A DNA stretch of 64,000 bases, from the NCBI GenBank assembly GCA_964363635.1, contig CAYIIU010000002.1:768-64767 (forward strand), given 5' to 3'. The position numbers and the translations under genes were made by a program. The notes under the pieces are model-generated. The model had not been told where the DNA came from, ran no database searches, and saw nothing but the letters and a program-made list of their open reading frames with translations. This DNA comes from an uncultured archaeon (GTDB taxonomy: Archaea > Iainarchaeota > Iainarchaeia > Iainarchaeales > VGJJ01). Below are positions 1 through 64,000 of this stretch, piece by piece. Every line of letters begins with the position of its first letter. Position 1 is the stretch's first letter.

Positions 1-700
1 CTGGAGAGAGAACCCTGCCCACTTTTAGTGGGCAAATGAATCTCTCTCTTTTTTCTTCTTTGATTTTGTTTCTTTTTTGCCAAAAGAGTCTCTGATCCGG
101 CGCGACCCGTGCGGGTCGCGCCTTACAAAAGTAGTTGTATTAGCGGTCGCTTTCGCTTTTAATAGGAGGTGGTTTTGGCAGGACGCGTGATACGTTTATG
201 GTTGATTTATTCTTGTTTCATGATTGTCATTCGGTTGGCGAAGCCAACCTGCATTTGCAGTTTACTCCAAAGTATCGGAGAATGTTGTTCTCTGATGAAG
301 TTCTTCGCACCGCGTGCGAAGAACTAATGAAGGGAATCGCGAAGAGTTTGGGAGTCGGTCTGGCTGGAATTGGTTTTGGTCCGGATCACGTTCACTTGTT
401 TGTGAGTGGATGGAAGAATTATTCGATAGCCAAGCTGTCGAAACGCTTCAAGGGAAGCGTTTCCCGATTACTGAGAAAGAACTATTTTGATCGAATCAAG
501 CCTTTCCTTTGGGGAAAATCGTTCTGGACCGGAGGATATTTTTACCGCACCGTAGGTGCGGTAAACCGAGAGACCATGCTAAAGTATGTAACCGAGTCAC
601 AGTCTCATCACTGGAAAGAGCAAACCGTTTCACCCGTTAATCAGCAGACAACTCTACTCCAATATTGAGCAGGACGCTGGGGGCTTCAGCCCCCAGTAGT
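1..700 (+). mobile_element. IS200/IS605-family insertion sequence, tnpA-only. Boundaries are approximate and the left end may lie outside the window.
   Basis: A Y1/HUH transposase ORF is flanked by stem-loops and has no terminal inverted repeats. Upstream: GCCCAC-TTTTA-GTGGGC (17-33) and GGCGCGACCC-GTGC-GGGTCGCGCC (99-122). Downstream: CTGGGGGC-TTCA-GCCCCCAG (677-696). Confidence 0.6.
198..668 (+). CDS. tnpA: IS200-type Y1 (HUH) transposase TnpA
   Basis: HUH motif PDHVHLFVS, catalytic-Tyr region GGYFYRTVG, and the roughly 155 aa size typical of IS200 TnpA. Confidence 0.85.
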   Translation: MVDLFLFHDCHSVGEANLHLQFTPKYRRMLFSDEVLRTACEELMKGIAKSLGVGLAGIGFGPDHVHLFVSGWKNYSIAKLSKRFKGSVSRLLRKNYFDRIKPFLWGKSFWTGGYFYRTVGAVNRETMLKYVTESQSHHWKEQTVSPVNQQTTLLQY

Positions 701-917
701 TCACAAATTCTTCTCGATTCATTTGTAAATCGTGTTTGATGATTTTGTTTAGCAGTCCACGGTCGACTTTTTCACCTGGGTGATTTGGAACCGTAGTAGT
801 TCTTCCATCGGGGTGTTCGAAGAACATATGGCTCCCATGCTGACGTTTTAATGTAAAACCAAGCCTTTCGAGCGCTTTGGCGATCTCCAATCCCGTTAGT
901 AGGGGAATTTTAGACAA
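654..917 (-). CDS. hicA: HicA-family mRNA interferase toxin. Its last ~14 codons are encoded by the IS200 end sequence.
   Basis: LTGLEIAKALERLGFTLKRQHGSHMFFEHPDGRTTTVPNHPGE is the YcfA/HicA pattern (GSH..., TVP.H). It lies directly downstream of a HicB-like gene. Confidence 0.8.
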   Translation of the reverse strand: MSKIPLLTGLEIAKALERLGFTLKRQHGSHMFFEHPDGRTTTVPNHPGEKVDRGLLNKIIKHDLQMNREEFVNYWGLKPPASCSILE

Positions 918-922
918 GGAGG

Positions 923-1141
923 TTACACCTCGACTTGCTGGAGACTCACAAATTTTGTTTCAATCTTCAAAGGCTTTTTAGCAGCATCCAAATAGAGTTG
1001 AATCACTTCTTTGGTACGCTTAATCAGCTCATCATAAGTCTTTGCCTGTGTGTGGCAACCGGGCAATTCAACGACATCCGAAATTAGATATCCATCTTCG
1101 CCTTTTTCGACTACTACATTGAATGTTTGTGTCATACTCAT
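923..1141 (-). CDS. hicB: HicB-family antitoxin (UPF0150-like)
   Basis: FNVVVEKGEDGYLISDVVELPGCHTQAKTYDEL matches the HicB N-terminal fold signature. It sits 5 nt upstream of hicA on the same strand. Confidence 0.7.
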   Translation of the reverse strand: MSMTQTFNVVVEKGEDGYLISDVVELPGCHTQAKTYDELIKRTKEVIQLYLDAAKKPLKIETKFVSLQQVEV

Positions 1142-1301
1142 ATCTAGCCCTCCTAGAGTTTATATATTCGAATCAAAATCTTCGGTTTTCCTTCATTAAA
1201 ATCAACCAATTTTATTAACTCGAACAGTATCCTTCTGATTCATAAAAAGGCATCGAAAAAAAAGCGTATGAACCCCGGAAGTGACTCGCTCACTCCGTGT
1301 A

Positions 1302-2291
1302 TCATTCAGATTTCAAGCGTTTTCCCGTTTTGAGAGTATGTTGCTTGATCACTTCCTGAGCCAAAAATAGTGTAAACGATTTATGATCATTCTTATTGGC
1401 TGCCGCTTGCGTTTTCATGTAAGTGCTTCGTCTGGCCAATGGAATATTGGTAAATGGATACGTTTTTTGTTGAAGAATGTAATTCATGAATAGTCTAGCG
1501 AGGCGCCCGTTCCCGTCGGCAAAAGGGTGAATGCTGGTGAATTGGGTGTGGAATTTGGCCGCTAATTCGACGGGATGAATGAGGTTTTCATTTTCATGAT
1601 ACCATTCCATGAGCTTTTTCATCAAGCTGGGAACCATTTCCGGTGCAGGGAACTCGTGCGTGGACCCGCGAATATATACTTGTACGGGTCGATAAATGCC
1701 TTGATATTTGAGCGTGCGTTCAATTTTCTGCAGTAGAATGCAGTGTTGTTGCAGAATCATTTTTTCGGAAATAGGAGTATTGGACTGCAGATACTTATCA
1801 TAACGGTCTAGACATTCATTGAGATTCAATGCCTCTTGCTCTTCGACACCCATTCCCGTAATTAGATAATTTTTCTTTTTCTGTAATCGCTTTTCTTGTG
1901 CAATCACTTCTTCCGTCGTGTGATACGTTAGTGAGCTTCCTTCAATGGCATTCGATTCGGTAATGAATTTAATCCGCTCCCGGTGTGTGAATTCTTCTCG
2001 TTGAGCAGGTGTTAGTTTCTTCAAGAAATGAATCTTTTCTTTTCGAGCTTCTTCGAGTTTTCGAGAAGTGATTCCGGTGATATATTCAGTCAGCGGGGGC
2101 GTGAGGACAATATGTTTTTTGTGTTCACACTTCTGCTTTAATTCGTCAAATGCCCCCAGCAGCGTATCATTCGTTGGCTTTTCATTTCCTAAATAAATAC
2201 TTTCTTTGGTCCATTTTTTCCCTACTTTGAATGATTCTTCCAAATAATAGTAGGGGGCTCCCTTTACGGTTCGATGCTGTAGGAAGCTCAT
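1302..2291 (-). CDS. Fic/DOC-family protein (AMPylase-type motif)
   Basis: HPFADGNGRLARL matches HxFx(D/E)GNGRxxR. I trimmed the start to ATG at 2291 (MSFLQHRTVKGAPYYYLEES...). The upstream 105 codons of the track ORF overlap the neighbouring gene and the repeat array. Confidence 0.85.
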   Translation of the reverse strand: MSFLQHRTVKGAPYYYLEESFKVGKKWTKESIYLGNEKPTNDTLLGAFDELKQKCEHKKHIVLTPPLTEYITGITSRKLEEARKEKIHFLKKLTPAQREEFTHRERIKFITESNAIEGSSLTYHTTEEVIAQEKRLQKKKNYLITGMGVEEQEALNLNECLDRYDKYLQSNTPISEKMILQQHCILLQKIERTLKYQGIYRPVQVYIRGSTHEFPAPEMVPSLMKKLMEWYHENENLIHPVELAAKFHTQFTSIHPFADGNGRLARLFMNYILQQKTYPFTNIPLARRSTYMKTQAAANKNDHKSFTLFLAQEVIKQHTLKTGKRLKSE

Positions 2292-2436
2292 ACTAAAGTT
2301 ATCCCTGAAACAACTATATAATAGTATACCAAGGATAACTGTTATCCCTGAAATGGGGCCATTTTGAGAAGGGAGTAACAACTTTGAAGTTATCCCTGAG
2401 AATAACAATACCATTTTTCTAGGGATAACTCTCTCG
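2292..2436. promoter_or_regulatory. Intergenic operator-like repeat array plus TATA box between the two Fic genes
   Basis: (A)GTTATCCCTGA occurs directly at 2296-2308, 2341-2351 and 2387-2399. Inverted copies are AGGGATAAC (2421-2429) and GGATAAC (2333-2339), the latter forming the palindrome GGATAACTGTTATCC (2333-2347). On the minus strand, TTATATAG (about 2314-2322) lies roughly 25 nt upstream of ATG 2291. Confidence 0.6.
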
Positions 2437-3432
2437 TTAAAGAAAAATATTCCAGTAACTATCCAGTAGCTCATCGGCGATGAACTGAATAAGTTTTTCA
2501 TAGTGTTTGGGAGCCGATTTGAATAATTCTTCTTTATCCGCTTCTTGCAGTGCGTCAATATACGATGACCTATTTTTTCGACGGATAATCCCGGGCGGAT
2601 AATCATTTTTCAACAGGATATAATTAAACAAAATCCTCCCCGTTCTGCCATTTCCATCCATAAAAGGGTGAATTTTTTCAAACTTATGATGAAATAAAGC
2701 GGCTAAAGCAAATGGATGAAGTTTATTATTCTCAAAATACCATTTTAGCAATAGTTCCATATCGGTTTTAACATATGGAGCGGGAGTGGACTTGAAATTA
2801 GTTTTTGTCACACGCACATCATGCACCCTATACCCTGTACGCGAGTCAATGTTTTCTAATAGTTGAGCGTGAATCCGCTGGATAAACTCGTGACTCAGTT
2901 CTTCATCAGAATCTTGTATCTTCATGAACACTTTTTCTGAATTCTGTAAATCGTAAATTTCGCGCAAACTCTTATTTTTGGGCGTGAGTCCTTCTTCTAG
3001 CAAGTTCCGTGCTTCCGCGAGCGTGATAGTGTTTCCTTCAATAGCGGCCGTGTTAAATGAAAACTCCACAATGAAGTTTTTCCATGCTTCCTGTTTCGTT
3101 AAAGAGTCCAATTTATTGAAATCAGTGTTGAAGTGAAGTTTAGATGCTTCAATCGCCAGTAGTTTTTCTCTCAAATAGGAATCATGCTTTGGTTTCATTC
3201 CTTTTACTTTTTCCAAAAAACGATTGGATTCGAGAAAATGATGAATGGTGCGATAGGACTTACGAATAGCCGCGCGGTGCGCAGGTAATCGCTCCAGTGC
3301 CTCTTTCACCTCACTGGGAGCAGTTCCTAAATAGGCAACATCCTTGACTACCAGTTTGCCACTCGTACGTGTGGAAACGCGCAAGTAATAGTATGATTTA
3401 TTTCCCACCTTCTTCTGATAGATGTAAACCAT
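2437..3432 (-). CDS. Fic/DOC-family protein, paralog of 1302..2291
   Basis: HPFMDGNGRTGRI Fic motif. Its N-terminus KKVGNKSYYYLRVSTRTSGKLVVKDVAYLG resembles the N-terminus of the downstream Fic protein (KGAPYYYLEESFKVGKKWTKESIYLG). Confidence 0.85.
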   Translation of the reverse strand: MVYIYQKKVGNKSYYYLRVSTRTSGKLVVKDVAYLGTAPSEVKEALERLPAHRAAIRKSYRTIHHFLESNRFLEKVKGMKPKHDSYLREKLLAIEASKLHFNTDFNKLDSLTKQEAWKNFIVEFSFNTAAIEGNTITLAEARNLLEEGLTPKNKSLREIYDLQNSEKVFMKIQDSDEELSHEFIQRIHAQLLENIDSRTGYRVHDVRVTKTNFKSTPAPYVKTDMELLLKWYFENNKLHPFALAALFHHKFEKIHPFMDGNGRTGRILFNYILLKNDYPPGIIRRKNRSSYIDALQEADKEELFKSAPKHYEKLIQFIADELLDSYWNIFL

Positions 3433-3594
3433 ACCATAACATGAAATAAGGAAAATATAAATCTACCCTTTACATAGTTTTTAATAGCAAGTAAAGGGCA
3501 GATTTGGCATTGGCCACAGTTCGCGAAGGAAAAACAATACTCTACTGGAAATCGCCCCACTCATTTATAGCAAAAAGCCTAATTATTTGAACAG

Positions 3595-3852
3595 TTGACA
3601 GGCTTTTTGCATATAGCAAATTGCCCAATAACTGTTCAAGAACAAAACCAATTTGCTATAAAAGCATGGTCTTCCCAAAGAGTTTTTTCAGAGAAACCAA
3701 ACTTTAGAAAGTTGTATCCGAGAGGAGCTTTTTGGAGCGGATACGAGCACCATCAGAGCTTCGGCGTAGACGAAGCCAAAGCACTAGCGTACATTCGTGA
3801 ACAACAAGAACACCACAGAGTAGAAATAGTAGCAGACGTACCCGCGTCATAA
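3595..3852 (+). pseudogene. Degenerate fragment of an IS200-type TnpA (C-terminal part only)
   Basis: GAFWSGYEHHQSFGVDEAKALAYIREQQEHH parallels SFWTGGYFYRTVGAVNRETMLKYVTESQSHH of TnpA at 198..668. There is no HUH region and the ORF starts on TTG. Confidence 0.5.
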
Positions 3853-3930
3853 AAAAAGGATACCGCGCGGCCCGAGAGGGCCCGCGGAGAACATGCGTGG
3901 GGTCATAGGGGCAAAGCCCCTATTGTCATT
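3853..3930 (+). mobile_element. Right-end-like terminus of the decayed IS200-type element
   Basis: GGATACC (3858-3864) is followed by the hairpin GCGCGGCCC-GAGA-GGGCCCGCG (3865-3887), then GAGAAC..., a second hairpin ATAGGGGC-AAA-GCCCCTAT (3905-3923), and TGTCATT ending at 3930. The 150-nt MITE right ends have the same GGATACC-hairpin-GGAG...TCATT architecture. Confidence 0.45.
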
Positions 3931-6508
3931 CAATTACTTTCGGAGGCGAGGCTGAGGTCTCCGGAACGGCGATTCCCACTCCACCATCTACGTATCCTCC
4001 TCCGTAGTACACGCCGCCCAGCCCCGTGTAGTTTCGAATGGCATTGAGGAAGGGCTGAATTTCCTTGACTTTCATTCCGGCTTCCATTCGGATTGTTTTG
4101 GTGGTGGTTTCATCGGTGATGGTAATCGTTTCCACGCTCTCATCCGCACAGCCGGGGCATCCGAGTGTGTCGTCGAGCGCTTTGAATGCGGTCCAATCTA
4201 AGTTCTCCACAACGTCATCGTATTGCGAGTACGCGGGGTTCTCATACGAATTCAAATAACCCAGTTCTCCTCCCGTGAATGTGGTTTGCTTAATTTTTGT
4301 CTTCGTTAATTCCACTTCTTGATACCCGCACGGGCCTGCGCAGAAGCTTCCCTCCACGCGTGAAACTATTTTCAGGTTGGAAGGAATGACCACGTACGGA
4401 ATGGCCTTGATTTCGTGCAAGTCCGTTAAGTCGTTCGCCTTGATCATTTTGTCAGAGATGGTGTACAACACATTCCCGATGAACAAGGAACGCTTGACTT
4501 GGTATTGCCAATCCAAATAATAGCCGGATTTCAAATCGATTTCATCATCGATATGGGTAATGCGTCCGCGCTCTTTGAAACCATCTTCCAGCGTGACGTT
4601 GTACACAAAGGCACCTTGGAACGTGGGTTCACCGTACGCGGGCCAATCTCTCCAGTCTCCAATACCCTTCGTGATTTGGTCTTTTTGGGCGTCGGAGATT
4701 TCATGCAAATAAATGGGCAGCACTAACAGTTCCTTCTCTTTGTCATACAAGAACGCGTGATGGTCCTGCAGGGCAAATGAATCCGTGCCTCGGTCTCCAA
4801 TGATGAGGGAATGCATCTGCACGGGGTTTTCCACATCGCTCACATCAAAGATAGCGAGTTTCATCCCCAAATAGTAGGCGAAGTCTCCCGATTTGCTGGT
4901 TTCGGTGTCCTTTCCAACTCCAATGATGTGCGTGTCATCGATGGGGTGCAAATAGTTTGAATATCCGGGGATTTTGAGTTTTCCTAATACTTTGGGATCG
5001 GCCGGATTGCTCAAATCTAATACAAATAATGGATCAATTTGTCGGAACGTCACCAAGTATGCGCGCTCACCCATGAATCGGGCCGAATAAATTCGCTCGC
5101 CGGGAGCTAAGTCTTCCAGCGCGCCCACTTGTTTCATTTCTTCATTGAACACGTACACGCTATTCATTGACTTCGTGTTGGTGTTTGTTTGAGGATTCCA
5201 TTGTTCATTAACCGTGGTGGCTATTCTGAAGTTTCCCGCGTATTCGTCCATGGAGAACTGGTTGAGCACGTGTCCTAATGCAGTGGCCTTTCCTAAATAT
5301 TCCACGTCTCCACTTTTCAAGGCGAATTTGTGAATGATTGTTTTAGGTGTGTTGTCTTGCGGGTTTGGTAATGGTGGCACCGTGTTGGCTGTTCCAGCAT
5401 CAATACCAACTTTGGTAGTGCCGGTTGTTGTTACCACCGTGTCTCCTTCTCGCTGCGCGATAAGGGGCTTGAGTATGCTGTAGTAATAATTATACTGCGT
5501 GTGGGCCAAATACAAATTTTCCTGCGAAGCATACACGGTTTCCGCACTCCCAACAATGGTTTCCTTGTTCAATTCTTTCGTGCCCACATTCAGCGAGGCA
5601 ATCGTCACAAAGCTCTGCGCATAAATGGGGCGCAAATACCCAATATCCGTTGGAGCGGCTAGGGGCTTCTCGACTCCGTCCTCAAAATAAGGGGGAATGA
5701 TGGACTCGCTGGCGTTTTTGGTTTCGCTGTTCAAAATTTGATAGTCCGGATACGTCTGCATGACGAAATACACATTGTTTCCAACCATGCGCGAAGAAAC
5801 ATAGTTTCCCGCAAAGGCGAGTTCTTTTTCCAGTTTAGGATTAGAAGGATTGGAAATGTCGTACATGTTCACAATCGACTTGGAGTAGCTCCAATATGGA
5901 GAGTAAATGTACCCGCCTTCCCATCCGGGCGCGGCTATTTTGTTTTGGGTGTAGACATCGTTGTACGTGTACGAGGTGCCAAACAGCACGAGCTTGTTTC
6001 CATTAATGAATAATTGCGAAGGAGTAATCGTGTCCAAGTTGAGCGTCTTCACGACACGGGCATCCTCCGCAGGATAGGCGAGGGTGATGACCAGTTTATT
6101 TTTGTAAAAAGCATAAATGTATTTCCCATCCGTTTTAACGATATCCGCCTCATCCACGCCTTGGACTTGGACGTTGGTGTTGGAATAGGCTGGAGCAGGA
6201 GTGGCGCTTGCGCCCCCGCTCGCGTCGGATTTGGATTCGCCAATCGAAGCGGATGCGGGAGTCAACACGTTATCGCGTATCGCATACTGCCCAAGGCCGC
6301 TCTGCTGGGCCTGCGTGAACGTGGCGATGATCTCTTGCTCGCTCGTGAAGCGGGGAATCGTAGCGTCGAGGGTCATGTCGGGAGTGAAAATGGGAATAGT
6401 AGTATTGGGCGCGTTGGCCTGCAACAATGCAAAAATGAATGCCGCTCCTATGATTACGAGGCCGAGGCCCAGCATTGGAATAACCCCTTTGGTCGCTTTA
6501 GTACTCAT
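3926..6508 (-). CDS. Secreted or membrane-anchored beta-propeller domain protein (PF09826-like) with a Cys-rich C-terminal extension
   Basis: It has an N-terminal TM helix. ERIYSARFMGERAYLVTFRQIDPLFVLDLSNPADPKVLGKLKIPGYSNYLHPIDDTHIIGVG is the hallmark block of the Beta_propel family. The C-terminal part carries CAGPCGY and LGCPGCADES. Confidence 0.8.
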   Translation of the reverse strand: MSTKATKGVIPMLGLGLVIIGAAFIFALLQANAPNTTIPIFTPDMTLDATIPRFTSEQEIIATFTQAQQSGLGQYAIRDNVLTPASASIGESKSDASGGASATPAPAYSNTNVQVQGVDEADIVKTDGKYIYAFYKNKLVITLAYPAEDARVVKTLNLDTITPSQLFINGNKLVLFGTSYTYNDVYTQNKIAAPGWEGGYIYSPYWSYSKSIVNMYDISNPSNPKLEKELAFAGNYVSSRMVGNNVYFVMQTYPDYQILNSETKNASESIIPPYFEDGVEKPLAAPTDIGYLRPIYAQSFVTIASLNVGTKELNKETIVGSAETVYASQENLYLAHTQYNYYYSILKPLIAQREGDTVVTTTGTTKVGIDAGTANTVPPLPNPQDNTPKTIIHKFALKSGDVEYLGKATALGHVLNQFSMDEYAGNFRIATTVNEQWNPQTNTNTKSMNSVYVFNEEMKQVGALEDLAPGERIYSARFMGERAYLVTFRQIDPLFVLDLSNPADPKVLGKLKIPGYSNYLHPIDDTHIIGVGKDTETSKSGDFAYYLGMKLAIFDVSDVENPVQMHSLIIGDRGTDSFALQDHHAFLYDKEKELLVLPIYLHEISDAQKDQITKGIGDWRDWPAYGEPTFQGAFVYNVTLEDGFKERGRITHIDDEIDLKSGYYLDWQYQVKRSLFIGNVLYTISDKMIKANDLTDLHEIKAIPYVVIPSNLKIVSRVEGSFCAGPCGYQEVELTKTKIKQTTFTGGELGYLNSYENPAYSQYDDVVENLDWTAFKALDDTLGCPGCADESVETITITDETTTKTIRMEAGMKVKEIQPFLNAIRNYTGLGGVYYGGGYVDGGVGIAVPETSASPPKVIE

Positions 6509-6625
6509 GGATGATCAACTCCCCTTTCATGCTTATTCTTCGCTCAGGGAGTTTAAATACCACTTTCAATGCGAAGGGAAAGGGCTTCGAACTTTTTTTT
6601 TACCATGAAGTTGATCAAAACCCGC

Positions 6626-6853
6626 CTACTCTTCGGCCGGCATGGAGCGGATGAGGTGTTTGGAGCGGGAGTACGCCCAGAGGATCCCCACCAAGCATGC
6701 GGTGGCGATAAGATAGTATACAAGCGAATCGACGAGGCCGCGGTTCAGCTGCGAAATAATCCCTTCGATGAGGGTGAATGTGAACACCGCCAAAAGGATG
6801 AGGGTACTCGTGAGAAGCAGGATGACCTTGACCGAATCCATGAACTCAGACAT
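6626..6853 (-). CDS. Small two-TM membrane protein
   Basis: 75 aa with two hydrophobic helices. It shares strand and spacing with the pilin-like cluster. Confidence 0.45.
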   Translation of the reverse strand: MSEFMDSVKVILLLTSTLILLAVFTFTLIEGIISQLNRGLVDSLVYYLIATACLVGILWAYSRSKHLIRSMPAEE

Positions 6854-6919
6854 ATGTCCAACAAACCCGCAAGAGTATAAAAAGCATCCCCCGTGGTGGT
6901 GCAGGAATAAATGCCATAT

Positions 6920-7954
6920 TTACCCGCCGTACGTCCAAATGGTATTTGTATCAATGTTCATATCGCTTCCCCGGATAGTAGTGTTGATGTCATACCCCGC
7001 GCGCGTTCCATTGGCGTCGTTGGGCATGGCATATGTGATTGAGTACGTCCAAGGGACGGTGGGTGCTCCGGAGATGGATGTGCCAAACCATTCCGGGTCA
7101 ACTGACGTATCTTCAGAAACGCCTACTTCTAGGCGCTTTACTACCGTGACTCCATTTACATCATATGAGGCGTGAATATTATATCCGCCAATATTTACCG
7201 CGTAACTTTGGTATGTGATATTATGATCGGCATTTACATCCGTGTAATTAATCGTTAAATATACGGCCGCAGGCGGCAACTGCAATATTCCAAGGTCTAC
7301 GTTTGCTGCAACCGACGTGTAGGCAAGTTCTGAATAAATATTTATAGTAATAGAAATGGGATTGAAATTTATATCTGGAGGAAACACGCGAAAACGATTG
7401 TTGTCTGTTCCTTCGCGCCATTGCAATCCGCGGTTGGTTCGTCCCCACAACTTTCCATCTGCGATGGTTTGGTTTAAATCCAAAAAAATGGATGTGTTGG
7501 TGTCTCTTCCAAAACGGAATAAATTTGTTTGATAGCGGAGGAGATTGTCTTCAGTGGAAAGAACATTCGGCCTCTTTCCTGAAAGGGTAATAATGGCCGT
7601 GCCGCTGTTCTGGTCAATGGCAATCGTTTGCCCCGTGAGGGTGTTGAAGTCAAGGGCGATGTCTCGTAACACGCGTGCGGGTGTGGAAATCTGATGAATG
7701 TCGCTCGCATCCAATTGCAGGGTTTGCAAGTGCGAGTATTGCAGCTGCGCGAAAACAACGAGAAAAATGGCAAGGGCAAATGTGGAAAAACTAAGGACAA
7801 AACCCCTCGGTTTTTTTCTAGGACTTGCCTGCCCTTGCGAAGCAACGGGCAGTCCGCCGAACGACCATCGACCTTTTAGAAAAAGGTCGATCAAAAGACC
7901 GAGGGCCCGCATGGAATCGGGCATGGATAATTTGGTCATGGAGAGCCGGGCCAT
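6920..7954 (-). CDS. Hypothetical secreted protein, possibly pilin-like (start uncertain)
   Basis: KKPRGFVLSFSTFALAIFLVVFAQLQ resembles a class III signal peptide (RG|F followed by a hydrophobic helix). It overlaps the upstream pilin-like gene by 19 nt. Confidence 0.5.
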   Translation of the reverse strand: MARLSMTKLSMPDSMRALGLLIDLFLKGRWSFGGLPVASQGQASPRKKPRGFVLSFSTFALAIFLVVFAQLQYSHLQTLQLDASDIHQISTPARVLRDIALDFNTLTGQTIAIDQNSGTAIITLSGKRPNVLSTEDNLLRYQTNLFRFGRDTNTSIFLDLNQTIADGKLWGRTNRGLQWREGTDNNRFRVFPPDINFNPISITINIYSELAYTSVAANVDLGILQLPPAAVYLTINYTDVNADHNITYQSYAVNIGGYNIHASYDVNGVTVVKRLEVGVSEDTSVDPEWFGTSISGAPTVPWTYSITYAMPNDANGTRAGYDINTTIRGSDMNIDTNTIWTYGG

Positions 7955-8364
7955 GTCGTCACCTCCATCACATACATATTAGCATCCGGTGGAGAGGCCA
8001 CGATGAATGTGTGGCGCACGCGCTCGGTTTGAGGGGATTGGATGGAGCAGCCGCTCTTGGTGACGATAAACAGGGGCGTATTCACATCCGGGGAGGGGAA
8101 TGCCGAGACGCTCCCGCAAATGGAAGTGGGCCAGCCATTGATGAATGTCCGCACATCCGTGGTGTTATTTAGAATGACCGCGCGGCTGAGGATGCGGCTC
8201 TGCTCCAGTGTTAATGCCGCATTTTCGGCAAAATTTTGGAGAACCATTTCTTGACGGATGTTCGTTCCTTTATTGGTTGATGCATTGAATGCAAGCGTGA
8301 CAATGACGAATAATACGGTGAGAGCGAGCAATGCATCAATGGCAATCACAAAACCGCGGTGCAT
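7936..8364 (-). CDS. Small archaeal type IV pilin-like protein (class III signal peptide)
   Basis: I trimmed the start to ATG 8364, giving MHRGFVIAIDALLALTVLFVIVTLAF (RG|F, acidic residue, hydrophobic helix). Confidence 0.6.
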   Translation of the reverse strand: MHRGFVIAIDALLALTVLFVIVTLAFNASTNKGTNIRQEMVLQNFAENAALTLEQSRILSRAVILNNTTDVRTFINGWPTSICGSVSAFPSPDVNTPLFIVTKSGCSIQSPQTERVRHTFIVASPPDANMYVMEVTTWPGSP

Positions 8365-8365
8365 A

Positions 8366-8920
8366 CTAATCACTATACACCTGCAGCGTGGCGATAGCGC
8401 CCTGCGACTCATACACGACGGGGAACGTGACCACACTCACTTGATTTTTGTCCACGGGGCTTATTCCAGCGCGTGTTAAAATATTTTTATTAGCATCCGA
8501 AATACTAATGAAAAAATTAAGGTCCTCTATTCCCAATCGACGGGCCAAATCCGGGTAATTAGTGGCATTCCAATCCAAAAAAGCATTCCACTTTTGGGGA
8601 GAGATTTCGACACCATTGTCGGAGACCCCCACGCTCCACACCCCATTTCGATCGGTGTTGGTGTCCCAATACGCAGGGTTTCCGGGACTGCTGAATAATG
8701 TAATGGCCGTGCGGACGGCACGCTGCGTAGTCAAATAATTTTGATGCTCATCCGCGGATTGGTTTTGCAATTGCTGCGTGAGAGCGGAAATAATGGTCAT
8801 GACAAAAAGGAAAATGACAATCGAGAGGAGGGCATCCGTTGAATAGAGCTGTCCCCGCGTGTGAATACGATGCGAATGAGCGGGCGGTGTTGGGATATGA
8901 TTTGGTGGATGGCAGTTCAT
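8366..8920 (-). CDS. Archaeal type IV pilin-like protein (start uncertain)
   Basis: It contains RGQLYSTDALLSIVIFLFVMTIISAL. Its stop at 8366 abuts the next start at 8364. Confidence 0.6.
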   Translation of the reverse strand: MNCHPPNHIPTPPAHSHRIHTRGQLYSTDALLSIVIFLFVMTIISALTQQLQNQSADEHQNYLTTQRAVRTAITLFSSPGNPAYWDTNTDRNGVWSVGVSDNGVEISPQKWNAFLDWNATNYPDLARRLGIEDLNFFISISDANKNILTRAGISPVDKNQVSVVTFPVVYESQGAIATLQVYSD

Positions 8921-9354
8921 GGCTGCACCGCCTGAACGACTAATGAACCATTAGCATCTTTTTGAATCGTAAAAAAGTTTCCGTCGTATAACGGGGGAGT
9001 GGACCATTCCAAATAGGGGATGCGTGACGAAGCATACCCTCGCGCGCTTTGCGCTTCGACGAGACCGTTGCGCAATTGAATAGTCTGCGTTTCCGTTCCT
9101 GCGGGAATAAACAATTGCATTTTGCTCCCAATGGGGGCGCGGGACATTTCAATAATGCCATTAGCCAAAATTTCAGCCGAACGCTCCACGGACTGCTGAG
9201 ATCGAATAGAATCTGAAATAATCATCTGCTGGGCGAAAATGGAGAGGGATATTGAGAGAATAATGAGGAGCAGAGGCAGAATGATCATTATTTCTACTGT
9301 GGCTTGTCCGCGCTTCAAAAATAGTTGTACGGGAATCATCGTTCGTTCCTTCAT
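8917..9354 (-). CDS. Archaeal type IV pilin-like protein
   Basis: KRGQATVEIMIILPLLLIILSISLSIF matches the [KR]GQxxxE class III signal pattern (PF04021-like). It has 4-nt overlaps with both neighbours. Confidence 0.7.
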   Translation of the reverse strand: MKERTMIPVQLFLKRGQATVEIMIILPLLLIILSISLSIFAQQMIISDSIRSQQSVERSAEILANGIIEMSRAPIGSKMQLFIPAGTETQTIQLRNGLVEAQSARGYASSRIPYLEWSTPPLYDGNFFTIQKDANGSLVVQAVQP

Positions 9355-11591
9355 GCCCCATTTTGGTCAAAAATCAAATTCATGTCTGTGAAACCGGTGA
9401 ACCAGTCAATGTACAAGTGAGTGGAATTGGGAATGTTGATGTATGACCCATTATAGCGGTACTCGGAATTGATAAGAGCGGTGGAGAGCATGTCGAGTGT
9501 TCCTGTCATGGGCGCATTAGGATTGACCTGATATTGAGGCGACATTCCCGGAACTCCGGGAACATTGTTTGCCGGATACCAAATGCGAAGGTCATTGGCG
9601 CGCGTGCTTCCTGAGACGGCGCCAATGGCAATAATCCATGCGTTGGAGCTGTTCAAGTCATCTGCGACGCGCAAATACACATTTCGGTCCCCGCTTCCCG
9701 CAAAGCTGCGGAGTTTGAATTCATTCACATCGGTTTGTCCAGCCGAGGGATTGGGCCGTGAGAATGCGAAAGGGGAGATGTTGAAGTCGCCGAGTAAATA
9801 ATTAAACGTATTGCGCGGCCTTGCATGAGCGGATGGGGGAACCGCACTTCTATTTCCATTCGTGTCTAAAAATTCGATGGAAAAATAGTAGGTATATCCC
9901 ACATTCAAATTATCAATGAGCTGCGATGAGGTATTTCCCGCAGAGAAAATGCTTCCCGTGTATGTTGCACTGGCCGCCGCGTCAAAAGCTGTTTGCGTGT
10001 TGATGTCGGTGGTTGCATAGCGAATGTCAACACTGGAAACGGTCCCCGTCTGATTATCATCTCCGGGGAAAGTGAATGAAACCACTATCGATTCGGCGCT
10101 GGGCCCCCCGGCGGCGGAAAAACTGGTCGGAAGGCCGGGTGGAATAGCATCCCCAATGCATCCGTTTCCCAAAACGGGACCGACATACGTGGAACCATCT
10201 TCGAATGTGAGAGCGGGTTGAAACTGCTCGTTGTTATCCGAAATGTTTCCTGAAAAAATGAGCAGGTTGTTCGAACTAATGATAGTTGCGGAAGGAATAT
10301 TATAATCGATGATATTGATATTCGCATCGTCCGCTGCGCTTCCGCTCGAATAAACAAAGCTCCCTCCGAATTTAATGTCAGTCAGGAGAGAATCGTTTTG
10401 GTCGCACTTGGACCAGCCTTTGACGGACATGGAATTGACGGTAATGCTTTTTGTCGGATGCGCGTTTTCCAGCGAAAAATCGAGAAGCTGCGTGCCGGAA
10501 GTATAGGCATTATCCCATGACCAAATGAAATAATTATTCATCATTCGAACATTGGAAGTGAGGCCCAAGATGGTATTATTGGCCCCCGTGTAATCGGAAA
10601 TGGCCAAGGAACCAGTGTACGTTCCTGCCGCAGTACTGGCCGGGACGGCCAGCGTGACATTCACATCCATGCACGATGAACCATCGAGCTGTGAAATGGT
10701 TGAAACGGCAGGATTAATCCACGTGCCGGGGGCATATGAAGAAGGGGTGAACGATATGGATTTGATGGGGGTGCTGCCCGTGTTGCACAATTGAATGGAT
10801 TGCGTGTTGGTGTCCACCCCCAGCGTGTTAAACTCGAGAGCAGATGGGATGACGGTCAGCAAGGCTTGTCCCGCTGAAAATACTTCCACGTTGATAGGAA
10901 TGGTCAGTTGTTCGATGCTCCCACCCAAATTGCTTGAAACCAAAAGGTTTCCCACATAATTTCCCTGAGCGGTCCCTCCAGCACTAAGATTGATATCCAG
11001 CGAATAACTCCCCCCCGATGTAATGACTTTATTGGAAAGGGGGAGGGATGCCCCAACCAGTGTATGCGTCCACGCCAGCGAAAAATTGACATCTGCACTG
11101 TTGGAGCCGGTATTAGTGAATGTCACTCGTGTAGATGTGTTGGAATCGCGCGCCATGGCGACGTAAATGCTTTCTTTGTCACTGACGAGCGAAACCAAGC
11201 TAATGACTACGTAGTTCGAATACGAAATAAGACGGATGCGCTGCAATCCTTCTGATGTGGGGACACCCCCTTGAAGCGATGGCACAGCAGTGGCCGAAAT
11301 GTCGCTTCCGTACAATCGAAGAATAATAGACGTGTTTTGCAACCGCGAATTAGCCTCATCAATTCCTGCGGGAAATGGAAGAATTATTTCACGCACATTC
11401 CCCGGGCCCGAGCGATACACGAGGTTGATTTCCCTCACGAGGCGGTTGAGGCTATTTTGGGCCAAATGAATGGCTTGCTCTTTCTGCAGATTGGAAACGT
11501 GCTCGGTGGTAAAATTAACCAATGCAGCTAAAATAGCGAGGGAAATGGCAAGAACCATCAACAATTCCACACTCGACTGGCCTCGTTTCAT
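9351..11591 (-). CDS. Giant (746 aa) pilin-like adhesin with a class III signal peptide
   Basis: The N-terminus is MKRGQSSVELLMVLAISLAILAALVNF. Beta-sandwich-like segments follow (VTFTNTGSN, QLCNTGSTPIKSISFTPS) and an Fn3-like block (FTFPGDDNQTGTVSSVDIRYA...GYTYYFSIEFLDTNGNRS). It is a paralog of 11691..13997. Confidence 0.8.
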   Translation of the reverse strand: MKRGQSSVELLMVLAISLAILAALVNFTTEHVSNLQKEQAIHLAQNSLNRLVREINLVYRSGPGNVREIILPFPAGIDEANSRLQNTSIILRLYGSDISATAVPSLQGGVPTSEGLQRIRLISYSNYVVISLVSLVSDKESIYVAMARDSNTSTRVTFTNTGSNSADVNFSLAWTHTLVGASLPLSNKVITSGGSYSLDINLSAGGTAQGNYVGNLLVSSNLGGSIEQLTIPINVEVFSAGQALLTVIPSALEFNTLGVDTNTQSIQLCNTGSTPIKSISFTPSSYAPGTWINPAVSTISQLDGSSCMDVNVTLAVPASTAAGTYTGSLAISDYTGANNTILGLTSNVRMMNNYFIWSWDNAYTSGTQLLDFSLENAHPTKSITVNSMSVKGWSKCDQNDSLLTDIKFGGSFVYSSGSAADDANINIIDYNIPSATIISSNNLLIFSGNISDNNEQFQPALTFEDGSTYVGPVLGNGCIGDAIPPGLPTSFSAAGGPSAESIVVSFTFPGDDNQTGTVSSVDIRYATTDINTQTAFDAAASATYTGSIFSAGNTSSQLIDNLNVGYTYYFSIEFLDTNGNRSAVPPSAHARPRNTFNYLLGDFNISPFAFSRPNPSAGQTDVNEFKLRSFAGSGDRNVYLRVADDLNSSNAWIIAIGAVSGSTRANDLRIWYPANNVPGVPGMSPQYQVNPNAPMTGTLDMLSTALINSEYRYNGSYINIPNSTHLYIDWFTGFTDMNLIFDQNGA

Positions 11592-11610
11592 GAGTACACA
11601 AAAAACAAGA

Positions 11611-11625
11611 CTCTTTATATTTCAC
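11611..11625 (-). promoter_or_regulatory. TATA-like box for the 746-aa pilin-like gene
   Basis: The minus strand reads GTGAAATATAAAGAG, centred about 26 nt upstream of ATG 11591, consistent with a leaderless archaeal promoter. Confidence 0.45.
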
Positions 11626-11690
11626 TCGACCTTTTTAGAAAAAAGCCTGGAGAGAGGCCATTTGGATGGGTTTGCGTACTGGCATTGCCT

Positions 11691-13997
11691 TTATGAAGAA
11701 GGCCCCTCCATTATCTCATCGCCGAACGAGTTGTTGAAAACGATGTTGAAATCGGTGATTCCATCCAGAATATCGATGTACACGTGGTTGGGCCGGCGCA
11801 TCAGCACTCGATTACCCCCGATCCGATAACCTGAGTTGAATACATCCGTATCCAAGAGGTCGAAGTGGCCGGACGTGGAAAAGGATGAGTTTCCATCGTA
11901 TTGGGGGGTGGCCGCTGGAATTCCACTAGCATTTCCAGCCGGATACCATATGCGCGAGCGGCTCATGGTGTAGAGGCCGGTCCCGCCGTTTTGGGTGAAT
12001 GTAATCGCTCCAATCCAGGAATGATCGGTGTTGTAATCATCCACGATCCGGATCACCATATTATTATCCGCTCCCGCAGCGGCCACCGAAAAAATGTTCA
12101 AATCGAATTGAGTGATATCGGCAACGTCTATTGGTGCAGGGGTTGGTATTTCCGGAGAAAAATTGACAAAATTAAAATCGTTTCCCGACCATGAAAAACG
12201 ATTCCATGCGACTGAATTCGGCGAATTCGAATAACCACTATTATTGTCCACGTTGTCGAAAAAGAGGGCGTAAAAATAATATTTCATCCCCACGTTCAAA
12301 TCCGAAAAAACCCAACTAACAGGGGTGCCTCCGGGAACGATCCCTTGGTTGGGGTCAGTGTAATAGACATCCGGATAAATCACGACTGAATTTTGATCGG
12401 GAATGGGTGATTGCGTGAGAGAATAGTTGAATACGTATGACGTGGCGAGACCGGAATAATTATCATCCCCCGGAATCGTGAACTGAAGCTGAACGGATTG
12501 GGGTTCCGGACCGGGATTCGCCGTCAAGTTAAGGATGGTTGCAGGAAATGTATTGTCATCGTCGCAGGATCCTCCAAACGTACTGGTCGTGAATTGCGTC
12601 CCATCCGAAAAATTTACATCGGCCACGAAGGGCTCATTCTGATCCTGAATGTTATTGCTGAACGAAAGGGCATTGTCCGCGTAGCTGGTCAAAATAGGAA
12701 TATTAAAGTCGGTGATGTCTGCGGTGTTTCCATCTTGGAGCGAACCGATGAAGCGGCTGGTGTTGTTCACAACTAGGCTGTTCCACAATGAATGCTGCGA
12801 ATCGCACGACCACCATCCTCTCAGCGTGACGGCAGAAATTTGAATGGGTTTTCGTCCGCGATTGGAAAGAGTAAAGTCGTAAATGGATTGCACGCTCCGG
12901 ATGGCGGGGCTCCAGTCCCATGAAAATACGCTGCTCATTCCCAACACATTGATGGTTACGGGAACGGAAATTGCATTCGCGCCCGTGTAATCCGAAATGG
13001 ACAATGACCCCGCAAAAGGGCTGATGGAATTGGTGGGCACGGACACGTTTACATCAATCGTCCGGCAAGTTTGTGCATTCAGCGAATCGATGGTGGAAAA
13101 AGAATTCAACCATGAACCGGGGGCGCCGGACGATGGAGTGATAGAAATGGTCTTGATGGGGGTGGTGCCGACATTGCATAGTTGAAACGTCGTGGAGTTG
13201 GTGTCGATGCCGAATGTGCTCATGGAAATGGACGAGGGGAAAGCCACCAAATTAGGAGAAGAGCCGACGTTCACATTGACTTGAATGGGAATGATGAGCG
13301 TTTCCACTTTAGAAGGAAATGCTGCCGTCACCGTAATTTTTCCGGCGTACGTTCCCACGGCGGAAGCGCTGGCGAAAAAATTTACATCAAATGGCAAAGC
13401 GTCTGCTGCGTCAAGTATCCCAGAACTCGGACTGATAACAATGTTCACATCGGGGTATGACCAATTGGAGGCAATGGCAATGCTTGCTTGGTTGGCCGGA
13501 ATATCATTCGTCAAATGATTCGTGAGAATGACCGTCGTGCTCGAACTCGTGTTTCGGTCAAGAGAGGAAAAGATAGAAGTGGGATTTGAACTAATGTCTA
13601 ATTCTCCAATCATGACAAAACCATCAAAGGCGCGCACGCGGATATTCTGCAAGCCCGAATTGGTTGGGAGTGTTCCCACCAAGTTTGGAATGGCCGTTCC
13701 CGAAATATACGACCCATACACATTCACAATGATAGAGTGGTCTTCAATCCGTGTTCCAGTCGTTTCAACCCCCTCCGGCCACGTCAATTGCAAAAACCTC
13801 GTCGCCCCCGGACCCTGCGTGTACAATTCATCCGCCGCGTCGATAAGCATTTGAACGGACAACTCGGCCGTTTTGGCGGCACGCTGTTTTTCAATATAAT
13901 TCACTTGCTCTGCGGTAAAATTGACTAAAACGGCAAGAACAATGAGCGCAACGGCAACGATAGTCATTAATTCTATGGTGGACTGCCCTTTATCCAT
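11691..13997 (-). CDS. Giant (768 aa) pilin-like adhesin with a class III signal peptide
   Basis: The N-terminus is MDKGQSTIELMTIVAVALIVLAVLVNF. Blocks shared with the 746-aa paralog include QLCNVGTTPIKTISITPSSGAPGSW, SLSISDYTGANA, FTIPGDDNYSG and RIWYPAGNASGIPAATPQY. Confidence 0.8.
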   Translation of the reverse strand: MDKGQSTIELMTIVAVALIVLAVLVNFTAEQVNYIEKQRAAKTAELSVQMLIDAADELYTQGPGATRFLQLTWPEGVETTGTRIEDHSIIVNVYGSYISGTAIPNLVGTLPTNSGLQNIRVRAFDGFVMIGELDISSNPTSIFSSLDRNTSSSTTVILTNHLTNDIPANQASIAIASNWSYPDVNIVISPSSGILDAADALPFDVNFFASASAVGTYAGKITVTAAFPSKVETLIIPIQVNVNVGSSPNLVAFPSSISMSTFGIDTNSTTFQLCNVGTTPIKTISITPSSGAPGSWLNSFSTIDSLNAQTCRTIDVNVSVPTNSISPFAGSLSISDYTGANAISVPVTINVLGMSSVFSWDWSPAIRSVQSIYDFTLSNRGRKPIQISAVTLRGWWSCDSQHSLWNSLVVNNTSRFIGSLQDGNTADITDFNIPILTSYADNALSFSNNIQDQNEPFVADVNFSDGTQFTTSTFGGSCDDDNTFPATILNLTANPGPEPQSVQLQFTIPGDDNYSGLATSYVFNYSLTQSPIPDQNSVVIYPDVYYTDPNQGIVPGGTPVSWVFSDLNVGMKYYFYALFFDNVDNNSGYSNSPNSVAWNRFSWSGNDFNFVNFSPEIPTPAPIDVADITQFDLNIFSVAAAGADNNMVIRIVDDYNTDHSWIGAITFTQNGGTGLYTMSRSRIWYPAGNASGIPAATPQYDGNSSFSTSGHFDLLDTDVFNSGYRIGGNRVLMRRPNHVYIDILDGITDFNIVFNNSFGDEIMEGPSS

Positions 13998-14170
13998 AGC
14001 CGAAGCACCCTTTTGGGGCTTTTAACCGTGATGCTAAAATGAGCACATATCAAATTACATTTTTCGACTATTTTCTATCCTTTTTTTCTTTTCGGGTTTC
14101 GAAAGATAATTTTCGTTTGACACAATCGGCCGGCCTAATTCTTGTTCAGTTTCTTTCCGCGCATTGCCCG

Positions 14171-15037
14171 CTATTCTGCCTCCCGTTTCGCGGCATGTTC
14201 CAATTTTGGAAATCCGCGCGCATCTTCATTCCGCGTGATTTCGGTTGTGACCCGTTCTCCCAGCATATTGAAGATGAGCTCTAAATCATTCGGCCTTTTT
14301 AGAAAAAAGGCCGGCGAAAAAGGTTGATACCTCGCCCTTTAGGGCGACCTTTGTCGCCCATTGTTTGGCGAGCGAGCGCGCGAGCAAGTGACGTTCTTGC
14401 CCATATGGATACCGTGGCCTTTAGGCCACGGAGGAAGTCATTCATGTGGTCGCGCACGTTTTCTTTTTTCAGTCCTTTGAAATCCCTGTATTCGTTGTGT
14501 GTCATCCCAAATGTCGCTTTTGAAATCTCCGCCGTGAGGATGGCGAAATCTCTTCCTTCTTCCACTCCTCGTTTTTTTCCACTCGCTGGTTAATTCATCC
14601 CGGACCACGATGCCCCTCACTCTCTTTTCGATCCAATCTTCTGAATACCCCTTTGCGCGGTACGTTTCTCGTATCCGTTTTTGGGCCAGTTCCGGATCTT
14701 CAATCTCCTGCACGCGTTCGTATCCCACTTTTGCCAGCCATCGCTTGAAGGGTTCAGCTTTGGGAGATGGAATGGATTGGATGATGCGAAACATATTCTG
14801 AGTGTTGGCACAGTCCGTTTCGTATAATTTACCATCCGAAGAGGGCAATTTCAGTTGTAAACAAAATGTTAACAACTGAGTTTCCCGTCCTTTGAGAACA
14901 CCCCAATACTGTCGCGGGGATGGGCTTTCAGTCAAAGCCTCTACTACATCTACCACCGAAAAATGCCATTCTTTGTTGTGCCAAACCCTTCGAATTTTTT
15001 TATCCTGAAAAACAACCAGTGCGCTTTCTTGAGTCAT
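14171..15037 (-). pseudogene. dinD: dinD-like (DNA-damage-inducible protein D / Bro-N domain) gene, disrupted twice
   Basis: N-terminal VVFQDKKIRRVWHNKEWHFSVVDVV...IQSIPSPKAEPFKRWLAKVGYERVQEIEDPE is DinD-like. The frame breaks at the T7/A7 run 14572-14578, and one fewer A restores EWKKRGVEEGRDFAILTAEISKATFG. A 152-nt element (14291-14442) splits DHMND|LELIFNMLGE, and the remaining ORF continues to a TAG at 14171. Confidence 0.75.
14291..14442 (+). mobile_element. MITE copy A (about 150 nt, hairpin-ended, TCATT-flanked; IS200/IS605-derived PATE-like)
   Basis: The left flank is TCATT. The element reads CGGCCTTTTTAGAAAAAAGGCCG, then GATACC-TCGCCC-TTTA-GGGCGA, then GATACC-GTGGCC-TTTA-GGCCAC-GGAGGAAGTCATT. 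Near-identical copies lie at 24584-24736 and 33000-33154. Removing the element plus one TCATT restores the dinD frame. Confidence 0.75.
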
Positions 15038-15326
15038 ACAACCACCCCGCGATCATGATATGTACTTGGTTGAAGGGAATAAAAACACGCGGAAGCCAAA
15101 CCGCCGAAAATGGGTATTACCCCTATCTGGGTCGATTTAGGCCAGTCTTTTATAAAACGCTCGAACCCCAAATGGTCTAGAAGACTAATTTAGAGCTTTG
15201 AAAAAGGGTTCCAGACCTTCAAACTTTTTAGAAAAGTTTGATCAAAAACGGTTTTGATGAACCTTCATTGCAAACCTAAAGGCTTGCGATGCCAGCAACG
15301 AAAGTTTGCTTGGTTTTCAAAAGTTT

Positions 15327-15341
15327 GCAGCGATGGCGGAG
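15327..15341 (+). repeat. Duplicate of the first 15 nt of tRNA-Ser
   Basis: GCAGCGATGGCGGAG is identical to 15420-15434. It is directly preceded by TTTTCAAAAGTTT, the same palindromic element that abuts the 5' ends of tRNA-Arg and tRNA-Leu. Confidence 0.8.
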
Positions 15342-15419
15342 CAGTCCGGCAGCCTTTTAGGAAAAGGCTGGCGAAAACTGGGGAAAACCCCGGGGAAAAC
15401 TGTGATGCAATTGCTGAAT

Positions 15420-15503
15420 GCAGCGATGGCGGAGTGGTCTAACGCGCCGGTCTGGAAAGCCGGTCTCCTCACGGAGGCACGAGTTCAAATCTCGTTCGCT
15501 GCG
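15420..15503 (+). tRNA. tRNA-Ser (anticodon GGA), class II, CCA not encoded
   Basis: Manual cloverleaf: acceptor GCAGCGA/TCGCTGC, 3-bp D stem GCG/CGC, anticodon stem CCGGT/GCCGG with loop CTGGAAA, long variable arm CTCC-TCAC-GGAG, and T arm ACGAG-TTCAAAT-CTCGT. Confidence 0.9.
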
Positions 15504-15616
15504 TCACTCCTTTTTCTTTTTGAGAAAAAGAAAAAGTGTGCGGCCAGTCAAAAAGAAAAACGAGGGGTATTTCTTTGAAATACCCCGATCTCGGTGTAGC
15601 CGGACGAAAACGGCTG

Positions 15617-15638
15617 TTCTAAATCTCGTTCGCTGCGT
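15617..15638 (+). repeat. Partial duplicate of the tRNA-Ser 3' end (T loop to discriminator)
   Basis: TTCTAAATCTCGTTCGCTGCGT compares with TTCAAATCTCGTTCGCTGCGT at the genuine tRNA 3' end. Confidence 0.8.
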
Positions 15639-15804
15639 ATCAAATAGAAATCAAACGCACTCGAAGCCTTTTTATCCAACCGAAGAGGATTGAACGATAT
15701 GCACGAAGACACATTATACCACAAAGACTTTCAACAGAGCCCTTTCAACAGAGCCGTGGATTCGAGTTTGTAATAAATTGCGTAATCGTCTCACTATACT
15801 CAAA

Positions 15805-16416
15805 TTATCTTTTGCGTGTTCTTTGATAACCCCTCCGATGGATCGTTATTTTGGAAGGGGTTGGTGCTCTTGACCATCGAGCCAGTTTATCTATTAACTT
15901 TTCGACTGCTCGTGCTCGCCGCATTCGTTCCGTGCTTGATTCTGGATTTTCTCCTTTTCGTGAAAAACCAACTTCAGCAAAATTACCTTCTTTCATAAAA
16001 CCATCAAACGTTGCTTGCTCTTCTCCTGATAATCTTTCTCGCATTTGAGAAGCCCATTCGTGGTCTTCCAATTGTTGAAAACCCCCATCTGTCGAAATAT
16101 TTCTCACACGCTTCAGTGGAACAGCTCGCGATGCAATCTTTCTTGATACAATCCTTCTTTTTTGACGAAGTGTTCTAAAGGTATTAATCACCGCCCGCTT
16201 GATGTAGGTCTCTCGGTCAGCAGCGGTCTCTCCTCGCATGCCCGATTGTAATAATCGCAGGCTTGTTTGTTGAGCTAAATCCTGCCATGCTACCTTTCGG
16301 CTCCCTGTTTGATTATTAGTCACACGTTGAGCATAATCAAGAATGAATGGGAAATATTCTTCTATGCGCTTTCGTGTATCTGGAAGAATGGGTGTTCGAA
16401 CTTTTGAAGTTGGCAT
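15805..16416 (-). CDS. ECF sigma-70-like protein (region 2 plus region 4 signatures)
   Basis: Region-2-like: WQDLAQQTSLRLLQS...ETYIKRAVINTFRTLRQKRR. Region-4-like: LSGEEQATFDGFMKEGNFAEVGFSRKGENPESSTERMRRARAVEKL. Confidence 0.6.
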   Translation of the reverse strand: MPTSKVRTPILPDTRKRIEEYFPFILDYAQRVTNNQTGSRKVAWQDLAQQTSLRLLQSGMRGETAADRETYIKRAVINTFRTLRQKRRIVSRKIASRAVPLKRVRNISTDGGFQQLEDHEWASQMRERLSGEEQATFDGFMKEGNFAEVGFSRKGENPESSTERMRRARAVEKLIDKLARWSRAPTPSKITIHRRGYQRTRKR

Positions 16417-16718
16417 ATTTCAGTCAGGAGACGGAAGAATAAAAAACAGAGCTAAAACGACTATTTGTTTAATCTGAGGAATTAAACTCAAGAAGAAGGC
16501 ATTATCGCCCAATTAATTTGGTGTGGAGCGCGGATAAAGCTCCGTTTGACCAAACCAAAGCTAAATCGAGGAGTTTTCTTCCAAGGAATAGAGAGATATT
16601 CAGACTCTGTCAGATAGAACTTTTCGCGGTAGATGGTCATTTCAGTTGTAAACAAAATGTGTACAACTGATTTTCGTTCCCTTTGAGGACTCAATACCTA
16701 TATGTAGGAGGACGTTGC

Positions 16719-17462
16719 TTATAACTTTTGAAGCAGGTCAATCACTTTATTTGGGTCTGTTTTTAGCATGGTAGATGCATTGCTAATCGTTCCGTCGATG
16801 GTGAATCGTTCTAATTTCTCTTTGAATTTTTGCACTGCTTTTTTGTTTAACCCTTTGGTTCGTATTCGATGCCCATTTTCGATGAGCCAGCTACGGGGGT
16901 CGCTGTTGAGCAGTGCATAAAGGTCAGCAATATCTTTCGTGCGCTTGAAACTGTCTCGTCGTTCGGGGGTTGATTTTAGTTTCATTTGGATTAGAATTTT
17001 GGACGAGGGCACCATAATCTGAATATCGTTGATTTGGATATAGGCTCGTTCTTTTTCAAAGACTTTCTTAAGCAGCGGTTCAGGCATCACATGTTCCATT
17101 TTGATAGGAGTTGCAATGTCCACGTAGATAATTGAAGTAAAGTGAAAAGGATGAGTTTTGGTTTCGATCAAACTCAATTCTCTTTCGGTTTCACTGTCAA
17201 AGTATCGTGCCCACCGAAAGGTGGAATGGGGATGAAAACCCATTCTCCTTAGTTTTTCCTCAACGGAACGGAGGGTTATTTTGGTTGGATCAAAGAAAAT
17301 ATCAATATCACGAGAACCCATATGTTCCACTCCATTATTTTTTAGGGTGTAATGGACGGCCCACCCTCCCATAAGACCAATGTCTTTCCTTTCTTCCGAG
17401 TTTAGACTCTGGAAGAACACGTAGAGCAGTTCATCGGACTTTTCAATCATCAACTTTTCCAT
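16719..17462 (-). CDS. Nucleotidyltransferase-fold protein (AbiEii-like putative toxin)
   Basis: GLMGGWAVHYTL...GSRDIDIFFDP is a G(G/S)...DxD NTase motif. A C-terminal KRTKDIADLYALL follows. It is 7 nt downstream of a wHTH-like partner. Confidence 0.55.
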   Translation of the reverse strand: MEKLMIEKSDELLYVFFQSLNSEERKDIGLMGGWAVHYTLKNNGVEHMGSRDIDIFFDPTKITLRSVEEKLRRMGFHPHSTFRWARYFDSETERELSLIETKTHPFHFTSIIYVDIATPIKMEHVMPEPLLKKVFEKERAYIQINDIQIMVPSSKILIQMKLKSTPERRDSFKRTKDIADLYALLNSDPRSWLIENGHRIRTKGLNKKAVQKFKEKLERFTIDGTISNASTMLKTDPNKVIDLLQKL

Positions 17463-17469
17463 GTGAACA

Positions 17470-18219
17470 TCACAACCGGTTGTTTAACCATTTTTCGATG
17501 AGAAAATGGGCATGCTCTTCCGCCAATCCCCCAAAACTTAGTAGGTCGGCTAATAGAATGGGGGCAGGGGCCACTGAAAAACCCTTTAACTTTGTTGCAT
17601 TCCGGAAGAAAGATTCTTGGGATGACGATAAGAGAGGAATAAGGAAAAGGTTTGCTTGGTTTTTGGATGCCTTCAGGAATTTCTGGGAGAGGAGGTACTT
17701 ATTCCAGTTTTCTTCCTCGTCCTTGTGGATATAGGTATGTACTTGATCGGTTTTCACGTAGGGGTGATAGAGTTCGCTTCCAGCGAAAAGAGTGAACGCG
17801 TAAGGAAGTTTAGATGCGTGAATCACTTTCAAGGTCTTTGAAAAATCGTGAGGCGAATAATAATTGTTCGTCTTCAAACTGGCGAATGGTCGAGCCAATG
17901 AAATGAGTTTGAGAATGTCATTTACCTTTGTCACGCGATACTCAGTAGTTTTGCTATCCTTTACTACGTGTCCATTTTTCTCCAGCTCTTTTACAAATGT
18001 AAAAGTGGGGCCATACGTCAAGGCCTTATCCTGGTCAGAAAAGGAAGCCTTTTTGGAAACGTGGCTCTTTTCCTTACGATTCCCTTCGGCTGCTTTCTTT
18101 TGTAGCTCGTAAATACTCCACTTTTTCTCCTTATTCTTCAGCATCCACAAGAGAGATGCCAATCGCTTTTCGGTAAGCTCGAGCATACTATATTCGTTTA
18201 ACGAATAGTATATAAACAT
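17470..18219 (-). CDS. Putative wHTH partner (AbiEi-like antitoxin or regulator) of the NTase
   Basis: The N-terminal SLLWMLKNKEKKWSIYELQKKAA...NGHVVKDSKTTEYRVTKV has a winged-helix-like pattern, and the gene is operonic with 16719..17462. Confidence 0.4.
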   Translation of the reverse strand: MFIYYSLNEYSMLELTEKRLASLLWMLKNKEKKWSIYELQKKAAEGNRKEKSHVSKKASFSDQDKALTYGPTFTFVKELEKNGHVVKDSKTTEYRVTKVNDILKLISLARPFASLKTNNYYSPHDFSKTLKVIHASKLPYAFTLFAGSELYHPYVKTDQVHTYIHKDEEENWNKYLLSQKFLKASKNQANLFLIPLLSSSQESFFRNATKLKGFSVAPAPILLADLLSFGGLAEEHAHFLIEKWLNNRL

Positions 18220-18288
18220 AGCGAATACCTCATTTTGATCCTATTTCACAATAGGATGGAATTATTAAGTCTAACCAGTTGTATTATT

Positions 18289-18352
18289 CAACGATAAAAA
18301 GGCATCGAAAAACAAGCTTTCGAATTCTATTTGGGAGGCGCGTTCGCTGCGT
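18289..18352 (+). repeat. Islet junction repeat ending in the tRNA-Ser 3'-end core
   Basis: CAACGATAAAAAGGCATCGAAAAACAAGCTTTCGAATTCTATTTGGGAGGCGCGTTCGCTGCGT has a near-identical copy at 19213-19276. Its start, ATAAAAAGGCATCGAAAAA, also occurs at 1242-1260. Confidence 0.8.
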
Positions 18353-18365
18353 TTCCCTTTTCTTT

Positions 18366-18764
18366 TCAGACTTCCACCATTTGTATTTCTATTCCGTCCA
18401 AATCGGTTTGGGGTAGTACGGTTTGTTTGTTTTTCTTGAGTTCGATGAGTCGTCTGCCGGATAGGTAGTGTAAGTCTCGGCTGATAGCTTCGGTTTTTCG
18501 GTCTAATTGTTTGGCAATCTCGCTCACACCTTTCGTTTGCTTTTGATGCTTCAACTGTATCAAATAGCGCAAGAGATCAAGACGGGCGGGTGAGAGCATC
18601 TGATGTAATTGCTCATACGAATCCACGTACACCATTTTTTGGGGTTGGAGAATGGCTTTATCAGGATTCTCGAAAAATTCCATCTCATCCTTTTCCATGT
18701 CTCCTCCAATGACTATCGTCAAGAGATTTTTCTTGTTCATCTTTTCACTTTTCTTCATAGACAA
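18366..18764 (-). CDS. Winged-helix DNA-binding protein
   Basis: LSPARLDLLRYLIQLKHQKQTKGVSEIAKQLDRKTEAISRDLHYLSGRRLIELKK is an ArsR/MarR-type wHTH pattern. Confidence 0.6.
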   Translation of the reverse strand: MSMKKSEKMNKKNLLTIVIGGDMEKDEMEFFENPDKAILQPQKMVYVDSYEQLHQMLSPARLDLLRYLIQLKHQKQTKGVSEIAKQLDRKTEAISRDLHYLSGRRLIELKKNKQTVLPQTDLDGIEIQMVEV

Positions 18765-18806
18765 TTACTTAACTTTAAAGTTAATAAACCTATTGGGCAA
18801 CTGCCA

Positions 18807-19166
18807 TTAAGGTTTATCGGTAAGATATTTTTGGATATAACGTTCTCGATAGTTTAGCCAGTTTTCGAGAATATCCTTTCGGCAACGGCGAACGAGGTCT
18901 GGGGTAATGGGTTCATCACTGTCAATCACTTTGGCATGGGGTCCCTCATAGTAATTATGCACGTGATATTTTCCGTGCGCACAATCGTGCTTCTTGACTT
19001 CGTAAACAACCCCTTCAAAGTCATACCACTGAATCACCACGAATTTGATGACCTGCTTGGTTTCGGTGTCCAACTGAACTTCCGTAAAAATATGGTCGTC
19101 TGTTGCCCTTGGTAATAACTTGGTCTTTTGATGCCAAACAAAACCCATTTCCAAACACCTTTGCAA
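18807..19166 (-). CDS. Hypothetical 119-aa protein with a His-rich core, upstream partner of the wHTH gene (possible TA-like pair)
   Basis: It contains KKHDCAHGKYHVHNYYEGPH and has a two-gene arrangement with 18366..18764. The family assignment is not secure. Confidence 0.4.
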   Translation of the reverse strand: MQRCLEMGFVWHQKTKLLPRATDDHIFTEVQLDTETKQVIKFVVIQWYDFEGVVYEVKKHDCAHGKYHVHNYYEGPHAKVIDSDEPITPDLVRRCRKDILENWLNYRERYIQKYLTDKP

Positions 19167-19212
19167 CTGAGAATCAACGATAGGATTATTAAGAATAAGG
19201 AAAATAATTTCT

Positions 19213-19276
19213 CAACGATAAAAAAGCATCGAAAAACAAGCTTTCAAATTCTATTTTGGAAGCGCGTTCGCTGCGT
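19213..19276 (+). repeat. Second copy of the islet junction repeat ending in the tRNA-Ser 3'-end core
   Basis: CAACGATAAAAAAGCATCGAAAAACAAGCTTTCAAATTCTATTTTGGAAGCGCGTTCGCTGCGT. Composition becomes more G+C-rich immediately after it. Confidence 0.8.
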
Positions 19277-19339
19277 ACCGATTAGGCAATAATTACATTT
19301 CACCCGCTCGCTTTTATACTTCGCCAATTTAACTATCTG

Positions 19340-19882
19340 ATGACCACGTCTCCTGGTAATGGACCGCGATTTAATTCACGGCGCAAAGGAATGCGGCGCG
19401 TTGGATTATCGAATACTAATCACCCTGTTGGACCCTTTCGTCCTGTAAAAGAAGAAGCGCGTTTAAGTGTCGGACTCGAAGAAAGAGTGACATCCCACAT
19501 TCGAAGGAGCAAGAGGCGTTTTTTTGGGAGATTAGGTTTATTGTTTGGAGCGGGTGTTGCAGGCACATCCGCCACGCTCATGATTAAAGACCGGGAATTG
19601 GCTGAAAAAGTTCGTATGGCAATAGGTATACTCTATACGGTTGGATCAGCCAGCTTTCTCCATTCATCTATTTCCAAACAGCAACGCGGAAAAGAAGTAG
19701 AAGAAATCACCCGCGCTTTAAACGAGGAGGCGCGCCGCAACAAAAAATTATCCGAAATGGCAGAACAATACGCGTATGTAGCTATTAACAAAAATGGAAA
19801 AATGTGGGGGACGAATCACCCGAAGTTAGCCATGGCTCTGCGCGATGCCCTTGTCATCTCAAGCGGAAAAATACTTTCCTAG
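19340..19882 (+). CDS. Hypothetical protein with one predicted TM segment
   Basis: 180-aa ORF with an ATG start, a basic N-terminus and the hydrophobic stretch LGLLFGAGVAGTSATLMI. Confidence 0.5.
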   Translation: MTTSPGNGPRFNSRRKGMRRVGLSNTNHPVGPFRPVKEEARLSVGLEERVTSHIRRSKRRFFGRLGLLFGAGVAGTSATLMIKDRELAEKVRMAIGILYTVGSASFLHSSISKQQRGKEVEEITRALNEEARRNKKLSEMAEQYAYVAINKNGKMWGTNHPKLAMALRDALVISSGKILS

Positions 19883-19942
19883 GCAAAGTAGATCATCCAT
19901 TAAACCAACCATTTATTATCAGCTAACAAATGAAATAGTATC

Positions 19943-20353
19943 ATGCTAACCAGCTGCATCTTTTGCCAAATCGTCTCGGGAAAAACCCCTTGCCACAAGA
20001 TTTACGAGGACAAAAAATATCTCGCATTTTTGGACATCCGTCCGATTGCTCCCGGCCACGTTTTAGTGGTGCCCAAAAAACATTCGCAGGATTTGCTGCA
20101 TGCTGCTCCCACCGAGCAAAAAGGACTGCTTGAAATAGCAGTCAAAATTGCGCCGGCCATTTTGCGTGCAACGGGCGCGAGCGCGTTCAACATCGGAATC
20201 AACACGGGAAAAGAATCCGGACAGGTTGTTTTTCACACGCACGTGCACATCATTCCGCGTACGGCCAAAGATGGAATAAAATCATGGGAAAATCTTTCAA
20301 GTAAAACACTTGATTTAGCTAGAATTGCCGAGCAAATACGTCTGAAAATGTAA
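19943..20353 (+). CDS. HIT-family (histidine triad) protein
   Basis: It has CIFCQI near the N-terminus and the triad HTHVHIIPR. Confidence 0.9.
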   Translation: MLTSCIFCQIVSGKTPCHKIYEDKKYLAFLDIRPIAPGHVLVVPKKHSQDLLHAAPTEQKGLLEIAVKIAPAILRATGASAFNIGINTGKESGQVVFHTHVHIIPRTAKDGIKSWENLSSKTLDLARIAEQIRLKM

Positions 20354-20389
20354 ATTCTTTTTAAGGTTGAGAACCCTACCCTGCGTCAG

Positions 20390-20941
20390 ATGGCCGAAAA
20401 GTCGTTTAATTGCCAAATGGACATTGCGTTCGCACACACACGGGATGGCCGGCCGGAACTGTACGACTTTTTGTGGGAACACTTGCCCAACCTCATGAGC
20501 ACGCTTCACGAGAAAAAAATAACGGTAAAAATTCAACCCCCAGGTTTGATGGGGGCGTGGGCCAAACTTTCCGGAATGAAACGAGAAGAAGTGAATCACT
20601 TGATTCAAAAAGTAGTGGAGGATAAACGCTTCCATGCGGACGCTCAAATCATTCATGGGCCGGCTTCCTCCGCGCTTGAACTGAATGTGCGCGCCGACCA
20701 ATTGGACCACTTGCTTAATGCATACAATGTCCTGCTCGAACGATTACTCCCTTATTTGACTGTGGAAGGAAAAAATATTCGAATTGATTTTTCGCCGACC
20801 GAAAAAAATGCAGTAAAATGCTATTCCACTTCGGCAGACAAACCGCTTATCAACACTTTTTTAGTTCGAAACTTTCCCCGCGCCCCGCGCGTACGGAGCA
20901 TTGTGTTTGCCACTCTAGACGAGCGAAGGCGGGTGCGTTGA
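20390..20941 (+). CDS. Hypothetical protein
   Basis: 183-aa ORF with coding-like composition. No motif was recognised. Confidence 0.45.
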   Translation: MAEKSFNCQMDIAFAHTRDGRPELYDFLWEHLPNLMSTLHEKKITVKIQPPGLMGAWAKLSGMKREEVNHLIQKVVEDKRFHADAQIIHGPASSALELNVRADQLDHLLNAYNVLLERLLPYLTVEGKNIRIDFSPTEKNAVKCYSTSADKPLINTFLVRNFPRAPRVRSIVFATLDERRRVR

Positions 20942-20976
20942 ACGTGTACGTGAATGGAAACCGGACTACCGCATTG

Positions 20977-21456
20977 ATGCATCTGCTCACGCTCAACGAA
21001 TTGCACCGGATGCGCGTGAATGGAGTGTGGCCGATCGTCCGTATGAGTAGCGAAGAATCTGTTTTGCTGCACGCGGGAAGGCAGACCCCCAAAGAAGGAA
21101 AGTTTGATTTTTTGGTGGAAACGCCCCAAAAAAGAATTGGATTTGAAGTGCTGACACGTCCGAGCAAAGGAAAGATATTGAAAAAGTTTGCGTACCGCGA
21201 TGAAGTGGACCAATTTGTTTTTGTGATCCCCCACGATGCGTTGATGCCCTACCACCGCACCTCCCCCAATCATGGATGGAAAATCAGGCCGCGCTACCTG
21301 CCCGCGTCATTCGGCGAAAAGGGATTGTACACGTGGCTGGTGGATTTGGATAAGCAAGCGATTGTTGCCAAACTTCCTTTTTCTAAAATCTATTACGTGG
21401 AAGAAGAGAAAGCGAATGGAAAAGGGAAAAAACATTCCACCAAAAGAAGACAATAA
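20977..21456 (+). CDS. Hypothetical protein (start trimmed to ATG 20977)
   Basis: The track ORF 20818..21456 overlaps the previous gene. The first in-frame ATG after its stop gives MHLLTLNELHRMRVNG.... The C-terminus is Lys-rich. Confidence 0.45.
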   Translation: MHLLTLNELHRMRVNGVWPIVRMSSEESVLLHAGRQTPKEGKFDFLVETPQKRIGFEVLTRPSKGKILKKFAYRDEVDQFVFVIPHDALMPYHRTSPNHGWKIRPRYLPASFGEKGLYTWLVDLDKQAIVAKLPFSKIYYVEEEKANGKGKKHSTKRRQ

Positions 21457-21682
21457 ATGGCCGCTAACCTGCGGCCGTGCGGAAAAATTTTGAGGGATTG
21501 TAAATCCCTCAAGAAGCTGTCCTGAATTTACGAACGAAACCTTTTTCCAGCCGTTTCTTAAACGTCTAGTGTCAATGGATAATACAAGGCCTGTTTCGGC
21601 AGGCCGCGTCGACAGACTATTATCGAGGGTTTGCCACTGCAAACCCTCATATAGGCTTTTGATCAAACTTTTGCAAAAGTTT

Positions 21683-21760
<78 letters not shown>

Positions 21761-21878
21761 TCATCCATGACCAAATTCCATATGGTCGTTCGGAGTAGGG
21801 TTATTGCTGCTGCAATAACCCATGTTTTTCTTTTGACTGGACGTCTACTTTTCTTTTTATAAAAAAGAAAAGGAGTGT

Positions 21879-21900
21879 GTTCTGAATCCCATCCGGGGTG
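21879..21900 (+). repeat. Degenerate duplicate of the tRNA-Arg 3' end
   Basis: GTTCTGAATCCCATCCGGGGTG compares with GTTCAAATCCCATCCGGGGCG of the tRNA and lies 118 nt downstream of its 3' end. Confidence 0.75.
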
Positions 21901-21946
21901 TTATTGAGTGTACGTCATTTTTATTGCCACTAGCGTTTCTCTTTTC

Positions 21947-22876
21947 ATGAAACGCTACTTCCTCGCGGCCGTTCTTTCCGTGCTGGCGTTCTCCACGATT
22001 GGGCCGTTTGTCAAATTGCTCTCACCGGATTTGCCGCTGCCGCTCATCACATTCGGGCGGGCATTTTTGGGATTCATTTTTGTTTTGTTGATTGTCAAAA
22101 AAGCTCACTTTCGCGTGGAAAAATTCCACTGGAACGATGTGCAGGATTATGCGTTTGTGGGATTCATGCTCGCGATGACGATGAGCTTGTACAATTATGC
22201 ATTCACCCTTTCTCCATTGGCGGATGTGGTGCTGTTGAATTATTCCCACGTGTTCATCGCACCCATCTTCGCATGGTTTTTGCTGCGGGAAAAAATGGAT
22301 GTTCACGCGTGGCTGTTTATCGCCGCGGGATTTATTGGCGTGGCGATTGTCAATCCATTTTCAGGAACGAGTTTGGATGGAAATCTTTCCGCGCTGGGGG
22401 CGGGGTTGACGTATGCTATCATGGCCGTGTACATGCGGAAAGTCGACAAGCACCACGGATTAGGGGATGTGGCGTACTTCTTAGGATTCGCTGCTCTTTT
22501 CCTATTTCCTTGGGCACTAGTTAATTTCGGCGGAACATTCACATGGGAGGGTTTGGCGCTGCTGGTTTTTGCAGGAATCGTGTCAACGGGGCTAGGATAT
22601 TTTTTCTTCAACTATGCATTGGAGGGGCTGCGCGTGCACGTGGTATCCACTCTCGATTTAGCATTGGGAACCGTGGTGGGAGTCATTTTGAGCGTGTATG
22701 CGTATCACGAGCCCCTCACTCCTAACCTCCTGCTGGGCGGCCTTATCATTGTGAGTTCGGGGCTTCTTTTTATGCGCGCTCAACACCTGTTGAACGTGCG
22801 TTTAAAACTTCCGTGGAGTAAGACTGGTATCTATGCTACTGGCTTTTTATCAAAAAAAGTTCGCCGAAAACATTAG
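21947..22876 (+). CDS. EamA/DMT-family transporter
   Basis: It is a roughly 10-TM protein with two EamA-like halves. The preferred start is MKRYFLAAVLSVLAFS at ATG 21947; the track start is GTG 21908. Confidence 0.75.
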   Translation: MKRYFLAAVLSVLAFSTIGPFVKLLSPDLPLPLITFGRAFLGFIFVLLIVKKAHFRVEKFHWNDVQDYAFVGFMLAMTMSLYNYAFTLSPLADVVLLNYSHVFIAPIFAWFLLREKMDVHAWLFIAAGFIGVAIVNPFSGTSLDGNLSALGAGLTYAIMAVYMRKVDKHHGLGDVAYFLGFAALFLFPWALVNFGGTFTWEGLALLVFAGIVSTGLGYFFFNYALEGLRVHVVSTLDLALGTVVGVILSVYAYHEPLTPNLLLGGLIIVSSGLLFMRAQHLLNVRLKLPWSKTGIYATGFLSKKVRRKH

Positions 22877-24557
22877 CCTAGCGCTCTTTGCCCTGCATGC
22901 TGCGCCGGCAGAAGAAACATTGCTTATTTCTACCATGGTTCGCCCCCCCTCCGCAGAGAAGGGAGATTTGTCCATTCCTGTTTTTAGATTCATGCCTGCG
23001 GGACAGAACCCTGCCGCATTTGCACAGGGGCTTGTGCATCACTTGAAAACGGATGATGATTTTTCCAAATTTGAATCGGTGGGGCCGTACGTGAATGCTT
23101 TTTTCAACGCGGAAACGTATGCCAAAAAAATCATCGAAAATGCCGGACAGGCTCCTGCAGTGCCGGGAAAAGACTCTCCCTTAGTGATGGTGGAGTATGC
23201 CTCTCCCAACACGAACAAACCCTTGCATGTGGGTCATTTGCGCAACCTTGCATTAGCCAAAAGCATCATTCGTTTGTTTGAACACGAAGGAAATCGTGTC
23301 GTGAAAGTGCAGGTGATTAATGATAGAGGAGTGCATATCTGCAAAAGTATGTTAGCGTACCAAAAGTGGGGACGCGGAACTACGCCTGAAAAAGAAAAGA
23401 TGAAATCCGACCATTTAGTCGGGAAGTTTTACACGGAATTCACGCTGCGTGCGGTCGTGGAACCGATGCTTGAAGACGAAGCTCAAGCCATGTTAGTCAA
23501 GTGGGAAAACGGCGATGTGGAAACGAGAAAGATTTGGCGCTTGATGAATGATTGGGCCGAAAAAGGGTTGTTTGAAACGTACGCGGCATTCGGCTCCGAA
23601 TTTGACAAAAATTATTACGAGAGCGAATTTTATTCCAAAGGAAAAGAAGTGGTGATGAAAGCGTTTGCGGAAGGAAAATTGGAAAAAGCCGAGAATGGGG
23701 CGATTATGGTTCCACTGAAGAAATACAACTTGCCGGACAAGCCCGTGATTCGCGGGGATGGAACGAGCTTGTATTTCACGCAGGATATTTACCTCGCGAT
23801 GAAGCGATTCGAAGAGTATCCTGATTTGGACCGCATCGTGTACATCGTTGCCAGCGAGCAGGAGATGCATTTTAGGCAATTGTTTGCGACGCTGGATCTT
23901 TTGGGCGTGGAGCAGGCCGAGAAGTGCTATCATTTAGGGTATAATTTACTTACGCTTCCCACCGGGAAGATGTCCTCGCGCCACGGAAATGTGGTGAACG
24001 CGGACGATTTGATGGGCGAGTTAGAAGAGCTGGCCGTGAACGAGTATGATATACGCAATCCTGAATTAGGAGATGAGGAAATTGCCCGCCGCGCCAAAGT
24101 CATTTCCCTTTCGGCGCTGAAATTTTTCCTCGTGAAGCAGGACGCGAAAAAGGAATTGATTTTTGACCCAAAAGAAAGTCTCTCGTTCGAGGGGCAGACC
24201 GGGCCGTATTTGCTGTACACGACCGCACGCATACTATCAATTTTGCGCAAATCATTGCACACACCTGATTTGTCGCTGGCAAAATTGCTCATCACCCCGC
24301 TGGAAAAAGAATTGCTTACGCTGCTTTCTCAAAAGGAAGAGATGATCGCCGATTCATTAAAGCATTATTCCCCGCACATTTTAGGACATTATCTTTTGAA
24401 TTTGGCGAACACGTTCAACACGTACTACCACGAAACCAAAATCATTCAGGAGAATGAAGACTTGGAAAAAGCCCGCCTCGCGCTGGTGAACGCCGTGCGT
24501 CAAGTGTTGGAAGAGGGGCTGTATTTGCTCGGCGTGGAAACGCTGCGCGAGATGTGA
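22833..24557 (+). CDS. argS: Arginyl-tRNA synthetase
   Basis: Class I HIGH region SPNTNKPLHVGHLRN, a KMSK-like GKMSSRHGN, and a C-terminal anticodon-binding domain ending ...LGVETLREM. Confidence 0.9.
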   Translation: MLLAFYQKKFAENISLALFALHAAPAEETLLISTMVRPPSAEKGDLSIPVFRFMPAGQNPAAFAQGLVHHLKTDDDFSKFESVGPYVNAFFNAETYAKKIIENAGQAPAVPGKDSPLVMVEYASPNTNKPLHVGHLRNLALAKSIIRLFEHEGNRVVKVQVINDRGVHICKSMLAYQKWGRGTTPEKEKMKSDHLVGKFYTEFTLRAVVEPMLEDEAQAMLVKWENGDVETRKIWRLMNDWAEKGLFETYAAFGSEFDKNYYESEFYSKGKEVVMKAFAEGKLEKAENGAIMVPLKKYNLPDKPVIRGDGTSLYFTQDIYLAMKRFEEYPDLDRIVYIVASEQEMHFRQLFATLDLLGVEQAEKCYHLGYNLLTLPTGKMSSRHGNVVNADDLMGELEELAVNEYDIRNPELGDEEIARRAKVISLSALKFFLVKQDAKKELIFDPKESLSFEGQTGPYLLYTTARILSILRKSLHTPDLSLAKLLITPLEKELLTLLSQKEEMIADSLKHYSPHILGHYLLNLANTFNTYYHETKIIQENEDLEKARLALVNAVRQVLEEGLYLLGVETLREM

Positions 24558-24583
24558 CGGTTGAAAAAGTATTATTCATTATT

Positions 24584-24736
24584 CGGGCTTTTTAGAAAAA
24601 AGCCCGGGGAAAAAGGTTAATACCTCGCCCTTTAGGGCGACATGCGTCGCCCCATTGTTTGGCGAGCGAGAACGCGAGCAAGTGACGTTCATGCACTATT
24701 GGATACCCCGGCCTTTAGGCCGGGGAGGAAGTCATT
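24584..24736 (+). mobile_element. MITE copy B
   Basis: It has the same architecture as copy A: CGGGCTTTTTAGAAAAAAGCCCG ... GATACC-TCGCCC-TTTA-GGGCGA ... GATACC-CCGGCC-TTTA-GGCCGG-GGAGGAAGTCATT. It sits between the argS stop (24557) and the stop of the convergent gene (24740). Confidence 0.75.
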
Positions 24737-24739
24737 TTT

Positions 24740-25123
24740 TTAATTTCGTAAATCATTTGCAATGGCGATGCACTTGTTGCTAACACATTGCGCCGCCGCG
24801 TTGGTTGGTTCCCCGCAATAAATCGCAAGGCAGACAATCCCTCCGTCTCTTTCGCTGACGTAACTGCAATACGTTTGTTTTTGGAATTCAAATTGCTTTG
24901 ATGCGACGCTGTTGTTCAACGCAATCATGGGGCACGAACAACAATTAGGTGTAGTAATTATTTTACAATCCGAATCAGCTTGGCAGAATGTCATTTCGGG
25001 CGTGACCACGGGCATGGTTGGTGCGGGTGACCCGCTGAAGAAAAGGAGATACCCTGCGAGGCTGACGATAACAACGGCTAAAATCATGAATGCAGGGGAA
25101 TGAACATTTTTTTGTTTTGGCAT
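24740..25123 (-). CDS. Membrane-anchored Cys-rich hypothetical protein
   Basis: An N-terminal TM helix is followed by an extracytoplasmic domain with about 10 Cys (CQADSDCKIITTPNCCSCP...). Confidence 0.55.
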   Translation of the reverse strand: MPKQKNVHSPAFMILAVVIVSLAGYLLFFSGSPAPTMPVVTPEMTFCQADSDCKIITTPNCCSCPMIALNNSVASKQFEFQKQTYCSYVSERDGGIVCLAIYCGEPTNAAAQCVSNKCIAIANDLRN

Positions 25124-25182
25124 TATTTATTTGGATTATTGGGCTTTAAAATCGCCGTTGTTTCTGAAATAGTCTGCCAAAA

Positions 25183-27828
25183 TTATTCCAAATAAATTGC
25201 GGGGCGGCCTTTCACGGCTTTGGACATTTTTTCCAGTGGATCGTGGGCGTCGTTAATGGAAATGGTGAATTGGGTGTGTTTGGCCAACGCGTCGCGGGCA
25301 CTCTCCAGCCATTGGGTTTCCTTCTCATCCTTGGAATAAATAAAACCTATTTTGGGCTGTTTTCCGCGTACAAGCTTGCGAACGTGCTCCAAATCCTGTA
25401 AAACGCTTTCGATGAACACCACTTGCTCTTCAATGGCCTGATTGGGCTTTCCGTGTGGTTTGGAAATAATCATCGTGCTTACGAGCTTTCCAAATTTGGC
25501 TTTCTCTCCCAATTCTTCGGCAAGGAATGGAGTGATGGGGGAAATAAGGAGAACCCATTCTTTCAGCATTTTTTTCACAGCAGGCGCTTCGTCAATGCCA
25601 AACACTTTCTTGAAACGCTTCACTTCGTTGAGGGTTTCAAAAAATGCTTTCTGCGCAGCGTACATGTATTCGAATTTCTCGTACGCCTCGTACGCTTCGC
25701 ACAATCGTACACGCAAACTCTCCACCAGCCATTCATGGGCGGGCAATAATTTTTCATCGGTGGATTCAATCGCGTGCGCGAGAGTGCGTTCCACTTCATT
25801 CAGCTTGCTCCGCACTTGAGGAACTTGGTTGTCTTTCCAGTCCGCAACCCGCTCAAAACTGGCCGATGAAACGGTAAATAATCGCACCAAGTCCGCGGAG
25901 AATTCATTCACGGCATTTTGGAGCGGAATGACATTTCCTTTGGACTTGGACATTTTTTGCCCGTTGCGCACCAACATTTCATTGAATGAAAGTCCGCCCG
26001 GCCAAAATTCTTTTGGAAACAAAAGGGTATGTGTGAAGAGAAAAAAAGAAATATGATTGGAGATGTGCGCGGGCGCCGTGTGCCTCAAATCATTGGGGTA
26101 CCAATACTTCACTTCCGAGAAAATTTTGTTTGTGATTTCCATGCGCGTATCATTCGAGGGTAATTTTTTTCCCAAGATGGCGGCATCGTAGAATGCTTCA
26201 TCCAACTGTGCTATACTCAATTTCGCTCCGCGAATGTGGGTAATGGCGATGTAGAAAACCATGTAAATAGTTGAATCGGAGAGCGGTTCAATCATCCACT
26301 CATCACCTTCTACGAGGGGGAATTTGGTGCCGAGACCGCGTTTGCGGATACAGGGGCGTTTTTCCAGCCAGTCAATGGCCTCGTGAATGGATTTCTTGAA
26401 ATACGCAGGATAGACGGGGATTTTGTCCAAAAGCGCATGGGTTTTTTGCTTCCACTCTTTTGATGAATAATCCAAGAACCACTGGTCCTCCAACACGGCC
26501 ACTGCAATAGGATTTCCCGCGCGTGTAAATGCACGGCGCGAGGGTTCGTGCAGCGTGTCGCTGCGATTTTTTTCGTGGAGTGTTTTGAGAATCTTTTCTT
26601 TGGCGGCCTGCACACTCATACCCACTAAGAAACCATTCTTGAGGTTCATTTTTCCTTCATAGAATTCCTTTTTGTAGATTTCTTCGGTCGCGGTTTGCAA
26701 CCCTTCACGGTGTTTCAAACTCGTGGCTTTCTTCTCGGCGAGCAAATGTTCAATTCCCTCAAAGCCGGGCGTGTCGATGATGAAAATAGGGTTAATTTTT
26801 TCCGTACCGGGATACTTTTGCAGTTTCAACTCATATAAGGCAATAAAATCGAAGGGAGCGTGGCCCGGTACAGAGTACACGACGCCGGTTCCTTTCTCGG
26901 CGGAAACGAAACCTGCCGGAAGGATGGGAATTTTTATTTTTTCATCTAATGGGTTGCTTGCATTTTTGTCGATTAGAATTTGTCCGGAAATTTTTTCGAT
27001 GATTTCAAACTTTTTTCCCTGCAGGGCGAGTTTTTCCAACGCCTTTTCGGCAACAATCCATTCTTCATTGTTCCAGCGCGCACGGACATATTCGACTTGC
27101 GGATTCACCCACAAATTGGTGCAACCGTAAAGGGTTTCAGGCCTGAGGGTGGATGCGACGAGGAACGTGTTGGGTTTGTCAAACGGAAACTTAATGAGTG
27201 AAAATTCTTGAATTTGGACTTTTTCGGTGTCCCCATCCTTGATGTCGTCTTCTCCCACGGCGTTCTTGTCTACGGGAGAATAAAGGATGGGGTATTTTCC
27301 TTTGACTAATACGCCCTTTGCGTAGAGTTTGCGGAATTGCCACTGGACAAATTTTTGATACTCGCTATCCATGGTCGTGAACACGGGGCGCCAGTCAATC
27401 GAACAACCTAACTTGTCCAAGTCCTCGCGCACGTGCGCAGCGAAATACGTTGCCACGTTCGCCGGATTGACAAACGATTGGATGATGCCGGGAATTTTGG
27501 TTTTGTCTTTTTCATAAATGCCCAAATATTCGGTGTAGAGTTTTATCATTTCGACATCATTGCGCTTAATCGAATCGCTAATCGCCAATACGGGAGTTCC
27601 CGTCACGTGAAAGCCCATGGGCCAAAAAACATTCTCTCCTTTCAAGCGGTGGAAGCGCGCGGTCACATCTCCATTTGTATAGGTGCGGCCGTGTCCCACG
27701 TGCAAGGGTCCTGTAGGATACGCATACGGCACGGTGAAAAAGAACTTTTTTTCGTTGGAAAGGGAAGAGGGTTCAAACACGCCTGACGCGTGCCATTTTT
27801 GGATCCATTTTTGTTCGCGCGAGTCCAT
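25183..27828 (-). CDS. leuS: Leucyl-tRNA synthetase (archaeal/eukaryal type)
   Basis: HVGHGRTY (HIGH) and KMSKSKGN (KMSKS) motifs. I trimmed the start to MDSREQKWIQKWHASGVFEP (ATG 27828). Confidence 0.9.
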   Translation of the reverse strand: MDSREQKWIQKWHASGVFEPSSLSNEKKFFFTVPYAYPTGPLHVGHGRTYTNGDVTARFHRLKGENVFWPMGFHVTGTPVLAISDSIKRNDVEMIKLYTEYLGIYEKDKTKIPGIIQSFVNPANVATYFAAHVREDLDKLGCSIDWRPVFTTMDSEYQKFVQWQFRKLYAKGVLVKGKYPILYSPVDKNAVGEDDIKDGDTEKVQIQEFSLIKFPFDKPNTFLVASTLRPETLYGCTNLWVNPQVEYVRARWNNEEWIVAEKALEKLALQGKKFEIIEKISGQILIDKNASNPLDEKIKIPILPAGFVSAEKGTGVVYSVPGHAPFDFIALYELKLQKYPGTEKINPIFIIDTPGFEGIEHLLAEKKATSLKHREGLQTATEEIYKKEFYEGKMNLKNGFLVGMSVQAAKEKILKTLHEKNRSDTLHEPSRRAFTRAGNPIAVAVLEDQWFLDYSSKEWKQKTHALLDKIPVYPAYFKKSIHEAIDWLEKRPCIRKRGLGTKFPLVEGDEWMIEPLSDSTIYMVFYIAITHIRGAKLSIAQLDEAFYDAAILGKKLPSNDTRMEITNKIFSEVKYWYPNDLRHTAPAHISNHISFFLFTHTLLFPKEFWPGGLSFNEMLVRNGQKMSKSKGNVIPLQNAVNEFSADLVRLFTVSSASFERVADWKDNQVPQVRSKLNEVERTLAHAIESTDEKLLPAHEWLVESLRVRLCEAYEAYEKFEYMYAAQKAFFETLNEVKRFKKVFGIDEAPAVKKMLKEWVLLISPITPFLAEELGEKAKFGKLVSTMIISKPHGKPNQAIEEQVVFIESVLQDLEHVRKLVRGKQPKIGFIYSKDEKETQWLESARDALAKHTQFTISINDAHDPLEKMSKAVKGRPAIYLE

Positions 27829-27862
27829 AGGGGGTGCTTTCCTTTGATAAAGGAATTTAGCC

Positions 27863-28300
27863 TCAAAAAGGATTTTTAATGAACCCATGCAAATCGGGAA
27901 AAATGCTCGTTTGTCGGCCCAGTTTCCGATAGTGTTCATCCACTTTTGCCCGTGTCACGTACGGGTGGTGCTGGCGAAAGCCCCCGTTGAACGAATGGGG
28001 GATGTGGAGGAGTTCGTGAATAATCGTTTTCGTCTGCTCCTCTTCATTTTGCCGGTCGAATTTCTCCGAGACGAGTTCAATGGCGTAAAAAGGAGGTTGG
28101 TTTATTCCAAGCTGAATGATTTTGGGCATCGTGTGGATGCGTGCGATTACTCTGCGGGACTTGGATCCCTCGCTCTTGAAACAAACGACACGGTCTTCCA
28201 TAATATGTTTGAAATCAAGCTTGCGAATGACTTCAACCGTTTTCGTTGTCCATTCGGGAGAGGGGGTGTATTTCATACGCTCAACAAGGACGGATGCCAA
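27863..28300 (-). CDS. Predicted zinc metallopeptidase (HExxH)
   Basis: IIHELLHIPHSFNGGF contains HELLH plus a downstream His. The roughly 145-aa size fits small archaeal predicted metallopeptidases. Confidence 0.55.
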   Translation of the reverse strand: MASVLVERMKYTPSPEWTTKTVEVIRKLDFKHIMEDRVVCFKSEGSKSRRVIARIHTMPKIIQLGINQPPFYAIELVSEKFDRQNEEEQTKTIIHELLHIPHSFNGGFRQHHPYVTRAKVDEHYRKLGRQTSIFPDLHGFIKNPF

Positions 28301-28312
28301 TAAATAGCTTCG

Positions 28313-29332
28313 TTAAATTTTGAAAAAACTTCGCTCACTGAACCTTTTGCTAAAAGGTTCATCAAAACCTCTCTCACTTGCCTTTAACGTGTCTTGTTCC
28401 AGCGAGCGTTTGTCGAAGAGCAATTCCAGCAAGGACATTCGCACAAATAATCCATTTCTCGCCTGCCTAAAATACGCCGCACGTGGATCGTGATCAATTT
28501 CGGGGGAAATTTCCCCCACTCTTGGCAAGGGGTGCATGATTATGGTATGTGGGGGAAGACGCGAGAGTAAATCTCCATTCACGTTGCAGCAATTCTTGAC
28601 CAATTCATACTCGTTCGCGTTTGCGAATCGTTCCTTTTGGATGCGCGTAACGTATAACACGTCCACTTTGGACAAATCCTCGGGAAGCTGTTCCACTTCA
28701 TCAAACAAAATGTTTTTTTCCCGAAGGATTTGCGCATACCCATCGGGCAATTTCAACGAAGATGGAGAAACGAGGAGGATGCGATTGTTTTCAAAACTTG
28801 AAAGCAATTGCACGAGTGAATGGACGGTGCGTCCGTACAGCATGTCGCCCAGCATCACCACGTTCAACGAGTTCATTCTCCCATGTTCGCGCCAAATGGT
28901 GTACATGTCCAACAAGGCTTGCGTGGGGTGCTCGCCCGCGCCATCTCCCGCGTTAATCACCGGCACACTTGAAACGGACGCGGCTTTCTCCGCAGCTCCT
29001 TTTTCCGAGTGTCGGAGGACAATCACATCGGAATACCCCCCCACGATTCGAATCGTATCTTCGAGGGTTTCTCCTTTTGTCACAGAAGAAAACTGCCCCG
29101 CGGCCTCGGTGGAAATCACACGCCCCCCTAACCGATTCATCGCCGATTCAAACGAAAAACGAGTTCGAGTAGAAGGTTCATAGAAAAGGGCAGCCATGAC
29201 CTTTCCATTCAATATGGGAAAGAGCTTCTCATTCTTGACATTCTTTTCCATTTCAAGGGAGAGTTCGAATAAACGCTGGAGGATAGAGGGGTCGGAAAAC
29301 TGTTTGGTGGATAGTACATGACTTAATTTCAT
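28313..29332 (-). CDS. pyrB: Aspartate carbamoyltransferase catalytic subunit
   Basis: It carries the STRTRFSFE, GEHPTQALLD and HPLPRV motifs. No pyrI is adjacent. Confidence 0.9.
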   Translation of the reverse strand: MKLSHVLSTKQFSDPSILQRLFELSLEMEKNVKNEKLFPILNGKVMAALFYEPSTRTRFSFESAMNRLGGRVISTEAAGQFSSVTKGETLEDTIRIVGGYSDVIVLRHSEKGAAEKAASVSSVPVINAGDGAGEHPTQALLDMYTIWREHGRMNSLNVVMLGDMLYGRTVHSLVQLLSSFENNRILLVSPSSLKLPDGYAQILREKNILFDEVEQLPEDLSKVDVLYVTRIQKERFANANEYELVKNCCNVNGDLLSRLPPHTIIMHPLPRVGEISPEIDHDPRAAYFRQARNGLFVRMSLLELLFDKRSLEQDTLKASERGFDEPFSKRFSERSFFKI

Positions 29333-29390
29333 TCAAAAACACTCAAGGGTTTTTGGACTATTTAACTCTCCCCTTTTTTTGGGAAAATAA

Positions 29391-30407
29391 CTATGGGTGC
29401 GGTATTGCTTCCAAAGGATTAATGGCTGTGTTGAGCGTCAATTGCACCACAACAAAAACGACATACAAACCAATGAGCGCGATTCCATCTCGCCGCGTGA
29501 GCTGGTGCTCGGAGTCAAGGAATGTGGTGAGCATCAGCGCTGAAAAAACCATGAATACTGCGGCAATGCCAATGACACCCAACTGAATGTCAAACGGAAC
29601 AATCAGCGCCATCGCACCAATGGAAAAAGTAGAATCCAACACGACGTTGCCCAAAATGTCTCCCAGCGCAATGCTTTTGTGCCGGGCCATGAGCGCCTGC
29701 ACGGAAAAAGTAAGCTCGGGAAGCGCGGCACCAATGGAAATCAAAATCAATCCCGCGAGAATCTCTGGAAAACCGATTAAGTCCGCAACCGCAACACCGG
29801 ACGTGACCACAAAATGAGAGGAAACAAACATGAGCACGACCATGATGCCGAATTGAATAAAATCGGGGAGCATTTCTTTTATTGAAACGAGTTTTTTGGT
29901 TTTTTCGCGCAGGGGCTGGTTGTACAGCATCCACGTGAAATAAATCGCAGCTGTGATAAGGAGCAATGCTCCATCTATACGAGAAAGATTACCGTCCAGC
30001 ATAAGACCAAGGGGCAAACTGATTGCCACCAAAAAACCGGGAGAAGAAACTTTGTTCGTCCGCTGCGCGGGAATGGTTTTTCCTAAAATAGCTACGATTC
30101 CAATGACTAGCGTGAGGTCGACGATGTTGTTTCCAATCAACGTTCCAATGCCCACGTGCGGAACCCCTCCAATGGCGGAATTGACTCCCACAAAAAACTC
30201 CGGCAAAATAGAAACAAACCCCGCGATGAGGAACGAACTCACGAATTGGGAAATGCGGAAAATTTTGGCCAAATTGACAACGTGTTTTACGGCCAACGAA
30301 GCCGCTTTGATGAGGATTATCGAAAAAATGATGAAAAGAGCCAATTGCAGGGGGAGCGTGGATTCGATGCCGAAAATCTCGTGAAACGCCGGAACGGGAT
30401 AGGCCAT
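29391..30407 (-). CDS. Sodium/calcium exchanger (CaCA) family membrane protein
   Basis: Two alpha-repeat signatures are present: GTLIGNNIVDLTLVIG and LGDILGNVVLDSTFSIG. I trimmed the start to MAYPVPAF (ATG 30407). Confidence 0.8.
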   Translation of the reverse strand: MAYPVPAFHEIFGIESTLPLQLALFIIFSIILIKAASLAVKHVVNLAKIFRISQFVSSFLIAGFVSILPEFFVGVNSAIGGVPHVGIGTLIGNNIVDLTLVIGIVAILGKTIPAQRTNKVSSPGFLVAISLPLGLMLDGNLSRIDGALLLITAAIYFTWMLYNQPLREKTKKLVSIKEMLPDFIQFGIMVVLMFVSSHFVVTSGVAVADLIGFPEILAGLILISIGAALPELTFSVQALMARHKSIALGDILGNVVLDSTFSIGAMALIVPFDIQLGVIGIAAVFMVFSALMLTTFLDSEHQLTRRDGIALIGLYVVFVVVQLTLNTAINPLEAIPHP

Positions 30408-30457
30408 TCGTGTCAAAGAAAAAACCCGCTTAAAAGGATTCCCAAAGGGGTTGAGAT

Positions 30458-31663
30458 ATGAACAGTCATTTACCCACTGGAAAATACTCCCTTTCACGCA
30501 TGTGTCTGCATTTGGATGTGTGCGCGGGCTGCCCCATCATGCCCATTTCATACGTGCAGCAACTGGATTCAAAAAAAAACGTGTTGAAAAATCTCCTGAT
30601 GTATTTTGCGCCGGAATTTGAAATTGTCCCCTCGCCTCAAATCCAATTTCACCGAAATCGAGCGGATTTTTGGTACTCTCCACAAAAACAACTGGGTTTC
30701 CGCAGCAAAAATAACCGGTTTGAAGGAATATCCATTCCGTCATGCCAGCTTATCTCGCCGCGCGCCCAGCACGCCTACCAATTTCTGGAAAAGTATGTGA
30801 AAGAAAACAATTTTCCCCCATATTCGGTGCTCGAACACACGGGCTTCCTACGTTACATTACGTTTCGCGAGTCGAAGACGAATGGACAATTAATTATCAT
30901 GCTCAATACGTTCACCAACACAAACGAAGATAATAAAATGATTGAACCGCTTGCCAGCGAATTGATTTCCGATAAACATGCCGATGGGGTAGTGTGGGTG
31001 CACAATCCCATCTTGAATGATACGGTGCAGGGAGAGATTTTCAAGCAATGGGGCAGCACCATTCTTACGGAAAAAATGGGGGATGTAGTGTTGCAATACG
31101 ATGCGAATTGCTTCTTTCAAACCAACCCGCGCTCGGCGGAAAACGCTCAACGATACGTCGTGGATTTGATTCACGAAGCAAACCCGAAAGCTACGGTACT
31201 CGATTTGTATTGCGGCGTGGGGCTTTTTTCACTCCCGCTCTCGATGAAAGGGCATTTCGTCAAAGGGATTGAATTATCCAAGGACGCCATCATTTGGGCG
31301 CGGAAGAATGCGCACAATTTAGGACTGGACGAGGTGGCGTTCGAAATAGGTGATGTGCCAGCTAAAATCAAGGAAATGGAAAAAGCCAATGAGAAATTCG
31401 ATACCATCCTTCTGGACCCTCCGCGCAGCGGTCTTTCCAAAAAAATCTGGCGACGCATTCTGCGCCAAAATCCTCAACAGATTATTTATGTTTCGTGTAA
31501 CCCCGCTGCTTTGAAACGTGACCTAGAATGGTTGTCCGAATACGCGGAATATCACATTGAAAATGCCCGCGCCTTCGACTTCTTCCCGCATTCGGAACAC
31601 GTGGAAATGGTCGTGGACATTCGCGTGGAAAAAATCAAAGAATTCAAGATGGGCGGGTTTTAA
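30458..31663 (+). CDS. RumA/TrmA-family RNA (uracil-5)-methyltransferase (start uncertain; alternative ATG at 30500)
   Basis: It has a Cys cluster CLHLDVCAGCP, SAM motif DLYCGVGLFSLPL, DPPRSG, and the catalytic region YVSCNPA. Confidence 0.8.
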   Translation: MNSHLPTGKYSLSRMCLHLDVCAGCPIMPISYVQQLDSKKNVLKNLLMYFAPEFEIVPSPQIQFHRNRADFWYSPQKQLGFRSKNNRFEGISIPSCQLISPRAQHAYQFLEKYVKENNFPPYSVLEHTGFLRYITFRESKTNGQLIIMLNTFTNTNEDNKMIEPLASELISDKHADGVVWVHNPILNDTVQGEIFKQWGSTILTEKMGDVVLQYDANCFFQTNPRSAENAQRYVVDLIHEANPKATVLDLYCGVGLFSLPLSMKGHFVKGIELSKDAIIWARKNAHNLGLDEVAFEIGDVPAKIKEMEKANEKFDTILLDPPRSGLSKKIWRRILRQNPQQIIYVSCNPAALKRDLEWLSEYAEYHIENARAFDFFPHSEHVEMVVDIRVEKIKEFKMGGF

Positions 31664-31687
31664 TAAGATTAGAAAGAATGCGTACAA

Positions 31688-32242
31688 GTGCCTAACATAA
31701 AGGGTGTTTTATTCGACTTGGGTGGAGTTCTAGTTGAAAATCCATTGTATGCAGATTTGTGGAAAAATAAGAAAGGGAATAAACGATTACGCACTCAATT
31801 CGGAATGAGACAAATTGGTCTTCAAGAATATATCCGTCATGGTGCAAAAATCCTTGGTTGTTCACAAAAGGAATTTTATAGAAAAACAAAAAAAGCATAC
31901 CGTCATGGTAAACTCATTCGACCCGTTTTCTCTATTTTTAAGAAAATTAAAATATCGAAATATATTTTCTCTAACTCAAATCCTATTCATCTTGAATACG
32001 TAAAAAAGAATTTTTCCTTTGTCCTTGCACTCACTAAAGCAAATTTTTTCACTTTGCGAAAGGAACGACTTGTCTCGTTTAGAAAGGTAATCCGATTAAT
32101 AGGAATTAAACCCACAGAGGTAATTTTTATTGATGATAAAAAAGAAATGATTGATCGAGCAAAAAAGATTGGAATGAAAGCAATTTTATATAAAAATTCC
32201 ATCCAACTGGAAAAAGAATTGAGAAAGTTCAATGTAATCTAG
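31688..32242 (+). CDS. HAD-superfamily hydrolase
   Basis: Motif I is VLFDLGGVL, and a C-terminal IFIDDKKEMIDRAKKIGM (DD motif) is present. The start is GTG. Confidence 0.7.
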   Translation: MPNIKGVLFDLGGVLVENPLYADLWKNKKGNKRLRTQFGMRQIGLQEYIRHGAKILGCSQKEFYRKTKKAYRHGKLIRPVFSIFKKIKISKYIFSNSNPIHLEYVKKNFSFVLALTKANFFTLRKERLVSFRKVIRLIGIKPTEVIFIDDKKEMIDRAKKIGMKAILYKNSIQLEKELRKFNVI

Positions 32243-32340
32243 ATTTTCATCAGCGCGGAATCAATTCTATCCTATCCGAACTAATCAATTTAACCTGCCC
32301 ATTTTTTCGCTTCCAATCCGCTTCTTTTAGCGTTTCAGAC
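32239..32340 (-). repeat. Decayed duplicate of the alaS 3' end
   Basis: The minus strand reads ...ATTGATTCCGCGCTGATGAAAATCTAG (IDSALMKI*). This matches the true alaS end ATCGATTCCGCGCTGATGAAATTGTAA (IDSALMKL*) at 33155-33181. Similarity fades over roughly the next 80 nt. Confidence 0.65.
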
Positions 32341-32406
32341 TTTGTCAGTGTTCCCGGCGATTCGCTTTCAAAACCATTATATATTAGTTAGACTCTAAGT
32401 ATCACT

Positions 32407-32619
32407 ATGGTTGATACGATTACTACGAAAGCGAAGAAATGGGGCCATTCCATCAGTGTGATTGTGGATAGCAGCGTCGTCAAAAAACAAGGGATTCTCC
32501 CTATGGACCAATTGATTATAAGCGTGCAAAAAGTAGACGATATTCGTACGCTGCGCGGAACTTTTCCAAAGAAACGCTCTACTCAAGAGATTGTTGATGA
32601 GAACAAAAAGGGATGGTAA
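32407..32619 (+). CDS. vapB: AbrB/SpoVT-family antitoxin (VapB-like)
   Basis: 70 aa. KAKKWGHSISVIVDSSVVKKQGI is a swapped-hairpin AbrB-type pattern. It overlaps the downstream PIN gene by 7 nt. Confidence 0.7.
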   Translation: MVDTITTKAKKWGHSISVIVDSSVVKKQGILPMDQLIISVQKVDDIRTLRGTFPKKRSTQEIVDENKKGW

Positions 32620-32993
32620 CCATGAAATATTTCGCCGACACTTATGCGATTATCGAATATTTGAAAAATAATCCAAGATTCATTTCCTATTTTGAAAAAC
32701 ACCAAATTCTGACGACTCGCCTTAATTTGATGGAACTTTTCTATTCGTCGTTAAAAGACGCTGGAGAGGAGCTGGCGGAACGTCATTACAATAGTTTTCT
32801 TTCCCGCATAACTGAGATAACCGATCTCCAGTTCAAAGCTGCCGCCAAAATGCGCTTGCGGTACAAACAGAATAATTTATCCTATATCGATTGTTTGGGC
32901 TACTCCATTGCGCTCGATGAGAAAGCAAAATTTCTTACGGGAGACAAGGAATTTCATGAGATGAAAAATGTCGAGTGGGTCAGCGCGACCTAA
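32613..32993 (+). CDS. vapC: PIN-domain ribonuclease toxin (VapC-like)
   Basis: It has the N-terminal acidic residue in KYFADTYAIIEYL, then ...IDCLGYSIAL...FLTGDKEF, and the roughly 125-aa size typical of VapC. Confidence 0.7.
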   Translation: MVTMKYFADTYAIIEYLKNNPRFISYFEKHQILTTRLNLMELFYSSLKDAGEELAERHYNSFLSRITEITDLQFKAAAKMRLRYKQNNLSYIDCLGYSIALDEKAKFLTGDKEFHEMKNVEWVSAT

Positions 32994-32999
32994 ATCATT

Positions 33000-33154
33000 C
33001 GAACTTTTTAGAAAAAAGTTCGATCAAAAAGGTTGGATACCCCGCCCTTTAGGGCGACATGCGTCGCCCATTGTTTGGCGAGCGAGCACGCGAGCCGAGT
33101 GACGTTCTTGTACTATGTGGATACCCCGGCCTTTAGGCCGGGGAGGAGATCATT
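33000..33154 (+). mobile_element. MITE copy C
   Basis: The left flank is TCATT. The element reads CGAACTTTTTAGAAAAAAGTTCG ... GATACC-CCGCCC-TTTA-GGGCGA ... GATACC-CCGGCC-TTTA-GGCCGG-GGAGGAGATCATT. It nearly fills the gap between the vapC stop (32993) and the alaS stop (33155). Confidence 0.75.
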
Positions 33155-35887
33155 TTACAATTTCATCAGCGCGGAATCGATTCCATCGGTGCTCAACAGC
33201 TTCGCCTGTCCAACCTTTTCCGAACCGCCGCCGCTGCCTTTGGCATACGCAAGAATATTCTGAATGGCCAGTTTGGCGTTGAAAGACGAGGCTGGGCCGC
33301 TCATTGCCACGACAAACTTTGCAACATCCGAAACCAATACCACAGAAAATGTGGAATTTTGATTAACTAATAGTTGGGCAAGTTTCATTGTGTCTTCCTG
33401 TGAATAAGCGACATGGGCAATAATCTTACTGCCTTTTGCATGGCTCTTCAATTCAATTGATTTGTTTTGCAGTTCAGCTTCCATGAACATTTCAACCTGC
33501 TTGCGCAAAAGCTTATTGCTTTCCATAACATTCTGCGCAGCCTTTTCCAAATCTTGTTCTGTCGTATTGAGGATTTGAGTCACGCGCGCCAGTTTTTCTT
33601 CGCGCTCCTGCACCCACTTCAGCGCGGGCTGTCCCGTGGTGTATGTGATGCGTTCGATTCCATCTTGAATGCTTTCCACTTTCATCACCTTGAAGAAACC
33701 AATCTCTTCGGTATTATTAATATGGGTGCCGCCGCAGGCCTGGATGTCCACTCCCTCGATTTGGACGAGGCGAAGTTCTTTTCCGGGGACGAAACCCCCT
33801 TGGTAGATGCGGAAGCCATACTTCTGCTCCGCCTCCGTTCGCGAAACCGTGAATTTGTGTACGGGAATCTTTTTGCGAACGTGCTCTTCGACTAATTCTT
33901 CTATTTTTTTGATTTCCTCATCGGTGATTTTCTTGTAGTGAGTAACATCCAAGTGCGCCTTGTCGGGACTCTTCTGCGCGCCCGCTTGCCAAATGTGGTT
34001 GCCCAACACGCGGCGGCACATGGCGTTCAACAAGTGCGTCGCGGTGTGGTTGTGCATCAAGTTTGCTCGGCGTTCACGGTCGATATGGCCTTTAATTTCT
34101 TGGCTGACACTAAATTGAGTAACATCCTCAACATAGTGTAATATCCATTTTTTGCTTTTTATTACATCGATTACTGGACTGTCATTAATGGTGCCAACAT
34201 CGTGGTCTTGGCCACCACCTGTTGGATAAAATAATGTTTTGTCAAGTATAACATAGCCATCCGTTGCATTTGCAAGTGGTTTAATTATTTTCAATACTTT
34301 GGCTACAAAATTATCTGTATATAATTGGTCATAATATAGTTGTTCTGATGCTGGAATATTTTCACTTTCTGCGAGAGCCCAAAAATCAGTTTTATTCTTT
34401 TCTTTTTTCTTTTCATTCTTCACACTCACCTGATCATAGAAATCAAACACTTCTTCGACTTGGATGCCGTTTTTCTTTCCTAAATCCACGGCCATCTCAT
34501 AGGGGATTCCGTGGGACTCGTACATCATGACTAATTCCTTCTTTTCGAGCGGTTTGTTTTCGCGCTTGAGCTTGTCAATAATAATACGCATCTTTTTTTG
34601 ACCAGTTTCTTGTAATGCATTAAACTTTTTTTGTTCTTCATGCATAACATCGATGGCGGTAGGCAATCCTTCGCTCAAAGAATCGTCAAATCCTTTCAAT
34701 TCATTTACATGATCTTGCAAAATTTTATCATAGCTCAAATTGAATGCAAATTCGGAATTAAATCCGAATACGCGGCGCAAAAGAAGGCGCAAATTGTATC
34801 CTCCGCCCCCATTGGAAGGGAGCTGTCCGTCTGTGCACGTGTATAGGATTGTTTTCAAGTGGTCTGCCATCGCGTAGAGGGCTTGCAGCGAGGCGATTCG
34901 GGTGAAGAGTTCTTTCTCGTCCATTCCTAATTGTTTGGCAATCTCCCCGCGTTTCTCTTTCACCCCTTTGTCTTCCATGTTTAGTGGGCCGGATATTTTT
35001 GCGTAGCGGAGAAAGAGATCATCGTCCAAGTGCACGCCCGTGCTGCGCTTCATGTTTACCATGACTTTTCCAAACGCCGAATCATAGCTCGTGGCTTTCC
35101 CATTCGTATACCACGCTAAACGTTCAAGACCCGCTCCCATGTCAATGACTTTTGTTTTCAGTTCGCGCACGCTTCCATCGTCTAACTCTTCGTATTGCAT
35201 GAAGACGCAGTTTCCCAACTCCGCACCATTGGCCGCATATTCGATGGATGGACCAAACGTTCCGCCGCCTGCCCACACTTCTTCTTGAAACGTCAAATCT
35301 TCGGGTTTGACACCGATGATTTGGGTGAGATATTGGTAATCATGTTCAAGCGCTTCATTTTTCCAATAAAATAATCCCGTTTTTTCCGTGTTGAACGCGT
35401 GCTGGCCGAACATGGTGAAGCTCGTGTGATGGCGGCCGGTGACTCCTACATTCGCGACATCGTTGAAGCGCAAACATGCTTGGGGGACAATGAGTGGATT
35501 GGCAGGGGGCTCTACTTCCCCCGTTACAACATATGGTTGAAAATCGATTATACTTGCGTTCGTGAAATACAAGTCATCTCTCCAGCGTGAAACGACAGGA
35601 AAGCGCTTGATTTCCGTATGCGTGATGGGGGCGTTTTTGGTGAAATATTCTGACACTTTTTTCCACGTTTCAACGTAAGAATAATCATTGGTTTTTTTTC
35701 CGATAAATTCGTAGCCCATACAATCGGAATCGGCGCACGTCGTCCGTTCAAGGTTGAGCGTCCAAAAGAATCGCTTGCATGCGGCGCACGGTTTTCGCAC
35801 GAATCCTTTTTGAGTAAGCGCGTCGATTTGGTAGTGCTTCTCCCACTCGCGCGTAAATTGGGTTCTTAACGCGGTTTTATCAGCCAT
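33155..35887 (-). CDS. alaS: Alanyl-tRNA synthetase (archaeal type)
   Basis: The archaeal N-terminus is GFVRKPCAACKRFFWT...CADSDC...RFPVVSRWRDDLYFTNASIIDFQPYV...PPANPL. An editing-domain HxxxH (HNHTATHLL) and CGGTH are present. Confidence 0.92.
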   Translation of the reverse strand: MADKTALRTQFTREWEKHYQIDALTQKGFVRKPCAACKRFFWTLNLERTTCADSDCMGYEFIGKKTNDYSYVETWKKVSEYFTKNAPITHTEIKRFPVVSRWRDDLYFTNASIIDFQPYVVTGEVEPPANPLIVPQACLRFNDVANVGVTGRHHTSFTMFGQHAFNTEKTGLFYWKNEALEHDYQYLTQIIGVKPEDLTFQEEVWAGGGTFGPSIEYAANGAELGNCVFMQYEELDDGSVRELKTKVIDMGAGLERLAWYTNGKATSYDSAFGKVMVNMKRSTGVHLDDDLFLRYAKISGPLNMEDKGVKEKRGEIAKQLGMDEKELFTRIASLQALYAMADHLKTILYTCTDGQLPSNGGGGYNLRLLLRRVFGFNSEFAFNLSYDKILQDHVNELKGFDDSLSEGLPTAIDVMHEEQKKFNALQETGQKKMRIIIDKLKRENKPLEKKELVMMYESHGIPYEMAVDLGKKNGIQVEEVFDFYDQVSVKNEKKKEKNKTDFWALAESENIPASEQLYYDQLYTDNFVAKVLKIIKPLANATDGYVILDKTLFYPTGGGQDHDVGTINDSPVIDVIKSKKWILHYVEDVTQFSVSQEIKGHIDRERRANLMHNHTATHLLNAMCRRVLGNHIWQAGAQKSPDKAHLDVTHYKKITDEEIKKIEELVEEHVRKKIPVHKFTVSRTEAEQKYGFRIYQGGFVPGKELRLVQIEGVDIQACGGTHINNTEEIGFFKVMKVESIQDGIERITYTTGQPALKWVQEREEKLARVTQILNTTEQDLEKAAQNVMESNKLLRKQVEMFMEAELQNKSIELKSHAKGSKIIAHVAYSQEDTMKLAQLLVNQNSTFSVVLVSDVAKFVVAMSGPASSFNAKLAIQNILAYAKGSGGGSEKVGQAKLLSTDGIDSALMKL

Positions 35888-35957
35888 ACGTGAAATCGTA
35901 GAGGGAAAGCCTATAAAAGAAGGACTTCTCGTTGAACGTCGAGGAGGCGATTATTGC

Positions 35958-36374
35958 ATGATGTTAGCTATATCGGTAAATTACGTTGCTGTGATTGTGG
36001 CAGCCATTGCCGCTTTTGCCGCCGGAATGATTTGGTATTCTCCCGCTGTGATGGGAAAGAAATACATGAAAGTCATGGGCAAAACGGAGAAAGACATGAA
36101 GAAAGAAATGAAAGGAATGCAGGGACCGATGATCAAGGGTCTCGTCATGAACCTCATCATGGCCTACGTTCTCGCCAACATTTTGGGAGTAACGGGCGCA
36201 TGGACGATCATGGATGGCGTTCAAGGAGCATTCTGGCTCTGGCTCGGATTCGTCGCGACCATATTGTACGGCGCGGTCATCTGGGAAAAGAAAACCATGG
36301 ATTGGTTCATCATCTCCGCAGGACACTATCTCGTGTCAATGCTCGTGATGGGAATCGTATTAGTCATCATGTAA
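35958..36374 (+). CDS. DUF1761-like membrane protein
   Basis: 138 aa with 4 TM helices. The N-terminus NYVAVIVAAIAAFAAGMIWYSPAVMGKKYM is typical of DUF1761. Confidence 0.65.
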   Translation: MMLAISVNYVAVIVAAIAAFAAGMIWYSPAVMGKKYMKVMGKTEKDMKKEMKGMQGPMIKGLVMNLIMAYVLANILGVTGAWTIMDGVQGAFWLWLGFVATILYGAVIWEKKTMDWFIISAGHYLVSMLVMGIVLVIM

Positions 36375-36494
36375 GGGCCTTTTTAGAAAAAGATCCAAAA
36401 AAATTAAGTACAAAACGCGGCTGGGAACAGCCCGTTTCTTTTTTTTATGTGTTTTTGTATCAATTCTTTTAAGAGGCGTGTGCGTTATTCGAGC

Positions 36495-37310
36495 ATGCCC
36501 ACGCTCAATGTTAAAAAAACGCGCAAACAAGCCGTGCGTTCACTGGCCTACCGTTTGCGTGGAAAAGACCCAGTCGCATTTCGGAGAGGACGACTATTTG
36601 AGGGTGAACCCAAGCCTATTCGGCGTTGGTTCCGCCGGCAGAAACGAACAATCCCCATTCGTGTTCGAATGGCCATCAATGAACGGATTTGGAAACAACC
36701 CACTCCATGGATGTGGAATCCAACTCTCCGACGCGAGCCCAAAATGGTGCGTGTGGTCCGAAAGAATATTGAAAACGAAGCAGCTAAAAAATATTTACTG
36801 GATTCGAGCTTTTTGCTGTCGCAATCAGTCTATACTAAATTATTGAATGAACTTCATGTTGTCAGCGCACGAGTCTCTCGCATGTCGAACGAATACATCA
36901 AAAACGGAATGCTTGATATGGATACACTCCCACTCAAATGGAGGAAACTTCATATTCGATTGGAAATATTGGATGGTAAAATCGACCAAATCATCACAAA
37001 CGCGATGAGTATATATTTAGGAGTACGTGAAAATATTGCTCGGGCGCGTGCGATTGAGTGGACACTCAACCGAATGGGTTACCCCGTTTCGCAGCAGTAT
37101 TTAATTGTGCAAAAATTATTTTCTTTTGCAAATCGGGCCGGTCGAGAAGAGGTGGGAAATGCTCAATTTCAGGAATGCGTGAGAGCTGCATTCAAAAACG
37201 CCAAACAGGCGAAACTTTTTCTGAAATATTATCCTGAAGTTCGTCAGCAATTACAACTGAAAGAACGACCAGAGTCCATTGTGATTGATTTGCTCGAAAA
37301 TAATGCTTGA
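36495..37310 (+). CDS. Hypothetical basic protein (start trimmed to ATG 36495)
   Basis: The ORF begins MPTLNVKKTRKQAV... and is Arg/Lys-rich. No motif was recognised. Confidence 0.5.
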   Translation: MPTLNVKKTRKQAVRSLAYRLRGKDPVAFRRGRLFEGEPKPIRRWFRRQKRTIPIRVRMAINERIWKQPTPWMWNPTLRREPKMVRVVRKNIENEAAKKYLLDSSFLLSQSVYTKLLNELHVVSARVSRMSNEYIKNGMLDMDTLPLKWRKLHIRLEILDGKIDQIITNAMSIYLGVRENIARARAIEWTLNRMGYPVSQQYLIVQKLFSFANRAGREEVGNAQFQECVRAAFKNAKQAKLFLKYYPEVRQQLQLKERPESIVIDLLENNA

Positions 37311-37320
37311 GAAAAAGGGC

Positions 37321-37339
37321 ATGCAGGAGGGCGGATTCA
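37321..37339 (-). repeat. Partial duplicate of the tRNA-Leu 3' end
   Basis: The plus strand ATGCAGGAGGGCGGATT (37321-37337) is identical to 37441-37457, the antisense of the tRNA-Leu T stem and acceptor 3' strand. Confidence 0.8.
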
Positions 37340-37441
37340 ATACCAAATTTTTGCAAAAAATTTGATTAAAAGCCTACATGAGGGTTTGCCGTTGCAAACC
37401 CTCTATAGTAGTCTGTCGGCGCCGCCGGACGAAAACGGCGA

Positions 37442-37525
37442 TGCAGGAGGGCGGATTTGAACCGCCGAAGACACTAAGTCACTGGAACCTCAATCCAGCC
37501 CGGTAGACCGCTGCGGCACTCCTGC
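37442..37525 (-). tRNA. tRNA-Leu (anticodon GAG), class II, CCA not encoded
   Basis: On the minus strand: acceptor GCAGGAG/CTCCTGC, D stem CCG/CGG, anticodon stem CTGGA/TCCAG with loop TTGAGGT, a long variable arm, T arm GGCGG-TTCAAAT-CCGCC, and discriminator A. Confidence 0.9.
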
Positions 37526-37723
37526 AAACTTTTTAAGAAAAAGTTTGATCAAAAAACCCTTGGGGGAACTCTGACTCTTTCTCTTATAGGCTAATTTCGG
37601 CTGGAATTGACATATAAATAAATCGTCTTTTTCGGGTTTTGATCAAACTTCCAAGTAAAACGAAAGGTTTTACGGGCCACGCAGAACAAGGTTCTGCTAG
37701 GTTCTCAAAAGTTTGAGCTGGAA

Positions 37724-38236
37724 ATGGCATATAAAGAAATAGGCTCCCATCAGGGTATGACTCCTTTGCGTGTAGCCGTTGTGCGACAGACGAGAAATGC
37801 TTGCGCCCCTGCCACGATGCGAATGGCCTTGGCACGGTATCGGGTGCACGTTCCGGAGCGTGAACTCAAGCGGGGGATGCGCTGGAATAGGCGAGACGGA
37901 GTATGGGACTCTAAACAGATGCTCAATGCCCTTCCTCCCGGAATGGCAGGGTGGAAGATGGACCCTTCTTCTCTCCATGACATTGCTGCCCAACTGCGCT
38001 TGCACCGTTCAGTTATGGTGAATTGGATGAAAGGACGACTTGGGCATCTTTCTCTCGTCGTGCATCTCGACCGACAAAATATTTATCTCGCTGATCCGGA
38101 AGAGAGGAAAATTGTTGGGATGCAGCGAGGGGAGTTTGTGCAGCGCTGGATGGGCGTGCGAGGAAATGTTATTCGTTCCCCGAAAGATATTGTTCGACGG
38201 CGAATGTTGGTGGTATATCCCATTCCTAAAAAATAA
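37724..38236 (+). CDS. Papain-like (C39-like) cysteine peptidase domain protein
   Basis: VRQTRNACAPATMRMAL looks like a catalytic Cys context, and a downstream GHLSLVVHLD supplies a His. The assignment is tentative. Confidence 0.5.
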   Translation: MAYKEIGSHQGMTPLRVAVVRQTRNACAPATMRMALARYRVHVPERELKRGMRWNRRDGVWDSKQMLNALPPGMAGWKMDPSSLHDIAAQLRLHRSVMVNWMKGRLGHLSLVVHLDRQNIYLADPEERKIVGMQRGEFVQRWMGVRGNVIRSPKDIVRRRMLVVYPIPKK

Positions 38237-38237
38237 T

Positions 38238-39086
38238 TCATTTTTTTGTTTTGAGTTGAAAGTACCCGTCTTTGAACACATATCCCGGCATGGGAGTTTG
38301 GCGGATGTGCAAGCCTATTTTTTGCAGGTCTTTAATGTTTTTTTCCAAGCGAAGATACGTTGCATACGAGGCATTTTGGAGGCTCATTTGGTGGGTGCGG
38401 TAGAGGCTTTTCATTACTTGGTCGTATTTTTTTCTTTCGTCGGATGGAAATATTCTTTCGCGCAATATTCGGTCGAGTTTTTTTCCAATCAAGAGGGTGT
38501 AGTATCCCTGGACTTCTCCTTTCGGGGAAATAACAGCAATGTGGGAAAATTTTAATTTAGGAGAAGATTTTTTTCGGGCGTATTTCCTTAGCAGGTTAAA
38601 AATGTCAAGCGCTGATGGACTGGTTGATATCTTTATCTCGATGGGGTCATTAGCATTCCAGATGGGGTGGGTGTGCAGCATAGACCGGGTTTCACTATCC
38701 GGGGATAATCCATCGTAAAAATCAAATGACCGTGTAAGGGTCGCCGGGCGTATTTCGCCGGGTGTTTTTTTATGGAAACCAATTTCTTGGCTGTGAATAA
38801 ATGGAATTCCTTCCAGCGCTTTTTTGACTGAACGCCCGGACCGCAAGGAAGTAATTAAGGGCGGTTCCGCGCGAACCCTTCGCATCTTATCCAGAACGAC
38901 AATCTGCTCTTCCGTTAGCGGCGCGGTGCGGCAACCGATAATACTTCCTGCAATAACTGCACTCGTTCCGAATACGAATGCGCGGCGAGAGAGATTGGGC
39001 CACTGTTTGAAATGGCCGCGTTTCTCTTCGCTGCGGCGAGACCATCGCTCTTTGATGCGGTGAAAAGTATTCCATTTCATCTTCAA
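38238..39086 (-). CDS. Hypothetical exported protein (Tat-like signal)
   Basis: SRRAFVFGTSAVIAGSIIGC resembles a twin-arginine lipobox-type signal. No other motif was seen. Confidence 0.5.
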   Translation of the reverse strand: MKMKWNTFHRIKERWSRRSEEKRGHFKQWPNLSRRAFVFGTSAVIAGSIIGCRTAPLTEEQIVVLDKMRRVRAEPPLITSLRSGRSVKKALEGIPFIHSQEIGFHKKTPGEIRPATLTRSFDFYDGLSPDSETRSMLHTHPIWNANDPIEIKISTSPSALDIFNLLRKYARKKSSPKLKFSHIAVISPKGEVQGYYTLLIGKKLDRILRERIFPSDERKKYDQVMKSLYRTHQMSLQNASYATYLRLEKNIKDLQKIGLHIRQTPMPGYVFKDGYFQLKTKK

Positions 39087-39314
39087 AAATAGTTTTCATG
39101 GATTAAAGAAGTGTATGTTAAACTTTTCGAACCAAGCAAACTAAACTTTTTAGAAAAAGTTTAATCAAAAAATACCATCGGTTTGCTGGCATGACAAACT
39201 TTTGGGTTTACCATGAAGTTTGATCAACGGCCTTTTGAAAAAAGGCCGGCGAAAAACTAGGGGTTATCGTTCGCAACGATAACCCGTTTTCCGAACACCC
39301 ATATGGAATTTGGG

Positions 39315-39582
39315 CGTGTACGTCGCCGGCCGTAAGCGGCCTTCTGTTTTATCCACATTCGCCTGAGCGTCTACTGAGAGACTTGCACGCTCCCGGCGGA
39401 AGCCCGTTTCAATGCCCTGCACGCAACGTCCGTTCTTCACTTCATCCTGCGCGTGCACGCAGACCGTTTCTGTGCTTCCGCAGCCGTTTCCACGGCGTCG
39501 GGATTTTTACTGCGTGGGCCGACTTTCCTCAGCGCGGGGAATTGCACCCCGTACCGTCAGTGGACCACCGGCGACGTACAAA
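39315..39582 (-). ncRNA. rnpB: RNase P RNA (compact, type-A-like)
   Basis: On the minus strand, the P1 helix pairs GTACGTCGCCGG (5') with CCGGCGACGTAC (3'). CR-I is GAGGAAAGTCGGCC, CR-II/III-like is AGCACAGAAACGG, and CR-IV/V is AAAACAGAAGGCCGCTTACGG. A TATA-like TTAATAAA lies about 25-30 nt upstream. The ends are accurate to within a few nt. Confidence 0.8.
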
Positions 39583-39631
39583 AGGAAAGGGGATGGCCGG
39601 CCTTTATTAAGGGCAGGGAATTTTCTCGTTC

Positions 39632-40003
39632 ATGGGACTCTCTGAATGGTTAGGAAGGCGCGTCAAGAGCTGGACGACCAAACCATTTTCGGAAGGAATG
39701 CCGGCTGCGACTCCAGCAAGCAAGGATGCTAAACCAAAAACGGCAGATGAAAAACTACCTTCCATTTCATCCACTTCCGTTCCATCTAATTCAACTCCCT
39801 CATCGAGTGAAAATTCCCCGGCGGCCGCTCAACCTGCTGTCTCGAATGGTACTCCCGAAGAAATCGCCGAGAAAATAATGATTCTCATCCCGTACATCAA
39901 ACAGTATCGTTCGCAAGGAATGTTAGATGAGGAAATTGTGGCGTTTTTAATCGAACATTCGTGGCCGGAATACATTGTGAAGCGCGCGATAAAGAATGCC
40001 TAG
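39632..40003 (+). CDS. Hypothetical protein with a low-complexity Ser/Pro-rich linker and a small C-terminal helical domain
   Basis: 123-aa ORF. The C-terminus reads EEIAEKIMILIPYIKQYRSQGMLDEEIVAFLIEHSWPEYIVKRAIKNA. Confidence 0.45.
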   Translation: MGLSEWLGRRVKSWTTKPFSEGMPAATPASKDAKPKTADEKLPSISSTSVPSNSTPSSSENSPAAAQPAVSNGTPEEIAEKIMILIPYIKQYRSQGMLDEEIVAFLIEHSWPEYIVKRAIKNA

Positions 40004-40041
40004 TTTAAACAAATTCATTTCTTATTCTTCTTTCAGTACTG

Positions 40042-40740
40042 TTATTTTCCAAATCGCCTTTCGCGTGCATCAAATTCTTTCACGGCGACATTCAAGTCTT
40101 CGCGGGAGAATTCGGGCCAGAATTTGTTGGTGAAGTACAATTCGGAATAAACGCTCTGATACGTCAAGAATCCCGATAAGCGCTGGGTTTTTCCCGTGCG
40201 CACAATCATGTCGGGGTCCGAGAAATTGGAATACAAATAATTCTTGAATGAATTTTCATCAATTGAATTCACATTAATCTTTTTGTCTGCCACATCCTGC
40301 GCCAGCTTTTTGGCGGCATCCACAATCTCGGTGCGGCCGTTGTATCCTATGGCGACGTTAATGACGCGTTTGGCGTAATCCTGGCTTTTCTCTTGGATGA
40401 GATTCATTTTTTGGCGCAAATGAAGAGGAAATTTTTCGAGTCTTCCCAAAAACTTGATGGCAAACTCACTTGATTTGTACACTTCGTCTTTCAAAATCTT
40501 ATCAGCTTCCTCTTCGAAAATAGAAAACAAGATGCTCATTTCCGTGCTTGAACGGGTGATGTTTTCCAAGGAGAGCGTGTAGAATGATGCGACTTTGATC
40601 GAAGGGTATTCGCCCAGCCACTGCATGACATCCCAAGAGCGCTGCGTACCCAATTTGTATGCTTCCGCAATGTTCATGTTCGCTTGAGCGGCAAAACGTC
40701 TGTTTCCGTCGGGAATGAATGCGATAGAGGAGAGGGTCAT
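40042..40740 (-). CDS. uppS: cis-Prenyltransferase (undecaprenyl diphosphate synthase family)
   Basis: IAFIPDGNRRFA near the N-terminus, ...IGYNGRTEIVDA..., and RTGKTQRLSGFL with ELYFTNKFWPEF. Confidence 0.9.
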   Translation of the reverse strand: MTLSSIAFIPDGNRRFAAQANMNIAEAYKLGTQRSWDVMQWLGEYPSIKVASFYTLSLENITRSSTEMSILFSIFEEEADKILKDEVYKSSEFAIKFLGRLEKFPLHLRQKMNLIQEKSQDYAKRVINVAIGYNGRTEIVDAAKKLAQDVADKKINVNSIDENSFKNYLYSNFSDPDMIVRTGKTQRLSGFLTYQSVYSELYFTNKFWPEFSREDLNVAVKEFDARERRFGK

Positions 40741-40813
40741 GGTTTCACGTCAGGGGCCGGAGACAAGTGTAGATGAGGTAAGATACTTCCGTTAATATTT
40801 AAAGGCCCATCCC

Positions 40814-41203
40814 GTGAACAAGGTACAACCCTCTGATGGTGCCCCTATGCCCGTAATCGATGAATTGGACTCTCCCGACGCGGGAAAGTGGCTTTCGCCC
40901 GAAGACAAGGCCAAGCTCATTCGAGAGTTGAAAGAACGTTTGAAAGAAATTGAGCGACTCAAACGTGAATTGGGAATGGCCGTGCAGGCGACGCAGGAAA
41001 ATTCTTCCGCCAATTCTTCACCATCAACATCTTCTTCACCGCCCTCAACTGATGATTCTTCGCCTGCGATGGAAGATGATTCATCCCACCCCGTTTCTGC
41101 CGGAAGAGTGGCGGAGGAAGTGGAAGAACTGCACGTTCCCGCGCTGGAAATTCTGGAAGACAAACCTTTTCAAAAGAAAAAGAAAGCGGGAAATGTCACA
41201 TGA
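40814..41203 (+). CDS. Hypothetical acidic, Ser-rich protein
   Basis: 129-aa ORF with a coiled-coil-like KAKLIRELKERLKEIERLKREL and a 4-nt overlap with the next gene. An antisense ORF of similar length exists, so the strand call is tentative. Confidence 0.4.
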   Translation: MNKVQPSDGAPMPVIDELDSPDAGKWLSPEDKAKLIRELKERLKEIERLKRELGMAVQATQENSSANSSPSTSSSPPSTDDSSPAMEDDSSHPVSAGRVAEEVEELHVPALEILEDKPFQKKKKAGNVT

Positions 41204-41592
41204 TTATGAACGAAAAAGCGGGAAAAATGAGGAAAATTATTTCCATCATGGAAAAAAATAAAACGATTCGTTTGCTGCACGTCAAACACGCACGAACATT
41301 TGGGGAACGATTCAAAGGACTTTTAGGTGTGTCGCCGCGCGAGCATGACTATGCGTTAGTGTTTCACATGGCTGAAGAAAGCGCCCTCGGCGCGAGCATT
41401 CACATGCTTTTCATGCAGATGCCCATTGACGTGCTTTGGCTCAATGAAAAAAAAGAAGTGGTTGATTTTGCCGCTCTGAAACCTTGGACATTCAATTACA
41501 CGCCCGCAAAACCCGCGAAATATGTGGTGGAACTTCCCGCACGCACGTTGAATTGGAAAATAAAGATTGGAATGAAATTAACGTGGGCTTGA
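41200..41592 (+). CDS. DUF192-domain protein
   Basis: RLLHVKHARTFGERFKGLLG...MQMPIDVLWLNEKKEVVDF...YVVELPA matches the DUF192 pattern. Confidence 0.7.
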   Translation: MIMNEKAGKMRKIISIMEKNKTIRLLHVKHARTFGERFKGLLGVSPREHDYALVFHMAEESALGASIHMLFMQMPIDVLWLNEKKEVVDFAALKPWTFNYTPAKPAKYVVELPARTLNWKIKIGMKLTWA

Positions 41593-41604
41593 CGGCAATT
41601 TGTT

Positions 41605-41663
41605 CTTTCTTTTTTGAGTGGGAGGGCCGCGTTTCGCGGGCCAACCCATTTGCCTTTTTTTTC
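41605..41663 (+). terminator. Putative terminator: T-runs flanking a hairpin
   Basis: CTTTCTTTTTT (41605-41615), then the hairpin GGGCCGCG-TTTC-GCGGGCC (41624-41642), then a T8 run (41655-41662). Confidence 0.4.
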
Positions 41664-41930
41664 GATAGTTACCCGAAACAAATGAGGGGTGAGACGGAGA
41701 ACCATATTGAACGGAGCGCGCGTCTAGTTAATCGTGCGTCCGACGGTTTTGAACCTTGAATGGAAAAATTTCTAGGAAACCAAATAATTACTACATAAGG
41801 CGGTTTTCTCTATTCTTTAAACCCTTCCGGGGGCGTTCGACGTATGGCTTCTACGTTGGCAGGGCAATCCCTTTCTCCGCTGGGGTGGGGGGTTCTACGC
41901 ACTCAAACGCTGTTCGAGGGGTGCTGGCCT

Positions 41931-42851
41931 ATGCTTTCGCGCGAGGAGAATGAACTCGTATGCGGTGTGCTTGAATTATTTTACCAGCTGGATGCAGAAA
42001 AGCAAACCGAGATCGATTTGAGTCGGATGTTGGAGGGGTATTGCACCGCGCATCATGTTCGACTGGATGATGACCAGCGGACGTACGTGCTTTCTATCCT
42101 TGACCAGCATGCGCTGCAAGCCGGGCCATTGACACCGCTGCTCGCCAATCCACACTTGGAGGAAATTACCATCGGTGGGGTTGGACGTGAACACCCGGTG
42201 CGCGTGTACCACATTGAATGCGGGTGGGTGGACACACCCTTGTATTTCTCCGATGAAAACGTGCTCATCACTTTGCTCAACCGACTCGTACTCGCGAGCG
42301 GAAAACGATTGAGTGCGCACACGCCTATTTTGAACGCGCAACTGGGGGGCGGGCATCGCTTGCACGCGTCTATTTCCCCCGTGTGTGCGTCGCGCGTGGA
42401 AGCGAGCATTCGAAAGTATGTGGTGCGTGCTCTCCGTCCGCGTGATTTGCTTTCGACGGGAGTTATTTCTCCCGATGCGTTAGCGTATGTCGTGTTGGCA
42501 TTGCAATCCGATTGCAATTTGTTGATTGTAGGAAACACGGGAAGCGGGAAGACTACTACTCTCAACGCGTTGTTGGGATGCCTTTCTCCGCGTGAAAGGG
42601 TTATTTTGGTTGAAGAAACCCCCGAGCTGCATGTTTCACACGAACACGTGGTGCGACTGACTCCCTCTGCACATGAAAACACATCCATGTCCGTGCTGAT
42701 CCGCGAAACATTGCGCATGCGACCCGATCGTGTCGTGGTGGGGGAGATTCGATTTCCAGAGGAAGCAAGGGCATTCATGGAATCCGTGCTCGCGGGGCAG
42801 GGAAAGGGAACATACACGGGGTTTATGTCAAGTAAAAACCCGTCTTTTTGA
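41931..42851 (+). pseudogene. Type II/IV secretion-family ATPase (FlaI/PilB/VirB11-like), apparently 3'-truncated
   Basis: Walker A is LLIVGNTGSGKTTTLNAL, Asp box ILVEETPEL, Walker B region RMRPDRVVVGEIR. The ORF stops about 25 aa after this (..AGQGKGTYTGFMSSKNPSF*), where homologs continue for a further C-terminal lobe. Composition shifts immediately downstream. Confidence 0.6.
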
Positions 42852-42995
42852 TTCAAAGTACGGTATAAAAAAAAGCACAAGTTTGATGTAATTGGAGAAT
42901 TTATAGATTACTTTCCTGATTGTCATGTACATAAATCCGATCTTTTAATCCTCTTGATTCTGAACTAAAGACGATTATCCGTCTATCATCATTTT

Positions 42996-43139
42996 TTATT
43001 TATTCTCTTCTGGGATGGAGTGGCGAATAATATCCAAATTACATGACTGGTGGGTACTGCACCATTTGTTACATTTCTTTACCCACTTTTTTTCTTTATA
43101 GTATAATTTGCATTCCATGCATTGATATTTTTTGGTCAT
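42996..43139 (-). CDS. Small Cys-rich protein (47 aa), not in the ORF track
   Basis: My own translation is MTKKYQCMECKLYYKEKKWVKKCNKWCSTHQSCNLDIIRHSIPEENK. It has a CxxC plus three further Cys and one His, and begins 5 nt after the multicopper oxidase stop. Confidence 0.45.
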   Translation of the reverse strand: MTKKYQCMECKLYYKEKKWVKKCNKWCSTHQSCNLDIIRHSIPEENK

Positions 43140-43143
43140 CCGT

Positions 43144-44745
43144 TCACTCTACCATGACGGAAGTCATCATTTCTGAGGAAAGGTGCTCTGCAATGTGGCA
43201 GTGGAGCATCCATTCTCCCGGGTTGGTGAATTCTACGAGCAATTCTACTTCTTCTCCTTGTGGAATTAAGACCGTGTCTTTCCAAACCAAGTGCTGATTT
43301 GTTTTCCCATTTTGGGTTAATACGAGAAATCTGTTTCCGTGTAAGTGAATGGGGTGTTGCATGGGGTGAGAGGATTCGGACAAATTTTTGATACGAATTT
43401 TTTTGATGTCTCCTTTTTTTACGTTCCAATTAAAATCCATGTTTTCTTTTTTTGTTTTTTCGTCTCGAATAATCCATGTGACTTCTTCATTTGTGGTAAT
43501 GGCATTTACTCCTTCCATTTCGTCTTCCCATTCGATCGTGCTTTGTTCCGTGTGCCCCATTCCTTGTTTCATTTCCATTCCGCCGTGCTGCATATTTTTC
43601 ATCATTGTATCCATGACCGGCCAACGAATCGTTAATTCGTATGTTTGGGCAACGGGATCATCAAAATATTCCCTATATTGTTCAATGTCAGCCTGAGCTT
43701 CAAGATTTGCCTCGAGATTCAGCGTTTGATTTTCGCCGCTATTTTCCTTTATTTGGAATTTTGCCAATATTGTTTTGGCAACCGGTGTATCATTTGTCAA
43801 CATATACTCTCCTGGATTTTGGAATACCACATCAATAATAGCTCTTTCCGATGGTGCCAAAATAATTTCGTTTGTTAAAAATGGTTGGCCGAATTTTCCA
43901 ACATCTGCACCAACAGATTTTATTTTAGCACCCGAAATGGTTAATCGGTAGGGGCGAACATTGCTTGTGTTCAACAAGTATAGTCTATTTATCGTATTTG
44001 CGTTCAGGGATAAGGAATAATCCGTTTTTCCATTTACTAGAAACGTGTTGCCGAATCGGCCCATTACTGCAAAATTGGTTTCCTTTTCTGGAAAGGGGGC
44101 AATTTGATTATTTTCCATGCGAATATCATCAATCACGAGAACGTTTTCAGTGTAGACGGGCTCGCCTTCTGCTGACGAAACGAGGATGGCCCCATATAAC
44201 CCCAGTTCCTGCTGCATGTCTTCCCGCACATGAGGGTGGTACCAAAATAATCCTTCATCGGGAAAATCGAGCGTGTACGTGAAGGATTCTCCCGGCAAAA
44301 CTTCTTCCTGTGTGACCCCGGGGACACCGTCGTTTTTATTTTCCAATCGGAGACCATGCCAGTGAACGGTGGTAGGTTTGTCAATGTTGTTCGTGAATTG
44401 GACCGTTATTCGGTCTCCTTTTTTTACTTTGATGAGGGGCCCGGGAATTTGTTGGTTATACGCATAACCGTAAACCGTTTTTCCGCCAATTTCATATTGC
44501 ACGATTTCCGCACTCAAGGCAAATGTGGAACCGGTTTCCAGTTTGGCCTCTCTTGCCGGGAGAAGTTCAACGTATTTTCCAGGCAAATATACGTCCCCAA
44601 CGTTATATCCTGGATAAGGGTCATTGGATTGATTGACAATCGGTGTTTGGTTATTGAGAAAAAAGAATGCAGCGATTCCAATCAGCAATACTCCTGCCAG
44701 AATTATCGGCCATTGGCTTGGTAGTGTTTTCAATTCGTGCTTCAT
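43144..44745 (-). CDS. Multicopper oxidase (CopA/CueO-like)
   Basis: Copper-ligand motifs are TVHWHGLRL, WYHPHV, HPIHLHG and HCHIAEHLSSEMM. An N-terminal TM or signal segment is present. Confidence 0.9.
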   Translation of the reverse strand: MKHELKTLPSQWPIILAGVLLIGIAAFFFLNNQTPIVNQSNDPYPGYNVGDVYLPGKYVELLPAREAKLETGSTFALSAEIVQYEIGGKTVYGYAYNQQIPGPLIKVKKGDRITVQFTNNIDKPTTVHWHGLRLENKNDGVPGVTQEEVLPGESFTYTLDFPDEGLFWYHPHVREDMQQELGLYGAILVSSAEGEPVYTENVLVIDDIRMENNQIAPFPEKETNFAVMGRFGNTFLVNGKTDYSLSLNANTINRLYLLNTSNVRPYRLTISGAKIKSVGADVGKFGQPFLTNEIILAPSERAIIDVVFQNPGEYMLTNDTPVAKTILAKFQIKENSGENQTLNLEANLEAQADIEQYREYFDDPVAQTYELTIRWPVMDTMMKNMQHGGMEMKQGMGHTEQSTIEWEDEMEGVNAITTNEEVTWIIRDEKTKKENMDFNWNVKKGDIKKIRIKNLSESSHPMQHPIHLHGNRFLVLTQNGKTNQHLVWKDTVLIPQGEEVELLVEFTNPGEWMLHCHIAEHLSSEMMTSVMVE

Positions 44746-45173
44746 TTCACCACCTCAATCGTCCCTTTAAACATTTTCATCGAGCAATGAAAAGGAAATT
44801 TTCCTGATTTATCGGGAGTAAACTCGATGAGAGTTTCTCCTTGCGCGGGTGCTAGTTTTCGAACCTTGTATTCGGGAAAAATTATTTCATGACCGCACGC
44901 GGCACCCGCGTCGACTGAAAAGTGAATCCGAACCGGAATTCCTTTCTTTACCGTCAAAAAGTTTGGTTCGTATGTTCCAAATTCGGTTGCTTTGAGAAAA
45001 ACATCCTGCTTGCCATCTACAATAGGAGGAAGGGATAAAACGCCGTTGGAAGAAGGGGTTGTTTTTTCGGTCGTTTTTCCCGTTGGAGTAGCTGTTGCAC
45101 TTATCATTAAGAATATCCCAATAATGATGGCAATTCCCATTCCGATTACGATTTGTTTTTGGTCCATCCGCAT
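44742..45173 (-). CDS. Cupredoxin-like domain protein
   Basis: It has an N-terminal TM helix and the C-terminal FPFHCSMKMFKGTIEVV plus an upstream GAACGHE, a type-1 copper-like ligand pattern. A 4-nt overlap links it to the MCO gene. Confidence 0.75.
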   Translation of the reverse strand: MRMDQKQIVIGMGIAIIIGIFLMISATATPTGKTTEKTTPSSNGVLSLPPIVDGKQDVFLKATEFGTYEPNFLTVKKGIPVRIHFSVDAGAACGHEIIFPEYKVRKLAPAQGETLIEFTPDKSGKFPFHCSMKMFKGTIEVVK

Positions 45174-45180
45174 TCCTCCA

Positions 45181-45663
45181 TTATTTATTCACGTTATACT
45201 CGTTTACTTTCTTCGACTTGAAAAAACCAAGCGTTGGTAATCGGATACACTTTTTGGTCCATTGAAAATAAAAAAAGAGTAAAAACAATCCAATGGAAAC
45301 GATTCCTAAAAAAGGTCGCAAAGGTTCAATCGTTGAAAGGATGAAAGGGAAACCCAACGCGGCGACCAATAGATAATTACAGATGGGGCATGCAAAGGAT
45401 ATGAATCCAGCAACCGAAGCAACGCCAATCGGAAGATTTGTTTTAGGTTGGTTTGAAAAAGATAGGTAAAACGCTAGTAACCCGCTTATGATTACTAAAA
45501 ACGCATAATCAAGCAGGGTAGCCGGAACCATTCTCACATACTGAATAATGGGATTGGGTATGAGCGCTGTCGGAGTTCCAAATAATAAGACAAGTCCAAT
45601 CCAAAGCGCAAAAAAAACAAGGAACGGCTTCATTTTTTCCAATAAAAAAGGAGTTGATTTCAT
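45181..45663 (-). CDS. Polytopic membrane protein with an intramembrane CxxC
   Basis: About 5 TM helices. It contains FACPICNYLLVAALGFPF and is a distant paralog of 46276..46731 (VAQCPACASLGALFLPL). Confidence 0.6.
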   Translation of the reverse strand: MKSTPFLLEKMKPFLVFFALWIGLVLLFGTPTALIPNPIIQYVRMVPATLLDYAFLVIISGLLAFYLSFSNQPKTNLPIGVASVAGFISFACPICNYLLVAALGFPFILSTIEPLRPFLGIVSIGLFLLFFYFQWTKKCIRLPTLGFFKSKKVNEYNVNK

Positions 45664-46283
45664 GCAGACTCTTCTATAGTTTCGAGTCGAATCGTGTATT
45701 TGTCTCCCTCACGGATAACTCGGTTTTCAAATTCCGTGTTTTCTTTTCCGTTCACTAAAAAGACCATTTTGGTTAATGTTTCTCCATTTGCACACGTGTC
45801 TCCAATCTTTTTTCCATTAAATTCATTGGCATTGAAAGTCGTTCCAAGTCGTTGAATAAACTTTCCCAACGTAATCTGTTCAGGGGTGGCCGCTGCACCC
45901 TCGACATGAATTCGCTGATCATCATGCGTGTGTAGGAGGTGGTCAACGATGGGGGCATTGGGAATAATGTACGGTTGGCCGCACACGCTGGCTTCTAAGT
46001 CCGCGTGCCAATGCACGTTTCCGGTTGGAAACTGCATTCCTTCAATATTGAGCAATGTTTTAGGAGTATTGCCATTTGCATTTAGAATTCCGCTGGCAAG
46101 CACGGCAACACCGAGACCCAGAATCAAAACGATAAGGATAGGAATTTTCCATTTCGTTAAAATGGGGTTAGGTTGTCTTTCCGCGGGCATTGTTTCCGGG
46201 TGCTTGGCCTTCCGATGCATGGAAAGCGCGTCCGCGTTGGAGAATGATTTTTGGCACTTGTCACAGCTGTTTTCTTCACTCAT
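45660..46283 (-). CDS. C2H2 zinc-finger - TM - extracytoplasmic HWHA-domain protein
   Basis: CDKCQKSFSNADALSMHRKAKH fits C-x2-C-x12-H-x4-H. It is followed by the TM helix IPILIVLILGLGVAVLASGIL and the domain VHWHADLEASVCGQPY...HTHDDQRIHVEG, which is shared with 48548..49459. Confidence 0.65.
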   Translation of the reverse strand: MSEENSCDKCQKSFSNADALSMHRKAKHPETMPAERQPNPILTKWKIPILIVLILGLGVAVLASGILNANGNTPKTLLNIEGMQFPTGNVHWHADLEASVCGQPYIIPNAPIVDHLLHTHDDQRIHVEGAAATPEQITLGKFIQRLGTTFNANEFNGKKIGDTCANGETLTKMVFLVNGKENTEFENRVIREGDKYTIRLETIEESA

Positions 46284-46731
46284 TTTTGAATGCTCCCAAA
46301 TAGTTCAACGTGAAAACGAGCAAGACGATGCTGGCAAGTGTAATGTATGTTCCATAGGTGGCTAAGAAATTTATTGCGGATAGAGGGAGGAATAATGCGC
46401 CTAAGGATGCGCATGCCGGACATTGAGCGACTAAAAAAGTTCCCATGGTTCCAAATCCAGTGGTTCCCGTTCCAACCATTCGTTCATTGGTTGAACATGT
46501 ACCTGGTTTTTTCCATAAACTGATTTGATACGATAACGTGACTCCGAATAATAGTGAAAAGAGCATGGTTAATGCTAAATTTAGTGGAGGAACCGATGCA
46601 AACCACACTCCCAAATTTTCTATAATCCCCAATACTTGAGTATAGGTATAGAGAGCAAACATGGTCAGACTAGCGAGGAGGGCGATTCCCGCGTAACGCG
46701 GATGGGCGAGTACGCGGAATAATCTAACCAT
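46276..46731 (-). CDS. Polytopic membrane protein with an intramembrane CxxC
   Basis: About 4-5 TM helices with FLVAQCPACASLGALFLPL. Confidence 0.6.
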   Translation of the reverse strand: MVRLFRVLAHPRYAGIALLASLTMFALYTYTQVLGIIENLGVWFASVPPLNLALTMLFSLLFGVTLSYQISLWKKPGTCSTNERMVGTGTTGFGTMGTFLVAQCPACASLGALFLPLSAINFLATYGTYITLASIVLLVFTLNYLGAFKNE

Positions 46732-46749
46732 GTTTTACTCCCTAAAGCA

Positions 46750-47562
46750 TCATTCGAGCGACTGGATGGCCTGTTGAAATACCGTGTACGGTTGGGCTCC
46801 CACGATGAGTTTTCCAGTTCCATCGGCTTTTCCTAGGAAAAACCCGGGTGTTCCCGTTATTCCAACGCTGCCGCCTTCACTGAAGTTGGCCTGAATTTCA
46901 TTGGAGTATTTGTTATCGCCCACGCACTGGTCGAACGTTGTCGAGTTGAGACCAATTTCGGCACCCCATTTCTTGATGTCCGTTGCCGTGTAATCTTGGA
47001 CGGTTCCTTGTCCTTTCTTGTCTTGTTCGACAAAGATTTTGTCGTGCATTTCCCAATATTTTCCTTGGTCGCTCGCGCAGCGTGCCGCGTTTGCGTAAGG
47101 GATAGCCATCGGATGAAAACTAAGCGGGAAGTCCTTGTAGACCAGTTTTACTTTTCCAGTATCAATGTAATCCTTTTGTAAATTTCCTTTTACATCGTTA
47201 AACCATTTCCTACAAAAGGGACACTGATAATCTGAATATTCTACGAGAACAATTGGCGCATCCGATTTTCCAAGTGTTGCGGCCGCATTTTTGACTAACT
47301 CACTCATTTGAGCGGTTGGTGCGGGTGCGGATGGCGGATTTAAATTGCCAGATGGAGCCGTTGGAAGATTGTTTCCCCCCGTGTTTCCTCCGCCTTGAAT
47401 GCTTAAACCATTTAGCCCAGTAGTGAGCGCGCTCGCGGCAGTTATCATTGAATACCCTACAACCACGGCGGCCAGGAGGATGCTCATGGATAGAATTATT
47501 TCAGGTGATATCGTGTTTTCCTTTTTGTGATGAATGGGTGCTAATCCCTCATGTTCAGTCAT
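46750..47562 (-). CDS. DsbA-family thiol:disulfide oxidoreductase (membrane-anchored)
   Basis: The thioredoxin active site is YSDYQCPFCRKW. There is an N-terminal TM helix and a C-terminal GTPGFFLG. Confidence 0.85.
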   Translation of the reverse strand: MTEHEGLAPIHHKKENTISPEIILSMSILLAAVVVGYSMITAASALTTGLNGLSIQGGGNTGGNNLPTAPSGNLNPPSAPAPTAQMSELVKNAAATLGKSDAPIVLVEYSDYQCPFCRKWFNDVKGNLQKDYIDTGKVKLVYKDFPLSFHPMAIPYANAARCASDQGKYWEMHDKIFVEQDKKGQGTVQDYTATDIKKWGAEIGLNSTTFDQCVGDNKYSNEIQANFSEGGSVGITGTPGFFLGKADGTGKLIVGAQPYTVFQQAIQSLE

Positions 47563-47843
47563 TTAGTATCTCCCTCCATGGGTTGACAAATTAAAGTGCA
47601 CTTTACATTGTTTGGTCCAACTTTGTTTTCAGAAAAACTGATGGTCATTCCACTGGAAGAGGATACTTCTGTGGTGGGTTTGTATTCTAGAAAAACGGTG
47701 CTCGATTCATGGTTATCGAGCGATACCATTATTTTAGTCATTGAATTATCTGTCGGGTTTGAAGTGAGTCCTAATCCGATAGCCATGATTGCAAGAACGA
47801 GTACACTCAGTATGCCAATGGGGAGATAATTTTCGGGTTCCAT
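47559..47843 (-). CDS. Small membrane-anchored hypothetical protein
   Basis: 94 aa with an N-terminal TM helix and a 4-nt overlap with the dsbA-like gene. Confidence 0.45.
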   Translation of the reverse strand: MEPENYLPIGILSVLVLAIMAIGLGLTSNPTDNSMTKIMVSLDNHESSTVFLEYKPTTEVSSSSGMTISFSENKVGPNNVKCTLICQPMEGDTK

Positions 47844-47918
47844 ACCAAATCTAATGTAACCTTAATGTATCCATATATTTAACTCTTATGGTGGCTTGAT
47901 AGGAATAGGTGATCTTGA

Positions 47919-48215
47919 ATGGCACTGCCACTATTATTTTGGGTGACCACATTATTCTTTGTCGTGGCGCTTTATCTTACGTTTAAACTTTCGCGTGAGG
48001 TGAAAGGGGAACATTACTGGATTTTCTTTTCGGTGGGCATTATTGGCTTTGCCATCACACACTTTGCCACTGTCCCAGGGTTATTGGGATTGAGTGCAGA
48101 TACCTTGGATACACTGCATGAACTTGGGGAAATTGTTGGGGCATTCGCTCTAGCGTACGCGAGCTACGGATTGTATTCTTCGCTTAAGCACATTCGGAAA
48201 CGATTGGCGGAGTAA
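47919..48215 (+). CDS. Three-TM hypothetical membrane protein
   Basis: 98 aa with three hydrophobic helices, upstream of a wHTH gene. Confidence 0.5.
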   Translation: MALPLLFWVTTLFFVVALYLTFKLSREVKGEHYWIFFSVGIIGFAITHFATVPGLLGLSADTLDTLHELGEIVGAFALAYASYGLYSSLKHIRKRLAE

Positions 48216-48224
48216 AAGTTTCAC

Positions 48225-48491
48225 ATGAAGTCCGTTCTTTTCTATTGGGGAAAAGGCGCCGATACCCGCGTTGCCATCATCAAAACAATTGGTGTATGTA
48301 ACGAACGAAAGGAGCCGTGTTTTCTCAATCAGATTGCCCAAGCCAATAATCTATCGCACGTCGCAATAATGAAACATTTGTCCCTGTTGATGGAGGAAGG
48401 GTACGTGCGAGAGCTCAACCCGGACGGAAAACCAATATATCTTGAGTTGACTGAAAATGGGAAAAAAATTCTGCGAGAATTCACCAAATAA
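48225..48491 (+). CDS. ArsR-like winged-helix regulator
   Basis: NQIAQANNLSHVAIMKHLSLLMEEGYVRELNPDGKPIYLELTENG. Confidence 0.65.
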   Translation: MKSVLFYWGKGADTRVAIIKTIGVCNERKEPCFLNQIAQANNLSHVAIMKHLSLLMEEGYVRELNPDGKPIYLELTENGKKILREFTK

Positions 48492-48547
48492 TCCTTTTTG
48501 GTAGCTGAAACGAGTCTCTAACGAAGCACCATGTTTTTAAGGAACGG

Positions 48548-49459
48548 TTGGGCATGGGGATGAGTTCATTCGGAAAAAATATTATGAGAAACAATATTCC
48601 AAGCATCGGATTGATTTTAGTTGCTATCCTTTTCATTGGTATAGCCACTAACATGACGTTTGCTCATGAAGGCGAAGAAGACGAAAATGGAATGGAAATA
48701 ATCGAGGAAAACACAACGGCCGCAGCCATCCCTCATCTTGCTGAGCAGTTGAAAGAATGGTCACTGGAAGTAGCCATTGTCGCACTTATCCTCATTATCC
48801 TTCTCGCAGAGTATGCTGTTAAAAAAAATCCACGAAAAGAAAAAGTAAAACGACTATTATTTGGAAGCATGATTGGTATAGGAATTATTTCCACTGTCTT
48901 TTTGGCGGGGGGAACCATTTACTTGAACATTGTTTCCGCGACTAGCGGTCCCGTTCACTGGCATGCCGATTATGAAGTGTGGAATTGCAATGAGCGACTT
49001 GACTTGATTGACCCGGAAGGGTTTTCCAACAAACAGGGAGAAGAAACGATTCATGAACACAACGATGATCGTGCGCACGTGGAAGGAGTGCTCATCGATT
49101 TGCACGATGCCAGTTATCATCGTTATTTTGAGATAATTGGAGCCAAAATGGACGCACGCGGAATGACCTATCCAGCCAACACGGGAGACGTTTTCATGCC
49201 TCGAAAGGGAACCTGTAATGGAGAGCCGGCGGAAATCCAGGGATTTTTATTTCGAGTCAAAAATCCTGAAGAGGCCCAAAAATGGGAATATGAACAAACA
49301 AAAATACCCTACCCCTACAAAGAAATTGTTTCGCCATATGGAAATGTTCCACCGGGGGACTGCCTAATCATCGAATACGGGCCCCTAAAAGAAAAAACCG
49401 AGCACATCTGCGCCTCCTACAAAGTAGCCGAGCAACGGGGGGACCTAAATGGCCGTTGA
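48548..49459 (+). CDS. Membrane protein with an extracytoplasmic HWHA domain (paralog of the 45660..46283 C-terminal domain)
   Basis: PVHWHADYEVWNCNERLDL...ETIHEHNDDRAHVEGV follows TM helices and an acidic HEGEEDENG segment. Confidence 0.6.
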   Translation: MGMGMSSFGKNIMRNNIPSIGLILVAILFIGIATNMTFAHEGEEDENGMEIIEENTTAAAIPHLAEQLKEWSLEVAIVALILIILLAEYAVKKNPRKEKVKRLLFGSMIGIGIISTVFLAGGTIYLNIVSATSGPVHWHADYEVWNCNERLDLIDPEGFSNKQGEETIHEHNDDRAHVEGVLIDLHDASYHRYFEIIGAKMDARGMTYPANTGDVFMPRKGTCNGEPAEIQGFLFRVKNPEEAQKWEYEQTKIPYPYKEIVSPYGNVPPGDCLIIEYGPLKEKTEHICASYKVAEQRGDLNGR

Positions 49460-50159
49460 AGCATTCCTGCCAACCCTTGGAACAGTTGTCGTTACAGCCG
49501 CCATTGATTCCATTAATCCCTGTGCCATCGGAGTATTGATTCTCATGGTTTCCGTTTTGGTCGGAAAAAAGAAAAACACGCGAGAAATGCTATTCTTTGG
49601 AGGAATGTACATTGCGGCAGTATACGTGACCTACCTCCTCGCCGGACTAGGACTAATGTATTTTCTATCCAGCATTCCGCTATGGATATCCGAGTACATC
49701 TCTATCGCTGTCGGTTTAATTGTCATTTTTGCGGGATTCCTTGAGATAAAAGATTTCTTTTGGTATGGAAAAGGATTCTCGCTCCAAATACCACCCCAAT
49801 ATGCGAGTAAAATTAACAAATACGCGGAAAACGTGACACTACCCGGAGTCATATTCTTAGGAGTATTCGTGGCAGGAGTCGAACTACCATGCACGGGAGC
49901 CCCCTACCTTGCCATTATCGCTCTTTTATCTCAAAACTTTGACACCACGGCCTTCCTCTATCTGCTCATATACAATCTTATTTTTGTAGCCCCGCTAATT
50001 TTTATTTTGGTGGCAGTCGCCATGGGACAAAAATTATCGGTGTTCAAAAAGTGGAAACAGGAAAACAGAGGATACATGCGCTTGGCCATTGGAATCATGC
50101 TCATCGCAATGGGTTGGCTGCTTATCCTGATTGCAAACGGGACCATTAACTTGGGGTAA
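49449..50159 (+). CDS. CcdA/DsbD-family transmembrane thiol electron transporter
   Basis: About 6 TM helices with conserved Cys in TM1 (DSINPCAIGVL) and TM4 (VELPCTGAPY). Confidence 0.75.
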   Translation: MAVEAFLPTLGTVVVTAAIDSINPCAIGVLILMVSVLVGKKKNTREMLFFGGMYIAAVYVTYLLAGLGLMYFLSSIPLWISEYISIAVGLIVIFAGFLEIKDFFWYGKGFSLQIPPQYASKINKYAENVTLPGVIFLGVFVAGVELPCTGAPYLAIIALLSQNFDTTAFLYLLIYNLIFVAPLIFILVAVAMGQKLSVFKKWKQENRGYMRLAIGIMLIAMGWLLILIANGTINLG

Positions 50160-50166
50160 TGTAAAA

Positions 50167-50472
50167 ATGACAAAAACTAAATCAAAGCTCCGAAAGTTTG
50201 CCTATCGGCACATCGTCAAACGCCACGGACACTCGGAAAAATTTGACGAGCGAAAAATTTATGCCAGCGTCTATGAAGCCGCACATGTAGCACTGTTATC
50301 CACGAAGCAAGCCGAAAAAATAGCATCCAGCGTTTCCAATCACCTCAAAAAGTTGGTAGAAAAGAAAGATACAGTCAACGCGAAAGAAATACATAAACAA
50401 ACCGTGAAAGAACTCAAAAAACACCATGCGGAAGTCGCATTCATGTATGACACCCACAAAGATATATGCTGA
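50167..50472 (+). CDS. Stand-alone ATP-cone domain protein
   Basis: HIVKRHGHSEKFDERKIYASVYEAA...KEIHKQTVKELKK follows the ATP-cone pattern (V.KR.G..E.F...KI). I trimmed the start to ATG 50167. Confidence 0.55.
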   Translation: MTKTKSKLRKFAYRHIVKRHGHSEKFDERKIYASVYEAAHVALLSTKQAEKIASSVSNHLKKLVEKKDTVNAKEIHKQTVKELKKHHAEVAFMYDTHKDIC

Positions 50473-50486
50473 TATTTCAAAATAGC

Positions 50487-50514
50487 GGATTAATTCGGAT
50501 AGATTTCGGGGAAC
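50487..50514 (+). promoter_or_regulatory. TTCGGA-N-TTCGG motif copy a, upstream of a TATA-like box
   Basis: CGGATTAATTCGGATAGATTTCGGGGAA is followed by TTTTAAAC. Confidence 0.45.
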
Positions 50515-50552
50515 AATTTTAAACAAAAGAAAAATGTCTTAATGTGGAGATT

Positions 50553-50828
50553 ATGAAAACGCATCTACTCGATCCAAAGCAAGTCGCACTCAGTTTAGGA
50601 ATAACGGCAGCAATTGTTCATGCGGTTTGGTCGTTTATTCTTCTAATCGGAGCAGGAAATACGGTGATGAGTACATGGCATCGTCTTTGCTCGTACCAAA
50701 TGCCTTTCCAAGTTCTCCCATTTGATTTGGGAATTGCCATCATTGGATTCATAAGCACGTTAATTCTCTTTGCTGGGCTTGGGTGGTTGTTTGCGTTTGT
50801 TTGGAATTCCATTCAATCAAACCAGTAG
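50553..50828 (+). CDS. Three-TM hypothetical membrane protein
   Basis: I prefer ATG 50553 over the track GTG 50544. A TTTTAAAC box lies about 30 nt upstream. Confidence 0.5.
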   Translation: MKTHLLDPKQVALSLGITAAIVHAVWSFILLIGAGNTVMSTWHRLCSYQMPFQVLPFDLGIAIIGFISTLILFAGLGWLFAFVWNSIQSNQ

Positions 50829-50869
50829 TTAGGAAAGTTGTTTAAGTCGAAACGGGTGAGGAATAGTGC

Positions 50870-51148
50870 GTGACCATTTCAAAACAATTAATGTATTGGC
50901 TGATTGCCAGCTCGAAAGGAGGATTAAACCGAACCAGAATCATTTTAGCCCTGAAAGAAAAACCAATGAATCTCCATCAACTCGCCGAAAAAATGAATGT
51001 GCACTATACCACGATACAACATCACGTGGAATTGTTGGTCAAGCACGGTTTTCTGGTAGGGACAGGCGGAGAATATGGAAAAGCGTATTTTTTATCACAA
51101 GACTTAGAGGATGCTTATCATGAATTCAAAAAAATCACTAACCAATAA
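50870..51148 (+). CDS. ArsR-family winged-helix regulator
   Basis: RTRIILALKEKPMNLHQLAEKMNVHYTTIQHHVELLVKHGFLV. Confidence 0.7.
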   Translation: MTISKQLMYWLIASSKGGLNRTRIILALKEKPMNLHQLAEKMNVHYTTIQHHVELLVKHGFLVGTGGEYGKAYFLSQDLEDAYHEFKKITNQ

Positions 51149-51551
51149 GAATGAAACAACAAGTGGAAACGCGGCCTTTCAAGCGCTTGCGATAGCCGTT
51201 TTACTTGGCCTCGCCATTTTCTGGGCATCCATCTTTCTCGGATTTAACAAGCCTCATTTGTGGCTCATGCACCAACAATACATCCTCATCGAAATAATCA
51301 TCTCAAGCATCAATACCATTTTACTCGTTTATTTGCTGTCCAATTATTTAGAAATATATTCAACGGCTAAAACAAATTTTACCATTGGACTAATCATCCT
51401 AGCCGCAGGATTGCTCGCCCATTCGATTACAGCCAATCCCCTCTTTTACATGCACTTAGGTTACATGCCAATGAGCGGACCCTTCATGTTCGTCCCCTCC
51501 ATTTTCACGTTTATCGCAGTAATGGCCCTCACCTATCTCACCAAACAATGA
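51111..51551 (+). CDS. Four-TM hypothetical membrane protein
   Basis: 146 aa with four hydrophobic helices. It overlaps the end of the arsR-like gene. Confidence 0.5.
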   Translation: MLIMNSKKSLTNKNETTSGNAAFQALAIAVLLGLAIFWASIFLGFNKPHLWLMHQQYILIEIIISSINTILLVYLLSNYLEIYSTAKTNFTIGLIILAAGLLAHSITANPLFYMHLGYMPMSGPFMFVPSIFTFIAVMALTYLTKQ

Positions 51552-51565
51552 ACCGTAACTCTTTT

Positions 51566-51597
51566 TCGGATTAATTTCGGACATACCTCGGAAAAAA
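51566..51597 (+). promoter_or_regulatory. TTCGGA-N-TCGG motif copy b
   Basis: TCGGATTAATTTCGGACATACCTCGGAAAAAA is followed by CTAATTAAAAC. Confidence 0.45.
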
Positions 51598-51639
51598 CTA
51601 ATTAAAACAATCAACAACACGTTGTCGAGGTGATTTGAA

Positions 51640-51753
51640 ATGAAAATTATTCAAGTGATTCGAGCTGGAGGGTTGGAAGACCCCCATGAATATTTGAAAT
51701 ACGTCAATCGCAAAGTCAGATTGGAACGCACTTCCCGATCTGGTTTAGCGTAG
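51640..51753 (+). CDS. Possible 37-aa small protein (not in the ORF track)
   Basis: My translation is MKIIQVIRAGGLEDPHEYLKYVNRKVRLERTSRSGLA. It is preceded by GAGGTGAT 5 nt upstream and by a TAATTAAAAC box. Confidence 0.25.
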   Translation: MKIIQVIRAGGLEDPHEYLKYVNRKVRLERTSRSGLA

Positions 51754-51762
51754 GAGAAAAAA

Positions 51763-51960
51763 ATGGACATGAAACCTGAAAAAATAATTCTATGGTCGCT
51801 AGTGGTCATTGCCATTCTCGCATTAACTTACTTTGTAGACAGTCGATTTTCCTATTTACTTTTCACATTCGCCATGTTCGTAGGATGTATGGGCATGCAT
51901 GGGAGCCATTCTCATGAGAAAACGACTCAAATAGAAAAAGAAAATCAACACCAACACTAA
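51763..51960 (+). CDS. Small membrane protein with a His-rich tail
   Basis: Two TM helices, then CMGMHGSHSHEKTTQIEKENQHQH. Confidence 0.5.
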   Translation: MDMKPEKIILWSLVVIAILALTYFVDSRFSYLLFTFAMFVGCMGMHGSHSHEKTTQIEKENQHQH

Positions 51961-51970
51961 AAAAATTGGT

Positions 51971-51994
51971 GAATTTCGGATTGTTTTCGGAAAA
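51971..51994 (+). promoter_or_regulatory. TTCGGA-N-TTCGG motif copy c
   Basis: GAATTTCGGATTGTTTTCGGAAAA is followed by CTCTTTAAACC. Confidence 0.45.
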
Positions 51995-52092
51995 TGCTCT
52001 TTAAACCAAAAAAAGAAAGGAGTATTTTACCAAAAAGGGAGGTGGTTTATATGAGAAAAGAAAAAAGAAAAACAGGAGGTGAACCGTGGAAA

Positions 52093-52335
52093 ATGAAACC
52101 GTGGGTTCCACTTGGGATAATCGGATTGCTCGCGATTGCAGCTACTTTCGCGTACGCTCAAACTCCAGGGTCCGACAACTCAACGGATTGGACAACCATG
52201 CACGCCTACATGCAAAAGGCCATGAACAGCCCGCAAGAAATGCAAAAAATGATGGAAGCATGCGAAAATGAAATGGGCGACCATTCGAACCAATCCAATG
52301 ACAAAACCCCCAACAATCACATGGGAATGATGTAG
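52093..52335 (+). CDS. Secreted Met/His-rich small protein (putative metal-binding)
   Basis: The start is chosen after AGGAGGTGA. The signal peptide is MKPWVPLGIIGLLAIAATFAYAQ, and the mature part is rich in Met and His (MHAYMQKAM..QEMQKMMEACENEMGDH..NNHMGMM). Confidence 0.55.
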   Translation: MKPWVPLGIIGLLAIAATFAYAQTPGSDNSTDWTTMHAYMQKAMNSPQEMQKMMEACENEMGDHSNQSNDKTPNNHMGMM

Positions 52336-52488
52336 AAAAAAGGCTCACCAGAAAAAGGAAAGATGGACAGCGTCCCCCTCGTCCGACCAACTGCCCATCT
52401 CCCCTCTTATCATAAAAAGACTCGGCGAGAAGTGATACGCAATGGCTATTGGGAAAAAACTCGAAAAAATGCAACCCCATCACAGTCA

Positions 52489-52977
52489 TCAAGTGATTAA
52501 TCGTACGTCTAACATTGCGTCAACGAAATTATCGAGTTGTTCGATGGGGATTACGATTCCCCCTATGGGTTCCGAGTGTTCGTGTTGGTCTTTTAGAAGT
52601 TCCTGAATGAGAACCATATGTCCATTTTCGTTTTTGATTTCAGTAAAGCAGTAGGTTTTGTTTCCAATTTCTTTTTCTCTAATATCAATAATGTCTTTGA
52701 TTTTGAGGAATTGTTCGTACATCGTTACTTCCCCAACTTGGAAGGCGTGAACGCTGCGGATTGAAACGAGATAGTCTAAGTGGGGTTGTATGATCTCAAT
52801 GGGCATATCGGCCGCCGCATGGCTGATTTGACTTATGGATAACGCTGGATTTCGAGTCAAAATAGAATGAAGAATGACCAAAACATATTCCCATTTCTGA
52901 TCGACCGACATTCGTTCGTATTCTCCTTGTACAAAAATGTATGTGGATAGGCCTGCTGAAATATTTTTAGAGGGCAT
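52489..52977 (-). CDS. Hypothetical protein (possible wHTH N-terminus)
   Basis: 162-aa ORF. ILHSILTRNPALSISQISHAAADMPIEIIQPHLDYLVS is wHTH-like. Confidence 0.45.
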   Translation of the reverse strand: MPSKNISAGLSTYIFVQGEYERMSVDQKWEYVLVILHSILTRNPALSISQISHAAADMPIEIIQPHLDYLVSIRSVHAFQVGEVTMYEQFLKIKDIIDIREKEIGNKTYCFTEIKNENGHMVLIQELLKDQHEHSEPIGGIVIPIEQLDNFVDAMLDVRLIT

Positions 52978-53027
52978 GATGGAACTCCTTTAGCAAGGTA
53001 TAAACGGCTATGTTCAATAATGCCTAA

Positions 53028-53168
53028 TTATTCAGTGCTGGGCATATCCGTTTTTCGCTTCAATTCCTGGTATTTCTCGTACTCTTCCAAAAAGTACAAG
53101 AAAGTCTTGGAATGCAATTTCTTGAAATCCGCTAAATCTTTCTTTACACGTTGAGTTTGTATCTGCAT
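53028..53168 (-). CDS. Possible 46-aa small protein (not in the ORF track)
   Basis: My translation is MQIQTQRVKKDLADFKKLHSKTFLYFLEEYEKYQELKRKTDMPSTE, preceded by GAGGTGAT. Confidence 0.25.
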   Translation of the reverse strand: MQIQTQRVKKDLADFKKLHSKTFLYFLEEYEKYQELKRKTDMPSTE

Positions 53169-53224
53169 TGGCAAAGCCAATCACCTCAACTAAACGCACT
53201 GTTGTCAGGCGGTTAATATATGTT

Positions 53225-53267
53225 TTGTCCGATTTGTCTGGATTTTTCGGACAAAAACCATATAAGC
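53225..53267 (+). promoter_or_regulatory. Inverted repeat plus TATA-like box upstream of the VirB2-like gene (motif copy d)
   Basis: TTGTCCGA-N14-TCGGACAA (53225-53255) contains ...GGATTTTTCGGACAAAAA and is followed by CCATATAAGC. A second box, TTAATATATG, lies at 53213-53222. Confidence 0.45.
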
Positions 53268-53315
53268 AACCTCCAAAGGGTGTGAATTAGAGAAACTTAT
53301 TGGGAGGAAAAAAAG

Positions 53316-53615
53316 ATGAAGAAAAATCTAGGAATAATGTTAGCAGTATTGTTGCTCGGTTCGTTTGTGGCTGCGCAAACACCAGGGAATATTACCACCA
53401 TTACGGAGCCCATCAATCGAATCTATGATTTAGTCAAAGCTGTCGTATCCATTTTGGGAATCATCGCCATTACTATCGCTGGAGCCCACTATATGTTTTC
53501 GGGAAGCAATATTCAGACCCGTGAAAACGCCAAATCGATGGCATCGTATGCGGTCGTAGGATTAGTGCTGGTATGGGTTGCCCCGTTAGTTGTAACCTAT
53601 CTCACCGCCCCCTAG
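53316..53615 (+). CDS. TrbC/VirB2-like conjugative pilin candidate
   Basis: 99 aa. The signal peptide is MKKNLGIMLAVLLLGSFVAAQ, followed by two hydrophobic helices separated by a short polar loop (YMFSGSNIQTRENAKS). It is the first gene of the T4SS-like cluster. Confidence 0.6.
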   Translation: MKKNLGIMLAVLLLGSFVAAQTPGNITTITEPINRIYDLVKAVVSILGIIAITIAGAHYMFSGSNIQTRENAKSMASYAVVGLVLVWVAPLVVTYLTAP

Positions 53616-53619
53616 GGAG

Positions 53620-54660
53620 ATGATCCGGTCTATGAAAAAACTCTACGAAATCCTACTCCCACTCTTCATTACCGGACTTCTCTTCGTCACGCCCAGCGTA
53701 CACGCCCAAGGAGGTGGAAGCGGTGGTGGAGTCATCAACATTAACATCGATGTACAGGGAATTATCAATGCGATCAATGGTCTCGGCTTCGGATTAGGCG
53801 GAACACTCGGAAATATTCCAAGTCAAGTGCTGGGTATTTTTGGGAACGCATTCAAAGGTTCATTAATCTCATTCAACGATCCGCTCATGCAATTCTCCCA
53901 AACATTACTTACATCCAACCCCGACCCAAACGGACTTTATCCATGGTGGCAATCGACCATCTTAGTCATTTCATCGTTCTATCTCTTGCTCTTCCTTGTG
54001 ATTGGATTCATGTTTCTCTTTTCGTCCATCAATCCCGAGAAACGAATGGAAGCGAAAGAGTGGCTCAAGAATGCCTTCGTGATGATTGTTCTCGTCAATT
54101 TGTCCTTCGTATTGTATTCGTTAATCTTGGAATTAGCGACTGCCATTACCCAATTCATGTGGATTAGCGGTTTCCAAAACTTTTTCGACCCACAAGTATT
54201 TTCCAACATGGGCGCCGGAATGTTGCTGACATACGGTTTAGCGGTTTTACTTACTGCCGTAACATTATTCCTTCGACACATTTTCCTTCTCATTGGAGTC
54301 GTTCTCTTTCCCATCGCCATTTTCCTCTACTTTGTTCCTCCACTAAAAGTTTGGGGCCGAATGATATTCAACCTCATCGGCATCGCACTATTCACACAAT
54401 TTATTGACGTAGTCATTTTTGTTGCGAGCAATCAAGCCATGATTCAATTTGCAGGAAACGCGGGCGCAAATAGTGTTCCCGCTCTCGCATTCATTCTCAT
54501 CTTCATTGTGAATGTTCTTCTCATGGTTTACGCCGTGCTGAAATCTGTTTTCAGTATGACTGAAAATTCTAAAGTGTTAGGATATGCGGTTGGCGTCATG
54601 TCCGGGCAAATTAGTACGGCACTATCTGGCCTAAAGTTGGGCGCGGGGAGCGCGAAGTAG
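53620..54660 (+). CDS. VirB6/TrbL/CedA-like polytopic membrane protein
   Basis: 346 aa with a signal-like N-terminus, a Gly-rich exposed segment (QGGGSGGGVININ...), and about 6-7 TM helices. Confidence 0.55.
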   Translation: MIRSMKKLYEILLPLFITGLLFVTPSVHAQGGGSGGGVININIDVQGIINAINGLGFGLGGTLGNIPSQVLGIFGNAFKGSLISFNDPLMQFSQTLLTSNPDPNGLYPWWQSTILVISSFYLLLFLVIGFMFLFSSINPEKRMEAKEWLKNAFVMIVLVNLSFVLYSLILELATAITQFMWISGFQNFFDPQVFSNMGAGMLLTYGLAVLLTAVTLFLRHIFLLIGVVLFPIAIFLYFVPPLKVWGRMIFNLIGIALFTQFIDVVIFVASNQAMIQFAGNAGANSVPALAFILIFIVNVLLMVYAVLKSVFSMTENSKVLGYAVGVMSGQISTALSGLKLGAGSAK

Positions 54661-54673
54661 TTGGAGGCGTCCT

Positions 54674-55528
54674 ATGTCGTATGAAATCCCCAAAAACATT
54701 CGTTACCAAGAAAAAGTCGTCTTCAACCTCAGCTTCGAACAATCATTCTGGGTGGCCCTTTTTGGCATCCTAACCTTCACCGTATTCTTCAAACTTCCCC
54801 TTATTTTTGAAGTCCGAATAGCCATCAGCATCTTTTTCGTTATTCTCGCGGTAGGATTTGCCTTTTTTGATTTTCGCACCCGCGCAACCAATTTGTATGC
54901 TTTCATCTCAACCCCACGAGAAATGGGTTATATGGACCCTAAAATGGCCAAATTTTTAGAAATAAATAGAATCGAAAATGACACGGTTTACTTGAATAAT
55001 GGTAGCCTAAAATCCCTCATTCACGTCCAACCCATCAATTTCCACATCCTATCCGTGCGACAAAAGCAAGCCATTATCGCGGCGTACAAAGACTTCCTCA
55101 ACAGCCTAGACTTTCCCATCCAAATCGTCATGCGAACCGTGAGCCTAAACCTAGACGATTACCTCAAGCAACTCGAACTAAAGGTTCGAAAGCAGAAAAA
55201 ACCTCACTTAATCAACCAGTTCGTAGACTTTGAAGCCTTCATGCGAAAATACATCGAAGAAAACAGCGTCAAAAATAGACTATTTTACATCGTCATCCCT
55301 TACACTTCAAGCAAAAATCCCCTTGAAGCCAAAACGAATCCACTCGAACAATTAGAAATTCGCGTGAAACTCTGCCAAGAAAAACTAAAACATTGCAACC
55401 TCATAACGAAAAGACTCTCCACCAACGAACTGACTTCCCTATTAGCATCATACTTTGAAGGATTCATCGAAGCAGAAAACGAATACCAAAAGACACTCGT
55501 TGTTTTACAAAAGGAGGTAGCCAAATGA
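54674..55528 (+). CDS. PrgI/VirB3-like membrane protein with an extended C-terminal domain
   Basis: MSYEIPKNIRYQEKVVFNLSFEQSFWVALFG matches the PrgI-family N-terminus (..P..I....K.v.gLt..Q). Two TM helices follow. A 4-nt overlap links it to the VirB4-like gene. Confidence 0.6.
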   Translation: MSYEIPKNIRYQEKVVFNLSFEQSFWVALFGILTFTVFFKLPLIFEVRIAISIFFVILAVGFAFFDFRTRATNLYAFISTPREMGYMDPKMAKFLEINRIENDTVYLNNGSLKSLIHVQPINFHILSVRQKQAIIAAYKDFLNSLDFPIQIVMRTVSLNLDDYLKQLELKVRKQKKPHLINQFVDFEAFMRKYIEENSVKNRLFYIVIPYTSSKNPLEAKTNPLEQLEIRVKLCQEKLKHCNLITKRLSTNELTSLLASYFEGFIEAENEYQKTLVVLQKEVAK

Positions 55529-57774
55529 AGAACTTAGTTGAGTTGCTAAAACCGTCGTACATTCATAATCAAGCCGATTCTATTCAAGTGAATGAACAAT
55601 TTAACCGTATCATTATGGCTGTAGGCTATCCTCGTGCGATTCGAGAAGGATGGTTAGATTCAATCATTGCGAGTGAGGGAAACTTTGATCTAAGCCTGCA
55701 CATTACTCCCTCAAATGTTGAATCCATTTTAACACAGCTCAATCAAGAGTTAGTCAAGCAAGAAGCCGATTTGATGGGTGCTCAAATGAAGGGAATTGTG
55801 AACCCTTCACTACGATTACAACACCAAGACACGCTGAATGTTTTAGAAAAACTCCAAAAAGGAGAAGAAAAGTTATTCAATCTGTCTCTTTACCTCAATG
55901 CACGAGCCTACACGAAAGACAAGCTCGAATTGCTTACACGAAAAGTTATCACTGAACTCAATTCGATTCTCATTATCCCCAAAATGCCTTTTTTGCGAAT
56001 GTATGATGGACTCAAATCCATTTTTCCCATTCAAGAAGACAAACTAAAAATCACGCGAAACATTCCGAGCGATGCTTTAAGCGCTTGTTTCCCTTTCACT
56101 ACCGCCTTCCTCAATCTGGACAGCGAGGGAATCCTATTCGGGCTAAATAAATCTAACAACATCCCCATTATTCTTGACCCGTACCGTTTTGCCAACTACA
56201 ACGGACTCATTTTAGGAACGTCCGGCAGCGGAAAAAGCGTTACCGCCAAACTATTCATCCTCCGAAACCTATTACGAGGCGTAAAAACAATGATTATTGA
56301 CCCGCAAGGAGAATACGTCGAACTAACCCAAAAATACAATGGTCAAGTCGTCGAAATTTCTCGAGAAAGTGAAACCATCATCAATCCTTTTGATTTAATG
56401 GATCAAGATTTGGGAGAAAAAATGCTCTCCCTAATGGATTTATTCAAAATCATGTGCGGGGACCTCACGGAAGTCCAAAAAAATATTTTAGATAAAGCTA
56501 TGCAGAAAGTGTACGAACAAAAAGGAATCATTTACAACAATCCCGAAACGTGGAACAAAACTCCTCCAATTATGGAAGACTTGTATACCGAGCTTTTGCG
56601 TGAGAAAAAAACAGCCACGAAACAAGAACGAATGACATACGAAGCGTTAGAGAATCGTATCCGCATCTATGCCAAAGGAACGTTTTCATTCATCAACAAG
56701 CAGACAAACCTCGATTTGTCTAATGATTTAATTTGCTTCAACATCGCCCAAATGCCCAACCAAATCAAACCAGTCATGATGTACCTCGTCATGGACTTTG
56801 TTCACAAAAAAATGCAAAAAGACCGAGAGAGAAAAGCGCTCATCATCGACGAAGCATGGACACTTTTACGCTTCGCCGAACACTCCAAACACATTTTCGA
56901 ATTAATTAAAACCGCCCGAAAATTTGGATTAGGAATACTCATCCTCACTCAAGAAGTAGGGGACTTGATTTCGAGCGAAGCGGGAAAAACAATTCTTGCG
57001 AACACCAGCTGGAAGTTTTTAGCGAGACAAGAACCAACCGTCATCGAAGAATTAAGTCAAAAATTCAACCTCAACAGCGAAGAACAAAACTATTTACTGA
57101 CAGCTATGCCTGGAGAAGGATTACTGTTTGCGATGAACGACCACATCCCCCTCAAAGTGGTTCCCTCCCCAAGCGAATACGAACTTATCACCACGAATCC
57201 GGATGAAGTAAAAGCTCGCGAGTTAAAATTCAAAAAGTTAGGTGAGAAAGAGCCGGAGAATATGCATCCATACCAGAAAGAAAAGAAATATTATTTGAAA
57301 AAAGAACTTACGATTGATCAAATAGAGTTTCTCAAGCAAAACGACTACCATGAAATACGATTATGCGGGTTGGACAATTTTTCGCAATGGTATTTAGTCA
57401 AAAAACCAGACTCTAGCGAAAGTTTGGAACACCAATTCATGGTACAAATTATCGCAGATGAAATTCTAAAGCACACGCAAGAAATCAGCATATATGCTAG
57501 CACGGGACCCGACATTCTCGTATGGGTCCCCAAAAAAGATAATCCTGATTTTGGCGAGTCCATTGCTATCGAAATCGAAACAGGTACCCAACTCAAAACA
57601 CCTGGAGATTTAGCGAATAAGGTCGCTCAAAATAACTTCCAAAAATACAAGGAATGGTGGTTTGTCGTAACGAACAAGGATGACAAGAAAGAATACGAAA
57701 AATACCACCAAACCATGACTCGAACAGAGATTAAGCCTTTTTTGGAGCGATTATTTAATGGTAAACCAACATAG
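55525..57774 (+). CDS. VirB4/TraE/CedB-class conjugation ATPase with a C-terminal PD-(D/E)xK-like domain
   Basis: Walker A is LILGTSGSGKSVTAKL and Walker B is KALIIDEAWTLL. GLGILILTQEVGDL is also present. The C-terminal ~140 aa carry ESLEHQF...GPDILVWV...IAIEIETG. Confidence 0.85.
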   Translation: MKNLVELLKPSYIHNQADSIQVNEQFNRIIMAVGYPRAIREGWLDSIIASEGNFDLSLHITPSNVESILTQLNQELVKQEADLMGAQMKGIVNPSLRLQHQDTLNVLEKLQKGEEKLFNLSLYLNARAYTKDKLELLTRKVITELNSILIIPKMPFLRMYDGLKSIFPIQEDKLKITRNIPSDALSACFPFTTAFLNLDSEGILFGLNKSNNIPIILDPYRFANYNGLILGTSGSGKSVTAKLFILRNLLRGVKTMIIDPQGEYVELTQKYNGQVVEISRESETIINPFDLMDQDLGEKMLSLMDLFKIMCGDLTEVQKNILDKAMQKVYEQKGIIYNNPETWNKTPPIMEDLYTELLREKKTATKQERMTYEALENRIRIYAKGTFSFINKQTNLDLSNDLICFNIAQMPNQIKPVMMYLVMDFVHKKMQKDRERKALIIDEAWTLLRFAEHSKHIFELIKTARKFGLGILILTQEVGDLISSEAGKTILANTSWKFLARQEPTVIEELSQKFNLNSEEQNYLLTAMPGEGLLFAMNDHIPLKVVPSPSEYELITTNPDEVKARELKFKKLGEKEPENMHPYQKEKKYYLKKELTIDQIEFLKQNDYHEIRLCGLDNFSQWYLVKKPDSSESLEHQFMVQIIADEILKHTQEISIYASTGPDILVWVPKKDNPDFGESIAIEIETGTQLKTPGDLANKVAQNNFQKYKEWWFVVTNKDDKKEYEKYHQTMTRTEIKPFLERLFNGKPT

Positions 57775-57816
57775 GTTTATATTACAATATTCCTATTATG
57801 GGATAATAGTGATATA

Positions 57817-58449
57817 ATGAGTTATTCGTTGCTAGTCCGAAAACTTCTCGGTCGAGAAAATCGATACATCCCAGACGATGAATTAGCCGCATATTGCAAA
57901 TCGATTGGAATAACCTACACGAAGGCGGTCAATTACTTGGGAAAATACCATTACATTGACCGTATCCTTCGAGGATTCTTCTATATTCCAAGCATCGAAG
58001 AACGAAAACTAAAATCGGGTTTCCCAAACCCTTATGAAGCGATTGCCAAAGCAATGGAATATAAGAAAGTCAAAAACTGGTACTTCGGACTCGAAACGGG
58101 CATTAAACTCAATAACATTACTCATGAATCGTTTACTGTCGACTACGTGGTTTCCGACACAATTTTTCGTCCAAAACCAATTACTATCCTGGGTCGAAAA
58201 GTAAAGTTTGTCAAACTGAAAAAAAATCTCTTTAGCTTCGGCATCATTGAAAACGGAAGCTGGCGTTACTCCGATCTTGAAAAAAGCCTGCTCGACATCA
58301 TTCACATCCGAAAATATAACGGAAAAAGCGACAAAGCCATCATTGACGAGCTCATTGAATGGGGAGAACACGCGTCAAAGAAGAAGCTTAAAGAATATGC
58401 GAAACACTATCCACTATTTGTCCGCAAGGTCGCAGGTGAACTTAGATGA
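57817..58449 (+). CDS. AbiEi-like antitoxin / transcriptional regulator (type IV TA)
   Basis: 210 aa with a 4-nt overlap with the AbiEii-like gene. The N-terminal DDELAAYCKSIGITYTKAVNYLGKYHYIDRILRGFFYIP is wHTH-like. Confidence 0.55.
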   Translation: MSYSLLVRKLLGRENRYIPDDELAAYCKSIGITYTKAVNYLGKYHYIDRILRGFFYIPSIEERKLKSGFPNPYEAIAKAMEYKKVKNWYFGLETGIKLNNITHESFTVDYVVSDTIFRPKPITILGRKVKFVKLKKNLFSFGIIENGSWRYSDLEKSLLDIIHIRKYNGKSDKAIIDELIEWGEHASKKKLKEYAKHYPLFVRKVAGELR

Positions 58450-59474
58450 TTGAAAAAGGACTCATTGACTGGATATCTCGGGACAAGGGGATTGTGAACC
58501 GCGAATTAATCGAAAAAGACCTATTACTCCAAGGATTACTGGTTAGCCTTGCTAAATCCGATTATTTCAAGCGCAATTATGCATTCAAAGGGGGAACCTG
58601 TCTTACCAAAGCCTATTTCGGATACTATCGCTTTTCCGAAGATCTCGATTTTACCTGGATGCACCCCCAAATGTTCGAAAACCTTTCAGGAAAAGGCGTG
58701 AGAAAAAAATTAACCCAAGAAGTCAACCAAATACTAGCCCTACTAGAAACAAGTGCTAAAGAAGTAGGACTCGATTTCAAACCCGAAAAATCAAATGACC
58801 ATTATACTCAATTTGGAGGCGGAAAACGATTCGCCACCTTCAAATGCTGGTACAAATCAACGACTACTGAAAGCGAATCGTTCATCAAAATCCAAATCAA
58901 TTTTGTTGAATTGCTCATATATTCCCCAAAAATAATGGATATAAAACCACTTTACTCTCGGGGATCCCGAGAATTGGAAGTATTATATCCCGATAATAGC
59001 GGCTTAGCAACTCGCCGCGCCGAATTATTTGTATATGACATACGAGAAATAGCAGCTGAAAAAATTCGGGCCATACTCACCCGAAAAGGGATCAAAGCAC
59101 GCGATTATATCGATTTATACATCCTTGACCAAAAGCAGACCCCTATTTCGAGTGTTTTAGAAGCTGCCATGAAAAAGACCCTCTTTATGCTCGACTACGA
59201 AAAATATGCTCAAAACCTTTTTGAAAAGAAATTCGACCAAAAAACAGAATTAGGAAAGGAAGAAAATCTCCTGATAAACCCAGTCGAAAAAGGCTTTCCA
59301 ATCTATACTGAAAAAGCCCAAAAAATACTCGCCAACGCGGCGGAAACCCTGCGAAATGAATACACGAAAACTAAATCATGGAGCGAACTAACCAAACCAT
59401 TGAAAAGAGCCAAAAAGAAAGTACGAGAAGAAGATGTCGTGGATTTAGTTCATCGAATAAGAAAAGAAAAATGA
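58446..59474 (+). CDS. AbiEii/AbiGii-family nucleotidyltransferase toxin
   Basis: YAFKGGTCLTKAYFGYYRFSEDLDFTW is the GG...(S/T)EDLDF NTase core, and a downstream KIRAILTRKGIKARDYIDLY is present. Confidence 0.8.
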   Translation: MIEKGLIDWISRDKGIVNRELIEKDLLLQGLLVSLAKSDYFKRNYAFKGGTCLTKAYFGYYRFSEDLDFTWMHPQMFENLSGKGVRKKLTQEVNQILALLETSAKEVGLDFKPEKSNDHYTQFGGGKRFATFKCWYKSTTTESESFIKIQINFVELLIYSPKIMDIKPLYSRGSRELEVLYPDNSGLATRRAELFVYDIREIAAEKIRAILTRKGIKARDYIDLYILDQKQTPISSVLEAAMKKTLFMLDYEKYAQNLFEKKFDQKTELGKEENLLINPVEKGFPIYTEKAQKILANAAETLRNEYTKTKSWSELTKPLKRAKKKVREEDVVDLVHRIRKEK

Positions 59475-59486
59475 GATGAGAAATAA

Positions 59487-59837
59487 TCATTCAATGTGAA
59501 TAAAACTCTTAATTTTTTCATTCATCTGCAACTTTTTACGAAGAACGACCTCGACTTGATCCAAATATCCTTTTTCTAACTCTAATTGCTCGCGAGTGTA
59601 AGATAGCCGCGGATAAAATTGGAAAACAAAATCATTGATACTCTCTTTTCGTTTGCGAATAACCACACAATCATACCTAGACAAATTTTCTTTACTGGTT
59701 TTTGAAAAAACCTCGAAAAATGAGTCCAAAAAATAGCGACAGGTGATTTGAGTGTGGGAGCGAATCTCCTCTTTAGAGGGTTTTGGATTATTGAAGAGAT
59801 AACCGACTTCCAAATATACGACATTTTCAGATGCCAT
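59487..59837 (-). CDS. Hypothetical protein
   Basis: 116-aa ORF with no recognised motif. Confidence 0.4.
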   Translation of the reverse strand: MASENVVYLEVGYLFNNPKPSKEEIRSHTQITCRYFLDSFFEVFSKTSKENLSRYDCVVIRKRKESINDFVFQFYPRLSYTREQLELEKGYLDQVEVVLRKKLQMNEKIKSFIHIE

Positions 59838-59945
59838 GCCCGTGATAGAAACTCATTCTTAATAAAACTGGAGTTTACGAATTATGCAGGTTAAATAGTC
59901 GAATACTAGCGAAGCTATAAAAATATGATAATGTGATAATTAAGT

Positions 59946-60917
59946 ATGTTCACCAAAAAAATTTTGGCAGTTGCAGTCATCACAAGTCTCTTTTCTGTTG
60001 GTCTATTGCTGGTTGCTTTTGCCCCATCTATTGAAGCTCAAAGCACATTAACAGCCCAATTGATAATCGCGCTAATTAACAAGCCAAAAATCTATCAAGT
60101 CATTCAAACAGACCCCTATCAAAAAGACGCTTTCTGCAATAAGACAAGGGATGTTTTGCTGTATGCATACTGTGAAGGGAATGAAATAAGTAACATTGCT
60201 TCGCCCGGAAATACTAATCCACTTCGCAAACCAATAATGTTTGACTTTTTTACTGACGGAGAATTTGCTACTAATCCTTGGTGGTATTCGGAAACCCCTT
60301 CAAGCGATTGGAACGTTTTCAATCAAGAATTAACAATGGCCCAACCCAATTCAAATGCCACCCTACACACTGTTCTAGGCCCAAGCGCTGGCCCACTTCC
60401 TTTTACGGATGAAACATTCTGGTCGTTCAAGGCAAAAATAGTCGGACCAAATGGGGCAACTGCCTACTATCGTTTTGTCAAAAATGGAACATTGAGCATA
60501 CCAAAAGGGTATAGTCTTGTTGCAACGATTGGTGGGAATTGGCAACTCATTTACCAAGATTACGTGAATCCAGGAATAATGGTTAGCAGAAACATGATTG
60601 TTTCAAACACCCAAGTATCTTCGGGACAAACCTACAATATGACAATACGCCGTGATAACACTGGACTGTTTTCATGGACCATAGATGGAAACCCTATTGG
60701 AGCTGCGCAAGATAATAACTTTTCGAGCATGAACCTTTTTGGAGTTCAAACAGGGAGTACGCCAGTCGAATTACATTTAGATGATGTCAATATTTCAATC
60801 ACCGATTTTAGCCACATGCCTTCAGGCTTCTTCAATCTGAACGATTGGAACAATTCAAGCGGAGTTCGATGCCAATATCCTGGTACAGCAAGACTGGTTT
60901 GTATAAGCCAAACATAG
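59946..60917 (+). CDS. Secreted hypothetical protein (beta-rich)
   Basis: The signal peptide is MFTKKILAVAVITSLFSVGLLLVAFAPSIEAQ. The mature part has a beta-strand-like composition. Confidence 0.55.
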   Translation: MFTKKILAVAVITSLFSVGLLLVAFAPSIEAQSTLTAQLIIALINKPKIYQVIQTDPYQKDAFCNKTRDVLLYAYCEGNEISNIASPGNTNPLRKPIMFDFFTDGEFATNPWWYSETPSSDWNVFNQELTMAQPNSNATLHTVLGPSAGPLPFTDETFWSFKAKIVGPNGATAYYRFVKNGTLSIPKGYSLVATIGGNWQLIYQDYVNPGIMVSRNMIVSNTQVSSGQTYNMTIRRDNTGLFSWTIDGNPIGAAQDNNFSSMNLFGVQTGSTPVELHLDDVNISITDFSHMPSGFFNLNDWNNSSGVRCQYPGTARLVCISQT

Positions 60918-60995
60918 CCAGCGATCCACCGCCAACTGTTAGCACGAACCGCATAACAGGTCGGCACTTTTAAAGTTCGCCCGCGTGACATTCTC

Positions 60996-61886
60996 ATGGG
61001 TTCTATTAAACGTCCTCGTTCCCGAGGAAAGATTAAGCCGGGAATGGTGGCGGTTGGAGGCGTTTTATTTCGGCGGGGTGAACCGCGCGAGAATGTGATT
61101 GCCTATTTCTTGAAGCGTTACGGAAGTGAACTTGGGATTACAACTTTCGATCAAATGGAACGCGTCTTGTTTGTGAAAACGAGGGGCAGTCATCCTAATT
61201 TCGCTGAACTATTTGAAAATAAGTCAAGGGATGACGTTACCAAAAGTTATCACGAATGGGTGCGAAAAAGAGAAGAACGAGCCGCAAACATTCGAGCGTC
61301 AATAGCCAAACGATTGTCTGATCCACTTGTGCGTCAAACTGTCAGCGACCGCTCGAAAAGGGTCATGGGAGAATTACACCGCGACCCAACCTTTGTGTCA
61401 AAACAATCGGCCAGCGCCTCAAAAACGTTGAAACTATGGCGAAATGATCCAGAAGGGAGAAAGCAGTATACACAACACATGCGCGCATTGCGTTCTGACC
61501 CCGGTTGGAATCAAAAACTTTCAGAAAACGTTAGTATGGGCATGCATGAACGATGGTTGGCATCGCGAAAGAAAAAGATGAATGAAATAATAGAAGATGG
61601 CGCGCTTCACGTTGAAGAATTTTCTGGAAACCGATGGGGAAAAAGACGAGCTCGAATCTTAGTAGCCGGGCCCCCTACCACATGGCGAACAACCCAAGAA
61701 GTTCAGCGAGTCCAACGAACACTTACCCGATTAACGGATATTGAACGAGAAGCTATCATCCAACTATTCTTCGACAAGCGTCCCATTTCAAAAGTTGCCA
61801 AAAGCCTCAACCAACCAGAAAAGACTATTTACCAAATCGTGGGGCCTGCCTACAAGAAGATAATGAGAGCATTCAGGGGGCAATAG
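60996..61886 (+). CDS. Basic protein with a sigma-70 region-4-like HTH at the C-terminus
   Basis: LTRLTDIEREAIIQLFFDKRPISKVAKSLNQPEKTIYQIVGPAYKKIMRAF follows the L..re..v..l.y....s..eIA..l......v......A..kl pattern. Confidence 0.55.
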   Translation: MGSIKRPRSRGKIKPGMVAVGGVLFRRGEPRENVIAYFLKRYGSELGITTFDQMERVLFVKTRGSHPNFAELFENKSRDDVTKSYHEWVRKREERAANIRASIAKRLSDPLVRQTVSDRSKRVMGELHRDPTFVSKQSASASKTLKLWRNDPEGRKQYTQHMRALRSDPGWNQKLSENVSMGMHERWLASRKKKMNEIIEDGALHVEEFSGNRWGKRRARILVAGPPTTWRTTQEVQRVQRTLTRLTDIEREAIIQLFFDKRPISKVAKSLNQPEKTIYQIVGPAYKKIMRAFRGQ

Positions 61887-61943
61887 GAGATATTCTGAGA
61901 AATTGTTCAAATAAATCTAATCCAATGGTTTAAACATATTTTC

Positions 61944-62465
61944 TTGATAAAGAATCGTATGAAGAAAGAACCAATCACAATTAATGAATTTGGCCAGATT
62001 TTCAAAAACGAAGCGTTGATGGACGCTACTCTCACAGTGATTTTAAGTATTGTATCAATTGTCAGCTTTGCCATACATCCGCTTCTATCCATTATCCCAC
62101 TAATGATTGAAGGAAAACTTGTTTATGGGATGTCAAAAAAATTTGATCAAAGAAACAGAATTGGAAAAATTTTCGAAGATTTATCCCGAAAAGAAGGAAA
62201 CATTACGCGTGCTGCAATTCAAATATATCAAGCAAAAGAAGAAATTGATAAAACCCGTAAAGAAATAGGAGAAATCAAGGAAAAAATATTTGACGCATTC
62301 AATTCTTCAGGATTTAACCCTATTGAGAAACGAATTGGTAAATTAGAAAAAGAAATGGAAAAGTTTGAAGAAAAAATAATTGGAAGGACTCATTACAGCG
62401 GTTTTCATTCGCTTGCTGAAAGAGTAAAAAATATCGAAGAACAATTGAACAACTTTAGAAGATAA
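61944..62465 (+). CDS. Membrane-anchored coiled-coil protein
   Basis: Two N-terminal TM helices, then heptad-like KEEIDKTRKEIGEIKEKIF...KLEKEMEKFEEKI. Confidence 0.5.
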   Translation: MIKNRMKKEPITINEFGQIFKNEALMDATLTVILSIVSIVSFAIHPLLSIIPLMIEGKLVYGMSKKFDQRNRIGKIFEDLSRKEGNITRAAIQIYQAKEEIDKTRKEIGEIKEKIFDAFNSSGFNPIEKRIGKLEKEMEKFEEKIIGRTHYSGFHSLAERVKNIEEQLNNFRR

Positions 62466-62475
62466 AAAAAATTCA

Positions 62476-63087
62476 TTAATGATTGTTAATCATCCATGGC
62501 TTCAGTTTCGATTGTTCCACCTGTTTGATTTGAACATCAATGGTTCGTCGCATCTCGCGTAACGTAAATTCATCCAAAACCGTTTGGTGACTCTTCTTCG
62601 AAATAAGCCGTTTTTGTCCACCATCTACTTCTACGAGATAGAGTTCTTCGCTCAAGCTGGACGAGTGATTAACCAGTTTACTGATGAGCTCTCTCCCACG
62701 TTTCAGGCGTGCGGAAAGCTGTTGAAAATGGTTTCGATAGGCTGCCTCAGGGTTTTCAGCGAAATAGCTTACGGGCGCGAGGTTCGTTTTCTTGATTAAG
62801 CCCACTTTTAGGAGGTCGTTGAGCACGATGTAGGTGCTGGATCGGGCTATCCCCGCCTCTTTTACGATAATGTCAACGGGGAGGGGCTCTATGTGCCATA
62901 ATAGGCGGTATATTCGGGCGTGATTGCGCGAGAACTCAGGGAAAAAATGTCGAAATAAACTCCACAATTCTTCGGTATTTTCGAGTGTACCCAAGGCAGA
63001 CCTCCCATGTCTGCATAACCAACTAGAATCGGAACAATATAAACATAACGTTGAAAAGAAAACAACTGATTGGTTGAAATTTGGCAA
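62476..63087 (-). CDS. TrmB-family transcriptional regulator (start probably downstream of the track ATG)
   Basis: HARIYRLLWHIEPLPVDIIVKEAGIARSSTYIVLNDLLKVGLIKK is the TrmB N-terminal wHTH pattern. Confidence 0.65.
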   Translation of the reverse strand: MPNFNQSVVFFSTLCLYCSDSSWLCRHGRSALGTLENTEELWSLFRHFFPEFSRNHARIYRLLWHIEPLPVDIIVKEAGIARSSTYIVLNDLLKVGLIKKTNLAPVSYFAENPEAAYRNHFQQLSARLKRGRELISKLVNHSSSLSEELYLVEVDGGQKRLISKKSHQTVLDEFTLREMRRTIDVQIKQVEQSKLKPWMINNH

Positions 63088-63140
63088 GTCTAAGTGATTC
63101 TACAAAGTGGGTTTAAAATGCTTATAAACTACTATCTATC

Positions 63141-63989
63141 ATGAATGAATCGCATGAGGAATTACTTTCAATAATTGAGCAGGGAGCTGTCGAGTATTAT
63201 TCAAAATATATTTCGCCAGATACGAAAAATCTGCAAAAGATTTCATTGGACCCTGCCGAATCAAATTATTTCCTGCTAAAGAATTTCTTCTATCGGGGCC
63301 GGTCGGATGAGCTTTCGTATCGCTACGAAAAAATCTGCCTTGAGAAGTTGCGGGAATTTTTTGGGAAAGATTTTTCCAAGTGGATACGTACGCCAAACTG
63401 GGACAATCTCAAAATGGAACTTGAAAAACCAACCCGTTTAACAAAGGAGCAATTCGTTGAAAAATGGGGAAAAAATTATTTTGATATCTTTGGAAAACCC
63501 TTCGCAATAAAAAAAGAAAAAATGGGAATTGATGTAGAATCCGATCGAAAAATGATTTTATCTTTTCTGAAATTTGTCCATAAAAATACTGAAAAATTTG
63601 ATTTTAATGCTATGTTATGGTTACAAAACCAGATTGAGAAAGGAAAAATTATTGAGACCTATGATTTTCTGAAGGAAGAAATTTTCAATGTCGGCGATAA
63701 ATTAGCAGCACTTGGCATACGCGAAACAATGTCATTGTATAATATGGATATTGAAACATATGACGATGAAGTGGCTGAAAAACTATTGCCAATCGATACA
63801 CAAGTAAGAAAAACACTCGGTCCCATGGGGCTCAAGTGGGTCGAAAAAGATGACGATGTTAATCAAATAAGGAGAAAGATTATCCAATTGTGCAAAAACA
63901 AAATGTCTCCTATACGATTCGACCAGGGATTATGGTATCTCGCAAAATTTCATCCCGAAAAAATACCTAAACTGGGAGATAACAAATGA
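63141..63989 (+). CDS. Hypothetical protein
   Basis: 282-aa ORF with coding-like composition and no confident motif. Confidence 0.45.
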   Translation: MNESHEELLSIIEQGAVEYYSKYISPDTKNLQKISLDPAESNYFLLKNFFYRGRSDELSYRYEKICLEKLREFFGKDFSKWIRTPNWDNLKMELEKPTRLTKEQFVEKWGKNYFDIFGKPFAIKKEKMGIDVESDRKMILSFLKFVHKNTEKFDFNAMLWLQNQIEKGKIIETYDFLKEEIFNVGDKLAALGIRETMSLYNMDIETYDDEVAEKLLPIDTQVRKTLGPMGLKWVEKDDDVNQIRRKIIQLCKNKMSPIRFDQGLWYLAKFHPEKIPKLGDNK

Positions 63990-64000
63990 TCTACTCCCAC

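What the first reader, a model, noticed from the sequence alone, without database searches (positions are those of the whole stretch)
42852..64000. More than 21 kb A/T-richer island starting at a truncated gene: copper and thiol-redox module, T4SS-like core, AbiE and regulators, with no integrase in view
Codon and base composition change visibly at about 42.85 kb and stay changed to the window end. The island contains the following.
- A multicopper oxidase, a cupredoxin and a small Cys-rich ORF.
- DsbA, CcdA, two CxxC membrane proteins and two HWHA-domain proteins.
- Met/His-rich small proteins.
- Three or four wHTH regulators.
- The T4SS-like cluster and AbiEi/AbiEii.
- A sigma-r4-like protein and a TrmB regulator.

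This combination looks like an integrated conjugative or mobilisable element carrying metal and redox cargo. Its right end and recombinase are not in the window.
Basis: partly seen in the sequence, partly recalled or inferred. Interest (0 to 1): 0.7.

Follow-up and report, generated by a model that had tools for sequence, protein, structure and literature searches.

The report
Integrated T4SS element splitting pilus ATPase
The A/T-richer stretch is a real mobile element of at least 25 kb, inserted by a site-specific recombinase into a pilus/secretion ATPase gene of a tiny groundwater archaeon (DPANN, Iainarchaeia); it carries a conjugation-like type IV secretion gene set plus copper and disulfide-bond cargo, and related elements sit at the same gene position in other, distantly related archaea.

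Summary
GC falls from 46.1% to 41.3% at 42.8 kb, and GC3 from 52.8% to 43.3% (p about 1e-6).

The interpretation also holds, and I could complete it.
- **Left boundary.** The host T2SSE/CpaF-like ATPase gene is cut after ...AGQGKGTY. Close relatives have the intact locus: ATPase (447-485 aa), then T2SSF, then PAC2 where the contig extends far enough.
- **Right boundary.** It lies on another contig from the same well (L008). That contig carries a 451-aa tyrosine integrase, the same 12-nt core AAAGGGAACATA, and the missing ATPase 3' part followed by T2SSF. Joining the two halves restores a 464-aa reading frame.
- **Same site in other genomes.** The ATPase is interrupted at the same codons in at least four other Iainarchaeia genomes.
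- **Horizontal transfer.** One other MAG has a 92% identical integrase and an 83% identical VirB4, although its host proteins are only 36-61% identical.
- **Conserved backbone.** VirB2-like pilin, VirB6, PrgI/VirB3, VirB4 and TrmB, with or without an integrase. The copper/thiol genes and AbiE are movable cargo.

No relaxase or coupling protein was seen, so conjugative transfer is inferred and not shown. I file it as a new variant of a known kind: an ICE-like element family in DPANN archaea that targets a protein-coding gene.

The parts
41844..42851 (+). Host T2SSE/CpaF-like pilus-secretion ATPase, 5' fragment. Homology to full-length relatives ends at residue 324 (nt 42815). The last 11 codons and the stop come from the element.
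   Evidence: Pfam PF00437. Alignment with 447-485-aa homologues. Synteny in L004, L006 and L007.
42803..42814 (+). attL core AAAGGGAACATA, identical to the core next to the integrase on L008 (2168-2179).
   Evidence: Unique in the window.
42815..42842 (+). Left terminal arm of the element, CACGGGGTTTATGTCAAGTAAAAACCCG, an imperfect hairpin. It is identical in the relative L005 and about 89% identical in L011, after which the sequences diverge.
42815..64000 (.). The part of the integrated element that lies in the window. It continues at least 1.5 kb further (L010), then an unassembled gap, then 2.2 kb on L008 that ends with the integrase and attR. Total at least 24.9 kb.
43144..45173 (-). Cargo: multicopper oxidase (43144-44745) and cupredoxin-like protein (44742-45173).
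   Evidence: Pfam PF07732, PF07731, PF00394 and PF13473.
45181..47843 (-). Cargo operon: CxxC membrane protein (45181-45663), C2H2 plus HWHAD-motif protein (45660-46283), CxxC membrane protein (46276-46731), DsbA-like thioredoxin (46750-47562) and a 94-aa protein.
   Evidence: Pfam PF13462 and PF01323 for the DsbA-like protein. The others by sequence only. The block recurs next to VirB4 modules in L018 and L022.
47919..52335 (+). Cargo, continued.
- 98-aa membrane protein.
- wHTH (48225-48491).
- Second HWHAD-motif protein (48548-49459).
- DsbD/CcdA-like membrane protein (49449-50159).
- ATP-cone protein (50131-50472).
- Small membrane proteins.
- wHTH/ArsR-like (50870-51148).
- Met/His-rich secreted protein (51994-52335).
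53316..53615 (+). VirB2/TrbC-like T4SS pilin.
   Evidence: PF18895 at 54.5 bits and PF04956 at 37.9 bits. Conserved in 27 related loci.
53620..54660 (+). VirB6/TrbL-like polytopic membrane protein.
   Evidence: Precomputed PF19590 TrbL_3. Conserved position in relatives.
54674..55528 (+). PrgI/VirB3-like protein with a TraC-like (VirB4 N-terminal) region. It is fused to VirB4 in many homologues.
   Evidence: PF12666, PF26593, homologues of about 1000 aa.
55525..57774 (+). VirB4-like ATPase (residues 1-560) with a clade-specific C-terminal domain (about 575-749). The domain carries conserved H, PD and ExETG motifs.
   Evidence: NCBIfam conju_CD1110 at 318.6 bits against a cut-off of 325. PDB 4AG5 at E=8e-34. 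Alignments A2 and A4.
57817..59474 (+). AbiEi (57817-58449) and AbiEii (58446-59474), a toxin-antitoxin / abortive-infection pair.
   Evidence: PADLOC at 1e-53 and 3e-58. PF08843. Shared only with L011.
59487..62465 (.). Variable genes: 116-aa protein (-), 323-aa secreted protein (+), 296-aa protein with a weak sigma70-r4/ECF-like C-terminal HTH (60996-61886, +), and a 173-aa coiled-coil membrane protein (+).
   Evidence: No homologues in related loci.
62476..63087 (-). TrmB-family regulator, a backbone gene of the element family.
   Evidence: PF01978. Found downstream of VirB4 in 14 related loci.
63141..63989 (+). 282-aa protein of unknown function. Just beyond the window it is followed by a Cas4-like PD-(D/E)XK nuclease.

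Best explanation
The region from 42815 to the window end is the left and central part of an integrated mobile element of at least 25 kb in a DPANN archaeon (Iainarchaeia, formerly Diapherotrites) from anoxic Hainich groundwater.

Shown.
- The element sits inside the host's T2SSE/CpaF-like pilus-secretion ATPase gene.
- It is flanked by a 12-nt direct repeat, AAAGGGAACATA. This overlaps the codons of the conserved GKGTY motif.
- At its far end, on contig L008, is a tyrosine recombinase with the full R-K-HxxR-W-Y signature plus a Zn ribbon.
- The same codons are interrupted in several other Iainarchaeia genomes.
- The integrase, att arm and VirB4 are 83-93% identical between hosts whose own proteins are 36-61% identical. 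The family has therefore moved horizontally and recently.

Inferred.
- The conserved backbone is a VirB2-like pilin, VirB6, PrgI/VirB3, VirB4 and a TrmB regulator. I infer that it builds a monoderm-type (MPF-FATA-like) mating channel and pilus that transfers the excised element. That would make this an ICE-like element.
- DNA processing may rely on nuclease-type functions instead of a classical relaxase. Candidates are the VirB4 C-terminal domain, the Cas4-like PD-(D/E)XK nuclease, and the ArdC-like and resolvase-like genes seen in the sister element.

Cargo.
- Multicopper oxidase, cupredoxin and a Met/His-rich protein suggest copper handling.
- DsbA, a DsbD/CcdA-like protein, CxxC membrane proteins and HWHAD-motif proteins suggest extracytoplasmic disulfide formation.
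- AbiE is a defence or addiction pair.
- These modules sit at different positions in related elements.

Consequence. Integration removes the His-box and C-terminal third of the host ATPase. It should therefore inactivate that pilus system while the element is in place.
For: Composition.

Junction reproduced in an independent assembly.

Intact locus in relatives L004, L006 and L007.

Truncation point.

Right junction on L008, from the same well.
- Integrase (PF00589 and PF13495; NCBIfam XerA-like).
- The ATPase C-terminal fragment starts at KGTYSTFHGHS.
- The 12-nt core is identical, and joining the halves gives an in-frame 464-aa ATPase.

L008's host genes rank L007 > L004 > L006 in identity, as the window's ATPase fragment does.

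Same-site interruptions.
- attL in L005, L011, L013/L020 and L032.
- attR in L091 and L092.

Horizontal transfer. MAG JAZDJQ01 has an integrase at 92.5%, an attR arm of about 93% nt identity and VirB4 at 83%. Its T2SSF is 36% and its ATPase N-part 61% identical to the window lineage.

Backbone conservation and copy number. VirB4/PrgI occur in 35 of the loci clustered, pilin/VirB6 in 27, TrmB in 14 and an integrase in 9. Several MAGs carry two copies.

VirB4 identity.

The sister element encodes an ArdC-like protein and Holliday-junction-resolvase-like nucleases next to its integrase.
Against: - L008 is assigned to the same genome by inference only: same well, complementary gene halves, shared core, and matching similarity ranks. 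No contig bridges about 65.5 kb to L008.
- No relaxase or VirD4/TraG-type coupling ATPase was found in the visible genes. None appeared among families conserved across the related loci clustered.
- VirB4 scores just under the NCBIfam cut-off for conjugative CD1110 ATPases.
- Very similar gene sets in Patescibacteria are thought to be chromosomal and non-conjugative (PMC12102498).
- No circular (attP) or empty-site (attB) sequence was found in the collections searched.
Confidence: 0.75

Rival explanations
1. It is an integrative element, but not self-transmissible. The VirB2/VirB3/VirB4/VirB6 module would be cargo that serves DNA import (like Ced/Ted) or contact with a host cell (as proposed for Patescibacteria and for nanohaloarchaeal VirB4-containing giant proteins). 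The element would spread by other routes.
For: - No relaxase or coupling protein was seen.
- The same four-gene set without a relaxase is widespread in Patescibacteria, where it is interpreted as co-opted for other functions (PMC12102498).
- Ced and Ted are domesticated T4SS derivatives with the same three core parts (PMC9905601).
- DPANN VirB4-like proteins have been linked to host interaction (PMC10266531).
Against: - The T4SS module is the only part conserved across the element family. It travels with integrases and att sites, often in two copies per MAG.
- Archaeal conjugative plasmids also lack recognisable relaxases (PMC9905601).
- The sister element carries an ArdC-like gene, which is typical of conjugative elements.
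- The CedB model scores only 54.7 bits against a cut-off of 700.
Confidence: 0.3
2. It is an old, now fixed genomic island. One ancestral insertion into the ATPase gene would have been inherited vertically by several Iainarchaeia and is no longer mobile.
For: - The same truncation point occurs in five genomes, including a 77%-identical relative with an identical 27-nt arm.
- No empty-site or circular form was seen.
Against: - The closest relatives (L004, L006, L007; 67-79% ATPase identity) have an intact gene. More distant ones (40-61%) are interrupted, so the distribution is patchy.
- The integrase is 92.5% and the att arm about 93% identical between hosts whose T2SSF is 36% identical.
- The integrase has all catalytic residues.
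- GC3 is not ameliorated.
Confidence: 0.08
3. It is a provirus or virus-related element rather than a plasmid-like or ICE-like element.
For: A tyrosine integrase, a Cas4-like exonuclease and a sigma-like regulator match PHROG families.
Against: - No capsid, portal, terminase or tail family was found among the proteins scanned.
- The conserved core is a T4SS gene set.
- There was no match in IMG/VR to the att arm.
Confidence: 0.04
4. The junction at 42.85 kb is an assembly chimera, or the composition change is ordinary intragenomic variation.
For: - Coverage is low, about 2.5-4x.
- Several other low-GC islets exist in the same window.
Against: - An independent replicate assembly spans the junction at 100% identity.
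- The same junction sequence occurs in other genomes from other studies.
Confidence: 0.02

Closest known systems
Integrative and conjugative elements (ICEs) with MPF-FATA-type T4SS of monoderm bacteria (Tn916/ICEBs1/CD1110-type VirB4, PrgI)
   Same: - Tyrosine integrase at one end, and short direct repeats at both ends.
- VirB4 is most similar to the CD1110 family (318.6 bits).
- PrgI/VirB3 and VirB6-like partners.
- A modular cargo and a TA/Abi system.
   Different: - The host is archaeal (DPANN).
- A VirB2-like pilin is present, which is unusual for monoderm systems.
- No relaxase or T4CP was detected.
- VirB4 carries an extra conserved C-terminal domain.
- The target is the coding sequence of a secretion ATPase, which is left disrupted, rather than a tRNA gene or an intergenic site.
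Archaeal integrated conjugative elements and plasmids (Sulfolobales pNOB8-type; Nitrososphaeria ICEs; PMC6563490, PMC9905601)
   Same: - Archaeal elements with a VirB4-like ATPase and an integrase.
- No recognisable relaxase.
   Different: - According to PMC9905601, those elements lack recognisable pilus proteins. This family has a clear PF18895/TrbC pilin and PrgI.
- The host lineage is different.
- The integration target differs.
Chromosomal T4SS of Patescibacteria/CPR (PMC12102498)
   Same: - The same gene set: VirB4, PrgI/VirB3, VirB6 and a PF18895/VirB2-like pilin.
- MPF-FATA affinity.
- Usually no relaxase.
- Ultra-small groundwater organisms.
   Different: In CPR the system is described as chromosomal, often near dnaA, and probably not conjugative. 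Here the module lies between att sites with an integrase and has moved between distant hosts.
Ced and Ted DNA-import systems of Crenarchaeota (PMC9905601)
   Same: A VirB2-like pilin, a VirB6-like channel and a VirB4-like ATPase as the minimal machine.
   Different: - CedB and CedD models score far below their cut-offs (54.7 of 700; 46.1 of 600).
- Ced and Ted are domesticated chromosomal systems and are not carried on an integrative element.
Gene-splitting integrative elements (B. subtilis skin in sigK, Listeria phi10403S in comK, Anabaena nifD element)
   Same: Site-specific insertion inside a protein-coding gene. Precise excision would restore the reading frame, shown here by in-silico joining.
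   Different: There is no evidence here for regulated excision or for a physiological switch. The resemblance is structural only.

Membership tests
Integrative and conjugative element (ICE) | Site-specific recombinase encoded at an end of the element | tested here: met
   A 451-aa tyrosine recombinase lies 60 nt from attR on L008. Assignment of L008 to the same genome is inferred. The same layout occurs in L091 and L092.
Integrative and conjugative element (ICE) | Flanking direct repeats (attL/attR), with the target restored on joining | tested here: met
   The 12-nt core AAAGGGAACATA is at window 42803-42814 and at L008 2168-2179. The joined sequence encodes an intact 464-aa ATPase.
Integrative and conjugative element (ICE) | Mating-pair-formation genes, including a VirB4-family ATPase | tested here: met
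   Pilin, VirB6-like, PrgI/VirB3 and VirB4.
Integrative and conjugative element (ICE) | Type IV coupling protein (VirD4/TraG/TcpA) | tested here: inconclusive
   None was found among the proteins scanned, nor among families conserved in the related loci clustered. Part of the element is unassembled.
Integrative and conjugative element (ICE) | Relaxase and oriT | tested here: inconclusive
   No relaxase family appeared in the Pfam, NCBIfam or PHROG scans. No dedicated MOB library was available. Archaeal conjugative plasmids also lack one (PMC9905601).
Integrative and conjugative element (ICE) | Excision and intercellular transfer | not testable with these tools
   There is only indirect evidence. 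Element genes are 83-93% identical between hosts whose own proteins are 36-61% identical. No attP or attB sequences were found.
MPF-FATA class T4SS | VirB4 of the CD1110/PrgJ type above the family threshold, with a PrgI-type VirB3 | tested here: inconclusive
   conju_CD1110 scores 318.6 bits against a cut-off of 325, so it is the best hit but just below. PrgI PF12666 scores 34.1 bits against a cut-off of 27, which is met.
Ced DNA-import system | CedB/CedD-type ATPase | tested here: not met
   CedB scores 54.7 bits (cut-off 700) and CedD 46.1 bits (cut-off 600).
Tyrosine recombinase | Catalytic domain with R, K, HxxR, H/W and Y | tested here: met
   PF00589 at 59.7 bits. ACRSGE, GKTGDRR, HLFRHS, GW and TYIH are visible in the translation.
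AbiE (type IV TA / abortive infection) | Adjacent AbiEi antitoxin and AbiEii nucleotidyltransferase genes | tested here: met
   PADLOC AbiEi at 1e-53 and AbiEii at 3e-58, with overlapping genes.
PD-(D/E)XK nuclease fold (for the VirB4 C-terminal domain) | Recognisable nuclease fold or profile match | tested here: inconclusive
   H, PD and ExETG motifs are conserved in 27 sequences. There was no PDB or Pfam profile match beyond isolated weak CoiA_nuc and VRR_NUC hits.

The most novel reading that the evidence does not exclude
This may be the founding example of a family of self-transmissible, relaxase-less conjugative elements of DPANN archaea.
- Its minimal backbone would be a VirB2 pilin, VirB6, VirB3, a VirB4 fused to a nuclease-like domain, and TrmB.
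- The family integrates specifically into the GKG(T/S)Y codons of the host's type-IV-pilus/Tad-like assembly ATPase.
- Carriage of the element would then switch off the host pilus system, and precise excision would switch it back on. That would be an 'active-lysogeny'-type gene switch in ultra-small archaea.
- The element would also spread copper and disulfide-bond functions between distant lineages.
Probability: 0.2. Interest if true: 0.85.

Novelty: new variant of a known kind. Interest (0 to 1): 0.62.

Why it matters
**Gene exchange in DPANN archaea.** These archaea have tiny genomes and depend on other cells, and how they exchange genes is largely unknown. Here is a delimited mobile element with both junctions, a recombinase, a defined 12-nt target and a conserved T4SS-like backbone. 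Its near-identical relatives in distantly related hosts document recent horizontal transfer.

**The origin of T4SS-like clusters.** Such clusters are widespread in DPANN, and similar ones occur in CPR bacteria. This element offers a concrete hypothesis for their origin: they may be, or may derive from, integrative conjugative elements.

**Effect on the host.** Because the target is a pilus-assembly ATPase gene, carrying the element probably changes the cell surface of its host.

**Cargo.** The element moves copper oxidase and extracytoplasmic disulfide-bond genes through an anoxic aquifer community.

**Prior description.** I found no description of this family in the searchable literature, which covers open-access PMC and bioRxiv only.

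Tried and rejected
- **Exact-protein look-up of the multicopper oxidase:** not on record.
- **Second copy of the 27-nt arm or the 12-nt core in the window:** none found. Whole-window repeat search gave no att-like pair for this island.
- **tRNA genes as boundaries of related elements:** mostly absent.
- **VirB4 C-terminal domain.**
  - The single-sequence AlphaFold model was unusable (pLDDT 40).
  - The profile search against PDB gave only a chance hit.
  - hhalign against the Endonuc_Holl protein of L091 was negative.
  - The Pfam scan of 27 members gave only isolated weak hits.
- **The 24-sequence VirB4 alignment:** too diverse for the locus search. It was replaced by 9 sequences.
- **Search for excised or other copies:** the attR-arm pattern gave 0 hits in JGI metagenomes and in IMG/VR, and the integrase protein gave 0 relatives in JGI metagenomes.
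- **Bacterial promoter/terminator scan of the island:** not above shuffled expectation, and not appropriate for archaea.
- **Bridging the gap from about 65.5 kb to L008:** not possible. All available assemblies, including the 65,619-bp NCBI contig, stop near the same place.
- **Provirus reading:** rejected for lack of any virion gene.
- **Chimera reading:** rejected.

Full report
**Organism and source**

The window carries an archaeal RNase P RNA and archaeal tRNAs. It also has housekeeping genes (ArgRS, LeuRS, AlaRS, aspartate carbamoyltransferase, UPP synthase) and type-IV-pilin-like genes. Homologues of its proteins are annotated as Diapherotrites/Iainarchaeum.

Identical proteins occur on contigs assembled from the Hainich groundwater well H52 (ENA ERZ1292616-22). 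PMC12023590 describes that well as suboxic or anoxic. The source contig is 65,619 bp, so the window is nearly all of it.

**Observation**

- GC is 46.1% up to 42851 and 41.3% after it. In 500-nt windows it falls from 54-56% to 38-39% across 42.0-43.0 kb.
- Mean GC3 is 52.8% for 25 host genes and 43.3% for 29 island genes (Mann-Whitney p=1.2e-6).
- Tetranucleotide profiles agree.
- Host intergenic motifs are essentially absent from the island.
- The same low-GC signature is seen in three short islets elsewhere in the window. Composition alone would therefore not single out this region.
- The listed genes are confirmed by profile searches. The exceptions are noted in the observation check.

**Left boundary**

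The ATPase at 41844-42851 matches T2SSE (PF00437) but is 335 aa, against 447-485 aa for its homologues. Alignment shows that homology stops after ...AGQGKGTY, at residue 324, followed by 11 unrelated codons.

Three relatives have ATPases 67-79% identical to the window's: L004, L006 and L007. All three show UPP synthase, a small gene, DUF192, a full-length ATPase and T2SSF. PAC2 follows in L004 and L006, while L007's contig ends just after T2SSF.

The window keeps this order up to the break. An independently assembled replicate contig, L003, spans 37981-44293 at 100% identity, which excludes a one-off chimera.

**Right boundary**

I searched with the T2SSF protein of a relative and found L008, a 4.4-kb contig from the same well. 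In order, it carries:
- the C-terminal end of a Cys-rich anchored protein;
- a 451-aa tyrosine recombinase on the minus strand, with PF00589, PF13495 and a Zn ribbon and all catalytic residues visible;
- 60 nt further on, an ATPase fragment that begins exactly at KGTYSTFHGHS;
- T2SSF.

The sequence AAAGGGAACATA is present at both junctions: window 42803-42814 and L008 2168-2179. Joining the window up to 42814 with L008 from 2180 gives an uninterrupted 464-aa ATPase.

L008's host genes are most similar to L007, then L004, then L006. The window's ATPase fragment shows the same order. That supports assigning L008 to the window's organism, although this remains an inference.

The element is at least 24.9 kb. 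That sums 42815 to about 65.5 kb (window plus L010) and 2.2 kb on L008, with an unassembled gap between them.

**The same site is used elsewhere**

- *L005* (ATPase 77% identical) is cut at the same codon and shares the next 27 nt exactly, then diverges.
- *L011, L013 (= L020) and L032* are cut after AGQGKG(T/S). A pilin-VirB6-PrgI-VirB4 module follows 1.3-3.3 kb downstream.
- *L091* belongs to the same MAG as L011. It shows PAC2, T2SSF, an ATPase C-fragment starting at KGTYATFHGH, and then an integrase 92.5% identical to that of L008. Its element-side arm is about 93% identical in nucleotides up to the core.
- *L092,* from a JGI metagenome, has a 53% identical integrase in the same position next to a fragment starting at KGSYATFHS.

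The L011/L091 host differs greatly from the window lineage: T2SSF is 36% and the ATPase N-part 61% identical. Its VirB4 is nevertheless 83% and its integrase 92.5% identical.

The nearest relatives have empty sites and more distant ones have occupied sites. This pattern argues for repeated site-specific insertion and recent horizontal transfer, and against one inherited insertion.

**Backbone and cargo**

I compared the Iainarchaeia loci found with VirB4 (L011-L046) together with the island and L008, L010 and L091. The recurrent families were VirB4/PrgI (35 loci), pilin/VirB6 (27), TrmB (14), a tyrosine integrase (9) and a Cas4-like PD-(D/E)XK nuclease (4). Several MAGs hold two copies.

VirB4:
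- It is most similar to the CD1110 conjugative family (318.6 bits, cut-off 325).
- It matches the solved VirB4 domain 4AG5.
- CedB and CedD models score far below their cut-offs.
- It has a conserved C-terminal domain of about 175 aa with H, PD and ExETG motifs. I could not establish its fold, so calling it nuclease-like is an inference from the motifs.

Cargo:
- The copper/thiol block lies between attL and the T4SS module in the window.
- It lies downstream of VirB4 in L018 and L022, and is absent from L011, L013 and L032. It is therefore movable cargo.
- AbiE is shared only with L011.
- The sister element also encodes an SNF2-like helicase, an ArdC-like protein and two Holliday-junction-resolvase-like proteins.

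**Mechanism**

*Shown:* site-specific insertion by a tyrosine recombinase system at a 12-nt core inside the GKGTY codons, a disrupted host gene, and horizontal spread.

*Inferred:* the excised circle is transferred through a pilus and channel built from the VirB2, VirB3, VirB4 and VirB6 homologues.

No relaxase or coupling ATPase was seen. That is also true of known archaeal conjugative plasmids (PMC9905601). It is equally true of the Patescibacteria T4SS, which is thought not to be conjugative (PMC12102498).

The main rival therefore remains: an integrative element whose T4SS module serves DNA uptake or cell contact.

**Comparison with known systems, and novelty**

This is an ICE-like element. 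It differs from described ICEs in four ways:
- its host group (DPANN);
- the combination of a monoderm-type VirB4/PrgI with a VirB2-like pilin;
- the extra VirB4 domain;
- integration into, and disruption of, a secretion ATPase gene.

I found no description of it in the searchable literature, but that library is incomplete. I rate it a new variant of a known kind.

Noticed in passing
window 15419-19290: The 3' end of tRNA-Ser(GGA), CGTTCGCTGCGT, is repeated three more times, at about 15.63, 18.34 and 19.27 kb. The repeats bracket a low-GC stretch that holds a sigma70-r2-like HTH gene, an AbiEii-like nucleotidyltransferase with a partner gene, and small HTH genes. There is no integrase. This looks like decayed tandem remnants of tRNA-targeting integrative elements.
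   Followed up: partly
window 198-3432: An IS200-type Y1 transposase (198-668) lies next to two overlapping Fic/SoFic-like genes (1302-2606, 2437-3432) in a low-GC islet. A Fic gene also lies next to the VirB4 module in the related locus L018.
   Followed up: partly
window 14268-14444, 24561-24738, 32988-33156: An intergenic repeat of about 170 nt occurs in three copies (69-87% identical), with two GC-rich hairpins (CCTCGCCCTTTAGGGCGAC, CCCCGGCCTTTAGGCCGGGG). A shorter motif, TTTTAGAAAAAG...GATCAAAA, occurs about 10 times in the host part and is essentially absent from the island. Its function is unknown: a MITE, a terminator/promoter cassette or a small RNA.
   Followed up: no
window 53620-54660 (residues 114-164): The VirB6-like protein has an internal segment that matches the T4SS_pilin profile, and the pilin and VirB6 families merge in BLAST clustering. 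This echoes the CedA/CedA1 and VirB6/VirB2 relationship noted in PMC9905601.
   Followed up: partly
window 6920-13997: A cluster of genes for proteins with archaeal class-III (type IV pilin-like) signal peptides, including two giant proteins of 746 and 768 aa. These may be substrates of the pilus system whose ATPase gene the element interrupts.
   Followed up: no
L011 3990-10000: In the closest related element, a 6-kb block of minus-strand genes and a duplicated PrgI fragment is inserted between PrgI and VirB4. The block includes a 658-aa protein with a weak M64 peptidase hit. The T4SS operon itself is therefore a site of secondary insertions.
   Followed up: no
L020, L062, L071: Contigs binned as Peregrinibacteria, Bdellovibrionales and Bacteroides carry DPANN-type VirB4 loci. 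L020 has the same sequence as the archaeal L013 in the regions compared. These are probably mis-binned contigs in public MAGs.
   Followed up: no
beyond the window end (L010 2415-2696; window-equivalent about 65.2-65.5 kb): All three Hainich assemblies and the NCBI contig stop within about 100-500 nt of one another, just after the Cas4-like nuclease gene and inside a further ORF. That ORF's only relative is in L062. The break suggests a repeat or strain-variable segment at that point.
   Followed up: partly
L007 and L022 (both GCA_964524375.1): This MAG has an intact ATPase target site on one contig. On another contig it has a T4SS module (VirB4 80% identical) with the copper/thiol cargo. A related element therefore sits at a different site, or is extrachromosomal, in that organism.
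   Followed up: no

Follow-up and report, generated by a model that had tools for sequence, protein, structure and literature searches.

A minimal T4SS-like operon with a nuclease-like domain on its VirB4 motor in an Iainarchaeota archaeon

Four co-directional genes in a genomic island of an Iainarchaeota (DPANN) archaeon from groundwater form one operon that encodes a minimal monoderm-type T4SS, or mating-pair-formation, apparatus, and the motor of this apparatus carries a conserved restriction-endonuclease-fold domain on its cytoplasmic side. We read the module, with a probability of roughly 55%, as a pilus-based DNA translocator of mobile-element origin. The window (the whole stretch of DNA analyzed, 64,000 nt) contains an RNaseP_arch RNA at positions 39321 to 39576, which identifies the host as archaeal, and the closest relatives of the module are found in Candidatus Iainarchaeum/Diapherotrites MAGs. 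Across the island, GC drops from about 0.45-0.49 to about 0.40. A preliminary description, made from the sequence, had proposed four tightly packed T4SS-like parts forming a minimal Gram-positive-style set in a DPANN archaeon, and the coordinates, the Pfam and NCBIfam matches, and the identity of the relatives all agree with this; none of the four proteins was assigned to an unrelated family by the profile searches. The features of the operon are as follows.

53213..53307, + strand, putative promoter/operator and ribosome-binding site (by inspection of the sequence)
53316..53615, + strand, ORF1, VirB2/TrbC-type T4SS pilin, 99 aa (Pfam T4SS_pilin and TrbC)
53620..54660, + strand, ORF2, probable VirB6/TrbL-like polytopic membrane protein, 346 aa (precomputed PF19590 TrbL_3, AF2, gene position)
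54674..55528, + strand, ORF3, PrgI/VirB3-like hairpin plus TrsD/TraC-like VirB4 N-terminal domain, 284 aa (PrgI, VirB4_plasma, TrsD, PF26593)
55525..57774, + strand, ORF4, whole gene, 749 aa (ORF scan)
55525..57201, + strand, VirB4-family ATPase core, ORF4 residues 1-559 (NCBIfam CD1110 VirB4)
57202..57774, + strand, ORF4 C-terminal domain, residues 560-749, 190 aa (alignment, AF2, Foldseek)

All four ORFs are present where the preliminary description had placed them (53316-57774). ORF1 and ORF2 are separated by 4 nt and ORF2 and ORF3 by 13 nt, while the ORF3 stop and ORF4 start share a 4-nt ATGA overlap, which implies translational coupling; the same overlap is seen in related loci L012, L015, and L019. 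Upstream, TATA-like elements (TTAATATA at 53213-53220 and ATATAAG at 53260-53266), a 7-bp palindrome (TGTCCGA/TCGGACA, 53226-53232 and 53247-53253), and a Shine-Dalgarno GGGAGG at 53302-53307, 8 nt ahead of the ORF1 ATG, may together serve the operon as promoter/operator and ribosome-binding site.

ORF1 has a signal peptide and then two hydrophobic helices, and its matches to Pfam T4SS_pilin (1.2e-14, 54.5 bits against a cut-off of 26.6) and TrbC (2.1e-9, 37.9 bits against a cut-off of 27.9) confirm the proposed TrbC/VirB2 pilin; a pilin gene occupies the equivalent position in 59-66 related loci. ORF2 is probably VirB6-like, this being the weakest assignment of the four. It has an N-terminal signal/TM segment, a disordered Gly-rich linker, and a long-helix bundle, and its position is kept in 66-75 loci. 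The VirB6/TrbL-like identity suggested previously is matched by PF19590 TrbL_3 in the precomputed annotation of ORF2 and of 31 of 37 homologs; however, hmmscan of ORF2 against Pfam did not reproduce TrbL_3 and returned only a T4SS_pilin-like hairpin match. The best natural membrane-protein match to the AF2 model (pLDDT 78.8) was R388 TrwI/VirB6, at nonsignificant scores (E 0.4-0.9, TM 0.29-0.35).

Judged by their sequences, ORF3 and ORF4 are a single VirB3-VirB4 protein split into two polypeptides. ORF3 covers positions 3-286 of the NCBIfam VirB4_plasma model (8.4e-11), while ORF4 spans positions 294-893. The assignment of ORF3 to PrgI/VirB3 holds for its first ~70 residues (Pfam PrgI at residues 5-67, 4e-8, 34.1 bits against a cut-off of 27) but not for the remainder, where a TrsD/TraC-like VirB4 N-terminal piece lies at about residues 100-270 (TrsD 2.1e-5; PF26593 TraC-like in the precomputed annotation). 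A single VirB3-VirB4 fusion of ~980-1045 aa is found in P0008, P0109-P0120, and most Woese-, Pace-, and Nanoarchaeota loci. ORF4 had been described as a VirB4-class ATPase, and its core matches the NCBIfam CD1110-family VirB4 at 8.7e-95 (318.6 bits against a cut-off of 325, model positions 191-751), the Mycoplasma ICE VirB4 of NCBIfam at 1.6e-82, and Pfam P-loop_TraG and AAA_10 at 2.2e-27 and 1.2e-16. Residues of the Walker A (GTSGSGKS) and Walker B (IIDEAW) motifs are invariant in the family alignment, and the best plasmid relatives are CD1110 VirB4 proteins of Firmicutes and Actinobacteria, at 27-30% identity.

What the preliminary description of ORF4 missed is its conserved C-terminal domain, which is present in 105 of the 120 top homologs and absent from all 3458 matching plasmid VirB4 records. 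The AF2 model of this domain (pLDDT 92.8) has an alpha-beta-beta-beta-alpha-beta core and predicts a small winged-helix-like subdomain joined to a restriction-endonuclease-like (PD-(D/E)xK) core. No Pfam or PDB match was found by sequence. In Foldseek searches the best matches were Cdn1/Can2, BamHI, XPF/ERCC1, LlaBIII, McrC, and VRR_NUC (best PDB E 9e-3, TM about 0.4), and a second library returned a viral restriction endonuclease, Mrr, RecB, and VRR-NUC proteins (best viral E 5.9e-4); the named matches across the two libraries are weak and mostly PD-(D/E)xK nucleases. The domain carries a D...ExE motif; H636, D663, and E683 are invariant and E632, E685, T686, G687, and K699 nearly so, and the candidate catalytic residues are E632, H636, D663, E683, E685, and K699. 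The third catalytic position, normally K in PD-(D/E)xK folds, is E in this domain, an arrangement that we take to resemble that of BamHI. 

In line with the preliminary description, no relaxase, VirD4/TraG, VirB8-10, or hydrolase was found by Pfam, NCBIfam, and PADLOC searches in the genes from ~40 kb to 65.1 kb, and nowhere in the 64-kb window is there a tyrosine integrase or another VirB4-like ATPase. A full set of relaxase, T4CP, and integrase is likewise missing from the 1.1 kb past the window and, in the relatives examined, from flanks of 10 kb, and neither a relaxase nor a coupling ATPase was found across the surveyed loci. We infer that a Sec-exported VirB2-like pilin, a VirB6-like membrane channel or platform, and a VirB3-VirB4 motor would work together, the PrgI hairpin anchoring a VirB4 hexamer to the VirB6 platform. 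VirB4 could pull pilin out of the membrane to build a pilus touching another cell, and the hexamer could then move DNA via this contact, either outward as in conjugation or inward as in Ced/Ted. Where the channel opens into the cytoplasm, the fused nuclease domain may cut or nick DNA, which would substitute for the missing relaxase and coupling ATPase. The module could thereby help explain how archaeal DNA moves without the usual bacterial helper enzymes.

A survey of related genomes yielded 1431 homologs among the scored candidates. Two peptide patterns, run against genomes of 185,579 species, located the module with its gene order unchanged at 237 sites, a lower bound, in species representatives from Iain-, Woese-, Pace-, Nano-, and Micrarchaeota. 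Nearly every locus keeps the order pilin-(optional extra genes)-VirB6-VirB3/TrsD-VirB4. The integrase HMM detects a linked tyrosine integrase in 28 of 82 loci, which suggests a mobile-element origin; clustering finds it in 24 loci, in 23 of them co-oriented and upstream of virB4 (median position -5.8 kb). In L045, L061, and L065 the integrase is immediately preceded by a tRNA gene, with no attR found in these tRNA-adjacent loci, and no circular or viral-classed contigs with the module were found. Recurrent neighbors include an N6_N4 methylase (20 loci), type I R-M, a C5 methylase, Fic, and PDDEXK_1, toxin-antitoxin genes are common, an ArdC-N gene lies in the L007 neighborhood, and unannotated proteins of ~455-490 and ~136 aa adjoin the module in some lineages. 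Eight MAGs have two divergent copies, 54-79% identical. These data support the view that a large, DPANN-specific family of genomic islands shares the module as its invariant core and that many of these islands are, or once were, integrative mobile elements.

The window copy was inherited vertically with its flanks, with which it has co-diverged, under strong purifying selection. All four genes have omega values of 0.01-0.10 with saturated dS (0.03 for ORF1 against Logan contig L088, 0.012 for the ATPase core), and the C-terminal domain, at 0.011 against L088, is swapped relative to L089, with which the window forms a recombination mosaic. The co-divergence, the lack of an integrase within 64 kb, and the lack of att repeats for this copy fit a fossil element and a domesticated cellular system equally well.

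The closest described analogue is the T4SS reported in Patescibacteria in 2025, which has a VirB2-like pilin, VirB6, PrgI, TrsD, and VirB4, usually without a relaxase (PMC12102498), and so shares its component set with the DPANN module. The earlier view that the four-gene core was undescribed thus stands for DPANN archaea, for which no description was found in the literature, but the design, new for archaea, has a precedent in Patescibacteria. Archaeal conjugative plasmids and thaumarchaeal ICEs have both VirB4 and VirD4 (PMC6563490, PMC12857230), whereas the VirB4-only DPANN set looks nearer to Ced/Ted import (PMC9905601) or to the Patescibacteria system. It is possible, if doubtful, that the module is a domesticated DNA or nucleic acid import system for the DPANN cell, in which the pilus would contact a host or sister cell, VirB4 would draw DNA in through VirB6 as in Ced/Ted, and the fused nuclease would process it for recombination or nucleotide salvage. 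DPANN archaea are usually unable to make nucleotides de novo, and the fusion of one homolog with the nuclease-like domain (P0235) to a thymidylate kinase hints at salvage. The restriction of the set to VirB2, VirB6, and VirB4, without T4CP or relaxase, is also Ced/Ted-like, the integrase-free window copy has co-diverged with its chromosomal flanks under strong selection, and macromolecule import has been proposed for the Patescibacteria system (PMC12102498; bioRxiv 10.64898/2026.06.21.733656). By sequence, however, the module is not Ced, as ORF4 matches the CedB model at only 6.7e-15 (54.7 bits against a cut-off of 700) and neither ORF1 nor ORF2 matches any NCBIfam Ced model. The patchy distribution, the two divergent copies in some genomes, the integrase linked to roughly one locus in three (sometimes beside a tRNA gene), and the orphan methylases and ArdC-N, typical of elements entering new hosts, also count against import, as does the swap of nuclease domains between near-identical cores, which would be unexpected for a nonspecific salvage nuclease.

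A host-interaction role, with proteins, lipids, or small molecules instead of DNA passing between episymbiont and host and a C-terminal domain that binds or regulates rather than cuts, is unlikely. Such a role has been proposed for the Patescibacteria T4SS and for giant VirB4-containing proteins of nanohaloarchaea. The Patescibacteria T4SS with the same components is regarded as co-opted for nonconjugative roles, and epibiotic growth depends on it (PMC12102498, PMC12857230), effector secretion has been proposed for VirB4-linked surface proteins of Nanohaloarchaeota (PMC10266531), and both the lack of relaxase and T4CP and the E at the third catalytic position would suit such a role. However, across sequences 29-88% identical there is no or almost no variation in the acidic triad, the His, and the Lys, which argues for retained catalysis; DNA-centered neighbors dominate (methylases, R-M, PD-(D/E)XK nucleases, integrases), and no candidate effectors or adhesins are conserved beside the module, the unannotated proteins aside. 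We give very little weight to anti-phage or anti-plasmid defense by a HerA/FtsK-type ATPase-nuclease fusion with accessory small membrane proteins: ORF4, with its nuclease-fold domain, does match PADLOC mad8 (5.8e-22), DndH (3.6e-21), and HerA (3e-11), and AbiE, R-M, and Cas4-like nuclease genes surround the module, but the VirB4 models are far stronger (8.7e-95 versus about 1e-22), ORF1-3 have no PADLOC match, and the ATPase always follows the pilin, the VirB6-like protein, and the VirB3 hairpin, to which it is often fused. A decaying, nonfunctional ICE remnant would account for the integrase, T4CP, and relaxase missing from the window, and in L008 about 6 kb of foreign genes interrupts the operon; this reading is nevertheless very improbable, disfavored by four intact ORFs with low omega despite saturated synonymous divergence and by conservation of the same core, without T4CP or relaxase, across several DPANN phyla. 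That a bacterial T4SS fragment, for example from Patescibacteria or Firmicutes, was joined to archaeal sequence in assembly or binning is hardly credible. A few of the homologous contigs fall in bins assigned to Peregrinibacteria, Bdellovibrionales, Sphaerochaetaceae, or Methanosarcinales, and the closest characterized VirB4s are from Firmicutes; identity to bacterial VirB4 is, however, only 27-30%. The same junctions occur in the independent 13.4-kb ENA contig L001 and in L002, the flanks are collinear with L088, the window has an archaeal RNase P RNA, and most of the 80 loci listed are titled as DPANN lineages. Synteny of the flanks with a second Iainarchaeota contig shows that this one is no bacterial mis-join.

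The T4SS-like operon is followed in the window by variable cargo and by genes that recur in related loci.

57817-58449, + strand, AbiEi antitoxin (PADLOC AbiEi 1e-53)
58446-59474, + strand, AbiEii nucleotidyltransferase toxin (PADLOC AbiEii 3.2e-58; Pfam AbiEii 1.4e-26)
62476..63087, - strand, TrmB-family transcriptional regulator (Pfam TrmB 8e-7)
63141-63989, + strand, conserved protein of unknown function, 282 aa
63986 to about 65104 (beyond the window end), + strand, PD-(D/E)XK/Cas4-like nuclease gene (PDDEXK_1 1.3e-28; PADLOC Cas4-like 5e-9)

The AbiE pair, immediately 3' of virB4, is replaced by MazE/PIN in L088 and L089. The TrmB regulator is a recurrent backbone gene 3' of the module, with a homolog in 16-19 related loci, and the window protein is 86% identical to the L089 copy. 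The right arm of the window (63141..64000) is 95.5% identical in nucleotide sequence to L089, and the PDDEXK_1 gene recurs in nine loci.

The four genes that the preliminary description had placed side by side on one strand were recovered as co-directional open reading frames spanning 53316-57774.

Genes of the module in the window
53316-53615, + strand: ORF1, 99 aa, predicted VirB2/TrbC pilin
53620-54660, + strand: ORF2, 346 aa, probable VirB6
54674-55528, + strand: ORF3, 284 aa, predicted PrgI/VirB3 plus TrsD-like region
55525-57774, + strand: ORF4, 749 aa, predicted VirB4 plus C-terminal domain

ORF1 and ORF2 are separated by 4 nt and ORF2 and ORF3 by 13 nt, and ORF3 and ORF4 share a 4-nt ATGA overlap; with this tight spacing and the overlap, the four ORFs look like one operon. 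Putative signals 5' of ORF1, read from the sequence, are a strong Shine-Dalgarno sequence (GGGAGG), a pair of TATA-like boxes, and a palindrome of 7 bp. The product of ORF1 exceeded the cut-offs of both Pfam T4SS_pilin (1.2e-14, 54.5 bits; cut-off, 26.6) and Pfam TrbC (2.1e-9, 37.9 bits; cut-off, 27.9), which upholds the earlier description of this 99-aa protein as a TrbC/VirB2 pilin, and on these profile matches we assign it as a VirB2/TrbC-type pilin.

The assignment of ORF2 as a probable VirB6 is the least secure of the four. Precomputed annotation places ORF2 and 31 of 37 homologs in PF19590 (TrbL_3), but that family was never returned by a direct Pfam hmmscan of ORF2 and 52 family members, so that the two Pfam sources disagree. 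A T4SS_pilin-like two-helix hairpin, the sole type of Pfam match in that scan, was found in 24 of the 52 family members. A profile of the ORF2 family had no match among PDB sequences. The AF2 model (pLDDT 78.8) contains a bundle of long helices after a disordered Gly-rich linker, and the best natural membrane-protein matches to it in Foldseek were R388 TrwI/VirB6 chains (ranks 8, 11, 16, and 30), all of them weak (E 0.4-0.9; TM 0.29-0.35). ORF2 is called a probable VirB6 because its place between the pilin and VirB3 is invariant.

The closest characterized family to ORF4 is the Firmicutes CD1110 family of VirB4 proteins in NCBIfam (8.7e-95, 318.6 bits), and by this score ORF4 falls just outside the curated boundary of the family, the equivalog cut-off being 325 bits. 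ORF4 also matched the VirB4 of the Mycoplasma ICE (Mbov_0397; 1.6e-82), TraC (2e-45), and VirB4_CagE (3.9e-29), and it exceeded the Pfam cut-offs for P-loop_TraG and AAA_10. Its best matches among 72,556 plasmids were CD1110-type VirB4 proteins of Firmicutes and Actinobacteria, with 27-30% identity. The Walker A and B motifs are intact, residues G234, G236, K237, S238, D442, E443, A444, and W445 being invariant in the family alignment, and the VirB4-class ATPase proposed earlier for ORF4 thus stands. The proposal that ORF3 is a PrgI/VirB3 protein holds for residues 5-67, which match PrgI/VirB3 (4e-8, 34.1 bits; cut-off, 27), but not for the remainder, which is a TrsD-like, VirB4 N-terminal piece. 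Residues 102-261 match TrsD weakly (24.5 bits, 2.1e-5). In the Mycoplasma VirB3-VirB4 model (VirB4_plasma; 894 positions), ORF3 as a whole covers positions 3-286 (8.4e-11) and ORF4 positions 294-893. This complementary coverage argues that ORF3 and ORF4 are one VirB3-VirB4 protein that has been divided into two translationally coupled genes. Single VirB3-VirB4 proteins of ~1030 aa were found among the homologs (P0008, which is 79% identical, and P0109-P0120), almost every locus of the Woese-, Pace-, and Nanoarchaeota has the three parts (VirB3, TrsD, and VirB4) joined in one protein, and the split with the same 4-nt overlap is present in the Iainarchaeota loci L012, L015, and L019. The fused relatives and the recurring split confirm this reading of the alignments. 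The ORF4 homolog P0091 (1251 aa) bears LAGLIDADG/intein Pfam domains, which suggests that an intein has been inserted in its ATPase.

A feature overlooked in the preliminary description lies at the end of ORF4. The VirB4 models stop near residue ~560 and leave 190 residues (560-749; window 57202-57774), here called the C-terminal domain, that have no match by sequence in PDB and, with standalone homologs included, no Pfam match. A word-indexed homolog search with this domain returned four fragments only; an exhaustive search of 1.84 billion representatives gave a family of 278 members, and the best 149 of these comprise 34 proteins fused to VirB4, ~60 standalone domains or fragments, and ~55 proteins with other N-termini. 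These other N-termini are unrelated and include transmembrane or coiled-coil regions, and in one homolog (P0235, 342 aa) the same nuclease-like domain is joined to a thymidylate kinase. Of the 120 best ORF4 homologs, 105 have the domain, at 29-88% identity, with H636, D663, and E683 invariant and E632, E685, T686, G687, and K699 nearly so.

The AF2 model of the C-terminal domain (pLDDT 92.8; pTM 0.85) opens with a small subdomain of helix plus hairpin and continues into an alpha-beta-beta-beta-alpha-beta core, which is made up of helix 75-89, strands 95-97, 105-110, and 118-126, helix 134-146, and strand 151-156. The second strand has the "PD" aspartate (D663) at its start, and the third contains an E-x-E motif (E683/E685). 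As modeled, this layout of candidate residues is that of the PD-(D/E)xK nucleases, and the third candidate catalytic position is E, not K. The catalytic residues of BamHI are D94/E111/E113, that is, D...E-x-E instead of D...E-x-K. Foldseek searches against PDB gave the CRISPR ancillary nucleases Cdn1 and Can2 as the best matches (E about 1e-2, best 9e-3; probability, 0.94-0.96), with further fold matches to BamHI, XPF/ERCC1, LlaBIII, McrC, VRR_NUC, and Avs4. Named matches in BFVD were mostly of restriction endonuclease, Mrr, RecB-family, VRR-NUC, and Holliday-junction-resolvase type (best E, 5.9e-4). These fold matches are weak (TM about 0.4), but the named ones in both libraries are mostly PD-(D/E)xK nucleases, and together with the model they support membership in the PD-(D/E)xK fold class with no close relative within it. 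As the domain is small and has a high-confidence model with clear candidate catalytic residues, its biochemistry should be straightforward. None of the 3,458 plasmid records matching ORF4 in the 72,556 plasmids searched covers 80% of ORF4 or extends over the C-terminal domain, and the VirB4-nuclease fusion is therefore absent from catalogued plasmids.

Homologs of ORF4 number 1,431 among the scored candidates, with named sources given as Diapherotrites, Iainarchaeum, Micrarchaeota, or simply "archaeon," and at least 237 relatives turned up when a single genome was scanned for each species. VirB4 identity to ORF4 is 55-83% in Iainarchaeota, which is placed in the DPANN kingdom Nanobdellati, and 42-46% in Woese-, Pace-, and Nanoarchaeota. 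The close ORF4 homologs are all archaeal. Several sequences that bear the module (L017, L052, L069, L080, and P0034) were binned or labeled as Peregrinibacteria, Bdellovibrionales, Methanosarcinales, or Sphaerochaetaceae; the layout of L017 is that of the archaeal contig L010, which makes mis-binning the likely source of these labels. Two copies of the module occur in eight MAGs, and their identity of 54-79% means that they are not recent duplications. No relative of the module was found in IMG/VR.

A synteny survey of 82 nonredundant loci found a nearly invariant order of pilin, optional extra genes, VirB6, VirB3/TrsD, and VirB4. One type of extra gene, seen in 21 loci, lies between the genes for the pilin and VirB6 and has a product of ~455 to 490 aa; another, seen in 13 loci, has a product of ~136 aa. 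Neither product has a significant Pfam match; examples are L005 6454-7926, L083 5801-7168, and L057 8053-8463. Such lineage-specific extras may be further components of the apparatus, such as an adhesin or analogues of VirB5 or VirB8. By clustering, a tyrosine integrase is present in 24 loci; in 23 of these it points the same way as the module, with a median distance of 5.8 kb on the upstream side of virB4, and an HMM built from these 24 family-linked integrases was positive in 28 of the 82 loci. A tRNA gene lies directly 5' of the integrase in L045, L061, and L065. No repeated tRNA fragment that could mark attR was seen downstream within the flanks of these three loci, and no convincing direct repeats (att) were seen in five integrase-bearing loci. 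The recurring neighbors are an orphan N6/N4 DNA methylase (20 loci), TrmB (16 loci), HsdM/S/R, C5 methylase, Fic/DOC, AsnC-type regulators, PDDEXK_1, and DUF2779; ArdC-N/M78, MmeI, GmrSD, HEPN/MNT, and a family B DNA polymerase with VRR_NUC were each found at one locus.

The absence of a relaxase, a coupling ATPase, and a cell wall hydrolase, recorded in the preliminary description for the surroundings of the module, extends to the window genes and related loci examined here. No relaxase was found in the window genes at ~40-65 kb (Pfam and NCBIfam), in the precomputed Pfam annotation of eight related loci with 10-kb flanks, or among ten scanned recurrent neighbor clusters that were otherwise without identity. 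ORF4 is the sole VirB4/FtsK-like ATPase in a six-frame translation of the window, and no members of the T4SS-DNA_transf/TraG families were present in the related loci examined. Neighboring genes in the window and in related loci had no Pfam or NCBIfam match to a VirB8-like protein (PrgL) or a VirB1-like hydrolase. A 335-aa T2SSE/VirB11-PilB-type ATPase is encoded at 41844-42851, beside a DUF192 gene and ~11 kb upstream of the module. It was set aside as a possible VirB11 on account of this distance, its place among housekeeping genes, and the lack of a counterpart beside the module in relatives.

The module is a type IV secretion system (T4SS), a known kind of machine, and the DPANN form with its nuclease-like domain differs from the described systems. 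No description of the DPANN module or of any nuclease-fused VirB4 was found in the literature, which was incompletely covered, and this is not proof of absence. The nearest described system is the T4SS of Patescibacteria, which has VirB2-like pilin(s), VirB6, PrgI/VirB3, TrsD, and an MPF_FATA-related VirB4, usually has no relaxase (Quinonero-Coronel et al. 2025, PMC12102498), and likewise resides in an ultrasmall episymbiotic host with a reduced genome. The module has this set of pilin, VirB6 (probable, in ORF2), PrgI, TrsD, and VirB4 without a relaxase, the weak TrsD match being backed by the coverage of VirB4_plasma. The study of the Patescibacteria system lists no VirB3-VirB4 fusions (PMC12102498), whereas PrgI, TrsD, and VirB4 are fused or translationally coupled in the DPANN module, which also differs in its archaeal host, in the C-terminal nuclease-like domain of its VirB4, and in having one pilin gene rather than a pilin array. 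The Patescibacteria T4SS is near-universal and lies near the replication origin, whereas the DPANN module is patchy and has an integrase in 28 of 82 loci. In "Ca. Southlakia epibionticum" the Patescibacteria T4SS is essential (PMC12857230), and a review of December 2025 regarded the VirB2 pilins with a monoderm T4SS in Patescibacteria as a unique exception (PMC12857230). The present family extends this "pilus plus monoderm T4SS" design to the archaeal counterpart radiation and raises the question of whether two radiations of ultrasmall symbionts share the machine by descent or by transfer.

The MPF_FATA systems (CTn2 CD1110 type and the Mycoplasma ICE Mbov_0397 VirB3-VirB4) supply the best VirB4 models and the best plasmid matches, and their VirB3 is of the PrgI type, as in the DPANN module. 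They have a coupling protein (T4CP) and a relaxase but no VirB2 pilins, the reverse of the DPANN module, and identity to them is 27-30%. Mycoplasma ICEs also are without VirB1 and VirB8 (PMC12857230). Among archaeal systems, Ced (Sulfolobales) and Ted (Thermoproteales) likewise keep only a pilin of VirB2 type, a channel resembling VirB6, and an ATPase resembling VirB4, without T4CP or relaxase (PMC9905601), and the signal peptide of the TedC pilin is cleaved (PMC9905601), as that of ORF1 appears to be, although the likeness to Ted is by description only. Membership of the module in Ced was rejected by sequence, all Ced models being far under their cut-offs or unmatched: ORF4 scored 54.7 bits against CedB (6.7e-15; cut-off, 700) and 46.1 against CedD (cut-off, 600), and ORF1 and ORF2 had no match to Ced models at E <= 1. 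Unlike the DPANN module, Ced and Ted have no VirB3/PrgI, TrsD element, or fused nuclease, and they are chromosomal, DNA-damage-regulated, and not linked to integrases. Archaeal conjugative plasmids and ICEs (the Sulfolobus pNOB8 family, Thermococcus pT33-3, and thaumarchaeal ICEs) have VirB4 homologs and no recognizable relaxase (PMC12857230, PMC6563490), and the thaumarchaeal ICEs also have VirB6 and VirB3 homologs and tyrosine integrases (PMC12857230, PMC6563490). The second signature gene of these elements encodes a VirD4/TraG coupling ATPase, they have no nuclease-fused VirB4, and no VirB2-type pilin is recognizable in them (PMC9905601); the module is set apart from them by its VirB2 pilin and its lack of VirD4. 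HerA-NurA and other FtsK/HerA pairs also combine a hexameric DNA-pumping ATPase of the same superfamily with a nuclease, which in the DPANN module is fused covalently. NurA has an RNase H-like rather than a PD-(D/E)xK fold, HerA is a soluble protein that acts in the resection of DNA ends and has no association with a pilin, VirB6, or VirB3, and VirB4 models match ORF4 with far better scores than HerA models do.

The host of the copy in the window is archaeal, as indicated by an archaeal RNase P RNA at 39321-39576; LeuRS, AlaRS, and ArgRS genes lie upstream of the module. The same junctions recur in L001, a 13.4-kb contig obtained independently from a metagenome of Hainich groundwater. Together with a second exact-match contig (L002), it carries the sequence 1.1 kb past the window end, where there is a PDDEXK_1 nuclease and no integrase. 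An integrase HMM returned nothing at E <= 10 across the 64-kb window, and no convincing direct repeats flank the island.

Features associated with the module in the window
43144-47562 and 50870-52335: copper/redox cluster (multicopper oxidase, cupredoxin, C2H2 zinc-finger, DsbA-like thioredoxin, ArsR, small His/Met-rich proteins)
57817-59474, directly after virB4: AbiEi/AbiEii pair (AbiEi, 1e-53; AbiEii, 3.2e-58)
63986-64000, running past the window end to ~65104 (L001 12328-13446): PD-(D/E)XK/Cas4-like nuclease

The AbiEi and AbiEii genes overlap by 4 nt and form a complete type IV toxin-antitoxin/abortive infection pair, the position of which is held by a MazE/PIN pair in the two closest relatives. 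They are followed by several unannotated genes, an opposite-strand TrmB regulator, and a conserved 282-aa protein. The same PD-(D/E)XK nuclease gene lies downstream of the module in nine related loci, often after TrmB and the 282-aa protein.

In the closest relative, L088 (VirB4 91% identical), the module is at the same place and the DsbA-like, 151-aa, and zinc-finger genes (45.6-47.6 kb) and the ArsR/His-rich genes (50.8-52.4 kb) are collinear. Amino acid identity is 82-88% for flanking genes and 75-91% for module genes, a similar divergence; synonymous sites are saturated, and omega (dN/dS against L088) is 0.03, 0.10, 0.08, and 0.012 for ORF1 to ORF4 and 0.011 for the C-terminal domain. This matched divergence and the low omega values point to long vertical inheritance under strong purifying selection, and omega of 0.01-0.10 with codivergence of the flanks rules out that the window copy is a decaying remnant. 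The copper/redox cluster is linked to the module in L088, L015, and L019 in differing orientations, L088 adding a heavy-metal P-type ATPase; in L015 and L019, the same genes adjoin the module inverted and on the other side. Identity to L089 is uneven. Protein identity is 98.7% for the VirB4 core (dS 0.9) but only 61% for the C-terminal domain (L089 2344-2914); the toxin-antitoxin cargo of L089 is MazE, not AbiE, and DNA identity over the right arm (TrmB, 282-aa gene, and PDDEXK_1) is 95.5%. The locus is therefore a recombination mosaic, and the alignments make it look as though the nuclease-like domain was swapped as a unit between the window and L089.

The claim that a minimal T4SS-like set is present in a DPANN archaeon is thus borne out, with the split VirB3-VirB4 and the C-terminal domain as refinements. 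We favor, with a probability of roughly 55%, the reading that it is a DNA-transfer module of mobile-element origin. This is favored by the linked integrases, some beside tRNA genes, the anti-restriction-type methylases and ArdC, the restriction-modification and toxin-antitoxin cargo, the patchy distribution, the multiple divergent copies, and the recombination mosaics. Its main rival, somewhat unlikely on balance, is a domesticated Ced/Ted-like import or nucleotide-scavenging system, which would fit with VirB4 being the only ATPase in the module, the lack of an integrase near the window copy, the vertical inheritance of that copy, and the fusion of the same C-terminal domain to thymidylate kinase. 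A non-DNA role in host interaction, as discussed for Patescibacteria, is less likely again, and we regard it as improbable. A defense system is very unlikely and was rejected, as PADLOC shows only generic HerA/DndH-level ATPase similarity; a dead remnant is just as hard to credit under the purifying selection seen in the window copy, and an assembly artefact, with the same junctions in an independent contig, has a negligible probability.

In T4SSs generally, VirB4 hexamers dock on membrane-bound VirB3/VirB6, from where they power the extraction of pilin and the growth of the pilus (PMC9259494, PMC12857230). In a DNA-transfer module of this composition, the hairpin of ORF3 would anchor the ORF3/ORF4 motor to the ORF2 platform, and ORF1 would be Sec exported, processed, and polymerized into a pilus that touches another cell. 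The substrate would be DNA, and nuclease-fold domains on the cytoplasmic face of the hexamer would cut or nick it in place of a relaxase and coupling protein. We hypothesize, tentatively and with more doubt than confidence, that the VirB4-fused PD-(D/E)xK domain is a DNA-processing enzyme, such that one polypeptide or coupled pair anchors the apparatus, builds the pilus, cuts or nicks DNA, and pumps it, with domain swaps between otherwise nearly identical motors setting the DNA that is recognized. If this is true, one motor does the work for which bacteria use VirB3, VirB4, a coupling protein, and a relaxase as distinct proteins, the domain is the first concrete candidate for DNA processing in relaxase-less archaeal transfer, and the system gives DPANN episymbionts a means of exchanging or acquiring DNA. 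No relaxase has been recognized in archaeal conjugation, where the processing of DNA for transfer is still to be explained (PMC9905601, PMC6563490, PMC12857230), a question on which a nuclease-fused, split-or-fused VirB3-VirB4 motor bears. DPANN archaea rely on other cells, and the machines at that interface are little known; the system may serve DNA exchange between DPANN archaea and their hosts or among DPANN archaea. The family is widespread, conserved, and compact, with four to five genes, and offers a testable candidate both for DNA processing and for the DPANN interface.

Other features of the window
198-668 and 1302-3432: IS200-like Y1 transposase and two adjacent Fic/DOC-family genes, respectively
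3926-6508: 860-aa beta-propeller protein
9351-11591 and 11691-13997, - strand: two large adjacent ORFs (746 and 768 aa) with no Pfam match at all
37440-37526: tRNA-Leu(GAG), from ARAGORN only; an Rfam gathering-threshold scan reports the other two tRNAs

Short sequences on either side of the Fic genes of the window (1198-1297 and 3517-3567) have their match in L019 immediately 5' of the pilin gene, and Fic genes neighbor the module in eight loci. In the closest species representative, L008 (VirB4 83% identical), ~6 kb of mostly opposite-strand unannotated genes (4004-10000) lies between prgI/trsD and virB4, and one of these inserted genes has a weak Peptidase_M64 motif.
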